A DNA stretch of 64,000 bases, taken from the NCBI RefSeq assembly GCF_036588685.1, contig NC_086374.1, positions 20,398,001 through 20,462,000 on the forward strand, read 5' to 3'. This document shows positions 1 to 64,000 of this stretch, piece by piece. The stretch's first letter is position 1, and each line of letters begins with the position of its first letter. The translations under genes were made by a program, and so were the position numbers. Under the pieces are notes generated by a model. It did no database searches. It saw only the letters and a program-made list of their open reading frames with translations, and was not told where the DNA came from. Source of the DNA: Mytilus trossulus (taxonomy: Eukaryota).

Positions 1-3000
1 ACTTACTGATGGTACTGTGGCAGATACAGCTGTTCCATTAACAGATGGTACTGTGGCAGAAACAGTTGTTCCGCTAACCGATGGTCCTGTGGCAGAGACA
101 GTTGTACCACTTACAGATGGTCCAGTGGCAAGAACAGTTGTCCCACTCACAGATGGTACTGTAGCAGAAACAGTTGTTCCAATTACTGATGGTACTGTGG
201 CAGAAACAGTTGTCCCACTTACTGATGGTACTGTGGCAGAAACAGTTGTCCCACTTACAGATGGTACTGTGGCAGAAACAGTTGTTCCACTTACAGATGG
301 TCCACTGACAGAGACAGTTGTTCCACTAACAGATGGTCCAGTGACAGAGGCAGTTGTTCCACTTACAGATGGTCCAGTGACAGAGACAGTTGTTCCACTT
401 ACTGATGGTACTGTGGCAGAGACAGTTGTTTCACCTACTGATGGTACTGTGCCAGGGATAGTTGTTCCACTAACAGATGGCCCTGTGGCAGATACAGTTG
501 TTCCACTTACAGATGGTCCAGTGACAGAGACAGTAGTCCCACTTACAGAAGGTCCTGTGGCAGAAACAGTTGTCCCACTTACAGATGGTACTGTGGCAGA
601 ACCAGTTGTTCCATTTACAGATGGTACTGTGGCAGAAACAGTTGTTCCACTTACAGATGGTCCTGTGACAGAGACAGTTGTTCCACTAACAGATGGTCCA
701 GTGACAGAGGCAGTTGTTCCACTAACTGATGGTACTGTGGCAGAAACAGTTGTACCACTAACAGAAGGTCCTGTAGCAGAAACAGTTGTTCCGCTTACAG
801 ATGGTCCACTGACAGAGACAGTTGTCCCACTTACAGATGGTCCAGTGGCAGAGACAGTTGTTCCACCTACTGATGGTACTGTGGCAGACAAAGTTGTTCC
901 ACTTACTGATGGTAATGTGGCAGAGACAGTTGTTCCACTTACTGATGGTACTGTGGCAGATACAGTTGTTCCACTGACAGATGGGCCTGTGGCAGAGACA
1001 GTTGTTCCACTAACAGATGGTCCTGTGGCAGAAACCGTTGTTCCACTAACAGATGGTACTGTAGCAGAAACAGTTGTACCACTTACTGATGGTCCAGTGG
1101 CAGAGACAGTTGTTCCACTTACTGATGGTACTGTGGCAGATACAGCTGTTCCAGTAACAGATGGTACTGTGGCAGAAACAGTTGTTCCGCTAACCGATGG
1201 TCCTGTGGCAGAGACAGTTGTACCACTTACAGATGGTCCAGTGGCAAGAACAGTTGTCCCACTCACAGATGGTACTGTAGCAGAAACAGTTGTTCCAATT
1301 ACTGATGGTACTGTGGCAGAAACAGTTGTCCCACTTACTGATGGTACTGTGGCAGAAACAGTTGTCCCACTTACAGATGGTACTGTGGTAGAAACAGTTG
1401 TTCCACTTACAGATGGTCCACTGACAGAGACAGTTGTTCCACTAACAGATGGTCCAGTGACAGAGGCAGTTGTTCCACTTACAGATGGTCCAGTGACAGA
1501 GACAGTTGTTCCACTTACTGATGGTACTGTGGCAGATACAGTTGTTCCACTAACAGATGGTCCTGTGGCAGAAACCGTTGTTCCACTAACAGAGGGTCCA
1601 GTGGCAGAAACAGTTGTACCACTTACAGATGGTCCAGTGGTAGAGACAGTTGTTCCACCTACTGATGGTACTGTGGCAGATACAGTTGTTCCACTTACTG
1701 ATGGCAATGTGGCAGAGACAGTTGTTCCACTTACTGATGGTACTGTGGCAGATACAGTTGTTCCACTAACAGATGGTCCTGTGGCAGAAACCGTTGTTCC
1801 ACTAACAGATGGTACTGTAGCAGAAACAGTTGTACCACTTACTGATGGTCCAGTGGCAGAGACAGTTGTTCCACTTACTGATGGTACTGTGGCAGATACA
1901 GCTGTTCCACTAACAGATGGTACTGTGGCAGAAACAGTTGTTCCGCTAACCGATGGTCCTGTGGCAGAGACAGTTGTACCTACAGATGGTCCAGTGGCAG
2001 AGACAATTGTTCCACTTACTGATGGTCCTGTTGCAGATACAGTTGTTCCACTAACAGATGGAACTGTAGCAGAAACAGTTGTCCCACTTACAGAAGGTCC
2101 AGTGGCAGAGACAGTTGTTCCACTTACTGATGGTACTGTGGCAGAGACAGTTGATCCACTTACTGATGGTACTGTGGCAGAGACAGTTGTCCCACTTACT
2201 GATGGTACTGTGGCAGAAACAGTAGTCCCACTTACAGATGGTACTGTGGCAGAAACAGTTGTTCCACTTACAGATGGTCCACTGACAGAGACAGTTGTTC
2301 CACTAACAGATGGTCCAGTGACAGAGGCAGTTGTTCCACTTACAGATGGTCCTGTGGCAGATACAGTTGTTCCACCTACTGATGGTACTGTGGCAGATAC
2401 AGTTGTTCCACTTACAGATGGTCCAGTGGCAGAGACAGTTGTTCCACCTACTGATGGTACTGTGGCAGATACAGTTGTTCCACTTACTGATGGTACTGTG
2501 GCAGATACAGTTGTTCCACTTACTGATGGTACTGTTGCAGAGACAGTTGTTCCACTTACTGATGGTACTGTGGCAGATACAGTTGTTCCACTAACAGATG
2601 GTACTGTGGCAGAAACCGTTGTTCCACTAACAGATGGTCCTGTGGCAGAAACAGTTGTACCACTTACAGATGGTCCAGTGGCAGAGACAGTGGTTCCACC
2701 TACTGATGGTACTGTGGCAGATACAGTTGTTCCACTTACTGATGGTACTGTGGCAGAGACAGTAGTTCCACTTACTGATGGTACTGTGGCAGATACAGTT
2801 GTTCCACTAAAAGATGGTCCTGTGGCAGAAACCGTTGTTCCACTAACAGAGGGTCCTGTGGCAGAAACAGTTGTACCACTTACAGATGGTCCAGTGGTAG
2901 AGACAGTTGTTCCACCTACTGATGGTACTGTGGCAGATACAGTTGTTCCACTTACTGATGGTAATGTGGCAGAGACAGTTGTTCCACTTACTGATGGTAC

Positions 3001-6000
3001 TGTGGCAGATACAGTTGTTCCACTGACAGATGGGCCTGTGGCAGAGACAGTTGTTCCACTAACAGATGGTCCTGTGGCAGAAACCGTTGTTCCACTAACA
3101 GATGGTACTGTAGCAGAAACAGTTGTACCACTTACTGATGGTCCAGTGGCAGAGACAGTTGTTCCACTTACTGATGGTACTGTGGCAGATACAGCTGTTC
3201 CACTAACAGATGGTACTGTGGCAGAAACAGTTGTTCCGCTAACCGATGGTCCTGTGGCAGAGACAGTTGTACCACTTACAGATGGTCCAGTGGCAAGAAC
3301 AGTTGTCCCACTCACAGATGGTACTGTAGCAGAAACAGTTGTTCCAATTACTGATGGTACTGTGGCAGAAACAGTTGTCCCACTTACTGATGGTACTGTG
3401 GCAGAAACAGTTGTCCCACTTACAGATGGTACTGTGGCAGAAACAGTTGTTCCACTTACAGATGGTCCACTGACAGAGACAGTTGTTCCACTAACAGATG
3501 GTCCAGTGACAGAGGCAGTTGTTCCACTTACAGATGGTCCAGTGACAGAGACAGTTGTTCCACTTACTGATGGTACTGTGGCAGAGACAGTTGTTTCACC
3601 TACTGATGGTACTGTGCCAGGGATAGTTGTTCCACTAACAGATGGCCCTGTGGCAGATACAGTTGTTCCACTTACAGATGGTCCAGTGACAGAGACAGTA
3701 GTCCCACTTACAGAAGGTCCTGTGGCAGAAACAGTTGTCCCACTTACAGATGGTACTGTGGCAGAACCAGTTGTTCCACTTACAGATGGTACTGTGGCAG
3801 AAACAGTTGTTCCACTTACAGATGGTCCTGTGACAGAGACAGTTGTTCCACTAACAGATGGTCCAGTGACAGAGGCAGTTGTTCCACTAACTGATGGTAC
3901 TGTGGCAGAAACAGTTGTACCACTAACAGAAGGTCCTGTAGCAGAAACAGTTGTTCCGCTTACAGATGGTCCACTGACAGAGACAGTTGTCCCACTTACA
4001 GATGGTCCAGTGGCAGAGACAGTTGTTCCACCTACTGATGGTACTGTGGCAGACAAAGTTGTTCCACTTACTGATGGTCCTGTGGCAGATACAGTTGTTC
4101 CACTAACAGATGGAACTGTAACAGAAACAGTTGTCCCACTTACAGAAGGTCCAGTGGCAGAGACAGTTGTTCCACCTACTGATGGTACTGTGCCAGGGAT
4201 AGTTGTTCCACTAACAGATGGCCCTGTGGCAGATACAGTTGTTCCACTTACAGATGGTCCAGTGACAGAGACGGTAGTCCCACTTACAGAAGGTCCTGTG
4301 GCAGAAACAGTTGTCCCACTTACAGATGGTACTGTGGCAGAAACAGTTGTTCCATTTACAGATGGTACTGTGGCAGAAACAGTTGTTCCACTTACAGATG
4401 GTCCAGTGACAGAGGCAGTTGTTCCACTAACAGATGGTCCAGTGACAGAGGCAGTTGTTCCACTTACAGAAAGTCCTGTGGCAGAAACAGTTGTCCCACT
4501 CACAGATGGTACTGTAGCAGAAACAGTTGTTCCACTAACTGATGGTACTGTGGCAGAAACAGTTGTACCACTAACAGAAGGTCCTGTGGCAGAAACAGTT
4601 GTTCCACTTACAGATGGTACTGTGGCAGAAACAGTTGTTCCACTTACAGATGGTCCACTGACAGAGACAGTTGTCCCACTTACAGATGGTCCAGTGGCAG
4701 AGACAGTTGTTCCACCTACTGATGGTACTGTGGCAGACAAAGTTGTTCCACTTACTGATTGTCCTGTGGCAGATACAGTTGTTCCACTAACAGATGAAAC
4801 TGTAGCAGAAACAGTTGTCCCACTTACAGAAGGTCCAGTGGCGGAGACAGTTGTTCCACTTACTGATGGTACTGTGGCAGAGACAGTTGTTCCACTTACT
4901 GATGGTACTGTGGCAGAAACAGCTGTCCCACTTACTGATGGTACTGTGGCAGAAACAGTTGTCCCACTTACAGATGGTACTGTGGCAGAAACAGTTGTTC
5001 CACTTACCGATGGTCCACTGACAGAGACAGTTGTTCCACTAACAGATGGTCCAGTGACAGAGGCAGTTGTTCCACTTACATATGGTTCAGTGACAGAGAC
5101 AGTTGTTCCACTTACTGATGGTACTGTGGCAGAGACAGTTGTACCACTTACAGATGGTCCAGTGGCAGAGACAGTTGTTTCACCTACTGATGGAACTGTA
5201 CCAGGGATAGTTGTTCCACTAACAGATGGCCCTGTTGCAGATACAGTTGTTCCACTTATGGATGGTACTGTAGCAGAAACAGTTGTACCACTTACAGATG
5301 GTCCTGTGGCAGAAACAGTTGTTCCACTTACTGATGGTACTGTGGCAGATAAAGTTGTTCCACTTACTGATGGTCCTGTGGCAGATACAGTTGTTCCACC
5401 TACTGATGGTACTGTGGCAATTACAGTTGTTCCACTTACAGAAGGTCCAGTGGCAGAGACAGTTGTTCCACCTACTGATGGTACTGTGGCAGATACAGTT
5501 GTTCCACTTACTGATGGTACTGTGGCAGATACAGTTGTTCCACTTACTGATGGTACTGTGACAAAGACAGTTGTTCCACTTACTGATGGTACTGTGGCAA
5601 AACCAGTTGTCCCACTAACAGATGGTCCTGTGGCAGAAACCGTTGTTCCACTAACAGATGGTCCTGTGGCAGAAACAGTTGTTCCACTTACTGATGGTAC
5701 TGTGGCAGAGACAGTTGTTTCACCTACTGATGGTACTGTGCCAGGGATAGTTGTTCCACTAACAGATGGCCCTGTGGCAGATACAGTTGTTCCACTTACA
5801 GATGGTCCAGTGACAGAGACAGTAGTCCCACTTACAGAAGGTCCTGTGGCAGAAACAGTTGTCCCACTTACAGATGGTACTGTGGCAGAACCAGTTGTTC
5901 CACTTACAGATGGTACTGTGGCAGAAACAGTTGTTCCACTTACAGATGGTCCTGTGACAGAGACAGTTGTTCCACTAACAGATGGTCCAGTGACAGAGGC

Positions 6001-9000
6001 AGTTGTTCCACTAACTGATGGTACTGTGGCAGAAACAGTTGTACCACTAACAGAAGGTCCTGTTGCAGAAACAGTTGTTCCGCTTACAGATGGTCCACTG
6101 ACAGAGACAGTTGTCCCACTTACAGATGGTCCAGTGGCAGAGACAGTTGTTCCACCTACTGATGGTACTGTGGCAGACAAAGTTGTTCCACTTACTGATT
6201 GTCCTGTGGCAGATACAGTTGTTCCACTAACAGATGGAACTGTAACAGAAACAGTTGTCCCACTTACAGAAGGTCCAGTGGCAGAGACAGTTGTTCCACC
6301 TACTGATGGTACTGTGCCAGGGATAGTTGTTCCACTAACAGATGGCCCTGTGGCAGATACAGTTGTTCCACTTACAGATGGTCCAGTGACAGAGACGGTA
6401 GTCCCACTTACAGAAGGTCCTGTGGCAGAAACAGTTGTCCCACTTACAGATGGTACTGTGGCAGAAACAGTTGTTCCACTTACAGATGGTACTGTGGCAG
6501 AAACAGTTGTTCCACTTACAGATGGTCCAGTGACAGAGGCAGTTGTTCCACTAACAGATGGTCCAGTGACAGAGGCAGTTGTTCCACTTACAGAAAGTCC
6601 TGTGGCAGAAACAGTTGTCCCACTCACAGATGGTACTGTAGCAGAAACAGTTGTTCCACTAACTGATGGTACTGTGGCAGAAACAGTTGTACCACTAACA
6701 GAAGGTCCTGTGGCAGAAACAGTTGTTCCACTTACAGATGGTACTGTGGCAGAAACAGTTGTTCCACTTACAGATGGTCCACTGACAGAGACAGTTGTCC
6801 CACTTACAGATGGTCCAGTGGCAGAGACAGTTGTTCCACCTACTGATGGTACTGTGGCAGACAAAGTTGTTCCACTTACTGATTGTCCTGTGGCAGATAC
6901 AGTTGTTCCACTAACAGATGGAACTGTAGCAGAAACAGTTGTCCCACTTACAGAAGGTCCAGTGGCGGAGACAGTTGTTCCACTTACTGATGGTACTGTG
7001 GCAGAGACAGTTGTTCCACTTACTGATGGTACTGTGGCAGAAACAGCTGTCCCACTTACTGATGGTACTGTGGCAGAAACAGTTGTCCCACTTACAGATG
7101 GTACTCTGGCAGAAACAGTTGTTCCACTTACCGATGGTCCACTGACAGAGACAGTTGTTCCACTAACAGATGGTCCAGTGACAGAGGCAGTTGTTCCACT
7201 TACATATGGTTCAGTGACAGAGACAGTTGTTCCACTTACTGATGGTACTGTGGCAGAGACAGTTGTACCACTTACAGATGGTCCAGTGGCAGAGACAGTT
7301 GTTTCACCTACTGATGGTACTGTACCAGGGATAGTTGTTCCACTAACAGATGGCCCTGTTGCAGATACAGTTGTTCCACTTATGGATGGTACTGTAGCAG
7401 AAACAGTTGTACCACTTACAGATGGTCCTGTGGCAGAAACAGTTGTTCCACTTACTGATGGTACTGTGGCAGATAAAGTTGTTCCACTTACTGATGGTCC
7501 TGTGGCAGATACAGTTGTTCCACCTACTGATGGTACTGTGGCAATTACAGTTGTTCCACTTACAGAAGGTCCAGTGGCAGAGACAGTTGTTCCACCTACT
7601 GATGGTACTGTGGCAGATACAGTTGTTCCACTAATGGATGGTACTGTAGCAGAAACAGTTGTACCACTTACAGATGGTCCTGTGGCAGATACAGTTGTTC
7701 CACTTACTGATGGTACTGTGGCAGATACAGTTGTTCCACTTACTGATGGTACTGTGGCAGAGACAGTTGTTCCACTTACTGATGGTACTGTGGCAAATAC
7801 AGTTGTTCCACTAACAGATGGTCCTGTGGCAGAAACCGTTGTTCCACTAACAGATGGTCCTGTGGCAGAAACAGTTGTACCAGTTACAGAAAGTCCTGTG
7901 GCGAAAACAGTTGTCCCACTCACAGATGGTACTGTAGCAGAAACAGTTGTTCCACTAACTGATGGTACTGTGGCAGAAACAGTTGTCCCACTTACAGAAG
8001 GTCCTGTGGCAGAAACAGTTGTCCCACTTACAGATGGTACTGTGGCAGAAACAGTTGTTCCACTTACAGATGGTCCACTGACAGAGACAGTTGTCCCACT
8101 TACAGATGGTCCAGTGGCAGATACAGTTGTTCCACTTACAGATGGTCCACTGACAGAGACAGTTGTACCACTTACAGATGGTCCAGTGGCAGAGACAGTT
8201 GTTCCACCTACTGATGGTACTGTGGCAGATAAAGTTGTTCCACTAACAGATGGAACTGTAGCAGAAACAGTTGTCCCACTTACAGAAGGTCCAGTGGCAG
8301 AGACAGTTGTTCCACTTACTGATGGTACTGTGGCAGAGACAGTTGTTCCACTTACTGATGGTACTGTGACAGAAACAGTTGTCCCACTTACTGATGGTAC
8401 TGTGGCAGAAACAGTTGTCCCACTTACAGATGGTACTGTGGCAGAAACAGTTGTTCCACTAACAGATGGTCCACTGACAGAGACAGTTGTTCCACTAACA
8501 GATGGTCCAGTGACAGAGGCAGTTGTTCCACTTACAGATGGTCCAGTGACAGAGACAGTTCTTCCACTTACTGATGGTACTGTGACAGAGACAGTTGTAC
8601 CACTCACAGATGGTCCAGTGGCAGAGACAGTTGTTTCACCTACTGATGGTACTGTACCTTGGATAGTTGTTCCACTAACAGATGGTCCTGTTGCAGATAC
8701 AGTTGTTCCACTAATGGATGGTACTGTAGCAGAAACAGTTGTACCACTTACAGATGGTCCTGTGGCAGAGACGGTTGTTCCACTTACTGATGGTACTGTG
8801 GCAGATAAAGTTGTCCCACTTACTGATGGTCCTGTGGCAGATACAGTTGTTCCACCTACTGATGGTACTGTGGCAGATACAGTTGTTCCACTTACAGATG
8901 GTCCAGTGGCAGAGACAGTTGTTCCACCTACTGATGGTACTGTGGCAAATACAGTTGTTCCACTTACTGATGGTACTGTGGCAGATACAGTTGTCCCACT

Positions 9001-10976
9001 TACAGAAGGTCCAGTGGCAGAGACAGTTGTTCCACTTATGGATGGTACTGTAGCAGAAACAGTTGTACCACTTACAGATGGTCCTGTGGCAGAAACAGTT
9101 GTTCCACTTACTGATGGTACTGTGGCAGATAAAGTTGTCCCACTTACTGATGGTCCGGTGGCAGAGACAGTTGTTCCACTTACTGATGGTACTGTGGCAG
9201 ATAAAGTTGTCCCACTTACTGATGGTCCTGTGGCAGATACAGTTGTTCCACCTACTGATGGTACTGTGGCAGATACAGTTGTTCCACTTACAGATGGTCC
9301 AGTGGCAGAGACAGTTGTTCCACCTACTGATGGTACTGTGGCAGATACAGTTGTTCCACTTACTGATGGTACTGTGGCAGATACAGTTGTCCCACTTACA
9401 GAAGGTCCAGTGGCAGAGACAGTTGTTCCACTTACTGATGGTACTATGGCAGATAGAGTTGTTCCACTTACTGATGGTCCTGTGGCAGATACAGTTGTTC
9501 CACTTACTGATGGTACTGTGGCAGATACAGTTGTTCCACTTACTGATGGTACTGTGGCAGATACAGTTGTACCACTTACAGATGGTCCAGTGGCAGAGAC
9601 AGTTGTTCCACCTACTGATGGTACTGTGGCAGATAAAGTTGTCCCACGTACTGATGGTCCTGTGGCAGATACAGTTGTTCCACTTACAGATGGTCCAGTG
9701 ACAGAGATAGTTGTTCCACTTACTGATGGTACTATGGCAGAGACAGTTGTACCACTTACAGATGGTCCAGTGGCAGATACAGTTGTTTCACCTGCTGATG
9801 GTACTGTGCCAGGGATAGTTGTTCCACTAACAGATGGTCCTGTTGCAGATACAGTTGTTCCACTAATGGATGGTACTGTAGCAGAAACAGTTGTACCACT
9901 TACAGAAAGTCCTGTGGCAGAAACAGTTGTCCCACTTACAGATGGTACTGTGGAAGATACAGTTGTTCCACTTACAGATGGTCCAGTGACAGAGATAGTT
10001 GTTCCACTTACTGATGGTACTATGGCAGAGACAGTTGTACCACTTACAGATGGTCCAGTGGCAGATACAGTTGTTTCACCTGCTGATGGTACTGTGCCAG
10101 GGATAGTTGTTCCACTAACAGATGGTCCTGTTGCAGATACAGTTGTTCCACTAATGGATGGTACTGTAGCAGAAACAGTTGTACCACTTACAGAAAGTCC
10201 TGTGGCAGAAACAGTTGTCCCACTTACAGATGGTACTGTGGCAGAAACAGTTGTGCCACTTACAGATGGTACTGTGGCAGAAACAGTTGTTCCACTTACA
10301 GATGGTCCACTGACAGAGACAGTTGTTCCATTAACAGATGGTCCAGTGACAGAGGCAGTTGTTCCACTTACAGATGGTCCAGTGACAGAGACAGTTGTTC
10401 CACTTACTGATGGTACTGTGGCAGAGACAGTTGTACCACTTACAGATGGGCCAGTGGCAGAGACAGTTGTTTCACCTACTGATGGTACTGTGCCAGGGAT
10501 AGTTGTTCCACTAACAGTTGGTCCTGTGACAGAAACAGTTGTTCCACTTACAGATGGTCCTGTGGCAGAAACAGTTGTCCTACTTACAGATGGTCCAGTG
10601 GTAGAGACAGTTGTTCCACCTACTGATGGTACTGTGGCAGATACAGTTGTTCCACCTACTGATGGTACTATGGCAGATACAGTTGTTTCACTTACTGATG
10701 GTACTGTGGAAGATACAGTTGTTCCACTAGCAGATGGTCCTGTGGCAGAGACAGTTGTTCCACCTACTGATGGTACTGTTGCAGATACAGTTGTACTACT
10801 TACAGATGGTCCAGTGGCAGAGAAAGTTGTTCCACTCACAGATGGTACTGTTGCAGAGACAGTTGTGCCACTTACTGATGGTACTGTGGCAGAAACAGTT
10901 GTTCCACTTACAGATGGTACTGTTGCAGAGACAGTTGTTCCACTTACAGATGGTACTGTAGCAGATACTGTAGTAC
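1..10976 (-). CDS. Giant mucin-like gene, repeat exon B (36-bp/12-aa unit, consensus SGTTVSAT[V/G]PSV); runs past window start
   Basis: Acceptor tttcag|GT ACT ACA GTA at 10977/10976 is phase 1 and matches the upstream donor at 12202. The minus frame reads S/T/G/P/V repeats throughout. It is absent from the ORF track because no stop is reached inside the window. Confidence 0.9.
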
Positions 10977-11264
10977 CTGAAAATGAAGGAAACAAATAAC
11001 GTTGTTAGAAATTTTACTTTATCCTATAATTCGAATTTTATATCAATCAAACTTACTATATTGAAAATACTGGGTACGCATACAAAGATTTTTAAGAAGT
11101 GTATATTGTTAAATGTAAAGCTTAAGGTTGATGGTTTTATTTATTGAAATAAAGGAGTCGACTGAATTCTCACACGTTATTAAACATATCAATCTTTAAG
11201 AATCAGAATGAGAAAGCTCCTAATTGTAACTGAAGAAGTTTGATATCCATTAAAAAAAAATGGG

Positions 11265-11530
11265 GTCTCATTGTCAATGAGACAAATATTCAGCAAAGTT
11301 CAAATGACGATGAACTATTGTAGGTCATCGTACGGCTTCAATTGTGAGAGAGAAAAAACATAACGTATTGCCAGCTATAAAAGACATACAATATGATTTA
11401 TAAAAAAAACCCATATATTTCAAACACGAACCAAAGACAACAACAAGCTCCAGGCTTGGGTCAAGCACTTGGATAATGTGACGAGGGTTGTTTGTGATTG
11501 TGGATCCTACCTCTAACATTGCGAAGTGTT
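11265..11530 (+). repeat. Degenerate copy of a dispersed repeat family (related to 36322-36900)
   Basis: Shares caatgagaca, taggtca..gtacgg.cttcaa and gctataaaag motifs. Confidence 0.55.
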
Positions 11531-12201
11531 ACAACTTAAGTACAAAAGGTAAAAACAATCAGTTTCAGATAGCTCAGCTCATTCATTTTTAAAGTCAAAA
11601 ATAAACCAAGTTACTTAAAAAACAGTAGACATAAAGCAACGATACAATAGTAATAGAAGTTACACAAAGTTAGTTTATATTTCATCCAGTTATAATATCT
11701 CCATGAATCGCGGCAAGTGTATAAAATTTAAATTATTAACTTTTAACTTCACAGAATCTGTACAAGAAGAAATACTCAAGACCTGTCAAACATACTCTCT
11801 TTGTCAAATCGTAGTCATTCGCGTGGACCCACTTCTCTAAACCAATATGCGTTTGTCCTGAATATGCATGAAACAGTTGTGTTAAGTCATAAAACAATCA
11901 ATCACATATTTTGCATTGGACACGTTGTCAGAAAAATATTTTGTATTGCCGATTTACAACTACTAAACGTACACTCCAAATCACAATCGATTTCCTTGAG
12001 CTGAACTAAGTGGTTGACTCTTATACCTTAAATCCACAGGAGTAATTGGTTGATTATATAGGGAAACACTGAACCATGACTGGAGAGGGCCCCTTCTTTA
12101 GTCAGTCAGCGCCCAATCCACTTATGAAAAGTTCTGGATCTGCCACTGAAATCATTTGCTTCACTCAAAGAAGCTACGTAGATAGATTTTAAAATACATA
12201 C

Positions 12202-12334
12202 CTACAAAACAAGCATGAAGCTCAACGTCTACATGATATGGTTCATTTGGATTGTTTTTAGTCAAAAAAGTAATAATAACTTTGTCTGCGTATGTATCAG
12301 CTGGGAATATGGCAACCTCGTCTCCGTCATACAC
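12202..12334 (-). CDS. Mucin-like gene exon, C-terminal half of globular domain 2 (VYDGDEVAIFPADTYADKVIITFLTKNNPNEPYHVDVELHACFV)
   Basis: ttcag|GTG acceptor and GTAG|gtatgt donor; 133 nt, phase 0 to 1; open frame ending ELHAC, like the terminal E-L-x-G-C of F5/8C domains. Confidence 0.85.
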
Positions 12335-13304
12335 CTGAACAATAGAACGTCAGTGTCATATCAGTACAGGTTTTTTAAATGTTCTAATATAATTACACCA
12401 AGATGTCGTTAAATGAAATTTGAAAGCCTGCATTTACCAATTGTTTTCAATGACATATTATAAAACCGTACAAATTGTGTACAAAACAATTATTTGGATA
12501 CTGAAAAGAATATTGTGTTAAATAATGATAATAATAATAAAAAAAAACAACCAATTAATTACTAGATAAATGCAATTTTTTTTAAAATTTAAACATAATT
12601 TAGAAAGTTACATATACTGAAAAGTTGACTTTTCAAAACAGTGTTCATTATGTATATTGTTGATATTTTTTGTACAGCTCGTCCATATTAAAATGTTTTT
12701 CTAATCTGTTGAAGCATAAGGTAAAAAGATTTCATATCGAATATACTTAACTTGGGGTCCGACGTCCGTGAACTTTTCACTCTTTGAACTACTATTTGGG
12801 AACCACGTAAAAGAATCAATATATGAGTCTTAAATTTGTCTCCATTGTTGAAGCATATAATAAAAGATCATAACATGTCATTTTTCATATCGCATGTATC
12901 ATCATGCCATGCGGCTCTTGGGCTAATATTGAACCTTGGGCTGATAATACGTGCGATAGGAAAAATGCCAAGTAATAATCTGATATTATCACCTCTAAAA
13001 AATTATATGTGTATGGTAAGCTGTATTTAAAATTTTAAACTTATATCAGCAATTTGTACTCGTAATTGTCATATGTGGTGTTTGTCGAGTCAATTACTTT
13101 TACTTTTTACTATATGTTGTACTATTTCTTCGATCAGACATTTATTCATTGATATGTGTTATTCAGTTATTTTACAGAACGATACACCTGTTGTGTTGCA
13201 TCATTTGTGCAAATGCTTGAATGAAAATGCACATTTCACATCATATATGATGTGAATATATTTTTATAAGGATATAGAGTTTGTTTTGGTTTTAAATTGC
13301 TTAC

Positions 13305-13603
13305 AGGTCCAATCTGCCGAGGACTATCGTCGTCAAAATCTTGCACGCTAACAATATATGTAGCCACGTTGCTTTCATCAGAGAGCGGCACAATATCTAT
13401 ATTTCCTAATTCTGGTCTTCCATCTAATGTTATAGTTATCGATGGATTTTGATCTTGTACGTCCGGTATAATTAATAAATCTCCTCCGGGTCGGATCTCC
13501 TCTATATCATTTTGTGTTGGAATGTTTGATGTAATTCTTCCTGGAGCAATCAATGCTGGGTCATCCATACCTTCAACTGTATCACATGGTAATATCGTAG
13601 TCT
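13305..13603 (-). CDS. Mucin-like gene exon, N-terminal half of globular domain 2 (ETTILPCDTVEGMDDPALIAPG...PRQIGP)
   Basis: ttttatag|AG acceptor and CCT|gtaagc donor; 299 nt, phase 1 to 0; overlaps ORF 13236..13568. Confidence 0.85.
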
Positions 13604-13950
13604 CTATAAAAGCAAATCAATAATTAGTGTATCACACGGTAATATCGTAGTCTCTTTAAAAACAAATCAAAATGAGTGTATCACACATTATATATCGTAG
13701 TCTCTATAAAAACAAATCAAAATTAGTGTATCACATGGTAATATCGTAGTCTCTATAAAACAAATCAAAATTAGTGTATCACATGGTAATATCGTAGTCT
13801 CTATAAAACAAATCAAAATTAGTGTATCACATGGTAATATCGTAGTCTCTATAAAACAAATCAAAATTAGTGTATCACATGGTAATATCGTAGTCTCTAT
13901 AAAAACAAATCAATGTTTCACACAAGAATATCGTAGTCTCTATAAAACAA
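13579..13950. repeat. Minisatellite, ~8 copies of a 48-50 bp unit spanning the exon 3' splice site
   Basis: Unit gtatcacatggtaatatcgtagtctctataaaacaaatcaaaattagt starts at about 13579, 13629, 13678, 13728, 13776, 13824, 13872 and 13915. Confidence 0.95.
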
Positions 13951-14343
13951 ATTAGTGTAAAAGATATAGTGTTGCTGTAACACACAACAGATGCACACTC
14001 TGTTATGAAAACAGTGTGTAAGTCTATACAATAGAACATTTAATTTCCACCAAGTACGAAACATTTAGCAGATTCCTACCAGACCATTTCAGGAATTCAC
14101 ATGGATTCAAGCAGGAAATTTTAAATTCCTGTTATATTTTAGACGTACTAGGGAAAACTTGTTTTCCTCGCAGAATTTTCCAACAACAACATTCGTGGGA
14201 TTGGTAACGGGAATATATTTTTATGCCAGAAAAACTTTTTTTGGTTAGTATAACTTTGTTATTTTTGTTTAATTATATGTTCTATATGGGCCCTTTAATG
14301 AGGAATAAAGACATTATCTCAATGTCAACCATACCATATCATC

Positions 14344-15020
14344 TTTTTGTCGAGCCTTCGACTTAAGTCGAAAAAGCGAGACTAAGCGCTCCTACATTCC
14401 GTCGTCGTCGGTGTCGTCGACGTCGGCGGCGTCCACAAATATTCACTCTGTGGTTAAAGTTTTTGAAATTTTAATAACTTTCTTAAACTAAGCTGGATTT
14501 CTACCAAACTTGAACAGAAGCTTGTTTATGATCATAAGATAGTACCCAGAAGTAAATTTTGTAAAAATAGAATTCCTTTTTTTCCGTATTTTACTTATAA
14601 ATGGACTTAGTTTTTTTCTGCAGGGAAACATAACATTCATCTCTGTGGTTAAAGTCTTTAGAATTTTAATAACTTTCTTAAACTATCCTGGGTTTGTACC
14701 AAACTTGGACAGAAGCTTGTTTATGATCATAAGATAGTACCCAGAAGTAAATATTGTAAAAAGATAACTCCATTTTTTCTTTATTTTACTTTTAAATGGA
14801 CTTTATAGATTTTTTCCAGTTAACATTACATACATTCTGCAGTTAGTTTTCAAAACATTTATTAGATTCATTAACTATCCTAGATTTACCAAACTTGGAC
14901 AGAAGCATCTTACAATCATAAGATAGTGTCAAGAGGAATATTTTTTTCCTGATCTTTGTTGACCCTTCGATTTACAGCAAAAGTAGGCGAGACTCTGGGT
15001 TCCGCGGAACCCTTACTCAT
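14344..15020 (+). mobile_element. Non-autonomous Helentron/DINE-1-like element (HINE) with internal ~194-bp tandem repeats
   Basis: T-run at the 5' end, 5' hairpin ttcgacttaagtcgaa, (GTC)n microsatellite, ~2.5 tandem units (14441, 14635, ~14833), gcgagact motif near both ends, 3' palindrome gggttccgcggaaccc at 14997-15012. Confidence 0.75.
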
Positions 15021-15603
15021 TTTGTAAACTTGATTATGACAATTATTCAGCAATCAAATGTGAGCTAAACAATTGCACGAGGCTAAGAGAATTGTTGAAA
15101 TGTAAAATTCAAAATTAGCCCGTCATTTTAATATAATTGACAATTTAAATAAGCAAAAATTAAAGCACAGAGTGTTCTGCAGATAAACTTATATGTCGAT
15201 ATTTTAAAAAGCAGTTTACATTATTATGTAATTTATGAAAAAATACTACACCTTTCATAAATATCATTATAAAGTTAAAATCTGGGACAAATAACCTTTT
15301 TGTTTCGTATGATATAACATAAATGTTTAAAAAATCTTTCTCCAGCTAATTGTTCATGTGTAGATGAACGAGCCTATGACAGTTTTGAGAAATTCTAATT
15401 TAATGCTTTGTCAGTAATTGTTTTAATTATATTGTTAAAATTCATGTCAGAAAACAATATATTTGAAATAAATTGGAAAACATATATATAAATAAATGAT
15501 AGGACCAGCATTTAGGTCAGTCCATTCGCTGAAAATCAGTGACCATCAATATATAACAAAACAGTTTCAGTAACAGATAATCCAGATGAAGAAATTGTCT
15601 TAC

Positions 15604-15810
15604 CTGGAAATGTTATTCCGGTAGCCGTTGGTATTGTGGATGTTATGCCGGGTTGCCCTGAAACAGTTGTTCTAAATGTCATTTGTGAAGGAATAGATCC
15701 AGCTGCTGCACCTTTAGTTGTTATTACAGGTGTTGGACCAGTAACCGACAGGCCCGGTGCTGTGGGTGGTAAACCAGGTGTTGTTTGGGTACCAGATGTT
15801 GATATTGAAG
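15604..15810 (-). CDS. Mucin-like gene, S/T/P/G-rich linker exon (ASISTSGTQTTPGLPPTAPG...ITFP)
   Basis: ttttcag|CT acceptor and CCAG|gtaaga donor; 207 nt, phase 1-1; lies within ORF 15536..15883. Confidence 0.8.
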
Positions 15811-16023
15811 CTGAAAAAAACATTATATAGATTGTCCATATTGTTAGATAGACATAAACACTATTTTTCATAGCATCAGACATTTTTATTACCTAACTTT
15901 TATTTTGTCTCAAACAAAATTCGTATGTTCGCCATAACTGTTCTTCTCATATACATGGTTGAGTGTCATCATTTTTCTCTTTATTCATATCCAGCATAAA
16001 AATACTTAAAACACTAGAATTAC

Positions 16024-16101
16024 CTGTAGGGGGCACGGTAGTATTTCGTGGCCCATAAGTGATAATGATAGACGTTTTAGAATTTTCACCACTTTTTAAC
16101 A
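16024..16101 (-). CDS. Possible small linker exon (VLKSGENSKTSIIITYGPRNTTVPPT)
   Basis: Donor ACAG|gtaatt. Acceptor ttttggcag| is uncertain. 78 nt, phase 1-1. Confidence 0.35.
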
Positions 16102-16936
16102 CTGCCAAAACTACTACGTCAACAGTTAACTGAAGTACTTTTATTATACTATTCAGAAATAGATTTGAATATGCATCATGACCGTTTACTTTTTTATATC
16201 TTTAAAAATAAAACTAAGGCCGCTAGTGCTTTTAGGGCTTTTATCATGCAGAAAATACAAATTAAACAAAATTCTCAAAAATTCATTTTCACCCGTATGT
16301 TCAGTTGATACTGTATTTTTTGTCCAATCACAATGTTCAGTTACATTTACTTACAAAAGAGCAACCTCAATTCTGGAACGCAAATACTGTGGTACCTATA
16401 TGTACCTCTTAATAAACTAAGTAAAACGTCCACTTGATCACGATTGCATTAAAAACGGACAAGCAAGTGGAATGATAACAACCGTCCACACTTTGTTGAA
16501 AGATTTTAATCCGTCGCAGGTTGTCCATAGTTTTATGTAAACTCAAATACACGTGTTTGTCTTTGGCTATATTTCAGGTTTAAAGATAAAATGTTCTATG
16601 ACTTATTAAATATCATTCACACTGGTCTTTGGTAAAACATTTGTGTTGATGTGTTCATTCATCTTGGGCATGGACAGTCGAATTTCATATGTATTTCTTA
16701 AAGTAAAAAATAATTAATATTTAGCCTATTATCACTTATTTAACGTCTTTTCTCTTATTCATACGATATAACAATATCATTAAAAATAAGAATATAGTGG
16801 CGGCATAAAATAATGTCATTGAAATATCGAACGGATAAGAGCAAGTATACATTGATTAAGTGAGAATTAATTATATATAAGTAATTCTTATTTGCATATA
16901 TTTAAATTGGATCACAAATTAAAGAATACTTTTTAC

Positions 16937-17011
16937 CTGTCGTTAGTGTTTGAACAGCTAAAGTAGTACCAGATGCTGTTGCTCCGACCGATACTGATGT
17001 TCCAGGTGACA
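16937..17011 (-). CDS. Mucin-like gene, small linker exon (VSPGTSVSVGATASGTTLAVQTLTT)
   Basis: catcag|TG acceptor after a T-rich tract and ACAG|gtaaaa donor; 75 nt, phase 1-1; S/T-rich. Confidence 0.8.
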
Positions 17012-17891
17012 CTGATGTAATAATAATAAAAAAAATCAATAACAATTAGATATCACATACAATTCAATATAATGAGACAAATAAAAAGACTTGCTATTCT
17101 ATTTCATTTTCATTTTATTTGCCATTAAAAGCTATTGAAGAAAGAAGAACAAATTGCAAGTGCAAGCTCGAACGTTTAGATGTAAGCGTAGCTACGCGCC
17201 TAAACTTTTTGTGTGGATGTTTTTCTTAATTTGTAGACATATGTGCTGAAGCAATTTTTCTACAGTACGTCAGTTGTTTGGTGATGTTTTTTTTCACTTA
17301 GTAATTGCACCAAAGGCTAAAAAAATACAAAGTTGTTGAGTGCAGTTGTTGAAGACTTTTAAAAATAAATAAATTTGGGCATCTGTAAAAAAGATTAAAA
17401 TTAATTTTATTGGCATGCCGGTATGGGAATTCAGCAATTTTTTGCAGATTTAACATTATTGTGTTCGTATTTGGAGTAACTTCGTATAAATACAGAACAA
17501 ACAAAATTTTACTAAACACCAAAAAAGAGAAAAAAGTATATATTTTAACATAAAACGCATTTGAATAAGAGATCGAACGGATGTTCATAACCCTATTGGC
17601 CGTCATTTGCTTTTGTCATATAAACTGATCCCCAGATGCAACAAAATGTATCTTAATATTAAGATAATACAAAACAGTGAACCATTAACGTGTGGAAAAG
17701 ATGGTATACCACAAACATTTGTACACCATATACATATATATCAATATAGTCTTATCAACTAATATACATGGTGGTATGTCCTAACGGACCATAACATTTT
17801 ATCTATGAGACATGCTTCACATTTTTAATTGTCAACTGTAATGGACACGTTTGGTAAAACTGTGTCTCAAACAAAACAAAAAGGCACATAC

Positions 17892-20800
17892 CAGTGACAG
17901 TTCCAGTAAGGGGTGGTCCTGAAACAGAAACAGTCGTTCCACTAACAGAAGGTCCAATACTAGCGACAGTGGTTCCAGTAACTGATGGTCCGACATTAGT
18001 AATAGTTGGTCCTGTAACATATGGTCCACTTACAGACGGTACTGTGGCAGGTATAGTTGTACCACTCACTGATGGTACTGTGGCAGATATAGTCGTCTCA
18101 CTTACAGAAGGAACTGCGCCTGATATTGTTGAAGTTCCAAATGATATTCTAGGTGGAGATGTTCCACCTGCTGCACCCTTTTGAGTAGTTGATACCGTAA
18201 TAGATGGTACTGTGCCTGGGATTGTTGTTCCACTGACGGATGGTTCTGTTGCAGATACGGTTGTTACGCTAACTGATGGTCCAGTGGAAGAGACAGTAGT
18301 TCCACTAACAGAAGGTACTGTTGCAGATACTGTTGTCCCACTTATAGTTGGTCCTGTGGCAGAAACAGTTGTTCCACCAACTGATGGTACTGTGCCAGGA
18401 ATAGTTGTTCCACTAACTGATGGTACTGTGGCAGAGAATGTTGTTCCACTTACTAATGGTACTGTGGCAGAAACAGTTGTTCCGCTAACCGATGGTCCTG
18501 TTGCAGAGACAGTTGTTCCGCTTACCGATGGTCCTGTGGCAGAGATAGTTGTTCCACTTACAGTTGGTTCTGTGGCAGAAACAGTTGTTCCACTCACAGA
18601 TGGTCCTGTGGCAGAGACTGTTGTTCCACTAACTGATGGTACTGTGCCTGGTATAGTTGTTCCACTGACGGATGGTCCTGTGGCAGAGACAGTTGTTCCG
18701 CTTACCGATGGTCCTGTGGCAGAGACAGTTGTTCCACTTACAGAAGGTACTGTTGCAGATACTGTTGTCCCACTAACTGATGGTCCTGTGGCAGAAACAG
18801 TTGCTCCGCTTACAGATGGTACAGTGGCAAAAACACTTGTTCCACTTACAGATGGTACTGTGCCAGATATTGTTGAAGTTTCAAATGATATTCTAGGTGG
18901 AGATGTACCACCTGCTGCACCCTTTTGAGTAGTTGATACCGAAATAGATGGTACTGTGCCTGGGACAGTTGTTCCACTGACGGATGGTCCTGTGCCAGGG
19001 AAAGTTGTTCCACTGACGGATGGTCCTGAAACAGATACTGTTGTTCCACTTACTGATGGCCCTGTGGCAGAGACAGTTGTTCCACTTACAGATGGTCCTG
19101 TGGCAGATATAGTTGTCCCACTTACAGATGGTCCTGAAACAGATACTGTTGTTCCACTTACTGACGGTACTGTGGCAGATATAGTTGTTCCACTAACTGA
19201 TGGTCCTGTGGCAGAGACAGTTGTTCCGCTTACAGATGGTCCTGTGGCAGAAACAGTTGTCCCACTCACAGATGGTCCTGTAGCAGAGACAGTTGTTCCA
19301 CTAACAGATGGTCCTGTGGCCGAGACTGTTGTTCCACTAACTGATGGTACTATAGCAGAAACAGTTGTTCCACTCACAGATGGTCCTGTGGCAGAGACAG
19401 CTGTTGCACTTACAGATGGTCCTGTGGCAGATACAGTTGTTGCGCTTACAGATGGTCCTGTGGCAGAAACAGTTGTTCCACTCACAGATGGTCCTGTGGC
19501 GGAAACAGTTGTTCCACTCACAGATGGTACTGTAGCAGAAACAGTTATCCCACCTACAGATGGTACTGTGGCAGAAACAGTCGTCCCACTTACAGAAGGT
19601 CCTGTGGCAGAAACAGTTGTCCCACTTACTGATGGTACTGTGGCAGAGACAGTTGTCCCACTTACAGATGGTCCTGTGGCAGAGACAGTTGTTCCACTCA
19701 CAGATGGTCCTGTGGCAGAGACAGTTGTTTCACTTACAGATGGTCCTGTGGCAGATATAGTTGTCCCACTTACAGATGGTCCTGAAACAGATACTGTTGT
19801 TCCACTTACTGATGGTTCAGTGGCAGAAACAGTCGTTCCACTTATAGATGGTCCAGTGACAGAGACAGTTGTTCCACTTACTAATGGTACTGTGGCAGAA
19901 ACAGTTGTCCCACTTACAGAAGGTCCTGTGGCAGAAACAGTTGTTCCACTTACAGATGGTCCAGTGGCAGAGACAGTTGTCCCACTTACAGATGGTCCTG
20001 TGGCAGAGACTGTTGTTCCACCTACTGATGGTCCTGTGGCAGAGACTGTTGTTCCACTAACTGATGGTACTGTAGCAGATACAGTTGTTCCACTTATAGA
20101 TGGTACAGTGGCAGAGAAAGATGTTCCACTCACAGATGGTCCTGTGGCAGAGACAGTTGTTCCACTTACAGATGGTCCTGTGGCAGAAACAGTTGTTCCA
20201 CTCACAGATAGTCCTGTGGCAGAAACAGTTGTTCCACTTACAGATGGCCCTGTGGCAGAGACTGTTGTTCCACTAACTGATGGGACTGTAGCAGATACAG
20301 TTGTTCCACTTATAGATGGTCCTGTGGCAGAGACTGTTGTTCCACTAACTGATGGTACTGTGGCAGAGACAGTTGTTCCACTTACAGATGGTCCTGTGGC
20401 AGAGACTGTTGTTCCACCTACAGATGGTCCAGTGGCAGAAACAGTTGTTCCACTCACAGATAGTCCTGTGGCAGAAACAGTTGTTCCACTTACTGATGGT
20501 CCAGTGGCAGAAACAGTCGTTCCACTTACTGATGGTACTGTGGCAGAAACAGTTGTTCCGCTAACCGATGGTACTGTGGCAGAAACAGTTGTTCCGCTAA
20601 CCGATGGTCCTGTGGCAGAGACAGTTGTTCCGCTTACTGATGGTCCTGTGGCAGAAACAGTTGTTCCACTCACAGATGGTACTGTGGCAGAAACAGTTGT
20701 TCCGCTAACCGATGGTCCTGTTGCAGAGACTGTTGTTCCACCTACAGATGGTCCAGTGGAAGAAACAGTTGTTCCACTTACAGATGGTACTGTGCCAGAT

Positions 20801-23800
20801 ATTGTTGAAGTTCCAAATGATATTCTAGGTGGAGATGTACCACCTGCTGCACCCTTTTGAGTAGTTGATACCGAAATAGATGGTACTGTGCCTGGGATAG
20901 TTGTTCCACTGACGGATGGTCCTGTGCCAGGGAAAGTTGTTCCACTGACGGATGTTCCTGTGGTAGAGACAGTTGTTCCGCTAACCGATGGTCCTGTTGC
21001 AGAGACTGTTGTTCCACTTACTGATGGCCCTGTGGCAGAGACAGTTGTTTCACTTACAGATGGTCCTGTGGCAGATATAGTTGTCCCACTTACAGATGGT
21101 CCTGAAACAGATACTGTTGTTCCACTCACAGATGGTCCTGTGGCAGAAACAGTTGTTCCACTTACTGATGGTACTGTGAAAGAAACAGTTGTCCCACTTA
21201 CAGAAGGTCCTGTGGCAGAAACAGTTGTTCCACTTACAGATGGTCCAGTGGCAGAGACAGTTGTCCCACTTACAGATGGTCCTGTGGCAGAAACTGTTGT
21301 TCCACCTACTGATGGTCCTGTGGCAGAGACTGTTGTTCCACTAACTGATGGTACTGTAGCAGATACAGTTGTTCCACTTATGGATGGTCCAGTGGCAGAG
21401 ACAGTTGTTCCACTCACAGATGGTCCTGTGGCAGAGACAGTTGTTCCACTTACAGATGGTCCTGTGGCAGAAACAGTTGTTCCACTCACAGATAGTCCTG
21501 TGGCAGAAACAGTTGTTCCACTTACTGATGGTCCAGTGGCAGAAACAGTCGTTCCACTTACTGATGGTACTGTGGCAGAAACAGTTGTTCCGCTAACCGA
21601 TGGTCCTGTGGCAGAAACAGTTGTTCCACTCACAGATGGTACTGTGGCAGAAACAGTTGTTCCGCTAACCGATGGTCCTGTTGCAGAGACTGTTGTTCCA
21701 CCTACAGATGGTCCAGTGGAAGAAACAGTTGTTCCACTTACAGATGGTACTGTGCCAGATATTGTTGAAGTTCCAAATGATATTCTAGGTGGAGATGTAC
21801 CACCTGCTGCACCCTTTTGAGTAGTTGATACCGAAATAGATGGTACTGTGCCTGGGATAGTTGTTCCACTGACGGATGGTCCTGTGCCAGGGAAAGTTGT
21901 TCCACTGACGGATGTTCCTGTGGTAGAGACAGTTGTTCCGCTAACCGATGGTCCTGTTGCAGAGACTGTTGTTCCACTTACTGATGGCCCTGTGGCAGAG
22001 ACAGTTGTTTCACTTACAGATGGTCCTGTGGCAGATATAGTTGTCCCACTTACAGATGGTCCTGAAACAGATACTGTTGTTCCACTCACAGATGGTCCTG
22101 TGGCAGAAACAGTTGTTCCACTTACTGATGGTACTGTGAAAGAAACAGTTGTCCCACTTACAGAAGGTCCTGTGGCAGAAACAGTTGTTCCACTTACAGA
22201 TGGTCCAGTGGCAGAGACAGTTGTCCCACTTACTGATGGTCCTGTGGCAGAGACTGTTGTTCCACCTACTGATGGTCCTGTGGCAGAGACTGTTGTTCCA
22301 CTAACTGATGGTACTGTAGCAGATACAGTTGTTCCACTTATGGATGGTCCAGTGGCAGAGACAGTTGTTCCACTCACAGATGGTCCTGTGGCAGAGACAG
22401 TTGTTCCACTTACAGATGGTCCTGTGGCAGAAACAGTTGTTCCACTCACAGATAGTCCTGTGGCAGAAACAGTTGTTCCACTTACTGATGGTCCAGTGGC
22501 AGAAACAGTCGTTCCACTTACTGATGGTACTGTGGCAGAAACAGTTGTTCCGCTAACCGATGGTCCTGTGGCAGAGACAGTTGTTCCGCTTACTGATGGT
22601 CCTGTGACAGAAACAGTTGTTCCACTCACAGATGGTACTGTGGCAGAAACAGTTGTTCCGCTAACCGATGGTCCTGTTGCAGAGACTGTTGTTCCACCTA
22701 CAGATGGTCCAGTGGAAGAAACAGTTGTTCCACTTACAGATGGTACTGTGCCAGATATTGTTGAAGTTCCAAATGATATTCTAGGTGGAGATGTACCACC
22801 TGCTGCACCCTTTTGAGTAGTTGATACCGAAATAGATGGTACTGTGCCTGGGATAGTTGTTCCACTGACGGATGGTCCTGTGCCAGGAAAAGTTGTTCCA
22901 CTGACGGATGTTCCTGTGGTAGAGACAGTTGTTCCGCTAACCGATGGTCCTGTTGCAGAGACTGTTGTTCCACTTACTGATGGCCCTGTGGCAGAGACAG
23001 TTGTTTCACTTACAGATGGTCCTGTGGCAGATATAGTTGTCCCACTTACAGATGGTCCTGAAACAGATACTGTTGTTCCACTCACTGACGGTACTGTGGC
23101 AGATATGGTTGTTCCACTTACTGATGGTCCAGTGGCAGAAACAGTCGTTCCACTTACTGATGGTACTGTGGCAGAAACAGTTGTTCCGCTAACCGATGGT
23201 CCTGTGGCAGAGACAGTTGTTCCGCTTACAGATGGTCCTGTGGCAGAAACAGTTGTTCCACTCACAGATGGTCCTCTGGCAGAAACAGTTGTTCCACTTA
23301 CTGATGGTACTGTGGCAGAAACAGTTGTCCCACTTACAGAAGGTCCTGTGGCAGAAACAGTTGTTCCACTTACAGATGGTCCAGTGGCAGAGACAGTTGT
23401 CCCACTTACAGATGGTCCTGTGGCAGAGACTGTTGTTCCACCTACTGATGGTCCTGTGGCAGAGACTGTTGTTCCACTAACTGATGGTACTGTAGCAGAT
23501 ACAGTTGTTCCACTTATGGATGGTCCAGTGACAGAGACAGTTGTTCCACTTACAAATGGTACTGTGGCAGAAACAGTTGTCCCACTTACAGAAGGTCCTG
23601 TGGCAGAAACAGTTGTTCCACTTACAGATGGTCCAGTGGCAGAGACAGTTGTCCCACTTACAGATGGTCCTGTGGCAGAGACTGTTGTTTCACCTACTGA
23701 TGGTCCTGTGGCAGAGACTGTTGTTCCACTAACTGATGGTACTGTAGCAGATACAGTTGTTCCACTTATAGATGGTACAGTGGCAGAGAAAGTTGTTCCA

Positions 23801-26800
23801 CTCACAGATGGTCCTGTGGCAGAGGCAGTTGTTCCACTTACAGATGGTCCTGTGGCAGAAACAGTTGTTCCACTCACAGATAGTCCTGTGGCAGAAACAG
23901 TTGTTCCACTTACAGATGGCCCTGTGGCAGAGACTGTTGTTCCACTAACTGATGGTACTGTAGCAGATACAGTTGTTCCACTTATAGATGGTCCTGTGGC
24001 AGAGACTGTTGTTCCACTAACTGATGGTACTGTGGCAGAGACAGTTGTTCCACTTACAGATGGTCCTGTGGCAGAGACTGTTGTTCCACCTACAGATGGT
24101 CCAGTGGCAGAAACAGTTGTTCCACTCACAGATAGTCCTGTGGCAGAAACAGTTGTTCCACTTACTGATGGTCCAGTGGCAGAAACAGTCGTTCCACTTA
24201 CTGATGGTACTGTGGCAGAAACAGTTGTTCCGCTAACCGATGGTCCTGTGGCAGTGACAGTTGTTCCGCTTACTGATGGTCCTGTGGCAGAAACAGTTGT
24301 TCCACTCACAGATGGTACTGTGGCAGAAACAGTTGTTCCGCTAACCGATGGTCCTGTTGCAGAGCTTGTTGTTCCACCTACAGATGGTCCAGTGGAAGAA
24401 AAAGTTGTTCCACTTACAGATGGTACTGTGCCAGATATTGTTGAAGTTCCAAATGATATTCTAGGTGGAGATGTACCACCTGCTGCACCCTTTTGAGTAG
24501 TTGATACCGAAATAGATGGTACTGTGCCTGGGATAGTTGTTCCACTGACGGATGGTCCTGTGCCAGGGAAAGTTGTTCCACTGACGGATGTTCCTGTGGT
24601 AGAGACAGTTGTTCCGCTAACCGATGGTCCTGTTGCAGAGACTGTTGTTCCACTTACTGATGGCCCTGTGGCAGAGACAGTTGTTTCACGTACAGATGGT
24701 CCTGTGGCAGATATAGTTGTCCCACTTACAGATGGTCCTGAAACAGATACTGTTGTTCCACTCACAGATGGTCCTGTGGCAGAAACAGTTGTTCCACTTA
24801 CTGATGGTACTGTGGCAGAAACAGTTGTCCCACTTACAGAAGGTACTGTGGCAGAAACAGTTGTTCCACTTACAGATGGTCCAGTGGCAGAGACAGTTGT
24901 CCCACTTACAGATGGTCCTGTGGCAGAGACTGTTGTTCCACCTACTGATGGTACTGTAGCAGATACAGTTGTTCCACTTATGGATGGTCCAGTGGTAGAG
25001 AAAGTTGTTCCACTCACAGATGGTCCTGTGGCAGAGACAGTTGTTCCACTAACAGATGGTCCTGTGGCAGAAACAGTTGTTCCACTCACAGATAGTCCTG
25101 TGGCAGAAACAGTTGTTCCACTTACTGATGGTCCAGTGGCAGAAACAGTCGTTCCACTTACTGATGGTACTGTGGCAGAAACAGTTGTTCCGCTAACCGA
25201 TGGTCCTGTGGCAGAGACAGTTGTTCCGCTTACTGATGGTCCTGTGGCAGAAACAGTTGTTCCACTCACAGATGGTACTGTGGCAGAAACAGTTGTTCCG
25301 CTAACCGATGGTCCTGTAGCAGAGACTGTTGTTCCACCTACAGATGGTCCAGTGGAAGAAACAGTTGTTCCACTTACAGATGGTACTGTGCCAGATATTG
25401 TTGAAGTTCCAAATGATATTCTAGGTGGAGATGTACCACCTGCTGCACCCTTTTGAGTAGTTGATACCGAAATAGATGGTACTGTGCCTGGGATAGTTGT
25501 TCCACTGACGGATGGTCCTGTGCCAGGGAAAGTTGTTCCACTGACGGATGTTCCTGTGGTAGAGACAGTTGTTCCGCTAACCGAAGGTCCTGTTGCAGAG
25601 ACTGTTGTTCCACTTACTGATGGCCCTGTGGCAGAGACAGTTGTTTCACTTACAGATGGTCCTGTGGCAGATATAGTTGTCCCACTTACAGATGGTCCTG
25701 AAACAGATACTGTTGTTCCACTCACTGACGGTACTGTGGCAGATATGGTTGTTCCACTTACTGATGGTCCAGTGGCAGAAACAGTCGTTCCACTTACTGA
25801 TGGTACTGTGGCAGAGACAGTTGTTCCGCTTACAGATGGTCCTGTGGCAGAAACAGTTGTTCCACTCACAGATGGTCCTGTGGCAGAAACAGTTGTTCCA
25901 CTTACTGATGGTACTGTGGCAGAAACAGTTGTCCCACTTACAGAAGGTCCTGTGGCAGAAACAGTTGTTCCACTTACAGATGGTCCAGTGGCAGAGACAG
26001 TTGTCCCACTTACAGATGGTCCTGTGGCAGAGACTGTTGTTCCACCTACTGATGGTCCTGTGGCAGAGACTGTTGTTCCACTAACTGATGGTACTGTAGC
26101 AGATACAGTTGTTCCACTTATGGATGGTCCAGTGGCAGAGAAAGTTGTTCCACTCACAGATGGTCCTGTGGCAGAGACAGTTGTTCCACTTACAGATGGT
26201 CCTGTGGCAGAAACAGTTGTTCCACTCACAGATAGTCCTGTGGCAGAAACAGTTGTTCCACTTACTGATGGTCCAGTGGCAGAAACAGTCGTTCTACTTA
26301 CTGATGGTACTGTGGCAGAAACAGTTGTTCCGCTAACCGATGGTCCTGTGGCAGAGACAGTTGTTCCGCTTACTGATGGTCCTGTGGCAGAAACAGTTGT
26401 TCCACTCACAGATGGTACTGTGGCAGAAACAGTTGTTCCGCTAACCGATGGTCCTGTTGCAGAGACTGTTGTTCCACCTACAGATGGTCCAGTGGAAGAA
26501 ACAGTTGTTCCACTTACAGATGGTACTGTGCCAGATATTGTTGAAGTTCCAAATGATATTCTAGGTGGAGATGTACCACCTGCTGCACCCTTTTGAGTAG
26601 TTGATACCGAAATAGATGGTACTGTGCCTGGGATAGTTGTTCCACTGACGGATGGTCCTGTGCCAGGGAAAGTTGTTCCACTGACGGATGTTCCTGTAGA
26701 AGAGACAGTTGTTCCGCTAACCGATGGTCCTGTTGCAGAGACTGTTGTTCCACTTACTGATGGCCCTGTGGCAGAGACAGTTGTTTCACTTACAGATGGT

Positions 26801-28670
26801 CCTGTGGCAGATATAGTTGTCCCACTTACAGATGGTCCTGAAACAGATACTGTTGTTCCACTCACTGACGGTACTGTGGCAGATATGGTTGTTTCACTTA
26901 CTGATGGTCCAGTGGCAGAAACAGTCGTTCCACTTACTGATGGTACTGTGGCAGAAACAGTTGTTCCGCTAACCGATGGTCCTGTGGCAGAGACAGTTGT
27001 TCCGCTTACAGATGGTCCTGTGGCAGAAACAGTTGTTCCACTCACAGATGGTCCTGTGGCAGAAACAGTTGTTCCACTTACAGATGGTCCTGTGGCAGAG
27101 ACTGTTGTTCCACTAGCTGATGGTACTGTAGCAGATACAGTTGTTCCACTTATAGATGGTCCAGTGACAGAGACAGTTGTTCCACTCACAGATGGTCCTG
27201 TGGCAGAGACAGTTGTTCCACTTACAGATGGTCCTGTGGCAGAGACTGTTGTTCCACCTACAGATGGTGCAGTGGCAGAAACAGTTGTTCCACTTACAGA
27301 TGGTACTGTGCCAGATATTGTTGAAGTTCCAAATGATATTCTAGGTGGGGATGTACCACCTGCTGCACCCTTTTGAGTAGTTGATACCGAAATAGATGGT
27401 ATTGTGCCTGGGATAGTTGTTCCACTGACGGATGGTCCTGTGCCAGGGAAAGTTGTTCCACTGACGGATGGTCCTGAAACAGATAATGTTGTTCCACTTA
27501 CTGACGGTCCTGTGGCAGAGACAGTTGTTCCACTTACAGATGGTCCTGTCGCAGATATAGTTGTCCCACTTACAGATGGTCCTGAAACAGATACTGTTGT
27601 TCCACTTACTGACGGTACTGTGGCAGATGTAGTTGGTCCACTTACTGATGGTCCAGTGGCAGAAACAGTCGTTCCACTTACTGATGGTACTGTGGCAGAA
27701 ACAGTTGTTCCGCTAACCGATGGTCCTGTGGCAGAGACAGTTGTTCCGCTTACAGATGGTCCTGTGGCAGAAACAGTTGTTCCACTCACAGATGGTACTG
27801 TGGCAGAAACAGTTGTTCCGCTAACCGATGGTCCTGTGGCAGAGACTGTTGTTCCACCTACAGATGGTCCAGTGGCAGAAACAGTTGTCCCACTTATAGA
27901 TGGTCCAGTGACAAAGACAGTTGTTCCACTCACAGATGGTCCTGTGGCAGAGACAGTTGTTTCACTTACAGATGGTCCTGTGGCAGAGACTGTTGTTCCA
28001 CCTACAGATGGGCCAGTGGCAGAAACAGTTGTTCCACTTACAGATGGTACTGTGCCAGATATTGTTGAAGTTCCAAATGATATTCTAGGTGGAGATGTAC
28101 CACCTGCTGCACCCTTTTGAGTAGTTGATACCGAAACAGATGGTACTGTGCCTGGGATAGTTGTTCCACTGACGGATGGTCCTGTGCCAGGGAAAGTTGT
28201 TCCACTGACGGATGGTCCTGAAACAGATACTGTTGTTCCACTTACTGATGGTCCTGTGGCAGAGGCAGTTGTTCCACTTACAGATGGTCCTGTGGCAGAT
28301 ATAGTTGTCCCACTTACAGATGGTCCTGAAACAGATACTGTTGTTCCACTTACTGACGATACTGTGGCAGATATAGTTGTTCCACTTACTGATGGTCCAG
28401 TGGCAGAAACAGTCGTTCCACTTACTGATGGTACTGTGGAAGAAACAGTTGTTCCGCTAACTGATGGTCCTGTGGCAGAGACAGTTGTTCCACTTACAGA
28501 TGGTCCTGTGGCAAATACAGTTGTTCCACTAATGGATGGTAATGTGGCAGATATAGTTGTCCCACTTACAGATTGTCCTGTGGCAGATACAGTTGTTCCA
28601 CTAATAGATGGCGATGTGGCAGATATAGTTGTTTCAGTTACTGATGGTCCTTTACTAGAAAGGGTTATCC
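17892..28670 (-). CDS. Giant mucin-like gene, repeat exon A (10,779 nt = 3,593 codons; SGTTVSATGPSV repeats with ten TTQKGAAGGTSPPRISFGTS spacers)
   Basis: ttacag|GG acceptor at 28671/28670 and ACTG|gtatgt donor at 17892/17891; length divisible by 3, phase 1-1; overlaps ORF 17803..27933 in the same frame. Confidence 0.92.
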
Positions 28671-28854
28671 CTGTAATAGAACAAAAATAAAAATTTCTAC
28701 ATATTCTTTTAGGATTTTTTTCTACAAGATATCAAAAGTTTACTATATAGCAAAATCAACTAATTTAAATATTTAAAAAAAAACACGTTATTTCAAATGA
28801 AATGATCCGTTTAGGGGATCAATACAGCATAATCATTTATCTTCTAATACTAAC

Positions 28855-28893
28855 CAGCAGTAGGAACTGTCGTTACACCTTGTGTAGTGGATT
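28855..28893 (-). CDS. Mucin-like gene micro-exon (ESTTQGVTTVPTA)
   Basis: attgtag|AA acceptor and GCTG|gttagt donor; 39 nt, phase 1-1. Confidence 0.8.
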
Positions 28894-29645
28894 CTACAAT
28901 ATAAAAAAAAATTGAAAACAGCGAAAATACGTTTACGAGTGTTGATTTATAAATATTTTTGTAAAAAAAGGATCTTGTATTCGAATTCAAACTAAATTAG
29001 TCATAAGAAGATGCAGCCATGCTATTGTAAATTATATACATTAGCATACACGGACGTAAATTTAAACAAGTTATATTGACAAGTGTGCTTTATAAGTGTA
29101 AAATATATTATATGAGGCTTATAAGCGTTACTGGTGGGTCTTATAATCCTGGTTCCTTTAATAACTAAAATACATATCAGTGCAACATACATTGACAAAT
29201 GATTTATTTAAAGTATACAGATATGTGATCTAGTACGTATCAGTTCCACATACACTTATAAATGTAACTCTTATGTTTAACATTTTATATAAGTTCTCAA
29301 GTTACAAAAATATGAAGGTATTTCAAAAGATATTTGGTTTTACATACAATGTCAATGTAACGAACCTTGTATGGTTTTTTTCTTAATCGAATGAAATACG
29401 GCAATATGCATTTGCGGATATATACATTTCGAATAATATACTTTAACAGATAATTTTCATGAAAGTAATGATACATTTTCTGCTTAAACTAACATTCTAA
29501 GGGTGAAAATATTACTTTCAAGTGTAGAATGCACAACACAATTAGCGTTATACATTTTAATCTTAAAGTTCAAAGTGAACTTTAAAAGAAAAACAAGATA
29601 CCCAACCAAATAATTCCAATATTATTAGACCAACATTTCTCTTAC

Positions 29646-29787
29646 CCATAAGACACCCAATTAAATCAAATCGGAGTTTAATAGGCTGAGATTGGGCTAC
29701 TGGAATGATCTGAATTGCCTTAACTGGTTCCAATGATGGTAGGTCTACAGTCACGACACTATCTCCATCTGTATTACCTACAAACTC
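29646..29787 (-). CDS. Mucin-like gene exon, C-terminal half of F5/8 type C (discoidin) domain (EFVGNTDGDSVVTVDL...IKLRFDLIGCLM)
   Basis: tttttag|GAG acceptor and ATGG|gtaag donor; 142 nt, phase 0 to 1; F-x-G-N-x-D and L-R-x-[DE]-L-x-G-C discoidin motifs. Confidence 0.9.
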
Positions 29788-30959
29788 CTAAAAATTACGA
29801 AAATAATATTAATATACTATAGCAATTGGTTAAATAATTTTTAAACATACTTGTGGAAATCATGAGAAAAGTGAATTAAAAAAACAAATAAACAAGTTTA
29901 CAGGTGCCACTAGAGATAAAGAGTCTGTGTCGCTCATCTAGGTTATGGGCATTTTCAACAATCAACATTCTCCAACATTGTAGGGTAGAACAAAATTCAT
30001 GACAAACTTTTTTTTTTTTGTATAATTGATGATAATTTTTCTGTTTACAGTTTCTTGCATTCACCTTTAGTTATTGTCAAAACCACAAAAAGATAACAAA
30101 GTTATCATTAAATTGCTCTTTTCAAGCGTCTACTAGCGATATCGGAAATCTATGAAGTATTGTAGATTTAGTTTTAGCTGATTAATTTGTTATTCAAAGT
30201 GCCTATCTATCTTTCATAGTTTCAACATGTTCAGGATAATAAACAAAACCCATGCATATGGTGGTTGACATGTTTGGTCCTTGGACACATTTCATAAAAT
30301 GGATACCATATGCTAATGGTGATTATGGCCATGTTTGATAATATTTGGCCCAGAAGTTTCAGAAGAGAAATTCTTTGTAAAATTAAAGAGAGAAGTGATG
30401 AGAAGAGATCACTTGGACCCTTTGAATATGTTAGCTACAAAAAGAGATTCCTATTCGTGCATGTAACAATATTTCAAACTATACATTACGTCAAAAACAG
30501 GAAAGTATGGATTAATACTAATATACTGAGAAAGAACTGCTTTGGTCAATTTCATACTTTCAACATATAAGATAATGTGATATGTTATTCATTGCTCTAG
30601 AAATAGCGTTAATACATGATGTATGAGTAATTATTCTTGTTACTTCGTTCATTTATAAAATGCTTGCATCAAATTATTTTACTTACGCACAGGTCATTAG
30701 ACCTAAATAAAGATATATAGTTTTCAAATTTGTGACATCGGTTTTGATTTTTTTTAATAAACGTTGGCTGCTTTGGTTTTACTTGCCTATTTAAACCAAA
30801 TTATTGTAATATGAAATTGGATCCCAGTATTTATCACGCTTTTCAATAACATATTATCAAAGACCCATCCTAAGTTTTTAACTATCCTTCTGCGTTGACC
30901 AAAAATATATTAGTGTAACTAAGATACAACTACTCGGATAACGCCGTCAATATCCTTAC

Positions 30960-31255
30960 CATAGGATTTCCATTAATATCATTTATATCTTCCCACTGTC
31001 CGTCCACATTTTTCACCTTCACAGTAAACTTCTCCAAGAAAGTATCGTTAATTCCTCCGCCTTGTATTAAAATAGCATTGACGATTGCAGTAGTTGGAAA
31101 GGAAACGGTGACATTTGGGCTTTTATCATTCAATACATCAGGTGTCCATGCAGTTCCGTTGATTTGGGAATCTACTTGTGGGTTGATTTCGCTACTGTAA
31201 TCTACATATTGATCAGGAATAGCTCCAACATTTCTCATTTCGTCTTCACAAAACT
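30960..31255 (-). CDS. Mucin-like gene exon, N-terminal half of F5/8 type C domain (EFCEDEMRNVGAIPDQYVDYSS...AWTP...IQGG...DGQW...NPM)
   Basis: tttag|AG acceptor and ATG|gtaagg donor; 296 nt, phase 1 to 0; C..M..G.I.D, AW.P, QG and DG..W motifs of F5/8C. Confidence 0.9.
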
Positions 31256-31692
31256 CTAAAAAGAAAAATGAAATGCGTAACGAGGGATGATCTAAATATT
31301 GTTTAATTGTTTTGTTTGATTTATTTTAAGTTATATAATTAGGGAAAGAAGATAAGGTACTGCGTAACACAAAACTGTACTTTCCAAGAATGTATACATT
31401 TTCATCCATTCTTGCAAAAGTTTACATGTAGTCTTTTATTTTCTATATAATGTTTGCTTTTTGTTGTTTGCCATAGTATTTTTTTTTATATTTCCTGCAT
31501 TTTTTTTATTTTGTCCCCTTGATAACTTCTCTGTTTATAAGAATTTTTCAGCATAAAGAACGTTATGGATACAAAATTAATGTAGAATACCGATTTAAAT
31601 AAGTTAAAACATATGAACATTGACTTTTTTATGGTAGGGAATGTCACCAATGATTCCTGAATTAATATTCATTGTATATCTGGAATACATAC

Positions 31693-31716
31693 CTACTGTA
31701 GTTACTTGCTGTGTAC
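31693..31716 (-). CDS. Mucin-like gene 24-nt micro-exon (xTQQVTTV)
   Basis: ctttacag|GT acceptor and GTAG|gtatgt donor; phase 1-1; Thr-rich. Confidence 0.7.
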
Positions 31717-32139
31717 CTGTAAAGTCAAGGGGAAGAGTAGAGTTTATAGTATTACAAATAGGCAATATATATATAAATATATAATGATAAGATATTCAGG
31801 TGTTGCCTGAACTCATGTTTTGTATTCCAGCGAATTTTCAATGATTTTTTTATTCTAATTTTTGCTATTAATTAGTTTGAAGAATGTATCATGAACCCCC
31901 TCCCATTAAATAAAATGAATGGCCGAAGAAAAAACATGAATGGAAGCCTTAAAATAAGATATGAGAATCCGGAATAATAAAATGAAATTTGCATGTTTAT
32001 TTTATTGATGAGTGTGAGGCTCTGGTAAACAACAATTTTCATTATTATCCGTTTTCTCATTGGTATATTTCGATATATTAATCTACATAAAGTTAATACT
32101 AATAAAAGTCAATATTGTGAACAGTAATTAATGATATTC

Positions 32140-32680
32140 ATACTTACAGTATCCAATGAAGCAGTGGACAAAATGTAATGAGTTAGTAGTGATAATACTC
32201 ACCAGGTTACCAGGCAGCATGAAACAAAATGTTAACAAAAACTATATCAAACATTCTATATCATTCACCAATGTTGATACTTACTTGTTGTAATACTTAC
32301 TTTTTGTTGTCTTAGTGGAAGCGATATGTAGCATTTTTCATCAGCTTGACAGTGATGACTGTAGTCGGAACCATTTCGGCCCTGAAATACACAACCCAAT
32401 ACACAGACTCAAATCATACTATACTATACTTACCATACATTTTACTTACCTAGACGAATCTTCAATTACATCTTCTTTGTTTCATCTACAATTATTTTGT
32501 CAATGAGCTTCATTCCCTGTAATGCATTATAAATAAGAATGAATAATATGTATACGGGAAATATACAAATAACAACTCGTTATACAACAATTTAAATTCT
32601 GTCAAAATGAACTTACCCAAAGCAATCATTTGCCTCTATCATTTCATAGAGTTTTGTTATACATACCAAATTCTAAAATC
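32140..32680 (-). other. Cluster of candidate small upstream exons or 5' UTR exons of the mucin-like gene
   Basis: About six consensus minus-strand donors (gtaagt/gtgagt at ~32147, 32202, 32284, 32300, 32449, 32616) and acceptors at ~32382 and 32517. I could not resolve one unambiguous frame. Confidence 0.35.
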
Positions 32681-35365
32681 CGAAGCAAAAGATGATATTG
32701 CTGACAAAAGTCAACAAGTAATGACACTTCTTCGCCATAACTTTACATCCGACAACGCCCTCTAACGTTTTATGACATCCTTTATCTGTTTGTTAAGACT
32801 GCTCAAATACATGTCACCTCCATTGTAGGTACATGTACTTGTTGTATGATATTGATGGTAAGTTTGTCTGCATGGTACTTTATTCACAACCCTTTACTGT
32901 CGCTGGAAAAAATGGAAATCTCGCTATACTTTTATTATTCTAAACTGTACTCAAACTTCTGTCTTATCTGTCATATCCTACTTGTTATTCTGATATCTGA
33001 TTGCGTTATTTCTTCTCACGTTTGTACGGGAATTCATTTTTTAACTTCTATGTTTGTCCGTTTAAAGGTTTTTTTCACTGCATAATTATATATCAGAAAA
33101 TTAAGTCCAGTTTTTTTTTGGGTTTTTTTTGTCAATTTATTTCATCAGTGTGCTTAATTTTGATTTCTTACTAAAAGTGGGACTGAACTATTTATTTTGT
33201 TTGTGGTGACGATAACTGAAATTCTGATTATTATGTATTATTTCAAATAACCTGAAAATACAATAAAATACGTATTGTCTTTGAGTGTTCTACTCTTTTT
33301 ATTGTAAAAAATACTGTTATCAATTAAACGTAACAAGTTGGAGTAAACTTTTGTGTGTACAATATATTTTTTTTATAAATTCATTTTTTTTTTCTTAATA
33401 TACACAAAATATAAGAAATAAAGGGTGGAAAAAGTAAAAATATATCTTGAGCTGGAGTTTGAAGCGATACAACAAATTATATAATAATGGAATCGCAAAC
33501 GGAAAAATGCGGAAAAAAATAAAATTAAGTACTGATATATAGAAAAGTGAGTTTTGTTGAAGGTATGACTCTTTTATGTACTGTTTCGCGTCTTATTTGA
33601 AGAATTTCAAATTAAAAAACTAAATTCTATTGCAATAATAATATGAAGTTATAAAACATATTTGTGAATAACATAGGGATACAATTCAAGTGTTACAACT
33701 CTTTTATGTGGAAACCCGTAAATCGGAGAAACGATGACGTGACAGAAACGTGGAGATAAACAATAAAAGCGGTCATACGACTTCTTATGGGGATTATTGT
33801 CAGCAATTAACTTATTTCATTCCACGTTGTAATTTTGTCCTTACATCTTGAAAACTATAGATAGAGATTTGTAACAATAAATATCAACAAGATAAGATCT
33901 TAAAAAAATTAAGGCAACATAGCCGATATATCGTCAGTCGGCTCCTTATTGAAGTTATTACTTGCCGTTAAATGATGCTTTTGACGTGTTTGCATTTTTT
34001 TTTACTAGATGAATAGTAATGTAAATAACAAAAATTAACCAGACAGTCAGTCGTGTCAAAGTGACACATCCGGGTATTCTAGCGACCTCTTGGCGGGATA
34101 CCAAACTCATTACAATACACAAACAACACGGTTTAGTGTTCAGTGGACCAGTTAATATACTACATGTACATACTGTGTACAACTTTGTGAACCGAGTCCG
34201 ATATCTTAGAAATAACAAGGAGTTGTTATAATAATTTGAATACACAATTCCTTGGTACTAGCGAAGATATGAAATCATACATATATAATATCAAGTTAAA
34301 CCCATAACGTTTTAAATGTATAGGTAAACTGATAAAAATATGGCAGGAAAAAAACTCAAAGATTTGTTTTAAAATGTTGAGGAAAATAAATGTTACAAAG
34401 GACAAGGTACGATAAGGCCTGGGTTTTTTTACCCCCTATTTTCTTATTTTTTATATTCTGTTTTGGAAAGCTACTTATTATGCTAAAATATTTCCTTATG
34501 TTTGAAGTTTGAATGGATTTGGGAACAGTATATCTATAACAACGTGACCAAGGATTTTTTTTCAATTTCAATGTCATGAGAAGGTTTTTGCTGTCTAAAT
34601 CGCCATAATTTCTCCCGGTCATGTAGGCGCACGCTATCAAATTTTAAGAAACAAAGGCCAAAAAGCGTAATGTTTCCTTCTTAAGCATTTGTTTTGCCCT
34701 TAAAGGCTTTTAACCCCCTAATCTCACCCATGTATTGAAGTTCATCCAAAAAAACTTCAAATCTAAGGGATTATTATATCGTGATAAGTAACTTTCCCCC
34801 AAAAAATTTGAAAAATGAGAAAAAAGGGGGGCAAAATACGGGACTTATCGTAAATTGTCCTCATATAAGAAAATTTCAAAGTATGTAAAAATACTAAAAG
34901 GAAGCTAAGTGCTTTCCTCTTGTGTAAAAGTTATCTGAATTTTCCAAAAGAAGTCGCAGGAAAAAATATGAAAATTTTAAATGCAGAGGGGAAAAGTCAC
35001 AAATCCGATCGGAAATAATATACATTTTTCTTGTTCAAATGTACAACAATAGTTTTTATCTGTTAAAGTTATATGGAACTTTCAACTGTTAATAAACAGT
35101 ACGTCTAAACACTCAGTCTGCAAATGATCTATTAGCGCACTTATAATATGCCACTAAAGACTATAAGGGGTATTGTCACATGTGCATTGTTAGTATATTA
35201 TGGTAGACATAGATATGTAATGCATAATTTATAACAATATTATAATAGTCCCAGGTCGTACGTTTCAAATATTTTATCCACTAGTGGTTTCCTGTTCTAG
35301 CTGTTGTTTATGGCAGTCTCAAAATTTGAGCCCCCACTTACGCATTGACAGATCACTGGGGGACT

Positions 35366-35398
<33 letters not shown>

Positions 35399-36321
35399 CA
35401 AACAATTTTCTTTACCTCAAAGAAACAAATACTTTTCATGTTCTATCATTAAATTACCGAAGTATACTTTAGATTTAACCAATTGATTTTGAATTAAAAA
35501 AAAATAGATTTAAAAACAACAATAAATCCCCGAGTGTTTTAATGTTAAACGCATCCAATGTCTGTTTTTTTTCTTTCTTTTCTTATGCAGATTTTTTCTT
35601 CTTCATTTAAAAAAAATAATTCTAGTGTAATCAAGGAATTTAGGACAAGGTAGTCACGGGGAAAAGGTCACTATACAGTTTGGAGATTATTATTTTACTT
35701 TGAACAAGAAAACACTCATCATTTTTTTTTAATTTATTTATTTATCATGTTTATCATATGTTAAGCATCGTTGTAATTTTGTTCATTCTATAAATATCAA
35801 TAATAATCGAATTAGTGTTATGAAAAAAAATGTCAATGTGGTTTGGTACTGAATGGCTTCGTGGTGCAATTGGCTTTTGCATGATTTAAATGAATACATT
35901 TTCATTTGTCCAGGCTTATATTAATTTCCTTAACCTAAAAACATGAATGTATGCACTAAAAAGAAAATGTTTTAAGACCTTTCTCTATACGAACAATTAT
36001 CAACTCATCACTCACAAATTTGTAACTTTATGTTCTAAGACTCTTTGTGCTGTAACTTTCTATCCGTTTACCTAATCAGTTATGTAATTTGACACATGAC
36101 TAACGGTTTAAATTGGTTTTCTATTTGATACTTACAAATTTATATGAAACGGACATAAAAAGTAACCCTCCAAAAGGTATGTTGGACGATGTCATATTGT
36201 TATAAAATATTTTAGGATGGTCCTAGGACGTAGTAAGGACTGTCCTAATATAGCTTTGTTTTACATCCTAAGACATGTCTAAGACACGTCCTAAGACCAC
36301 CCTAAATAATGTCCCAAGTAG

Positions 36322-36900
36322 ATATATAGAAAGATGTGGTGTGAGTGCCAATGAGACAACTCTCCATCCAAATAACATTTATAAAAGTAAACAATTATAG
36401 GTCAATGTACGGACTTCAACACGGAGTCTTGGCTCACACCAAACAAAAAGCTATAAAGGGCACCACAAATTACTAGTGTAAAACCATTCAAACGAGAAAA
36501 CCAGCGGTCTTATCTATATAAAAAACGAGAAACACGTATGAATTACATAAACAAACGACAACTGCTGTACATCAGATTCCTGATTTGGGACAGGTGCAAT
36601 ATTTGCAGCGGGATTATATGTTTTAACGGTACCAAAATGTCTCCCTTTTTCTGAAACAATAGCATAACATCACAACATAGAAAACCACACGATAAAATAT
36701 CAATTTGGAGGCTAACTCAATAAAAAAAAAGTAAATTAACACACTATAAACGAATAAATTTGATCTGCGATACCTGAATGCAAATGCACAGCTAATAAAC
36801 TATTAGGGATAAACATTGAAGGCCAAAAAGCAAACAAACAAATCCAAACAAATCCATGGAAAGACACCATAGCGAAATTTTTAACCCTTCGAAAATAATC
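36322..36900 (+). repeat. Dispersed repeat family copy (agatgtggtgtgagtgccaatgagacaactctccatcc...)
   Basis: The same motifs recur at ~11270, ~37570 and, inverted, at ~50800, ~53940-54230 and ~55660-55945. Confidence 0.6.
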
Positions 36901-36961
36901 ACTTTATCATTTGTTTCGCATGAACTTCGTATAATCGTCTTATTTTTCAATCGGTCAGTGT

Positions 36962-39867
36962 CACGGTGGGTATGGTTGTCCTGCGAAAGAACGTTCTTTG
37001 CTGGTGATGTGGTCCTGTCAGGTGCTGGTGGGTCCTGATTCTGTGCTGGTGGGTTTGTTTACATTGTATCAGAACGGCAATAAAACGACTGTTTTGTTGT
37101 TTATTTTTTCTCTGATGCATCATAAGTACCATGTAAAGTATATTACTACAATATTATATTGCAAAAGTCGTGCAAGTTCGTTAAACGGAATTGTCCTGAC
37201 GCTGTGCTGGTGATAAGAAAAACGGTCCTGGTTCTGTGCTCCTATGTCCTGGTTCTGTGCCTATATATTTTAGTTAAAAGTGGCATATATTCAAGATCAT
37301 TGATGCTGTACTGTTATTGACTAATTAACTGTTGTCTGCTTTCTTGAAATTGACATTGTTGTGAATCTATTTACTGTTATTATGAGAGAAAAATGCCCCT
37401 ATTTTTATTTTATTTTTTAAATTAACTGTATCTTAATTATTGACCTGTTAATGGATCCCTTCTTGCCCCCTTTTAAGATGAGAAAATATGTTTACGATTT
37501 TCGGGCTTACGATAATTTTGCAAGATCACCAAAAATATGTTGTAATTTATACAATACTTATATAAAGTAGATGATGTGGTATGTTTGTTGTCAATGGACA
37601 AATTCCATAAGAAACCAAAGGAAGAATGTGTTAGCAACCATACGTCATCATACGACCTTCAACAATAACCCATAAAATAAAAATGTAAAAGGTTTTGCAT
37701 AAAAATGGAGAGCAAAAATATAGAACAAAGGACTTTCTGAGCGTTTGAATCATATGTCTTTAGCAGCTTAAAACATATTTGTGTGTGAACAATTTAGTGC
37801 TGACTATAAGAATGACAATAGTATTGCGGGTTTGTTTGGGGTTTATTGGGGGGGGGGGGGGGGGGGGGATAAGTTAGAGCGTGGTTGCAGGAAAGTTTTA
37901 AGCTTGGAAAAGTTTCTCGTAAGATTTAGAAGTTGTATTTTAAAAGAAAAATGTATCTTGTAGCTATTAAGAATCACTTGCTGTATCTGTCCGTGTTTTA
38001 ACATAATTTTTTTGTTGTCTGAACGGTTATCAGGTATCTCTTTTCGAAAGTTCGATAGAACACTAAAAAAAATCACTATTTTATGAAAGGGCAGACTAGA
38101 ATATGTCAGAGAATTAAGACGAGATAACCATTGTACAAAAAAGTAGATGGAAATGTGAAAGTTTTCGTGCGTCAGGTGCAACAGCATACGAACAGCTAAC
38201 ATGCCTCGTCAGGGTGGAAGCTAAAAATTCCACGAAAATTTGATTTAAAACCTTTATTTGTTCCAACAAAGTTATTGAGATTTTGTTGAGGATTTAACAA
38301 GCTACGACAAGAAGATTTTTTTTTTAGAATTTTCAGCTCTTCTATAAATATATGCAAAGCAAACCATTGATTAAATTGCTTGCTATGATAGTTTGGATGT
38401 TTGTAAACGACAGGTTAGTAGTCTGTTTACTATATACTAGAATTTGTTTGGACAATAAACATTAACTTCAATTCCTGTCAGTTTGTATTTGTCCAATCAA
38501 ATCCAAGTATGTATTGAAACTCCGCCTACCTATTGTTTGAAAACATCCAAGCCAACATAGCAAGCAAGTTAATCAAAGTTTTTTTTGTATGCTTTTATAG
38601 TAGAGCTGAACTAAATAATGCAAAGAAGCGTTTAAGTCTTTCGCCAAAAATTACTATCAATTTCTTTTTGTCCTATGTAAACTTCCGTACCATTTCCTTC
38701 CATTCAAGATCATTATAAAATTGAACTGTAAAATATCACTTGATACCTTCTTAATTCCTTTATAAGTTTTATGTAAACATAATTATGACAATAACTGTTG
38801 TGAGCACAAGATTCACTACACACTTTTAAAGTTCTGCTTCATCAAACATTAAAATGTGAACTTAAGTTTTGAGACTTTTTTAATCGACACGATTGGAATT
38901 TTGTATATATGTGAAAACATGGTTTATCTATTAGTTGAAAATGCGGCTTTGAACTAGCTGTCAGTACCTGCGAGCATTTGTTGTTCAATAATGTGTGTCT
39001 TTGTGTTATTATTTTATGTGATAAATTGGTGTGTTGGTACACCACTGTAACAATGAAGGAGGAAATGAGGAGGGTTGGTTGGGCGGAAGTGGGGAGGGCT
39101 ATGCGGAGCGCTAACAAACATGTCTATGCGGCATGGGCTTTGATCATTGTTGAAGCATCAATGTAAGGGGCATTTAATATCTTGATAAAACTATTCTTAT
39201 TTTAGATACTATATATTGTTATCTGATATTGGACGAAAGATGTTGTCCTTTTATGTAATTATGTAATACAAGTTACGATCATTTGAAACACATATCAAAC
39301 AGCCAAATGGATGCACAAGAGCTAAAATAGGAGTCATAGATCCTATTGACAACAATTATCTGCCCAATTTTATTGATTTTGTAACATTTGTTTCAAATAT
39401 GACCAACTTCTTATCCAAAATCACCAGCACCGTATCAGGACACACCAGCACAATGACAGGACCCACCAGCCCAGTATCAGGACATGAATAAATTGAGAAA
39501 ATGCTAAATTTTAATAAATTGCAATGTTTTTTCACAAAAAAGTTTTGTCGTGTGGATTGCGGTATAGAAAGCGAACTCTATGAGCATTTTTGTTTTATTT
39601 TTTCAGTTCTAGATTTTCTGAAAATGAGCATTTTTGTGTTACGCTTACTGAAACAGATGATAGGGTCAACTTTTTAATGGTTTACATATGAACCAATAAG
39701 AAACAAAATTGAAAAATCTCAACTGTTTTCTTTCATTTTTTATGAGTGAAAACGTCAAAAATCATCATTTTCGTCTTTGATTACATTTTTTCATTGATCA
39801 CCAGCACCCGTCAGGACCGAATCACCAGCACAGAACGTTCTCTTGCAGGACAACCATACCCACCGTG
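36962..39867. mobile_element. Non-autonomous TIR DNA transposon, CAC...GTG termini, 5-bp TSD AGTGT (Transib-like)
   Basis: TIR CACGGTGGGTATGGTTGTCCTGC at both ends, imperfect to ~70 bp; AGTGT at 36957-36961 and 39868-39872; subterminal GTCCTG...GTGCTGGTG repeats; no transposase ORF. Confidence 0.85.
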
Positions 39868-40336
39868 AGTGTTGTTTTGAAAATATGGCAGGTAATTAAA
39901 GTTCGTGTTTTGAAGCCGAAGTTTAACGATTGTCACCTGTTTGTCAACAAAAAGCATGGATATGAGCACGTGTTTAACATGTACTTAAGAATTGAATGCT
40001 CCTTTTTGTAAATTCATTGGGGTGTAAAAGCACTGACCGAAGTGCATTTTGTATGAAGCGCGGTAGCGCTTCATTCTAAAAATGTGCGCACGGTCAACGT
40101 TTTTACAACCCTATGAAGTTATAAAAAGAAGCATTCAATACTTATAATACATTTTTTAGCTATGATCATGAAAACAAGAATTTCATATTTTTTTGATTTT
40201 ATTCACCTGTGCACTTTATTGTGGGACCACGTGTTAATCATGAATGAAAAGTTTTATTGAGTGATGCAATTGCTTACGGAATAACACGTGATGTGCAGTT
40301 AGCCAATCAGAATAAAGTGTTATAATGAAACATACA

Positions 40337-43300
40337 AGAACACAACCAACAAATAATAATTCTGGACGTGGTAGAAATGGTGGCGTCAGAGGTCGAAATG
40401 GTAAACGAAGAGGGTATTAGGTTAAATGTGGATTTTGGAACTTAAATGGCTGGAATACTGATTGTAAACGGGATAAATTTAACCTTTTAACCGATATCAT
40501 CGAACAATGTAATCTGCATATAGTTGGACTGGCGGAAACACACTTAAGAGGAAATGATTCTATTGTAATGCATGGATATCAATGGTTTGGCCATAACCGA
40601 AATAATATACATAAACGTGCGAAATGTGGATCGGGTGGAGTTGGTGTTTTAGTCAGGAACGATTTTGCTGACCAGTTTTCAATAGAAATTGTCGAAAGCA
40701 GTAAAGATGGAATCATGTGGATTCGATTTACTGAAAAAAACTGTGTCCAAAACTGTTTTTATGTTTGCGTGGTGTATTTGCCACCAGAGAACTCTACTAG
40801 AGCATATTATCAGTGATATTTATACAATTCCGAATGAAAATATGTTTTATCTATGTGGAGATTGGAATAGCCGATGTGGTGATATGCTAGACTATATACC
40901 AGGCGTAGATTCCTTACCAGAACGAAATGTAGTTGATTTTAAATGTAAAACGTATGGAAGTATATTTTGCGATTTTCTATCTGATATAAGCTGTTGTATA
41001 CTTAATGGCCGAAATACGATTCAAAACGACTTTACGTACGTATATACTCGAGGATCTAGTGTAGTAGATTACTGTATAGTACCTTACGAAAAGTTACAAA
41101 ATTTTGAAAAGTTTAGTGTAAGTCGTGCAAGTACCTTAGTCGACACTGTAAATGGCATCGGAAAATATGACTTAAAAGGAATTGTTCCAGATCATTCTAT
41201 GTTATCATGGGAGATGTCACTAGACTTTTTAGTGACTGAAATAACACGTGAAAATACCAAACAGTCTGTTAAGACGAGGTACGACACACAAAATATACCT
41301 CAGGACTTTCTTTTGAATTCGGAAGCTATTTGAGACTTAAACAAACTTATTTTAGACCTTGAAAACTCAAATAAGTCACAAGTCGATTTAGACCAGATGT
41401 ATTGTGAATTTGTTAAAGTGGTAAAATCAGAGATGTCAAGTAAACTTTCATGTAAAACATATATAACGGATGGATTTAATAACAAACTCCGTAGATGCAA
41501 AAAACCATGGTGGAATGAAGAACTAACTGTTTTATGGAATGGTGTTTGTAGTGCAGAAAAAATATGGATTAAAGCAACCTGTAATAAAAGTACGTTACAT
41601 GTACGTCATAATTATGTCCAAAAGAGGAAACATTTCGATAAAGCGTGTCAACGTTCCAAACGCCAATACTGGTATAGTATGCAAGATGAATTAAAGAATT
41701 TAGAAGATAACCCAAAAGAATTTTGGAGGAAAATCGGGAAAATTGGAGTAGGAAACAACAGGCAAAGTATTCCAATGGAAGTGAAAATGGAAGATAATTC
41801 AATATGTACCGATCCGAAAATTGTTTTAGATAAATGGAAATGTGATTTTTCAAATATGTTGAATTCTGGAAATTTATATGAAACTACCGAAAAAGATGTT
41901 AACAGTTGCATAATAACCGATGATATTCTTGATAGTGAAATAACCAATATTTTAAAATTGTCAAAAGCGGGAAAATCTCCTGGTTGTGATGAAATTCCGA
42001 TGGAGATGTATAAAAATCAGACAGCTATAAACGCCCTCACTCAAGTGTTCAACATTTATTATAATACAGGAATGATACCGGAACTATGGAGTAGAGGAAT
42101 AATCACCCCGATACCGAAGAGTTCGACTTCCGACCCTCGGGACCCGATGTCTTACAGAGGAATAACATTGGCGCCAACTTCATATAAACTGTATTGCGGA
42201 GTACTGAATTCAAGATTACCTGTAAAGCTTGATGATCTAAATTTTATACATGATGAACAAAATGGTTTTAGATCTAATCGTTATACTATTGATCATTTGT
42301 CAACAATTACAACTATTATTGAAACAAGAAAAATGTGTAAAATGTCAACTTTTGCAGCTTTTATTGATTTCAAAAAAGCATATGATACTGTAAACAGATT
42401 TTTATTATTTTGTAAACTTGAGTCAATAGGAATTAGTAGTAAAATGTTGAATGCTTTAAAATCTGTATATCATAAAGTACAGTCATGTGTTAAAGTTAAT
42501 GGGAATTTAACCCAATGGTTTGATGTTCAATGTGGTTTAAAACAAGGGTGTGTGTTATCGCCCATTTTATTCAATATTTTTATTAATAATTTAGTAAATA
42601 AGGTTAAAAGTTTAAATGTTGGTATTCCGATAGAGGAAGAGAAAATATGTATTTTGCTCTATGCTGATGATATTGTTTTACTGGCTGAAAATGAATCAGA
42701 CTTACAGATGCTCTTAAATGTTTTTCATATGTGGTGTCATACACATGATATTAGTGTTAAAGATTATTCATTTTAGACCACCTTCTTTTCCAAGGTCTAT
42801 TTATACATTTATGCTGGGTAATGATATCATTGAAATTGTAATACAATATACTTACCTTGGTTTACATCTTACAGAATTTTTAAATTATGATTTAATGGCA
42901 AAAGCTATTGCCAAGTCGGCAAGTAGAGCTCTTGGGTTATTGATCGCAAAATGTAAATCAAATGGTGGTTTTTGTTACTCTACTTATACAAAGCTTTTTG
43001 ACACACTTGTATGGTCAGTATCGATTATGGTGCTTCAATATGGGGAACAAGAGAATTCTCTTGCATAAATGCTGTTAAAAACAGAGCGATGAGATTTTAT
43101 ATGGGTGTAGGAAAGTATACACCAAACTTATCTCTGTATGGTGATATGAGCTGGATTCCATGCAATGTAAAGCAATGGACAGCTGTTTTTAGATTATTGT
43201 CCAGATTTTGTAAAATGGACAATGATAGATTGAACAAAAGAGTATTTATATGGTCATATAAGTATGGAAATAAGCCAATTAAAAACTGGTGCTTCAGAGT

Positions 43301-44093
43301 GATGACTAAGTTTAAAGAGTATAATCTTGAACCATATTGTAACTGTGATATATTGTTAACTAAAAATGTAATTAAGGATATATAATGCTTAGCTATTGAT
43401 TTATATAAAACTGAATGGCATAATAAGTTGGTTTCGAATGAATATGCCAAACTTCGTACTTATAAATGATTTAAAACAGAATTTAAGGTAGAAAATTACA
43501 TTTGTAAAACTATTGCAGGGAAATATAGAAGTGCTTTTGCAAAATTTCGTTGTGGTGTTGCCCCCCTAAAAATTGAAACGGGCCGGTATCAGAACTTACC
43601 TATTAATGAACGAATATGTTTTAGTTGTAATGAAACCATAGAAGATGAGAAACATGTAATTTTGAAATGTCCACTATATGCAGATTTTCGTGCTGTGTTG
43701 TTTAGTCATGCAAATTCTTTTTGTCATGATGTTAATAGTATGTCAGATGATGATAAATTTGTATTTTTATTTAGTGATGAAAATGTTTATTTTTACACTG
43801 CCAAAATCTGCTATGATATTTTACTGAAAAGAAAATGTTTATTATATTCTTAACATTTGTTTACTTTTAAACTGTTTTATGTTATTCTTAACATTTGTAT
43901 ACTTTTAATTTGTTTTATGTTTTATATATGTATATATATATATGTAAATGTATATACCATTTTTTATAGTCTCTCATAACTCTTTTTAGAGTGGCTCTTG
44001 TTTTTAATATTGTAATATGTAAATTGTAATATTATGTAAATGTTTTAGAAGAGGTGAGACTCAAATAAAATATTGTCTTGTCTTGTCTTGTCT
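40337..44093 (+). mobile_element. 5'-truncated non-LTR retrotransposon (LINE; APE + RT + C-terminal CCHC; possibly RTE-X-like)
   Basis: APE motifs (FWNLNG, GLAETH, SGGVG, GDWN, VVDY, DH), RT motifs (EQNGFR, DFKKAYD, GLKQG, YADD), IETGRY..CFSC..EDEKH...C, AATAAA plus (TTGTC)n tail, TSD ATACA (40332-40336 and 45117-45121). Confidence 0.95.
40421..43853 (+). pseudogene. Disrupted LINE ORF2 (endonuclease-reverse transcriptase)
   Basis: Split over ORFs starting 40568, 40689, 41397, 42718, 43011 and 43662; frameshifts at ~40805, ~42765 and ~43020; in-frame stops at 41331 and 43383. Confidence 0.9.
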
Positions 44094-44094
44094 A

Positions 44095-45115
44095 TGTTCC
44101 GGACCATATGAGTATTTGGACCATACGCGTATGGTCATGACCGTATGCGTATACTCATATGGTCCGACCATACGCGTATGGTCTGACCGTACGCGTATGG
44201 TCGGACCATATGAGTATTATACTCGTTTGGTCATTAACGGGCCGGACCATATGAGTATTTGGACCATATAGGTATTTTTTTCAAATAACATTATAAACGT
44301 ATAATACAAAAACTTTATCTAAAATAGCAGTGATGGTTACGTGACAATTTATTAATTTTATAATCCAAAACTACGTGAAAATTAAATTTTGATGCGCTAC
44401 ATGTATTATAGTAGTTTTCATTGCTAGTTACATTATTGCATGTAGGCTTGGGTGACATTCACTTCCACAGGGTATCATAGCTTTTTTTACGTTACTTTGC
44501 AATTAATTTGTGCACGATCCTTTTCATTTACACCTTTTGTTTGCGAGTGAAAAACTAGCCTTTTTGCAGCTGCGTACAGTAATACAGAGATCTTTGGCCA
44601 TCCTGATGTTTACGTTTTTTTAAGAAGCTTTAGATCTCAAATGTCGTAAAATGACTGCAGTACACCATATTCATAAGACATTTAAAATAAACTATGTTAC
44701 TTTCCAGTGACTTCTTCTGTAACAGTTCATTAAGAAAGTTTTGGATAATTTTTTTTAGTCGACCCATATTGCCATTCACTTGTAATAACAAATCGGTTAT
44801 GACCATCGGTATAAAATTACTATAAATTTGACAATTAAGTAAAATTAACTATGTATATTTCTTATCTTTCTATAGCTTATCTTTTTCTTAAAATATGATA
44901 AGAAAACTACCTATATTATTGCTTCTTTTTAATGACCGGTCATACCATCTGAAGAGTTTAGAAGTATTAAAAGCAAACTCAGTGTAACAAAGTGTTAATT
45001 ACCCCGACCATACGCGTACGGTTGGACCATACGAGTATGGTCGGACCATATGAGTATATACCCATATGGTCATGACCATACGCGTATGGTCCAAATACTC
45101 ATATGGTCCGGAACA
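44095..45115. mobile_element. Non-autonomous TIR element with TA TSD and palindromic subterminal repeats
   Basis: Perfect ~48-bp TIR TGTTCCGGACCATATGAGTATTTGGACCATACGCGTATGGTCATGACC; TA at 44093-44094 and 45116-45117; repeated ACCATACGCGTATGGT palindromes. Confidence 0.9.
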
Positions 45116-47189
45116 TATACATCTAATGTAATTATAATCAGATAAAAGTTTATTCTATGGACATCCATGAGTATTGCGATCACTGGATATTTACAAGAGG
45201 TCACACTGAGGTCACTTTGCATACGGAAAATATATCGGGGAATAAAGTAAACTTCTTCTAAATATGAACAAATTAAAGAATTTTCTTCAGAAACAAGTAT
45301 ATGTCCATTAGTTTTATAATGAAAACAATCCATTTAGTTATAAAAAAAAACATATTCATTATTTGTTTTAAATTTGAGGTTTCTTATGACTTTAAGTAAA
45401 TCATTTTTTATTTTGCAAGATAAACAGTTCCATAAATTCAATATTTTTTTCAATTATAAATACAAAGTGTTTATGAATCGTTCATGTATACATGTGAAAT
45501 ACACGTATAATTCATGTAAATTAAATCATGATTACATTGCAATGCAGCATAGATGATACGCTAAGATGATAAAATATTCCACGGCGATCTCTTTGATTTT
45601 CACTTCCAAAGTAAAAAAGTAAATATTTTGTTTAAAAAACTGTGTGCATCTTTAATCATTATGAATAGACGAACGTGACTTTAACAACTCCTTCGCGAGG
45701 AATTGCCAGATAATAATACAGTCTAACTTGAGGAAATGTTAACTAAAATGAAAAGGTCAGAAAACGTACATATACGTACAATTGTTCATCATAGGTTTCC
45801 CACGAGTGCACAGGTGAATTAAATAAAAAAAATGATAAAAATCGTGTTTTCATTATCATAGCTAAAAAATGAAAGTTATAAGTATTGAATATTTCTTTTT
45901 GTAACTTTATAGGGTTGTAAAAGCGTTGACCGTGCGCACATTTTTAGAATGAAGCGCTTCCGCTTCCGCGCTTCATACAAAATGTACGTCGGTCAACGCT
46001 TTTACACCCCAATAAATTTACAAAAAGAAGCATTCAATTCTTAATTGAAAAATATCTTTAAAAATGTACACAAAATTATTATCAATATTTCCTAATTCGA
46101 AAGATAAACCTGCTTTTATAATAATACTTTGTGAATTTCAAAAGTTGCAAGTAAAATTAATTCAAAACATTTATAAAGTAGGAATGATTAATATAAGCTT
46201 GAGAAAATATATAGACTATTGTTACATTCGACCTGCTCGGGACATCGGATTTAAAGTCGAGATCGTCTTCCCGACTTCCCGTAGCTACTTATTTTTACGC
46301 CCTACAGAGACAAACAGTCGCTTCACTTCAGTAAGGATGTTTAATATGCACTGCAAGGCGTAAGCAATTCAGGGGTGGCCATTTGTCTATAAAAATAACC
46401 CTTAGGCTGCATTTATATTAAATGATGTTTTGGTGTAGCCAGACAAAGGCAGGATAGATCACGGATTCTATATATAGTCCCGTATTTTGATATTCAAATT
46501 CGAAATTCAGATTCCTATCGTTGTAGACTAATTTGTTTAAAAAAAATAGGGAGATGGGGATCAAATTCATTTGGTCAGACAATTCGACCCACCTTAAAAA
46601 AAAAGTCACGATAATAAATTAACGATATAAATAACTATATAGTTGTACATTTATACCGCTGTAAAAAGTTTACCCTCAATTAAGGCGTAGATTTCAGTGA
46701 ATAAAAGACAAAGCATGCTGACAAATCAATAGGTTTCTGTACCTTTTTATAAAACTAGTAACTTTTGGATGAATATTATTTGATCCAATAACTGGTGTTC
46801 AAATATCAAAGCTACATATAACACCTTACCTTGAAAGCCTGTTGATATGTGCGCACCTCAATATGGTCCAAGAGTTATATATATAACAACCAATTCTTAA
46901 ACGGGGTTTACAATTAACAAATCAAAAAACGGACTTGGAATAATAATGAATTGTGTCTGTACAATTGACAGTTCATAATCAACAGCTGCTGGTTGTTTGT
47001 TTCCTATCGTATCCCATTTTTCTTTCCGGTAAATCGTTATTAAGAAATAACGATGAATATGCATGCTTATGATTTAACTTGAAAGAATTGTTTTTGAACA
47101 CGTCGTTGTACAATAACTTATATCAGAGTACTGATTTACTGTCTCTTCTTATTGTACACTTCTTTCGTGTCACGCGCAAAACTTCATAG

Positions 47190-49196
47190 CCCAGGTAGCA
47201 CAAAAACATTTTATTGATATTTTTAAAATATATTACAAAATGTCACAAAAATATCATTCAGAAACATTTTTTTGATGTGATATTCTGGCTTTACTCATTT
47301 GAATTGCATATTTTCTGGCCTTGAAATATTTGTTTTGAATGTTTAAAGAGCATTATTTTTAAATATCTTGATTTTATATTGAAATAACATAATTTTGATA
47401 TTATTCAGTCTCAATTGAAAATATCCAGATAATATATTTCAAATATCTGGACAAAATATCCTTTTCATGTCTGTGAAATGTTTTATGGATGTCTACCAAA
47501 CGTGTTTTACAGTCTGTCAACCATATACTCATTTTATTGAAAAGATAATGCAATGAATTGATTGAATATTATTCAACTCTTTTTACCTTCTGATAGATGT
47601 GCAGTATTTTCACATTTATTGAGGGGGGATAGAAGGGGTCCTGATCCCGTAATTCGAATAAAGAATTCCCGGATCCCGACAGGGTCAATCCCGAAATCCC
47701 GATACAGGTCCTATACCCCCTCTTTACTCGACTGTCAATTGGAAAGTGTAAAAGTTTACTTATGTTTTTTTTTTTTTTATCTTTCTTAAAATTTTACTTA
47801 TGTCAATGAATCATTGGTTTGTATTGTTTGAAAAGAAAATGAAAATGAAAATAATTTCAAATTGTATTTGTTGTTTTGGGCTGGTTTCAAATATTTTCTG
47901 TTTGGGCATAAAATTATTCAATAATTAAGATATTAAATACATTTAAATGACTACACAGAATTGAAAATATTAGATAAAGAGAATGAAGAGCACATTTTTT
48001 GTTAGAACATTTGATTAATATAAAGAATAAAATTTTCATTCTGTGGTATAAAGGGGGGATAAGTACTTTTAAAATACGTTGGCATATTGTTGGCACAATG
48101 TTGGCTTATATTTCAATATTAGCATGACTGTTTTAAAGACTTTGAACTAGTCAAAATACAAAGAATTTTCTAGTTCAAGGCACAGATTACCGTAGTCCTG
48201 TATGACTAAATATCATTTGATTTTTGACTGAGTCTTCAATGCTCTTCAAACACAATCGTTATTCGCCTTATATATTTTTCTTTTGACTTGATTGGAATTT
48301 TCATCAAAGTTAGATTAGAGTTGTTAAAACTTTTCTATCAAAAATGAGAAGACATTCATGTGAATGTGATTAAAAAAATATATAAAAAAAATATTTCCTT
48401 TTACATATCAAACATATGGCACACACATATCATTTTAATACAAACATCTGAAATACATTAATGTCGTACATCTTACAAACATCAATTAGAAAAAATATTA
48501 TGTTATATGTTTTTAAAATATGTCTTTTTTCATATCAAAACATGTGCTTCACTCAAATATCACTAACAAACATTTGGAACACATGTCTATCATGCATCTC
48601 ACAAACATCTATTAAACATTATTATCTTAAAATGCTAATGAAACAGTCTTTAAGTAATATTTTCTAAATAAAATCGGAAAATAAAATGTTATGATGTTAT
48701 TGAAATATTCATTAGATATTACCATTTTTATATTTTTAATTAGGACAAGAAATTTATATTGATGTTACATCAAAAAGATATTTTATTTTACATCAAACCT
48801 ATGCTTTACACAGACATTAATCAACAATGTTTTATAATTTTTTCTTTTACACATCTTACAAATATATACATTGTATATTAAATGTAATATAAAAATGTCC
48901 ATCAGATATTGATTGAATATTGCAAAGAAATATCTCCTCGACATATAAGTGTTCTCTTTTAAAATACTGTCTATCAAACGTTTTAAAAACATCAACAAAG
49001 AATATTTTTTTTATTGATAAAACATGTTTTTATATTAGAAATCAAACATTGGGATGAAATAGTATTGTAAACATATCATTCATGCATAATTTCTGATGTA
49101 AAATAAATGTCTATAAAATATGTTTTTGTAAATATTTTTGACAAACATTTATATAACCATTCAATAATATCCTGAAAATATTATGTGTTAGATGGG
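47190..49196. mobile_element. Old non-autonomous CCC...GGG element, 2-bp TSD AG (EnSpm/CACTA-like)
   Basis: Imperfect TIRs CCCAGGTAGCACA and TGTGTTAGATGGG, AG on both sides, many short aaacat/atgttt subterminal motifs. Confidence 0.55.
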
Positions 49197-50007
49197 AGGC
49201 AATCGATGACTAGTTTTTAAATTTGAATTTATATATAGCATGTGTATGTAAAGTATAAGTTATACTATTTTAGTTGAGTTGTTTGTGTGAAACTTTGTCA
49301 CCATTTACAGTCTATGGAAGAAGCGAATCGATAAAAACTTTTCTTGTATCACATTGCGATATTGTCTAATATCAATTGTAAATATGCAGACATTACATGC
49401 GGAAAATGGTGTTTTCGGCAACGAAAAATAAAGAAAAACTAACTAAACTGTCAAATATGAACAATAATTGAATCTAAATATACATTCAGAAGTTAGTTAG
49501 AAGCAAACGTTTATGTCCGTGTAAAATTTGAAGTGCTGTGTTTTTCTTATATACATTTGTTCATAAATATACAAATGCTATATATTAGTTCTAATATCAA
49601 TGCGATACTTTTAAAATATCATAGCGGTGTTTTTGTTTTATCAATATTAGTACTTATTAGTATTAATAATTGATTGCTGTACCCATATTTTGACAATTTT
49701 ACCTTTTATGTTTGTTTTGTTTACGCATCGTTGTGAATATGACAGAATTTGACGAGACTGTCATACACGTGAGCGGTATAGCGCCATAAAACCAGGTTCA
49801 ATCCACCCTTTTCAAAATTTGAAAATGCCAGTACCTATGGAGTTTAATAAACAATGTCGTAATCAAATAGCTAAGTATCAAAATTATTGTACCCATATAT
49901 AACGTTTAGCAAATTTTATAATGAATGCACCGAAAAAATATATATCTGATATGCTCGCAACGCGCGCATGGAAGACTTGCATATTTTGGCGTTAATATTG
50001 ATTCACC

Positions 50008-50678
50008 TATAGGGTCTTTGCATCGGAACTAAACACATTTATTCAAAAACCAGTTGTTGTCATAACACGGGTTATGTTCTTTTCATATATGTTATGATGG
50101 TATGATACTAAACCCCTAACGGGAAGGATTGTGCCTGATATTCATATGATGAAATCATAATCTTTCAATCAGTTTAATTGAAGTCTGGAGCTGGCATGTC
50201 AGTTAACTGCTTGTAGTCTGTTGTTATTTATGTATAATTGTCATTTGTCATTTTGTTTACTTTCTTTGGTTACATTTTCTGACATCAGACTCGGACTTCT
50301 CTTGAATTGAATTTTAAATGTACGTATTGTTATGCGTTTACTTTCCTACATTGGCTAGAGGTATAGGGGGAGGGTTGAGATCTCATAAACATGTTTAACC
50401 CCGACGCATTTTTGCGCCTGTCCCGAGTCAGGAGCCTCTGGTCTTTGTTAATCTTGTATTATTTTAATTTTAGTTTCTTGTGTACAATTTGGAAATTAGA
50501 ATGGCGTTCATTATCACGGAACTAGTATATATTTGTTTAGGGGCCAGCCGAAGGACGCCTCCGGGTGCGGGAATTTCTCGTTACATTGAAGACCTGTTGG
50601 TGACTTTCTGCTGTTGTTTTTTCTATGGTCGGGTTATTGTCTCTTTGATACATTACCCATTTCCATTCTCAATTTTAT
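50008..50678 (-). repeat. Dispersed repeat copy (…aacatgtttaaccccg…cctgtccc.agtcaggagcct… family)
   Basis: The core motif is also present at ~53960-54020 and ~55675-55730. Confidence 0.6.
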
Positions 50679-51324
50679 TTCTTTACTGATAACAATGAAA
50701 CTAACTTGTGACAAATATGAATCATCATATACTGTCCTCGTTCAGATTGATTCGACAAAATCTGAATTACTTTTGAATCTCCTTTTTTATACAAATTAGA
50801 CCTTGGTTTTCCTGTTAGAATGGTTTAACACTAGTATTTTTTTGTTCCTATATAGCGTGGTATTCGCTGTTAGCCAAGGCTCCGTGTTTAAGGCCCTACT
50901 TTGATCTATTATGGTTTACTTGAAACAAATTATTACTTATAAATAACTGCTTTCCAGTCCTCCAAAAACGTCATTTGTGTGCTGAATCTTTTGTAAAGTG
51001 CAATATGAACTAGCACTTTTTAAAGCTTTAACGGCAACGGCAGTTATGATGGTACAAGAACGATTACGTCAATAAAAATACCAAATAAACAGCACTGAAC
51101 GATCTAAATTCATAAATATAGAAAAGGTATATACACATTTCTAACGTCAACAAACATTAACATCTTATTTATTTGTTTTCTAAACATTTTTTTAGTATTA
51201 AATGAAGAAATGAATTTATAACCAGCGATACGGATTGTTATTTTGCACTAAGAAATGGTCGCGTATTTAAACGATCGGTAAACTAGTCAAAAACGAAAGT
51301 CAAAGCTCTGTGGCAACAATACCA

Positions 51325-51768
51325 GGGGTACAATCAAAATCACGTGATGGATATACACACACCGAAAGTAACAGTCGAGCAGACCGCTTGAAAGGTAAGT
51401 AGTCGTATTTACTTGTTTATATCAATAAAATTTAATAAATAAGGTAGTGCACCGAATGTCGGATACTATCTAGTTTTGAAATACACAATTATCCTTGCTG
51501 GAAAGCTTGCAGTTAATGCTAACACTTCGACACAGTTCCAAAATTCCACCAGATAACTGTGTCGAGGTGTTAGCATTAACTGCACGCTTTCTGGCAAAAA
51601 CAATTGTGTATTTTAAAACTAAATACTATCCGACATTCGGTGTGCCAACTTATTAATCAAAATTTAATTGATATAAACAAGAAAATGCAACTACTAACTT
51701 TTCAAGCGGCGAGTTCGACTGTAACTTCCGGTGTGTGTATATCCATCACGTGATTTTGATTGTACCCC
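51325..51768. mobile_element. Fold-back MITE, ~214-bp imperfect arms with ~17-bp loop
   Basis: GGGGTACAATCAAAATCACGTGATGGATATACACACACCG ... CGGTGTGTGTATATCCATCACGTGATTTTGATTGTACCCC; the arms pair up to the centre at ~51540-51555. Confidence 0.9.
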
Positions 51769-52199
51769 GTTTATACATAGGAACGCCCTCACGGTCATCG
51801 CGATGTAAAAGAGCGTCCACGCGGCGAGCTAATTATATTCATAGAATAATCGATTAACCAACGGGAAAAATTTTGATATCCAAATCCTTCTCAATAATTT
51901 TTTCTATGTTTATGATAAATACATTTTCTGTTTGACAAGATTTTTGATTTTCGTTGTATCTGAAATTGTTCAATTTGTAGTCTGAGGCTACTCAGTTGGT
52001 ACCTTAAAAGTTCGGGACATCAGCATTTGTACATTTTAATTTGTTTGAAATATTTATGTTACCATTTGAGTATTCATTGTTATTTAAAGCTGTATTGTAT
52101 TGGATTGTTTAAATGAATGTTTCTTTTTCTTTTAAGTAATGATATATTTTGTCTATTTTGACATTACCCGTGTGGATAGGCTAAAGCAGTGTGACCTCA

Positions 52200-52307
52200 A
52201 GGGTAGATCCAGCCGTTTTTAAAAAGGAGGTTCCGAATCCAGGATAAAAGGGGGTTCCAACCATATACCCCGTTAGGTCAACCGGATCCCCCCTGGATCC
52301 GCTACTG
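52200..52307. mobile_element. Small MITE-like element
   Basis: agggtagatccag ... ctggatccgctactg imperfect TIRs; a similar end occurs at 12133-12148. Confidence 0.5.
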
Positions 52308-53155
52308 AACCTAAATTAGAATCTAAATGACCGGTAGACTATTTACAAACGCATTTAAATTCCGCCATTGCATCATCACTTCAAATAGAATTAACCTGTT
52401 AAACCATGTGATTAAAAACAATAGACTGAAAAGGTTGTTAACACTATCAATAGGGTCAAGCAACATTTTCAAAATGATAAGTTAATGTAAGCGTTAATTT
52501 TGTTACAGATTCGAAATTTTAGTGATATTGATCCTCAAACATTAAGCCGGTCATGAACTAAGTTTGTGAATTATGTTTGCGGTTTTCTTGACATGCATTG
52601 CAACGTGTCATCATATTCATTTTATATTAGAAAACTATAGCAGTTATATTAGAAAAGAATCTCATTCACAAATTTTTCATATTAAAAAAACATCGCTATG
52701 TTATAAAAAAAACCCATCATTGATATAATAAAATATAGCGGTATCTTTGACTTATACGTGATTTTGACTTAGCAAATAATTGAATTCATCTCAATTGCAT
52801 TCCACTGAATTTGCTACATGATATGTATTGAATGTATTGAATGTGTACATCTACAAATGATAAATCGGGCATTTATATTTCATTTCTTCAACAATTCAAT
52901 GTTCTCGTTTAAATACACCTTGCTTGTTATTACATGAAAAAAATCATTAAAATTATACTGTAGACGTATGTCGTGTTAAATGTCACCCTGTTTTAAAAAA
53001 AGAGTCATTACTGTATACCAAGAAATATGCCTTTCTTCGTACAAATGCTAACATTCGTCTGAAATTTCCCACAATGCAACTCCTTGATATAAGACAATAT
53101 CGCTCGTTGATATAAGAAGTTTTTATCGATTCGCTTATTCCATAGACTGATTTAT

Positions 53156-56100
53156 CACCCTGTATAACCCCGATACAGATGAAACCGGACGTTGACGCGT
53201 TCGAGTCGAGCACACCGTATAGCACTGAGTTCAGACAGTAAGGAATTCATACTTTTAAAGACAATCCAATATCTATTCTTCGTATATTTTGCACCAATAT
53301 ATTCTTTGCCATAATACTCATGAGTTACTAAAAGGTTTTTCAAAAATGTGACATTTTTTTTATACAAACATCAAAAAACGCACGAAGATATCAATGATAA
53401 AACATGCTTGGTATTTTTAAACATTCAAAACTTTATGTTTCTCGTACTTCATAGTTTTTAAAACATACATTTTTGGAAACTTCATAGTATAAATCAACAA
53501 ACTTATAAAGATCGTTTGTTTATGTTGTATCTAGAAACAAAAAAATACACGTTTTAAAATGTCTCTATTTTCATGTTGTGTACGCTTCGTTGTCATTACA
53601 CCTTTTTATACTGTACGCTTCGTTGACAAAATATTGCGTTTGTCAATGAATTTTGCATGTATTAGATTATGCTTTGATATGATTATAACCAATATGCATG
53701 TTTGAAAATAATAATTTACCATCATAACATGCAGACAGCAACCCATAATGTCAGTTGTATTGTCGAAAAACACTTGGAGGAAATTTTTACATTTAAAAAA
53801 ATCCTCATGTATACAAAAGTGTGAATTGGTAGGAAAATACAATAACTCAACAGATGCAACTATGACAAAGCATACACGTCCGATTTCTAATTTCATAGTA
53901 TATTTGAAAGTGTTTACCATACAACAGTCAATGTACGGTTAGGGGGTGGGTTGGGTGCCCGCTAACATGTTTAATCCCGCCATATTCTGTATGTGCCTGT
54001 CCAAATCCAGGAGCCTGTAATTCAGTGGTTGTATATATTTTTTTGTTCACACTTTTGTGCCAAAATTGAGCCGTTAGTTTTCTCGTATGCACTGACTTCA
54101 TTTTTTGTTTCGGTGTGCTTAATAGCGGTGTGGCCTTTTTCATTGCTAAAGGCCGTACGATGACCTATAGTTGTTCATTTTTGTTTCGTTTGGTCTCTTG
54201 CGAAGAGCTGTTTCAATACCGCATCTTGTATTTGATATAGAAAGTAATCAAATATAATCAATGGATTATAGGTTAAGCCTTTTGGCCTGAATCTCAGAGG
54301 CGGGTCCAATGGGGTCATAGATTATCATAGAGTTACATTAAGGCTCAAGAATAGGTGTATGCAAGGAACATGTAACTGATAGCCATCAATAGTAATACAG
54401 TTACTTTAATGTGAAGATATAAAGATGAAGAGACAACACTCAATATAAACTGGTTTGTTTTCTTTAATTATGTTTTTGTGTTTGTTTAATTTTTATGGTA
54501 TAAAGATTATGCTTAAATTCCTCGAACATTACAGTCTTTCTACTGTGGTGCAAAAATCTAAATGATTGGTCAGGTCATTCTGGTTATTATAAACACCTTT
54601 AAAGTCTATACTCACCCATATGCATTTCATTAAAATTTTGATTTATTTCACAGAAGACCACATGGACCATATTTATATTCCCCAGTTACCCTTGGCGTCA
54701 TTGGTAAATTATGGGTTGAGCAAAGCATCAATCACCAACTTAACCTTAGACATTTGCTGTGTTTTTTAATTCTTTACTGTTTGTACTTAACAATATATGG
54801 ACCCTTTTATTTATTTATGACACGCGTTCGTAATGGCTGATTGTTGGTTGCTTAACGATCACTTGCAAATATGCCATGCATGTTCAGGATAAGCACAAAG
54901 TAGCAACACATACATGTAAGTCCTGTGAGGAGACCCTCCGGAATAACGTCAGGGACGTTTGGATTGCCACTGGATAAAATTATGTATATTTTATAAGGAC
55001 ACAAATGGTGCCTTTCAACAGGCTATTTATAGACCTCTCTTGAAGCTTTTGCAGGGGTTCGGACTGTGTAGTTAGCGTGGTACTCTCTTTACACGAGACA
55101 TTGGATTTTATATTCCCATTCGGACAGGACGTGACTGTGTACTGTTACATCCCACACAACTAAATGGGTGGCCAACTTCAGTCAGTTTTTACTGCCGATC
55201 GGAAAAAGACCAAAGTGATCATAACTTATAGCATATCTCACAGTCACCCTTCACCAAATTCTTTCATAAATAAAAAAACAATTGGCCGCAATATAGAAAG
55301 TTTTGCTCTACCTGTTAAATCAAAACATCACTTAACATTATTACAATTTATGCACACTTATGAGAACTCATAATACCGTACATCCTCTCGATACTGTTCA
55401 TATTTGGCATTGCACAAGTTCGTGCGTTTTATTACGTCTTTACCTAAAAGCGTACGATATACTGATTAAAACACTTTGGATACACGATTTACTTATTAGT
55501 TGTAATTCGCTTTGAAATAACTATCAGTTACTACAATTACTCCTTTGTCGATATTTTATGTATATGGTTTTTGTGCCTTGTACCGACATTTTGAGTTTAG
55601 CCAATTGCAACTGAACTTTTTTATCATGTTGTGCTGTTACACCAGTGTTCTATGTTAAGGAGAGGGTTGGGGGCTCACATGTTTAAACCTGCCGCACTTT
55701 GTTTTGTCGGTCCAACGTCAGAATCCTGCAGTACATGTGTTATATAGATCTGTCATTTCATAAGTTATTTACCGTTAGTTTAATCGGGGTTTTTTTCATA
55801 TTTTTTTTCATATCGGGGCCTTTTTTAGGCGGCGGTATGGTATAGGTTTTCCTCATTGTTAAATGTTGTACATTGGACTATAATAGTTTATACGCCAACT
55901 TCATTTAAACTTTGATGGACAGTTGTCTCACTGGCCATCACATCACATCTACAAAGCTCCGCATGTAAAAAAAAAGTAATAAAAAAATTAAAGCAGTTGG
56001 AATGCCATCTATGGCATTCGGCAAATTAAGTTCAACGAGCTCCTTCATGTATGTCTGCTTTCGTCTAGGCGAATTTGGACCAACATCGGCATTTGGAAGA

Positions 56101-56897
56101 GCCTCAAATTGTGAAAAGGAAGTCATTAAAGTTTTAATGACTGTTCTATACTTTTTGAAACTTTCTTTTCTCTGGAATATATTTATTAGCTGTTCATTTC
56201 ATCTGGAAAAACATTGAAAGTCTCAATTTTCAATAGAAACATTCCAAGCAGATGTACGCGAGTTACATATTTCAATTTTGGCTTTGTATGACAGATATTT
56301 TTAGTTCAACTACTTTGACTAAGTTAACAGATAAACATTTACAATAAAATATAGAAAAAGGGTCGCCGACACCATCTCGAAAACCTTGACAAGAAAGTGT
56401 TTGTCACGGTTTTTGTCAACGAACTGTACAGTGATTATTTCAAAACGCACAACGAACGCGACACATTTGGTGGAACGAACAATACAGTCAGAGAAAATTT
56501 ATTTTGTATGATATTGCGTTTATTCTAAGTTATAGGGCACATTTGAAGGCACGTATTAATTCAATGTATAGTTATTTAGTATTGCTTAAGGTATAAATAC
56601 TCAAAGGTGTATGCACAAAAAGATATTCAGCATTGTTTACATCGTAAACCGTATGAAATTGCACCATGTCTGTGCGTTTTGCATCTAGCAGTTTAATCAA
56701 ACGTTTTATACAATATCTAAAACTTACAACAACTGTATAATTGAATAAAGATACTAACATGCTCATTGACATATTTATATATACTCAAATAAGTTCTAGA
56801 GAGACATTCAAAGTTATTGTCATCCCAAATGTTGTCCTGATTATCGCTTCGAACGCGTCAACGTCCGGATTCATTTGTATCGGGGTTATACGGGGTG
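53156..56897. mobile_element. Second non-autonomous CAC...GTG TIR element, 5-bp TSD TTTAT (Transib-like), with secondary repeat insertions
   Basis: ~49-bp TIRs CACCC[T/C]GTATAACCCCGATACA[G/A]ATGAA[A/T]CCGGACGTTGACGCGTTCGA; TTTAT at 53151-53155 and 56898-56902. Confidence 0.88.
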
Positions 56898-58019
56898 TTT
56901 ATATTTTGTTTTATTTGCTAGCCTATCACAATCAAGTGTCCGTGGATGAATGTAGTTTCAACACATTTTGATCACACGGAAAAACAGAAAACGTCATCAA
57001 CAAAAATAAATCACAAACAGCTCACCTAAACTCAACTCATCGGTTTAGGGACAGACAAGAGTAGGACAAAAATGGACGAAGATACAAACAAAAGTTGTTT
57101 TGATAACTAACAATAATACTGTTATTTTTATCTATCTGACCCGTATTATTTTAGAAAGGCTTGTGAAGGTAGTACGAAATGTCGTTTATTTTGAACGTTG
57201 CATACGTCAAGCTGTATTTGGTGAAATTCGTAATTTTTTATTATATTCTCAGTTAAGGTGCTGTTTCTAAGCATAGAAAATTAAATACGATTTAAACCTT
57301 GTCTACAAAACATAAGAATGAATTAAATTCGAATGAATACAGTTGGGAAATCTACCATGTTTTAATCAATTATAAATTTGATGAACTGAAATTTACATTA
57401 ATCCGTTAAATGTTCTTCTTCATACTGTGGAAAGTTATTTCGATTATTTTAAAAATCACTGCAGACATGTGACATTTGTTTTACCTGGTTAGTAAACATC
57501 AAATATTGAAAAAATTACGCTCTTTTGTTTTCACATTGAACAAAAATGATGTTCCAAACATGTCTTTTCCCCCAATTCAGATGTACTTTAAGTTTTCAGA
57601 AGCTCTAAGAGATTCATTCATATCTTTAGCAACATTTCTGGATGGCAATCGTGCATGTTTAAATATTAGAAGATGTGGTATACTTGACAATGAGAAAACT
57701 ATCCACCAAAGTGCAAAAATTTTGTAGAATTTTGTTTAACCTTGCATTAAATAAACACAACCTCTGGCACTCAAGGTGAGATCGCTACCACGAAACCATC
57801 GATAGGATTGGATATAGTTTTACTTAGAAATACTTTGTGAAGGAACTGTAGTTTTTTTCATTTGAATGAAGATGCAGGACTTTGTTATGGCCAATGAATT
57901 AACGAAACATAAACTATGGCATTGTCTTTGATTTATTAGAAATCAACGAGAAGAACATCACTTGAAATCCTTCGTTCAATAGTTTTTTTTTAAAGCCACA
58001 AGGAAACAAAGCCCTAAAC

Positions 58020-59000
58020 AAATGTTGATACTTTCAATTCTTTATTAACTAAATGTTTTACAACATATAGGTACATGTATAAACATTATATAATACTAAA
58101 TAATCATTAAAAAATATTACGATCATGACAATACAGACAGAAGTATTAAATACACAAAACATGAATACATATTAAAATAATTCTAAATAGCAAATATATG
58201 TAACACATCTATTACAAATCTTCTTCTTCTTCTTGTCTCCGTATAAACCTTTTTTTAAATAGGAACACCACCATGAGTTATGGCGTATAAAGGAGGACAT
58301 TTGGAGCCTGTATCGGTACAGATTAATGTGAGCATTTGCTACCGAATTCCCCAGTCAGGCCGTGTCGGGTCTTATTACCAGAAAGTTAACCTTCCCCAAA
58401 CTTAATACAATGCAATCAAATAAAACATACTAAACTCACACACTAATCAATTTACTTAAACAGTAATTTCTGAGCTTCAGTGCTCTAAATATATATTTTC
58501 CTAAGTTGCACAAGTCTTTTACATTAGCAGTGCTTAATAATTGTAAAGTTTATAACAGATGGCTTACACATTCACGCAAATTTGAATATAAAAGACGTGA
58601 TAAAATAAAATGCATTTCATCCTCAATATAATAAATACACAATGTACAGGTTATAAGGTTGCTTTTACATTAGAATACCTTCCCTTCTCTATAGCTAGAT
58701 TATGTGATGATAATATAAATTAAACAATACACTTTATGTAAATTTTGGGTATTGGTTTATAATTGAACACGTTGTGCCTGCATCATTTGTATTTTCTAGA
58801 TATTTTACCCCAAGGAAGCATGTAGAACAATGCATGTTCTTGGTTTATGTTTGATGGTAAATGTGAATATTAGAAAAACTGAAGACAAAAAAAAGCTGTA
58901 CTTCTTTTATGACTGAAAATCATCGATATTTCCTGAAGTGTTCATGATATTTTAGAAAACACTTTAAAACCATTCGAAAATATTTTTTGGGGGATGTTTG
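58020..59000 (-). mobile_element. Decayed LINE 3' fragment
   Basis: Minus-strand remnants SSHNLAIEKGRY...CTLC...IEDEMHFIL (~58590-58720) and AATAAA near 58040. Confidence 0.65.
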
Positions 59001-59478
59001 GTTTTCAGTGTTATTCGACTACGTAATTAAAGGATTTGGCCTACCATTTTGTGTTTCTATTCGAGCACCACTAGTGAGTCTTGTAAAGTCTTATGTACTG
59101 AAATATTGTAATGACTTGGCCAAGCAAAATTCCTTGGAAACATGTGTATTTTCATATCGAGCACCTGTTATTTGCTACGATTCGATGTTTGGCTATTTTA
59201 AAGTTTGACACCGGTTCTCACATTTTTAATTCAATTCATTATGTTTTCAGTGTTCTATGTAATCCGTTTTCCAAGTGTAAAACCATTTTTATTGTTGTAT
59301 AAACGAGATAACGTTTGTAGTAACAAGGGGACAATTTAAGTCCCAATCTATTTAAGTTATTTATAAATGACTTGCCAGAGTATTTAAAAGAAAGTGAAGA
59401 CCCTGTTATACTTAATGAAAAACCAGTTAATTGCTTATTATATGCAGATGATTTGGTCCTTTTATCAACATCTGCTAA

Positions 59479-62400
59479 TGTAACACAACACATGGTTATT
59501 TGGAATAGTAGTTTATTAACGCCCGTCTGGACCAGTGTCCATAACGGACGGTCTCCTCCATACAGTAAAATACACAAGTATATATACAGAATATAAACAG
59601 TGTCAAGGTTTCTATTAATTTGACCATTATAGTCTTAAATTAAAAGATACAGGGATGAATATCTATTAAGTTGACTCTAATTGACATGTTTTGGCCAACC
59701 TGGAAATTAATGGTCAAAGAATACACGCATGTCCAGTGTTTTAACTAATTGTTATTGCTACATGTCTCCACATGGTATGCAATACACGTATGTCCAGTGT
59801 TTAACTAATTGTTACATGTCACCTCATGATCTGCATGTAAATATTTCATATGCAGTAGCGGTCAATTGAACAACCTTTTACAAGGTCATGATTTTCTTAA
59901 TAGATATTCCCCTGTATTTATTTTATTCAATTTAATAAACATTTTAAGAATATATAATCATCAATATAAATATAAATATATTTTATATATATTTATATAT
60001 ATATATTTAGCCTATCATATTGTCACATTCCTCCCTTTCTTAAGAAATATAATTTATATTTTAGTTAAAATCGGTGACAATATGAATACTTGCAAATTTC
60101 CCTAAAAACAACAAAAATATTCATAAATAAAATCATTTCAAAAGTTCAACAACATCTAAATGTTCAGCAATGTATAGTTCATACAATTCTTGTGTGAACA
60201 ACTAAGTTCGTAACATCAACTATTGGAACTTCTTATTCCTAGAAAAAGGCGCAACCATCAACTGCGGACCGTCTTCATAACCCCGACTCCAGTGAACTGC
60301 TCCTCTGATCGTCGTTGTCAACTCCAACAATCCATCTGTTTATCTGCAACGCCAATTCCCGTCATTTAGAAGTTCTGCAATTATTCCGACTTGCATGTGA
60401 TCCACCATCCATCGTTTTTAACTTCGACGTGCATGTGATCCACCATCCATTGTTGAAACTCCATCCTGCATGTAATCCACCATTCGTCGTTTATAACTTC
60501 GACGTGCATGTGATCCACCATCCATTGTTGAAACTCCATCCTGCATGTAGTCCACCATCCGTCGACGTGCATGTGATCCACCATCCGTCCTTCATGTGAT
60601 CCACCATCCGTACTTCATGTGATCCACCATCCGTACTTCATGTGATCCACCATCCGTCCTTCATGTGATCCACCATCCGTCCTTCATGATATCCACCATC
60701 CGTTGTTGATTTACTCCTAACTGACCTAGCTTACCTACTCTGTTAACTCAGAGTCCCTGACTAGGTTGCTCAGTTATCACCGGCTGAAACATTACAGGCA
60801 AATCTACCTGTGATGCTGTAGAACAATTCCCTCTACCAATATAGTTATGTGATCGTATAGTTTTATGTACATCTAAACGTGTGTTGTGTCCAATGATTAA
60901 AGCCAATATCCAATACTAGATAATGGTTCTTAGTAGCTGGTTCTAGTAATGGTGCAGAAGCTATCTCAACATCTCTGTAGGCAGTACCATTGCCCTCAAC
61001 ATCAGTTGACACCATTTGATCGCCACCAAGGTATCGTGTGACTATTTGAATCTCTCTATTACTAAATTCTCTTGGCTAAACACCTATTATTACACTTAAG
61101 AATATTTTAATAACAAATACCTATAAATATAGCAACAAAAATAAAGTAATGCATTTACTAAATTTGATAGTTCAAAGTCGTTCTCAAGTTCTAACTGCTT
61201 TTTATCTATTTGAAATAAGAACCCAAAAAAAATTTAAACTCAAATACAAAAACAATAAAACTAATAAAATAAACTTTTATCTAGTATTAAGAATGAAAAA
61301 TTATTTACAATGAGGTTTAACATTCAACCAACACTTTCCTTCCTTTTTCATAAACAAAGCTGTGATTCAGAGATTACTGATATTTATAGGATTTCTTAAC
61401 AATCAACAATTTTTCAGCGAGCAATCTGAAGCGAGAATTAGAATGATTAATCAAAACAAAATTATTTTATATACACATATATTTATTTAAAAACAATCAT
61501 CACGAAGCCTACAACTACGATATGTTAGTCGTTCATTTTATTAAAATAACTAGAAATGTTTGAGAGAAAGTCAAACATTAATTGATTTTTCTTTCAAACT
61601 TTTGAATTTTCGTTTATTTTTATTTCGTATTTTGATTTTATCAACAGGCATGTCTTGGCTACTTTCTAAATTATGTCTATCAGAACTATTATCATTTGTC
61701 ATATCCCTTAAACTGGAATTTATAAATGACCTTATGTTCTTTTATGTTTTCTCATTTTTTCTTGGTTTGCTAATTTTCTTTTAATTCAATCAACATCACA
61801 TTAAAATATTTGCGGAAGATGTATCGCGTCATTGTTTATAACGATTAATCATATGATACTTATTTCCATATTTTAAATCCTAAATTGTTTTCTTATGAAC
61901 ACATTTTCATTTCTAACCTTTAGTATAGATTTATGTACTCTATAAATAATCCTTTGTCTCATCTATTGCTAAATACTTTTAAAACTTATAAAACCCTACA
62001 TTTCACTAAGAGTGGAATTAACAATTACTAGTATATCAATTTTTATCATTTAAGCGCTATTTTCTGAAGATAGGTCCGTCATTCTTTAAAAATACCACAA
62101 TAACTGTGCGAAAATAAAGGTTTGGATTCTAAATACCATAGAATATTTTGTTTCTCTAAACAAATGTGCTTACGCACTTACCAAACTGCGTCAACCATAT
62201 TTGAACAACCATATGATTATAACATCGCAGAAATACCCTTAAATCCGTCGCCAAAAGTGTGCTTATGAAACTTTCTTATACCAATGTATATAGGCGCATA
62301 TATTTTAGAATAACTGATTGTCTCTTCAGAAAACAGATCAAAATATGAATCAAAAATTAAATTATTTTATTCAAAATCAATATATATTAAATGTTTTGAT

Positions 62401-63639
62401 ATTATCATTATTCCTGCATTTAATTACTTTAAAATATAACCAACATCTTTAAAAAAAATTTACCTACTGTTATTTAATTCTTAAATATTAATATTCAAGT
62501 GTTGTTTTTTTTTCTTATTTAAATATCTATTCTGTCTTTTAAAAAACAGCATATAAAAACTTCACATTATATCATTACAATATGTACGCAAAACTTATAT
62601 ATTGACTTATACTATCAAGTACCTACAAAGTTGCCAGTCTTTTATAGTGACTAAAACAATCAAATACCTATCATAAGTACCTTCACCCTTATCATAATGA
62701 TAACATAAAAAAAATATCAATAAAAAAATAAAACCTTCACCATTGATTTATAAGAAAAATAAAAAATATCTACATTTTCGCTTAAAAAAAACCCATTATC
62801 TAATAAACATTTTTTTAATGAGTTAATCAGCATCTTGATCATGAACAATTGTACTCACATCTGATACACCTATTCCTAATTTGTCTGATTTTGAACCATC
62901 AAAGCTTTCAATCGAATTAATGCCTTTTTTTTAAATACCTTTTGAGTGAAACTTTGAACTTTGAATTTTGAAAAACAGACCCTGCATTAAATTCTTGTCT
63001 AGCCATTTTGAGAAATTAAGTAAAGAGTATCAAATAAAAAGTCACTTTACCTTATAATCCTTTGGTCACGGTTAACCAAAAATAACCACATGTAACACAA
63101 CACATGGTTATTTGGAATAGTAGTTTATTAACGCCCGTCTGGACTAGTGTCCATAACGGACGGTCTCCTCCATACAGTAAAATACACAAGTATATATACA
63201 GAATATAAACAGTGTCAAGGTTTCTATTAATTTGACCATTATAGTCTTAAATTAAAAGATACAGGGATGAATATCTATTAAGTTGACTCTAATTGACATG
63301 TTTTGGCCAACCTGGAAATTAATGGTCAAAGAATACACGCATGTCCAGTGTTTTAACTAATTGTTATTGCTACATGTCTCCACATGGTATGCAATACACG
63401 TATGTCCAGTGTTTAAATAATTGTTACATGTCACCTCATGATCTGCATGTAAATATTTCATATGCAGTAGCGGTCAATTGAACAACCTTTTACAAGGTCA
63501 TGATTTTCTTAATAGATATTCCCCTGTATTTATTTTATTCAATTTAATAAACATTTTAAGAATATATAATCATCAATATAAATATAAATATATTTTATAT
63601 ATATTTATATATATATATTTAGCCTATCATATTGTCACA
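59479..63639 (-). mobile_element. Non-autonomous LTR retroelement (LARD-like), 549-bp LTRs, 4-bp TSD CTAA
   Basis: LTRs 59479-60027 and 63091-63639 (TGTAACA...TGTCACA); TSD CTAA at 59475-59478 and 63640-63643; minus-strand polypurine tract AGAAAGGGAGGAA at 60028-60040; no long internal ORF. Confidence 0.93.
60393..60703. repeat. Compound tandem repeat inside the LTR element (11 x catgtgatccaccatcc core)
   Basis: Periods 38, 37, 38, 37, 26, then ~23 bp five times. Confidence 0.9.
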
Positions 63640-64000
63640 CTAAAGGATTGCAAACAAGACTAAACAACCTAGAAAAATATTGTAAAGATTGGTGTTTAAG
63701 TGTAAATCACACCAAAACAAAGGTTCTGATATTCAACAAAGCAGGCAGACACATTTGTGAAAAATTTACTTATGAAAATATGTTGATTGAGAGTGTAAAT
63801 AATTATAAATATCTTGGTTTGCACTTTAGTGCATCAGGGTCATTTTCATATGCTCAAAATGAACTGTATAAAAAGTCCTTGAAGGCTTATTATAAATTGT
63901 ACAAGAATTTATTATCACTTAATCCAAGCATAAGTACCAGCTTACATGTATTTGATCATACCATAAAACCAATACTCCTATATGGGTCTGAAATATGGGG

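Follow-up and report, generated by a model that had tools for sequence, protein, structure and literature searches.

A minus-strand gene with two giant repeat exons

The window, by which we mean the whole 64,000-nt stretch of Mytilus trossulus DNA that was analysed, carries on its minus strand ten exons with GT-AG sites, which join in compatible phases into 22,970 nt (approximately 7,657 codons) without a single stop codon (Table 1). The first-pass annotation had arrived at the same ten exons and the same length. An AG precedes and a GT follows every exon, with the last one (10976-1) cut at the window edge, and we infer the splicing of the chain from the DNA. Splice sites were scored leave-one-out against 2,355 GT sites and 1,914 AG sites; eight of the nine donors ranked within the top 5.3% and nine of the ten acceptors within the top 6%, the weaker sites being the donor of the first exon of domain 2 (17%) and the acceptor at 17011 (18%). 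In the 48-nt tandem repeat that holds copies of the domain 2 3′ splice site, the frame is open from the last copy only. The introns of the model span only 184-2,000 nt. The first placed exon begins in phase 1, so the gene is open at its 5′ end as well as at its 3′ end, which lies beyond position 1. The visible protein has four Cys in 7,656 residues, one pair bracketing each of two domains, and 3,567 Ser/Thr, most of them in the two arrays. It has only nine Tyr, and no finding speaks for a role in byssus or shell. An Rfam scan gave no matches.

Table 1. Features placed in the window, in minus-strand order where they belong to the gene
Feature	Position	Strand	Remarks
Strong-donor cluster	32120..32720	-	10 in 600 nt vs mean 2.0; best sliding bin, post hoc
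Thr-rich micro-exon, 24 nt	31693..31716	-	phase 1-1; acceptor top 2.4%, donor top 0.8%; most upstream placeable exon
Domain 1 (F5/8 type C) first exon, N-terminal Cys	30960..31255	-	Pfam, Atlas, database relatives
Domain 1 second exon, C-terminal Cys	29646..29787	-	profile of spliced domain, tblastn
Thr-rich linker exon, 39 nt	28855..28893	-	phase 1-1
Array A, single exon, 10,779 nt, 3,592 aa	17892..28670	-	12-residue S/T/V/G/P/A repeats
S/T-rich linker exon, 75 nt	16937..17011	-	phase 1-1; weak acceptor
Candidate eleventh exon, 78 nt, uncertain	16024..16101	-	open, phase 1-1; donor top 1.4%, acceptor only top 61%
T/P/G-rich linker exon, 207 nt	15604..15810	-	resembles interruption unit of array A
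48-nt tandem repeat, eight copies of domain 2 exon 3′ splice site	13578..13952	-	repeat and splice-site scoring
Domain 2 first exon, degenerate F5/8C-like	13305..13603	-	collinear with domain 1 relatives
Domain 2 second exon, C-terminal Cys	12202..12334	-	intron phases same as domain 1
Array B exon, 10,976 nt or longer (3,657 aa or more)	1..10976	-	same 12-residue repeat; open at window edge
Antisense shadow ORF, 3,665 codons	2..10996	+	read as no gene

Both arrays have a 36-nt period with approximately 85% match and 0% indels, and comprise 236 (array A) and 289 (array B) units of 12 residues. Their repeat consensus is common to both and 77 in-frame 36-mers are shared; exact identity between the two arrays nowhere extends to 250 nt. 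At intervals of 744-1,932 nt, array A is broken, 10 times in all, by a longer unit that carries a Gln-Lys-Gly motif. The arrays consist of 48% Ser+Thr and 8.4-8.7% Pro and contain no Cys, a composition within the definition of PTS regions (at least 40% Ser+Thr and more than 5% Pro; PMC4948705) that bears out their earlier description as mucin-like. Exact internal duplications within the arrays reach 635 and 575 nt, so the copy number could be mis-assembled. The third codon position differs from the consensus at a frequency of 0.20 (A) and 0.19 (B), compared to 0.03-0.08 for positions 1 and 2, and pN/pS is 0.28-0.30, a value that alone picks no strand because third positions coincide in both frames. 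There are no stops among the 93 (A) and 117 (B) distinct units, where a neutral simulation expects 7.2 and 5.4 units with a stop (minimum of 2 and 1 in 200 runs). Both arrays are under purifying selection.

The long open frame on the plus strand of array B is a by-product of the composition of the sense protein. A plus-frame stop can arise only opposite a minus-frame codon for Tyr, His or Gln, and in array A each of the 10 such stops coincides with the interruption unit's Gln; splice sites and domains are found on the minus strand only. Exact look-up in a protein collection matched none of seven window ORFs, the ATG-started antisense ORF included. The locus offers a clear-cut case in which amino-acid composition alone gives rise to a long antisense ORF.

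The two Cys-bracketed domains

Sequence comparison identifies domain 1, with its 142 residues and bracketing Cys pair, as a member of the F5/8 type C (discoidin) domains. Its first exon alone, a partial domain, matched Pfam PF00754 with an E-value of 8.9e-5 and 23.1 bits (curated cut-off 28.2), and all 30 of its 30 Atlas matches were F5/8C, with a top score of 0.97. The spliced domain matched a profile of 24 database domains with an E-value of 3.6e-27, and in tblastn the second exon was matched by domains of Ciona and hemocytin. The agreement of Pfam, profile and Atlas upholds the first-pass assignment, and the terminal Cys pair and the Trp-x-Pro and Gln-Gly motifs are present. A HMMER search with the first exon gave 18 database relatives and no full-length orthologue; one of the 18, P0017, with bacterial-type domains, was dropped as spurious. 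A word-based search with the first exon of each domain gave no relatives of 173-2,000 aa. The exon-sized relatives of domain 1 are 29-64% identical to it, and in 12 of 12 short relatives aligned the similarity stops at the same junction and is followed by Val, as a phase-0 GT donor would give.

Domain 2 (136 residues) is likewise bracketed by a Cys pair, as had been noted from the first. Its kinship to F5/8C domains is only probable: we regard it as a degenerate relative, weakly assigned. Its first exon is very acidic and lacks the conserved Trp and Gln-Gly motifs, which are present in 36 and 32 of 37 database domains, respectively, and it is collinear with the relatives of domain 1 at 14-22% identity. 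The global profile score of 15.4 was reached by none of 150 shuffles (2.8 +/- 2.4), the local score by four of 150, and the scores of two HMM tests by 14 and 1 of 1,000 shuffles; the HH probability was below 3%. Pairwise comparison of the two domains was not significant, with 764 and 917 of 2,000 shuffles reaching the score. Pfam gave no match to either domain 2 exon taken singly, and a PDB sequence search and the Atlas gave no relevant or usable match. A near-length word-based search with the first exon found one relative, 93% identical. An unguided model of this exon (94 aa) had low confidence (pLDDT 48.6), and fold searches with it list no discoidin domain, which at this confidence is no evidence against the fold. 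A model guided by the relatives of domain 1 reached a pLDDT of 62.5 and, circular as it is as a fold test, had its best matches in the galactose-binding jelly-roll class (Z 4.8, rmsd 5.6, 88 aligned).

Gene ends and related proteins

Among six first-exon candidates, none is in phase 1, and neither a start exon nor a signal peptide could be placed. The best path through a leader exon scored 2.8, which was equalled or exceeded in nine of 15 control windows and is no better than chance. The cluster of strong donors just upstream of the micro-exon probably marks 5′ exons, leader or untranslated. No match to VWD, C8, TIL or CysD was found among the 905 minus-strand segments of the window, in agreement with the first-pass remark that no VWD or CysD was seen; in spike controls, 19 of 28 VWD, 7 of 7 C8, 9 of 9 TIL and 10 of 10 CysD held-out pieces were recovered. 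A Pfam scan of 93 upstream segments was also without VWD, C8, TIL or CysD; one segment matched Chordopox_L2 below the cut-off, which we took as compositional noise. N-terminal VWD-C8-TIL units are thus not detectable in the 32 kb upstream within the window, and the visible PTS region, with only its four Cys, gave no CysD profile match. The highest 19-residue hydropathy in the visible part is 1.29, and there is no membrane segment there. We think it likely that the gene begins a short way upstream of 31,716 and has no VWD-C8-TIL assemblies at its N-terminus.

Alternation of F5/8C domains with S/T-rich spacers was found in six of eight long F5/8C relatives, with far shorter spacers. Three of the eight carry VWD domains, so such domains may lie beyond the window here too. 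The top-scoring long relative of domain 1 (E 1.1e-13, 33% identity) is a mucin-5AC-like protein of Ciona intestinalis (XP_026696163.1; P0026, cluster mate P0006), with five F5/8C domains, each bracketed by Cys, in alternation with spacers that contain 44-48% Ser+Thr and no Cys. However, its spacers are 78-103 aa long, compared to approximately 3,600 here, and are followed by a Cys-rich region; no counterpart of the degenerate domain 2 was seen in it. Two proteins of Antedon mediterranea have nine (XP_071944560.1, P0007) and six (XP_071945600.1, P0013) F5/8C-like domains alternating with S/T-rich spacers, but these are 44-484 aa long. The record of P0007 is without VWD, whereas P0013, unlike the visible part here, carries a VWD-C8 unit at its N-terminus and Cys in its tail. 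A mucin-5AC-like protein of Lampetra planeri (XP_078460294.1, P0016) has four F5/8C domains between S/T/P-rich spacers; it differs in having three VWD, three C8, four TIL and two CysD domains and spacers of 38-104 aa, and is by its domain architecture a gel-forming mucin. SEA-PTS proteins show the same beads-on-a-string alternation with SEA in place of F5/8C, with no homology implied. In vertebrate MUC5B and MUC2 the PTS region lies on one very large exon, punctuated by small folded domains. There, CysD inserts lie inside the exon, and polymerisation goes through Cys of D3 and the cystine knot (PMC6109156), whereas here the F5/8C domains have exons of their own and the giant exons number two.

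F5/8C is given as characteristic of lophotrochozoan mucin-like proteins in section 15 of Lang et al. 2016 (PMC4948705). As treated there, hemolectin/hemocytin (P0018) and the lophotrochozoan VWD mucin-like proteins resemble our gene in having central F5/8C, sometimes beside PTS, but both are defined by VWD-C8-TIL units in a 3+2 layout, of which none was found here, and PTS is small in the insect proteins. The first-pass suggestion of a possibly uncharacterised mucin class was therefore overstated, as F5/8C-spacer alternation already occurs in the Ciona, Antedon and lamprey database proteins, and PMC4948705 reports F5/8C from lophotrochozoan mucin-like proteins. The literature covered, with few subscription papers, contained no paper describing the F5/8C-array architecture as a family, and Fig. 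S4 of PMC4948705 may show it. What sets the gene apart is the spacer size, approximately 3,600 aa vs at most 484, and that no exon for VWD, C8, TIL or CysD could be detected in the 32 kb before it.

A putative F5/8C-PTS mucin and its alternatives

We favour, with moderate confidence, a single minus-strand gene encoding a giant extracellular F5/8C-PTS mucin, a secreted bottle-brush held by non-covalent discoidin contacts. By analogy with known mucins, the arrays would carry dense O-glycans and stretch out as brushes that bind water and resist proteases. At 0.25 nm per residue, each brush would measure approximately 0.9 micrometre. Each Cys pair would form one internal disulfide of its own domain, as in the family, and this would leave no free Cys in the visible part for covalent polymers of the MUC2 type. 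The F5/8C domains may instead act as non-covalent stickers, in the place held by CysD domains in vertebrate mucins. F5/8C domains bind very different ligands; domain 1, with the family motifs kept, may bind glycans on neighbouring chains, cells or microbes, and domain 2, degenerate and strongly acidic, may serve as a structural or calcium-dependent contact. Against this reading count the failure to place a signal peptide or start exon, the weak assignment of domain 2, the VWD domains of three long relatives and a possible second start ahead of the 207-nt linker exon. The C-terminal end lies beyond the window. More tentatively, and as a possibility we hold rather doubtful, the gene may represent an undescribed family of VWD-free secreted mucins, widespread in view of the exon-sized relatives of domain 1, in which lectin-type F5/8C stickers would be the sole cross-links between micrometre-long glycan brushes. 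One sticker would be canonical, the other repurposed as an acidic, possibly calcium-switched contact. If so, the family would have escaped spliced protein sets because such arrays can be neither assembled nor annotated well.

Alternatively, the window may show the middle of a conventional hemolectin-like gel-forming mucin, with VWD-C8-TIL at one or both ends, disulfide polymers, and F5/8C domains as inserts in its PTS region. The lamprey protein combines VWD, CysD and F5/8C domains with S/T-rich spacers, Antedon P0013 has VWD-C8 in addition to six alternating domains, section 15 of PMC4948705 links F5/8C to lophotrochozoan mucin-like proteins, and neither gene end was found. However, exons for N-terminal D assemblies could only lie across a gap of more than 32 kb from 31,716, compared to a maximum of 2.0 kb for the other introns, and no D-assembly exons were detectable in those 32 kb. 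A C-terminal VWD or cystine knot may still lie beyond the window; we consider this reading unlikely, if the most serious of the rivals. Two tandem paralogous genes, each with a domain and an array, are a less probable arrangement. The second would start just upstream of the 15,810 acceptor, where an in-frame ATG comes with a signal-peptide-like hydrophobic stretch (10-residue mean hydropathy 1.99). Of 29 acceptor-like sites that lie outside the arrays, this one among them, only two have such a feature; the stretch from 17,890 to 15,810 contains eight AATAAA/ATTAAA hexamers, and the arrays share no long exact run. Yet AT-rich intron ends often yield hydrophobic residues when translated, hexamers of this kind are frequent in DNA of 30% GC, and a 3′ end and a promoter would have to share at most approximately 2 kb. 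All phases fit across the region, and three of its sites rank high (array A donor, top 0.3%; donor of the 17011 exon, top 2.3%; 15,810 acceptor, top 2.2%).

Tethered mucins, too, typically have a single PTS exon of very large size, and the visible part could be the ectodomain of a membrane-tethered glycocalyx mucin with its transmembrane segment beyond the window start. This would accord with the finding that none of the 7,656 visible residues is a Cys available for polymerisation and with a C-terminus outside the window, but none of the eight long F5/8C relatives showed a tethered-type Pfam family such as SEA, and the hydropathy maximum gives no anchor signal in the window, which makes this reading improbable. 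A satellite or assembly artefact, or a plus coding strand, could be argued from the open plus frame of array B and from the exact internal duplications. This is highly improbable in view of the third-position bias, the low pN/pS, the stop-free units, the placing of array A's plus-frame stops at interruption-unit Gln, and the restriction of splice sites and domains to the minus strand.

The repeats of invertebrate mucins are difficult to assemble, which leaves these proteins poorly annotated (PMC4948705). An intact locus with two 11-kb coding arrays provides a concrete target for work on the formation of such mucus gels. Should VWD domains be found, the gene would be an unusually large member of a known group. 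If both ends are without VWD and cystine knot, the favoured secreted mucin would point to a non-covalent, lectin-based way of building mucus without disulfide polymers, one that two small recombinant domains could put to the test.

Coding arrays and predicted exon structure

The window is AT-rich, animal-type DNA of about 30% GC with two blocks of 47% GC (1-11,000 and 17,900-28,700), each of which carries an open frame on the minus strand that exceeds 3,600 codons, Ser and Thr making up 24% each. These blocks hold the two large Ser/Thr-encoding exons, array A (28670-17892) and array B (10976-1), which consist of tandemly repeated 36-nt units that match at about 85% and show no indels. For the selection analysis we kept only units with a spacing of exactly 12 residues, 236 from array A and 289 from array B. 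Divergence from the consensus was 0.20 and 0.19 at third codon positions and 0.03-0.08 at first and second positions, and pN/pS was 0.28 and 0.30, respectively. Stop codons were absent from the 93 distinct units of array A and the 117 of array B, while random changes at an equal rate gave means of 7.2 and 5.4 and never reached zero in 200 runs; such unit-based counts are not independent events because the units are related by descent. Both arrays are coding. They share their consensus and 77 in-frame 36-mers and have no exact run of 250 nt in common, and a longer interruption unit occurs ten times in array A and is absent from array B. Exact array copy number is provisional, since exact duplications inside the arrays reach 635 and 575 nt.

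The first-pass annotation had joined ten GT-AG exons into at least 22,970 nt, and we recovered the same figure from ten AG/GT-bounded exons with compatible phases and, as read from the flanking DNA, no stops. Splice sites were scored with a profile built from the gene's own introns, each site being left out in turn; eight of nine donors fell within the top 5.3% of 2,355 GT sites and nine of ten acceptors within the top 6% of 1,914 AG sites. Introns in this structure, whose exon joining is predicted from the DNA, range from 184 to 2,000 nt. The visible product would comprise 7,656 residues (692 kDa) with only four Cys, two per domain. We also observed a 48-nt tandem repeat with eight copies of the acceptor of the domain 2 exon and its first codons. 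Seven copies score as strong acceptors and the frame is open from the last copy only. Splicing to a copy further upstream would end the protein ahead of domain 2.

The two Cys-bracketed domains

Judged by sequence, domain 1 (exons 31255-30960 and 29787-29646) is an F5/8 type C domain, as the first-pass annotation had proposed. Its first exon matched PF00754 with an E-value of 8.9e-5, below the curated cut-off because this exon is a partial domain; all 30 Atlas matches are F5/8C, and the spliced domain matched a profile of 24 database domains with an E-value of 3.6e-27. A full HMMER search returned 18 relatives, nine of them exon-sized gene calls (32-97% identity) and nine long, one of the latter being dropped as spurious. 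When the nine exon-sized relatives and three cluster mates were aligned, similarity in all 12 ended at one common junction followed by Val. This fits a conserved phase-0 intron, although the Val is supporting rather than conclusive because some spliced domains also have it there.

Domain 2 (exons 13603-13305 and 12334-12202) probably belongs to this family as a degenerate member. With 136 residues, it carries a terminal Cys pair, has intron phases identical to those of domain 1 and aligns collinearly with the domain 1 relatives at 14-22% identity. Its global score against a 37-domain profile was 15.4, compared with 2.8 +/- 2.4 for shuffles (0 of 150 reached it); the local score was reached by 4 of 150 shuffles, with an HH probability below 3%. 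HMM test scores were reached by 14 and 1 of 1,000 shuffles, and a two-alignment comparison gave 33% probability. The Trp and Gln-Gly motifs, present in 36 and 32 of the 37 database domains, respectively, are missing from domain 2, which has 27 acidic and 6 basic residues against a median net charge of -9 in database domains. Folding of its first exon gave a pLDDT of 48.6 unguided and 62.5 when guided by domain 1 relatives; the best matches of the guided model were galactose-binding and discoidin domains (Z up to 4.8), a circular result. A search for sequences of similar length found a single relative of domain 2, with 93% identity.

Gene ends and alternative readings

No VWD or CysD domain had been seen in the initial reading, and our searches of the window's upstream 32 kb agree, with no VWD, C8, TIL or CysD exon detectable. 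VWD-bearing relatives gave no upstream tblastn match. Profiles found nothing in 905 minus-strand segments (spiked 40-residue pieces recovered: VWD 19/28, C8 7/7, TIL 9/9, CysD 10/10; the VWC profile had a single member and no control), and Pfam detected no such domain in the 93 upstream segments of at least 45 residues, out of 536. Ten strong donor motifs lie at 32,120-32,720 on the minus strand, compared with a mean of two per 600 nt, together with several good acceptors at short intron-like spacing. No coding path through this region was better than chance, and no signal peptide could be assigned. The donor cluster suggests that 5′ exons are close by, and the region possibly holds untranslated or leader exons of this gene. 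Given this cluster and the lack of detectable upstream D-type exons, the start of the gene is probably near domain 1, and less probably a long intron leads to further exons; its C-terminus lies outside the window. Mobile-element remains in the upstream stretch are tabulated with other features.

Additional features of the window
Feature	Position	Strand	Description
Possible eleventh exon	16,101-16,024	minus	In phase; poor acceptor
48-nt tandem repeat	13578-13952	minus	At the domain 2 acceptor
Repeat of 195-nt period	14435-14927		Within the 2-kb intron preceding domain 2
LTR-like element	59479-63639		Pair of direct 550-nt repeats with 99.6% identity and TG...CA ends; target duplication of 4 nt; interior lacks a long ORF; LINE reverse-transcriptase fragment adjoins; probably a recent non-autonomous LTR insertion
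Broken LINE retrotransposon	40421-43850	plus	Endonuclease E 3.4e-8, reverse transcriptase E 9.7e-33; several frames
Inverted/dispersed repeat pairs flanking LINE remains	39985-40215/45805-46044; 44089-44211/45003-45121		88% and 93% identical; likely short mobile elements
Long imperfect inverted repeat	51330-51760		Seen by eye, not picked up by self-comparison at its threshold; possibly a fold-back element

The gene might instead be a VWD gel-forming mucin of which the window shows only a central part, its N-terminal D units lying beyond the window; this would require a long intron across the 32 kb searched, and we consider it unlikely. Two tandem genes come into question because a hydrophobic stretch with ATG codons in frame (15811-15883, minus strand) precedes the linker exon 15810-15604 between array A and domain 2, a feature present at just 2 of 29 acceptor-like sites. 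We give this reading still less weight, and the ATG could be an alternative start for a shorter secreted form. A membrane-tethered mucin, whose C-terminal part would fall beyond the window, appears improbable. An artefact or wrong strand is the least credible reading. The plus-strand ORF is a shadow of the minus-strand coding frame. A plus-frame stop requires a minus-frame Tyr, His or Gln codon; array B has six such residues and no plus-frame stops, and the ten plus-frame stops of array A all coincide with the Gln in its interruption unit. None of seven window ORFs, the ATG-started antisense ORF included, was present in the protein collection by exact look-up.

Relation to known mucins and proposed role

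The suggestion of a possibly uncharacterised mucin class is overstated, as F5/8C domains already alternate with Ser/Thr-rich spacers of 38-484 residues in six of the eight long relatives: a Ciona mucin-5AC-like protein (five F5/8C domains), two Antedon proteins (nine and six), a lamprey mucin-5AC-like protein (four) and two unnamed proteins (two each). VWD domains are present in three of the eight. Modules and alternation are known, and scale and the apparent absence of N-terminal D domains set the gene apart; each of its spacers is encoded by one exon and exceeds the longest spacer of the relatives about sevenfold. According to Lang et al. (2016; PMC4948705), F5/8C typifies the mucin-like proteins of lophotrochozoans, a small PTS (Pro/Thr/Ser region; at least 40% Ser+Thr, usually >5% Pro) sometimes adjoins F5/8C in insect hemolectins, and SEA and PTS alternate in Xenopus mucins. 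Other papers describe mucin polymerisation via D3 and cystine-knot Cys (PMC6109156) and propose lectin domains including F5/8C as non-covalent cross-linkers of glycosylated proteins in sea star adhesive (PMC9382459); passages of PMC7333891 and PMC7853314 contribute nothing about the F5/8C-PTS architecture. No paper found named the architecture as a family, most subscription papers being outside the reach of the search.

The sequence establishes the layout, the composition, the selection, what domain 1 is and the Cys count. We regard a single gene for a secreted, sticker-and-brush mucin as moderately probable. The product would be secreted, with O-glycosylated arrays forming extended brushes and one disulfide closing each domain. 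CysD domains have a cross-linking or anchoring role in vertebrate mucins; by analogy, domains 1 and 2 may fill it non-covalently. Byssus and shell roles are without positive support. Membership of a VWD-free mucin family is rather doubtful. The gene fragment is real and well read, and is classed as a mucin with F5/8C domains rather than as a gel-forming mucin. Because of its scale, and because N-terminal D domains appear to be missing, this variant merits completion.
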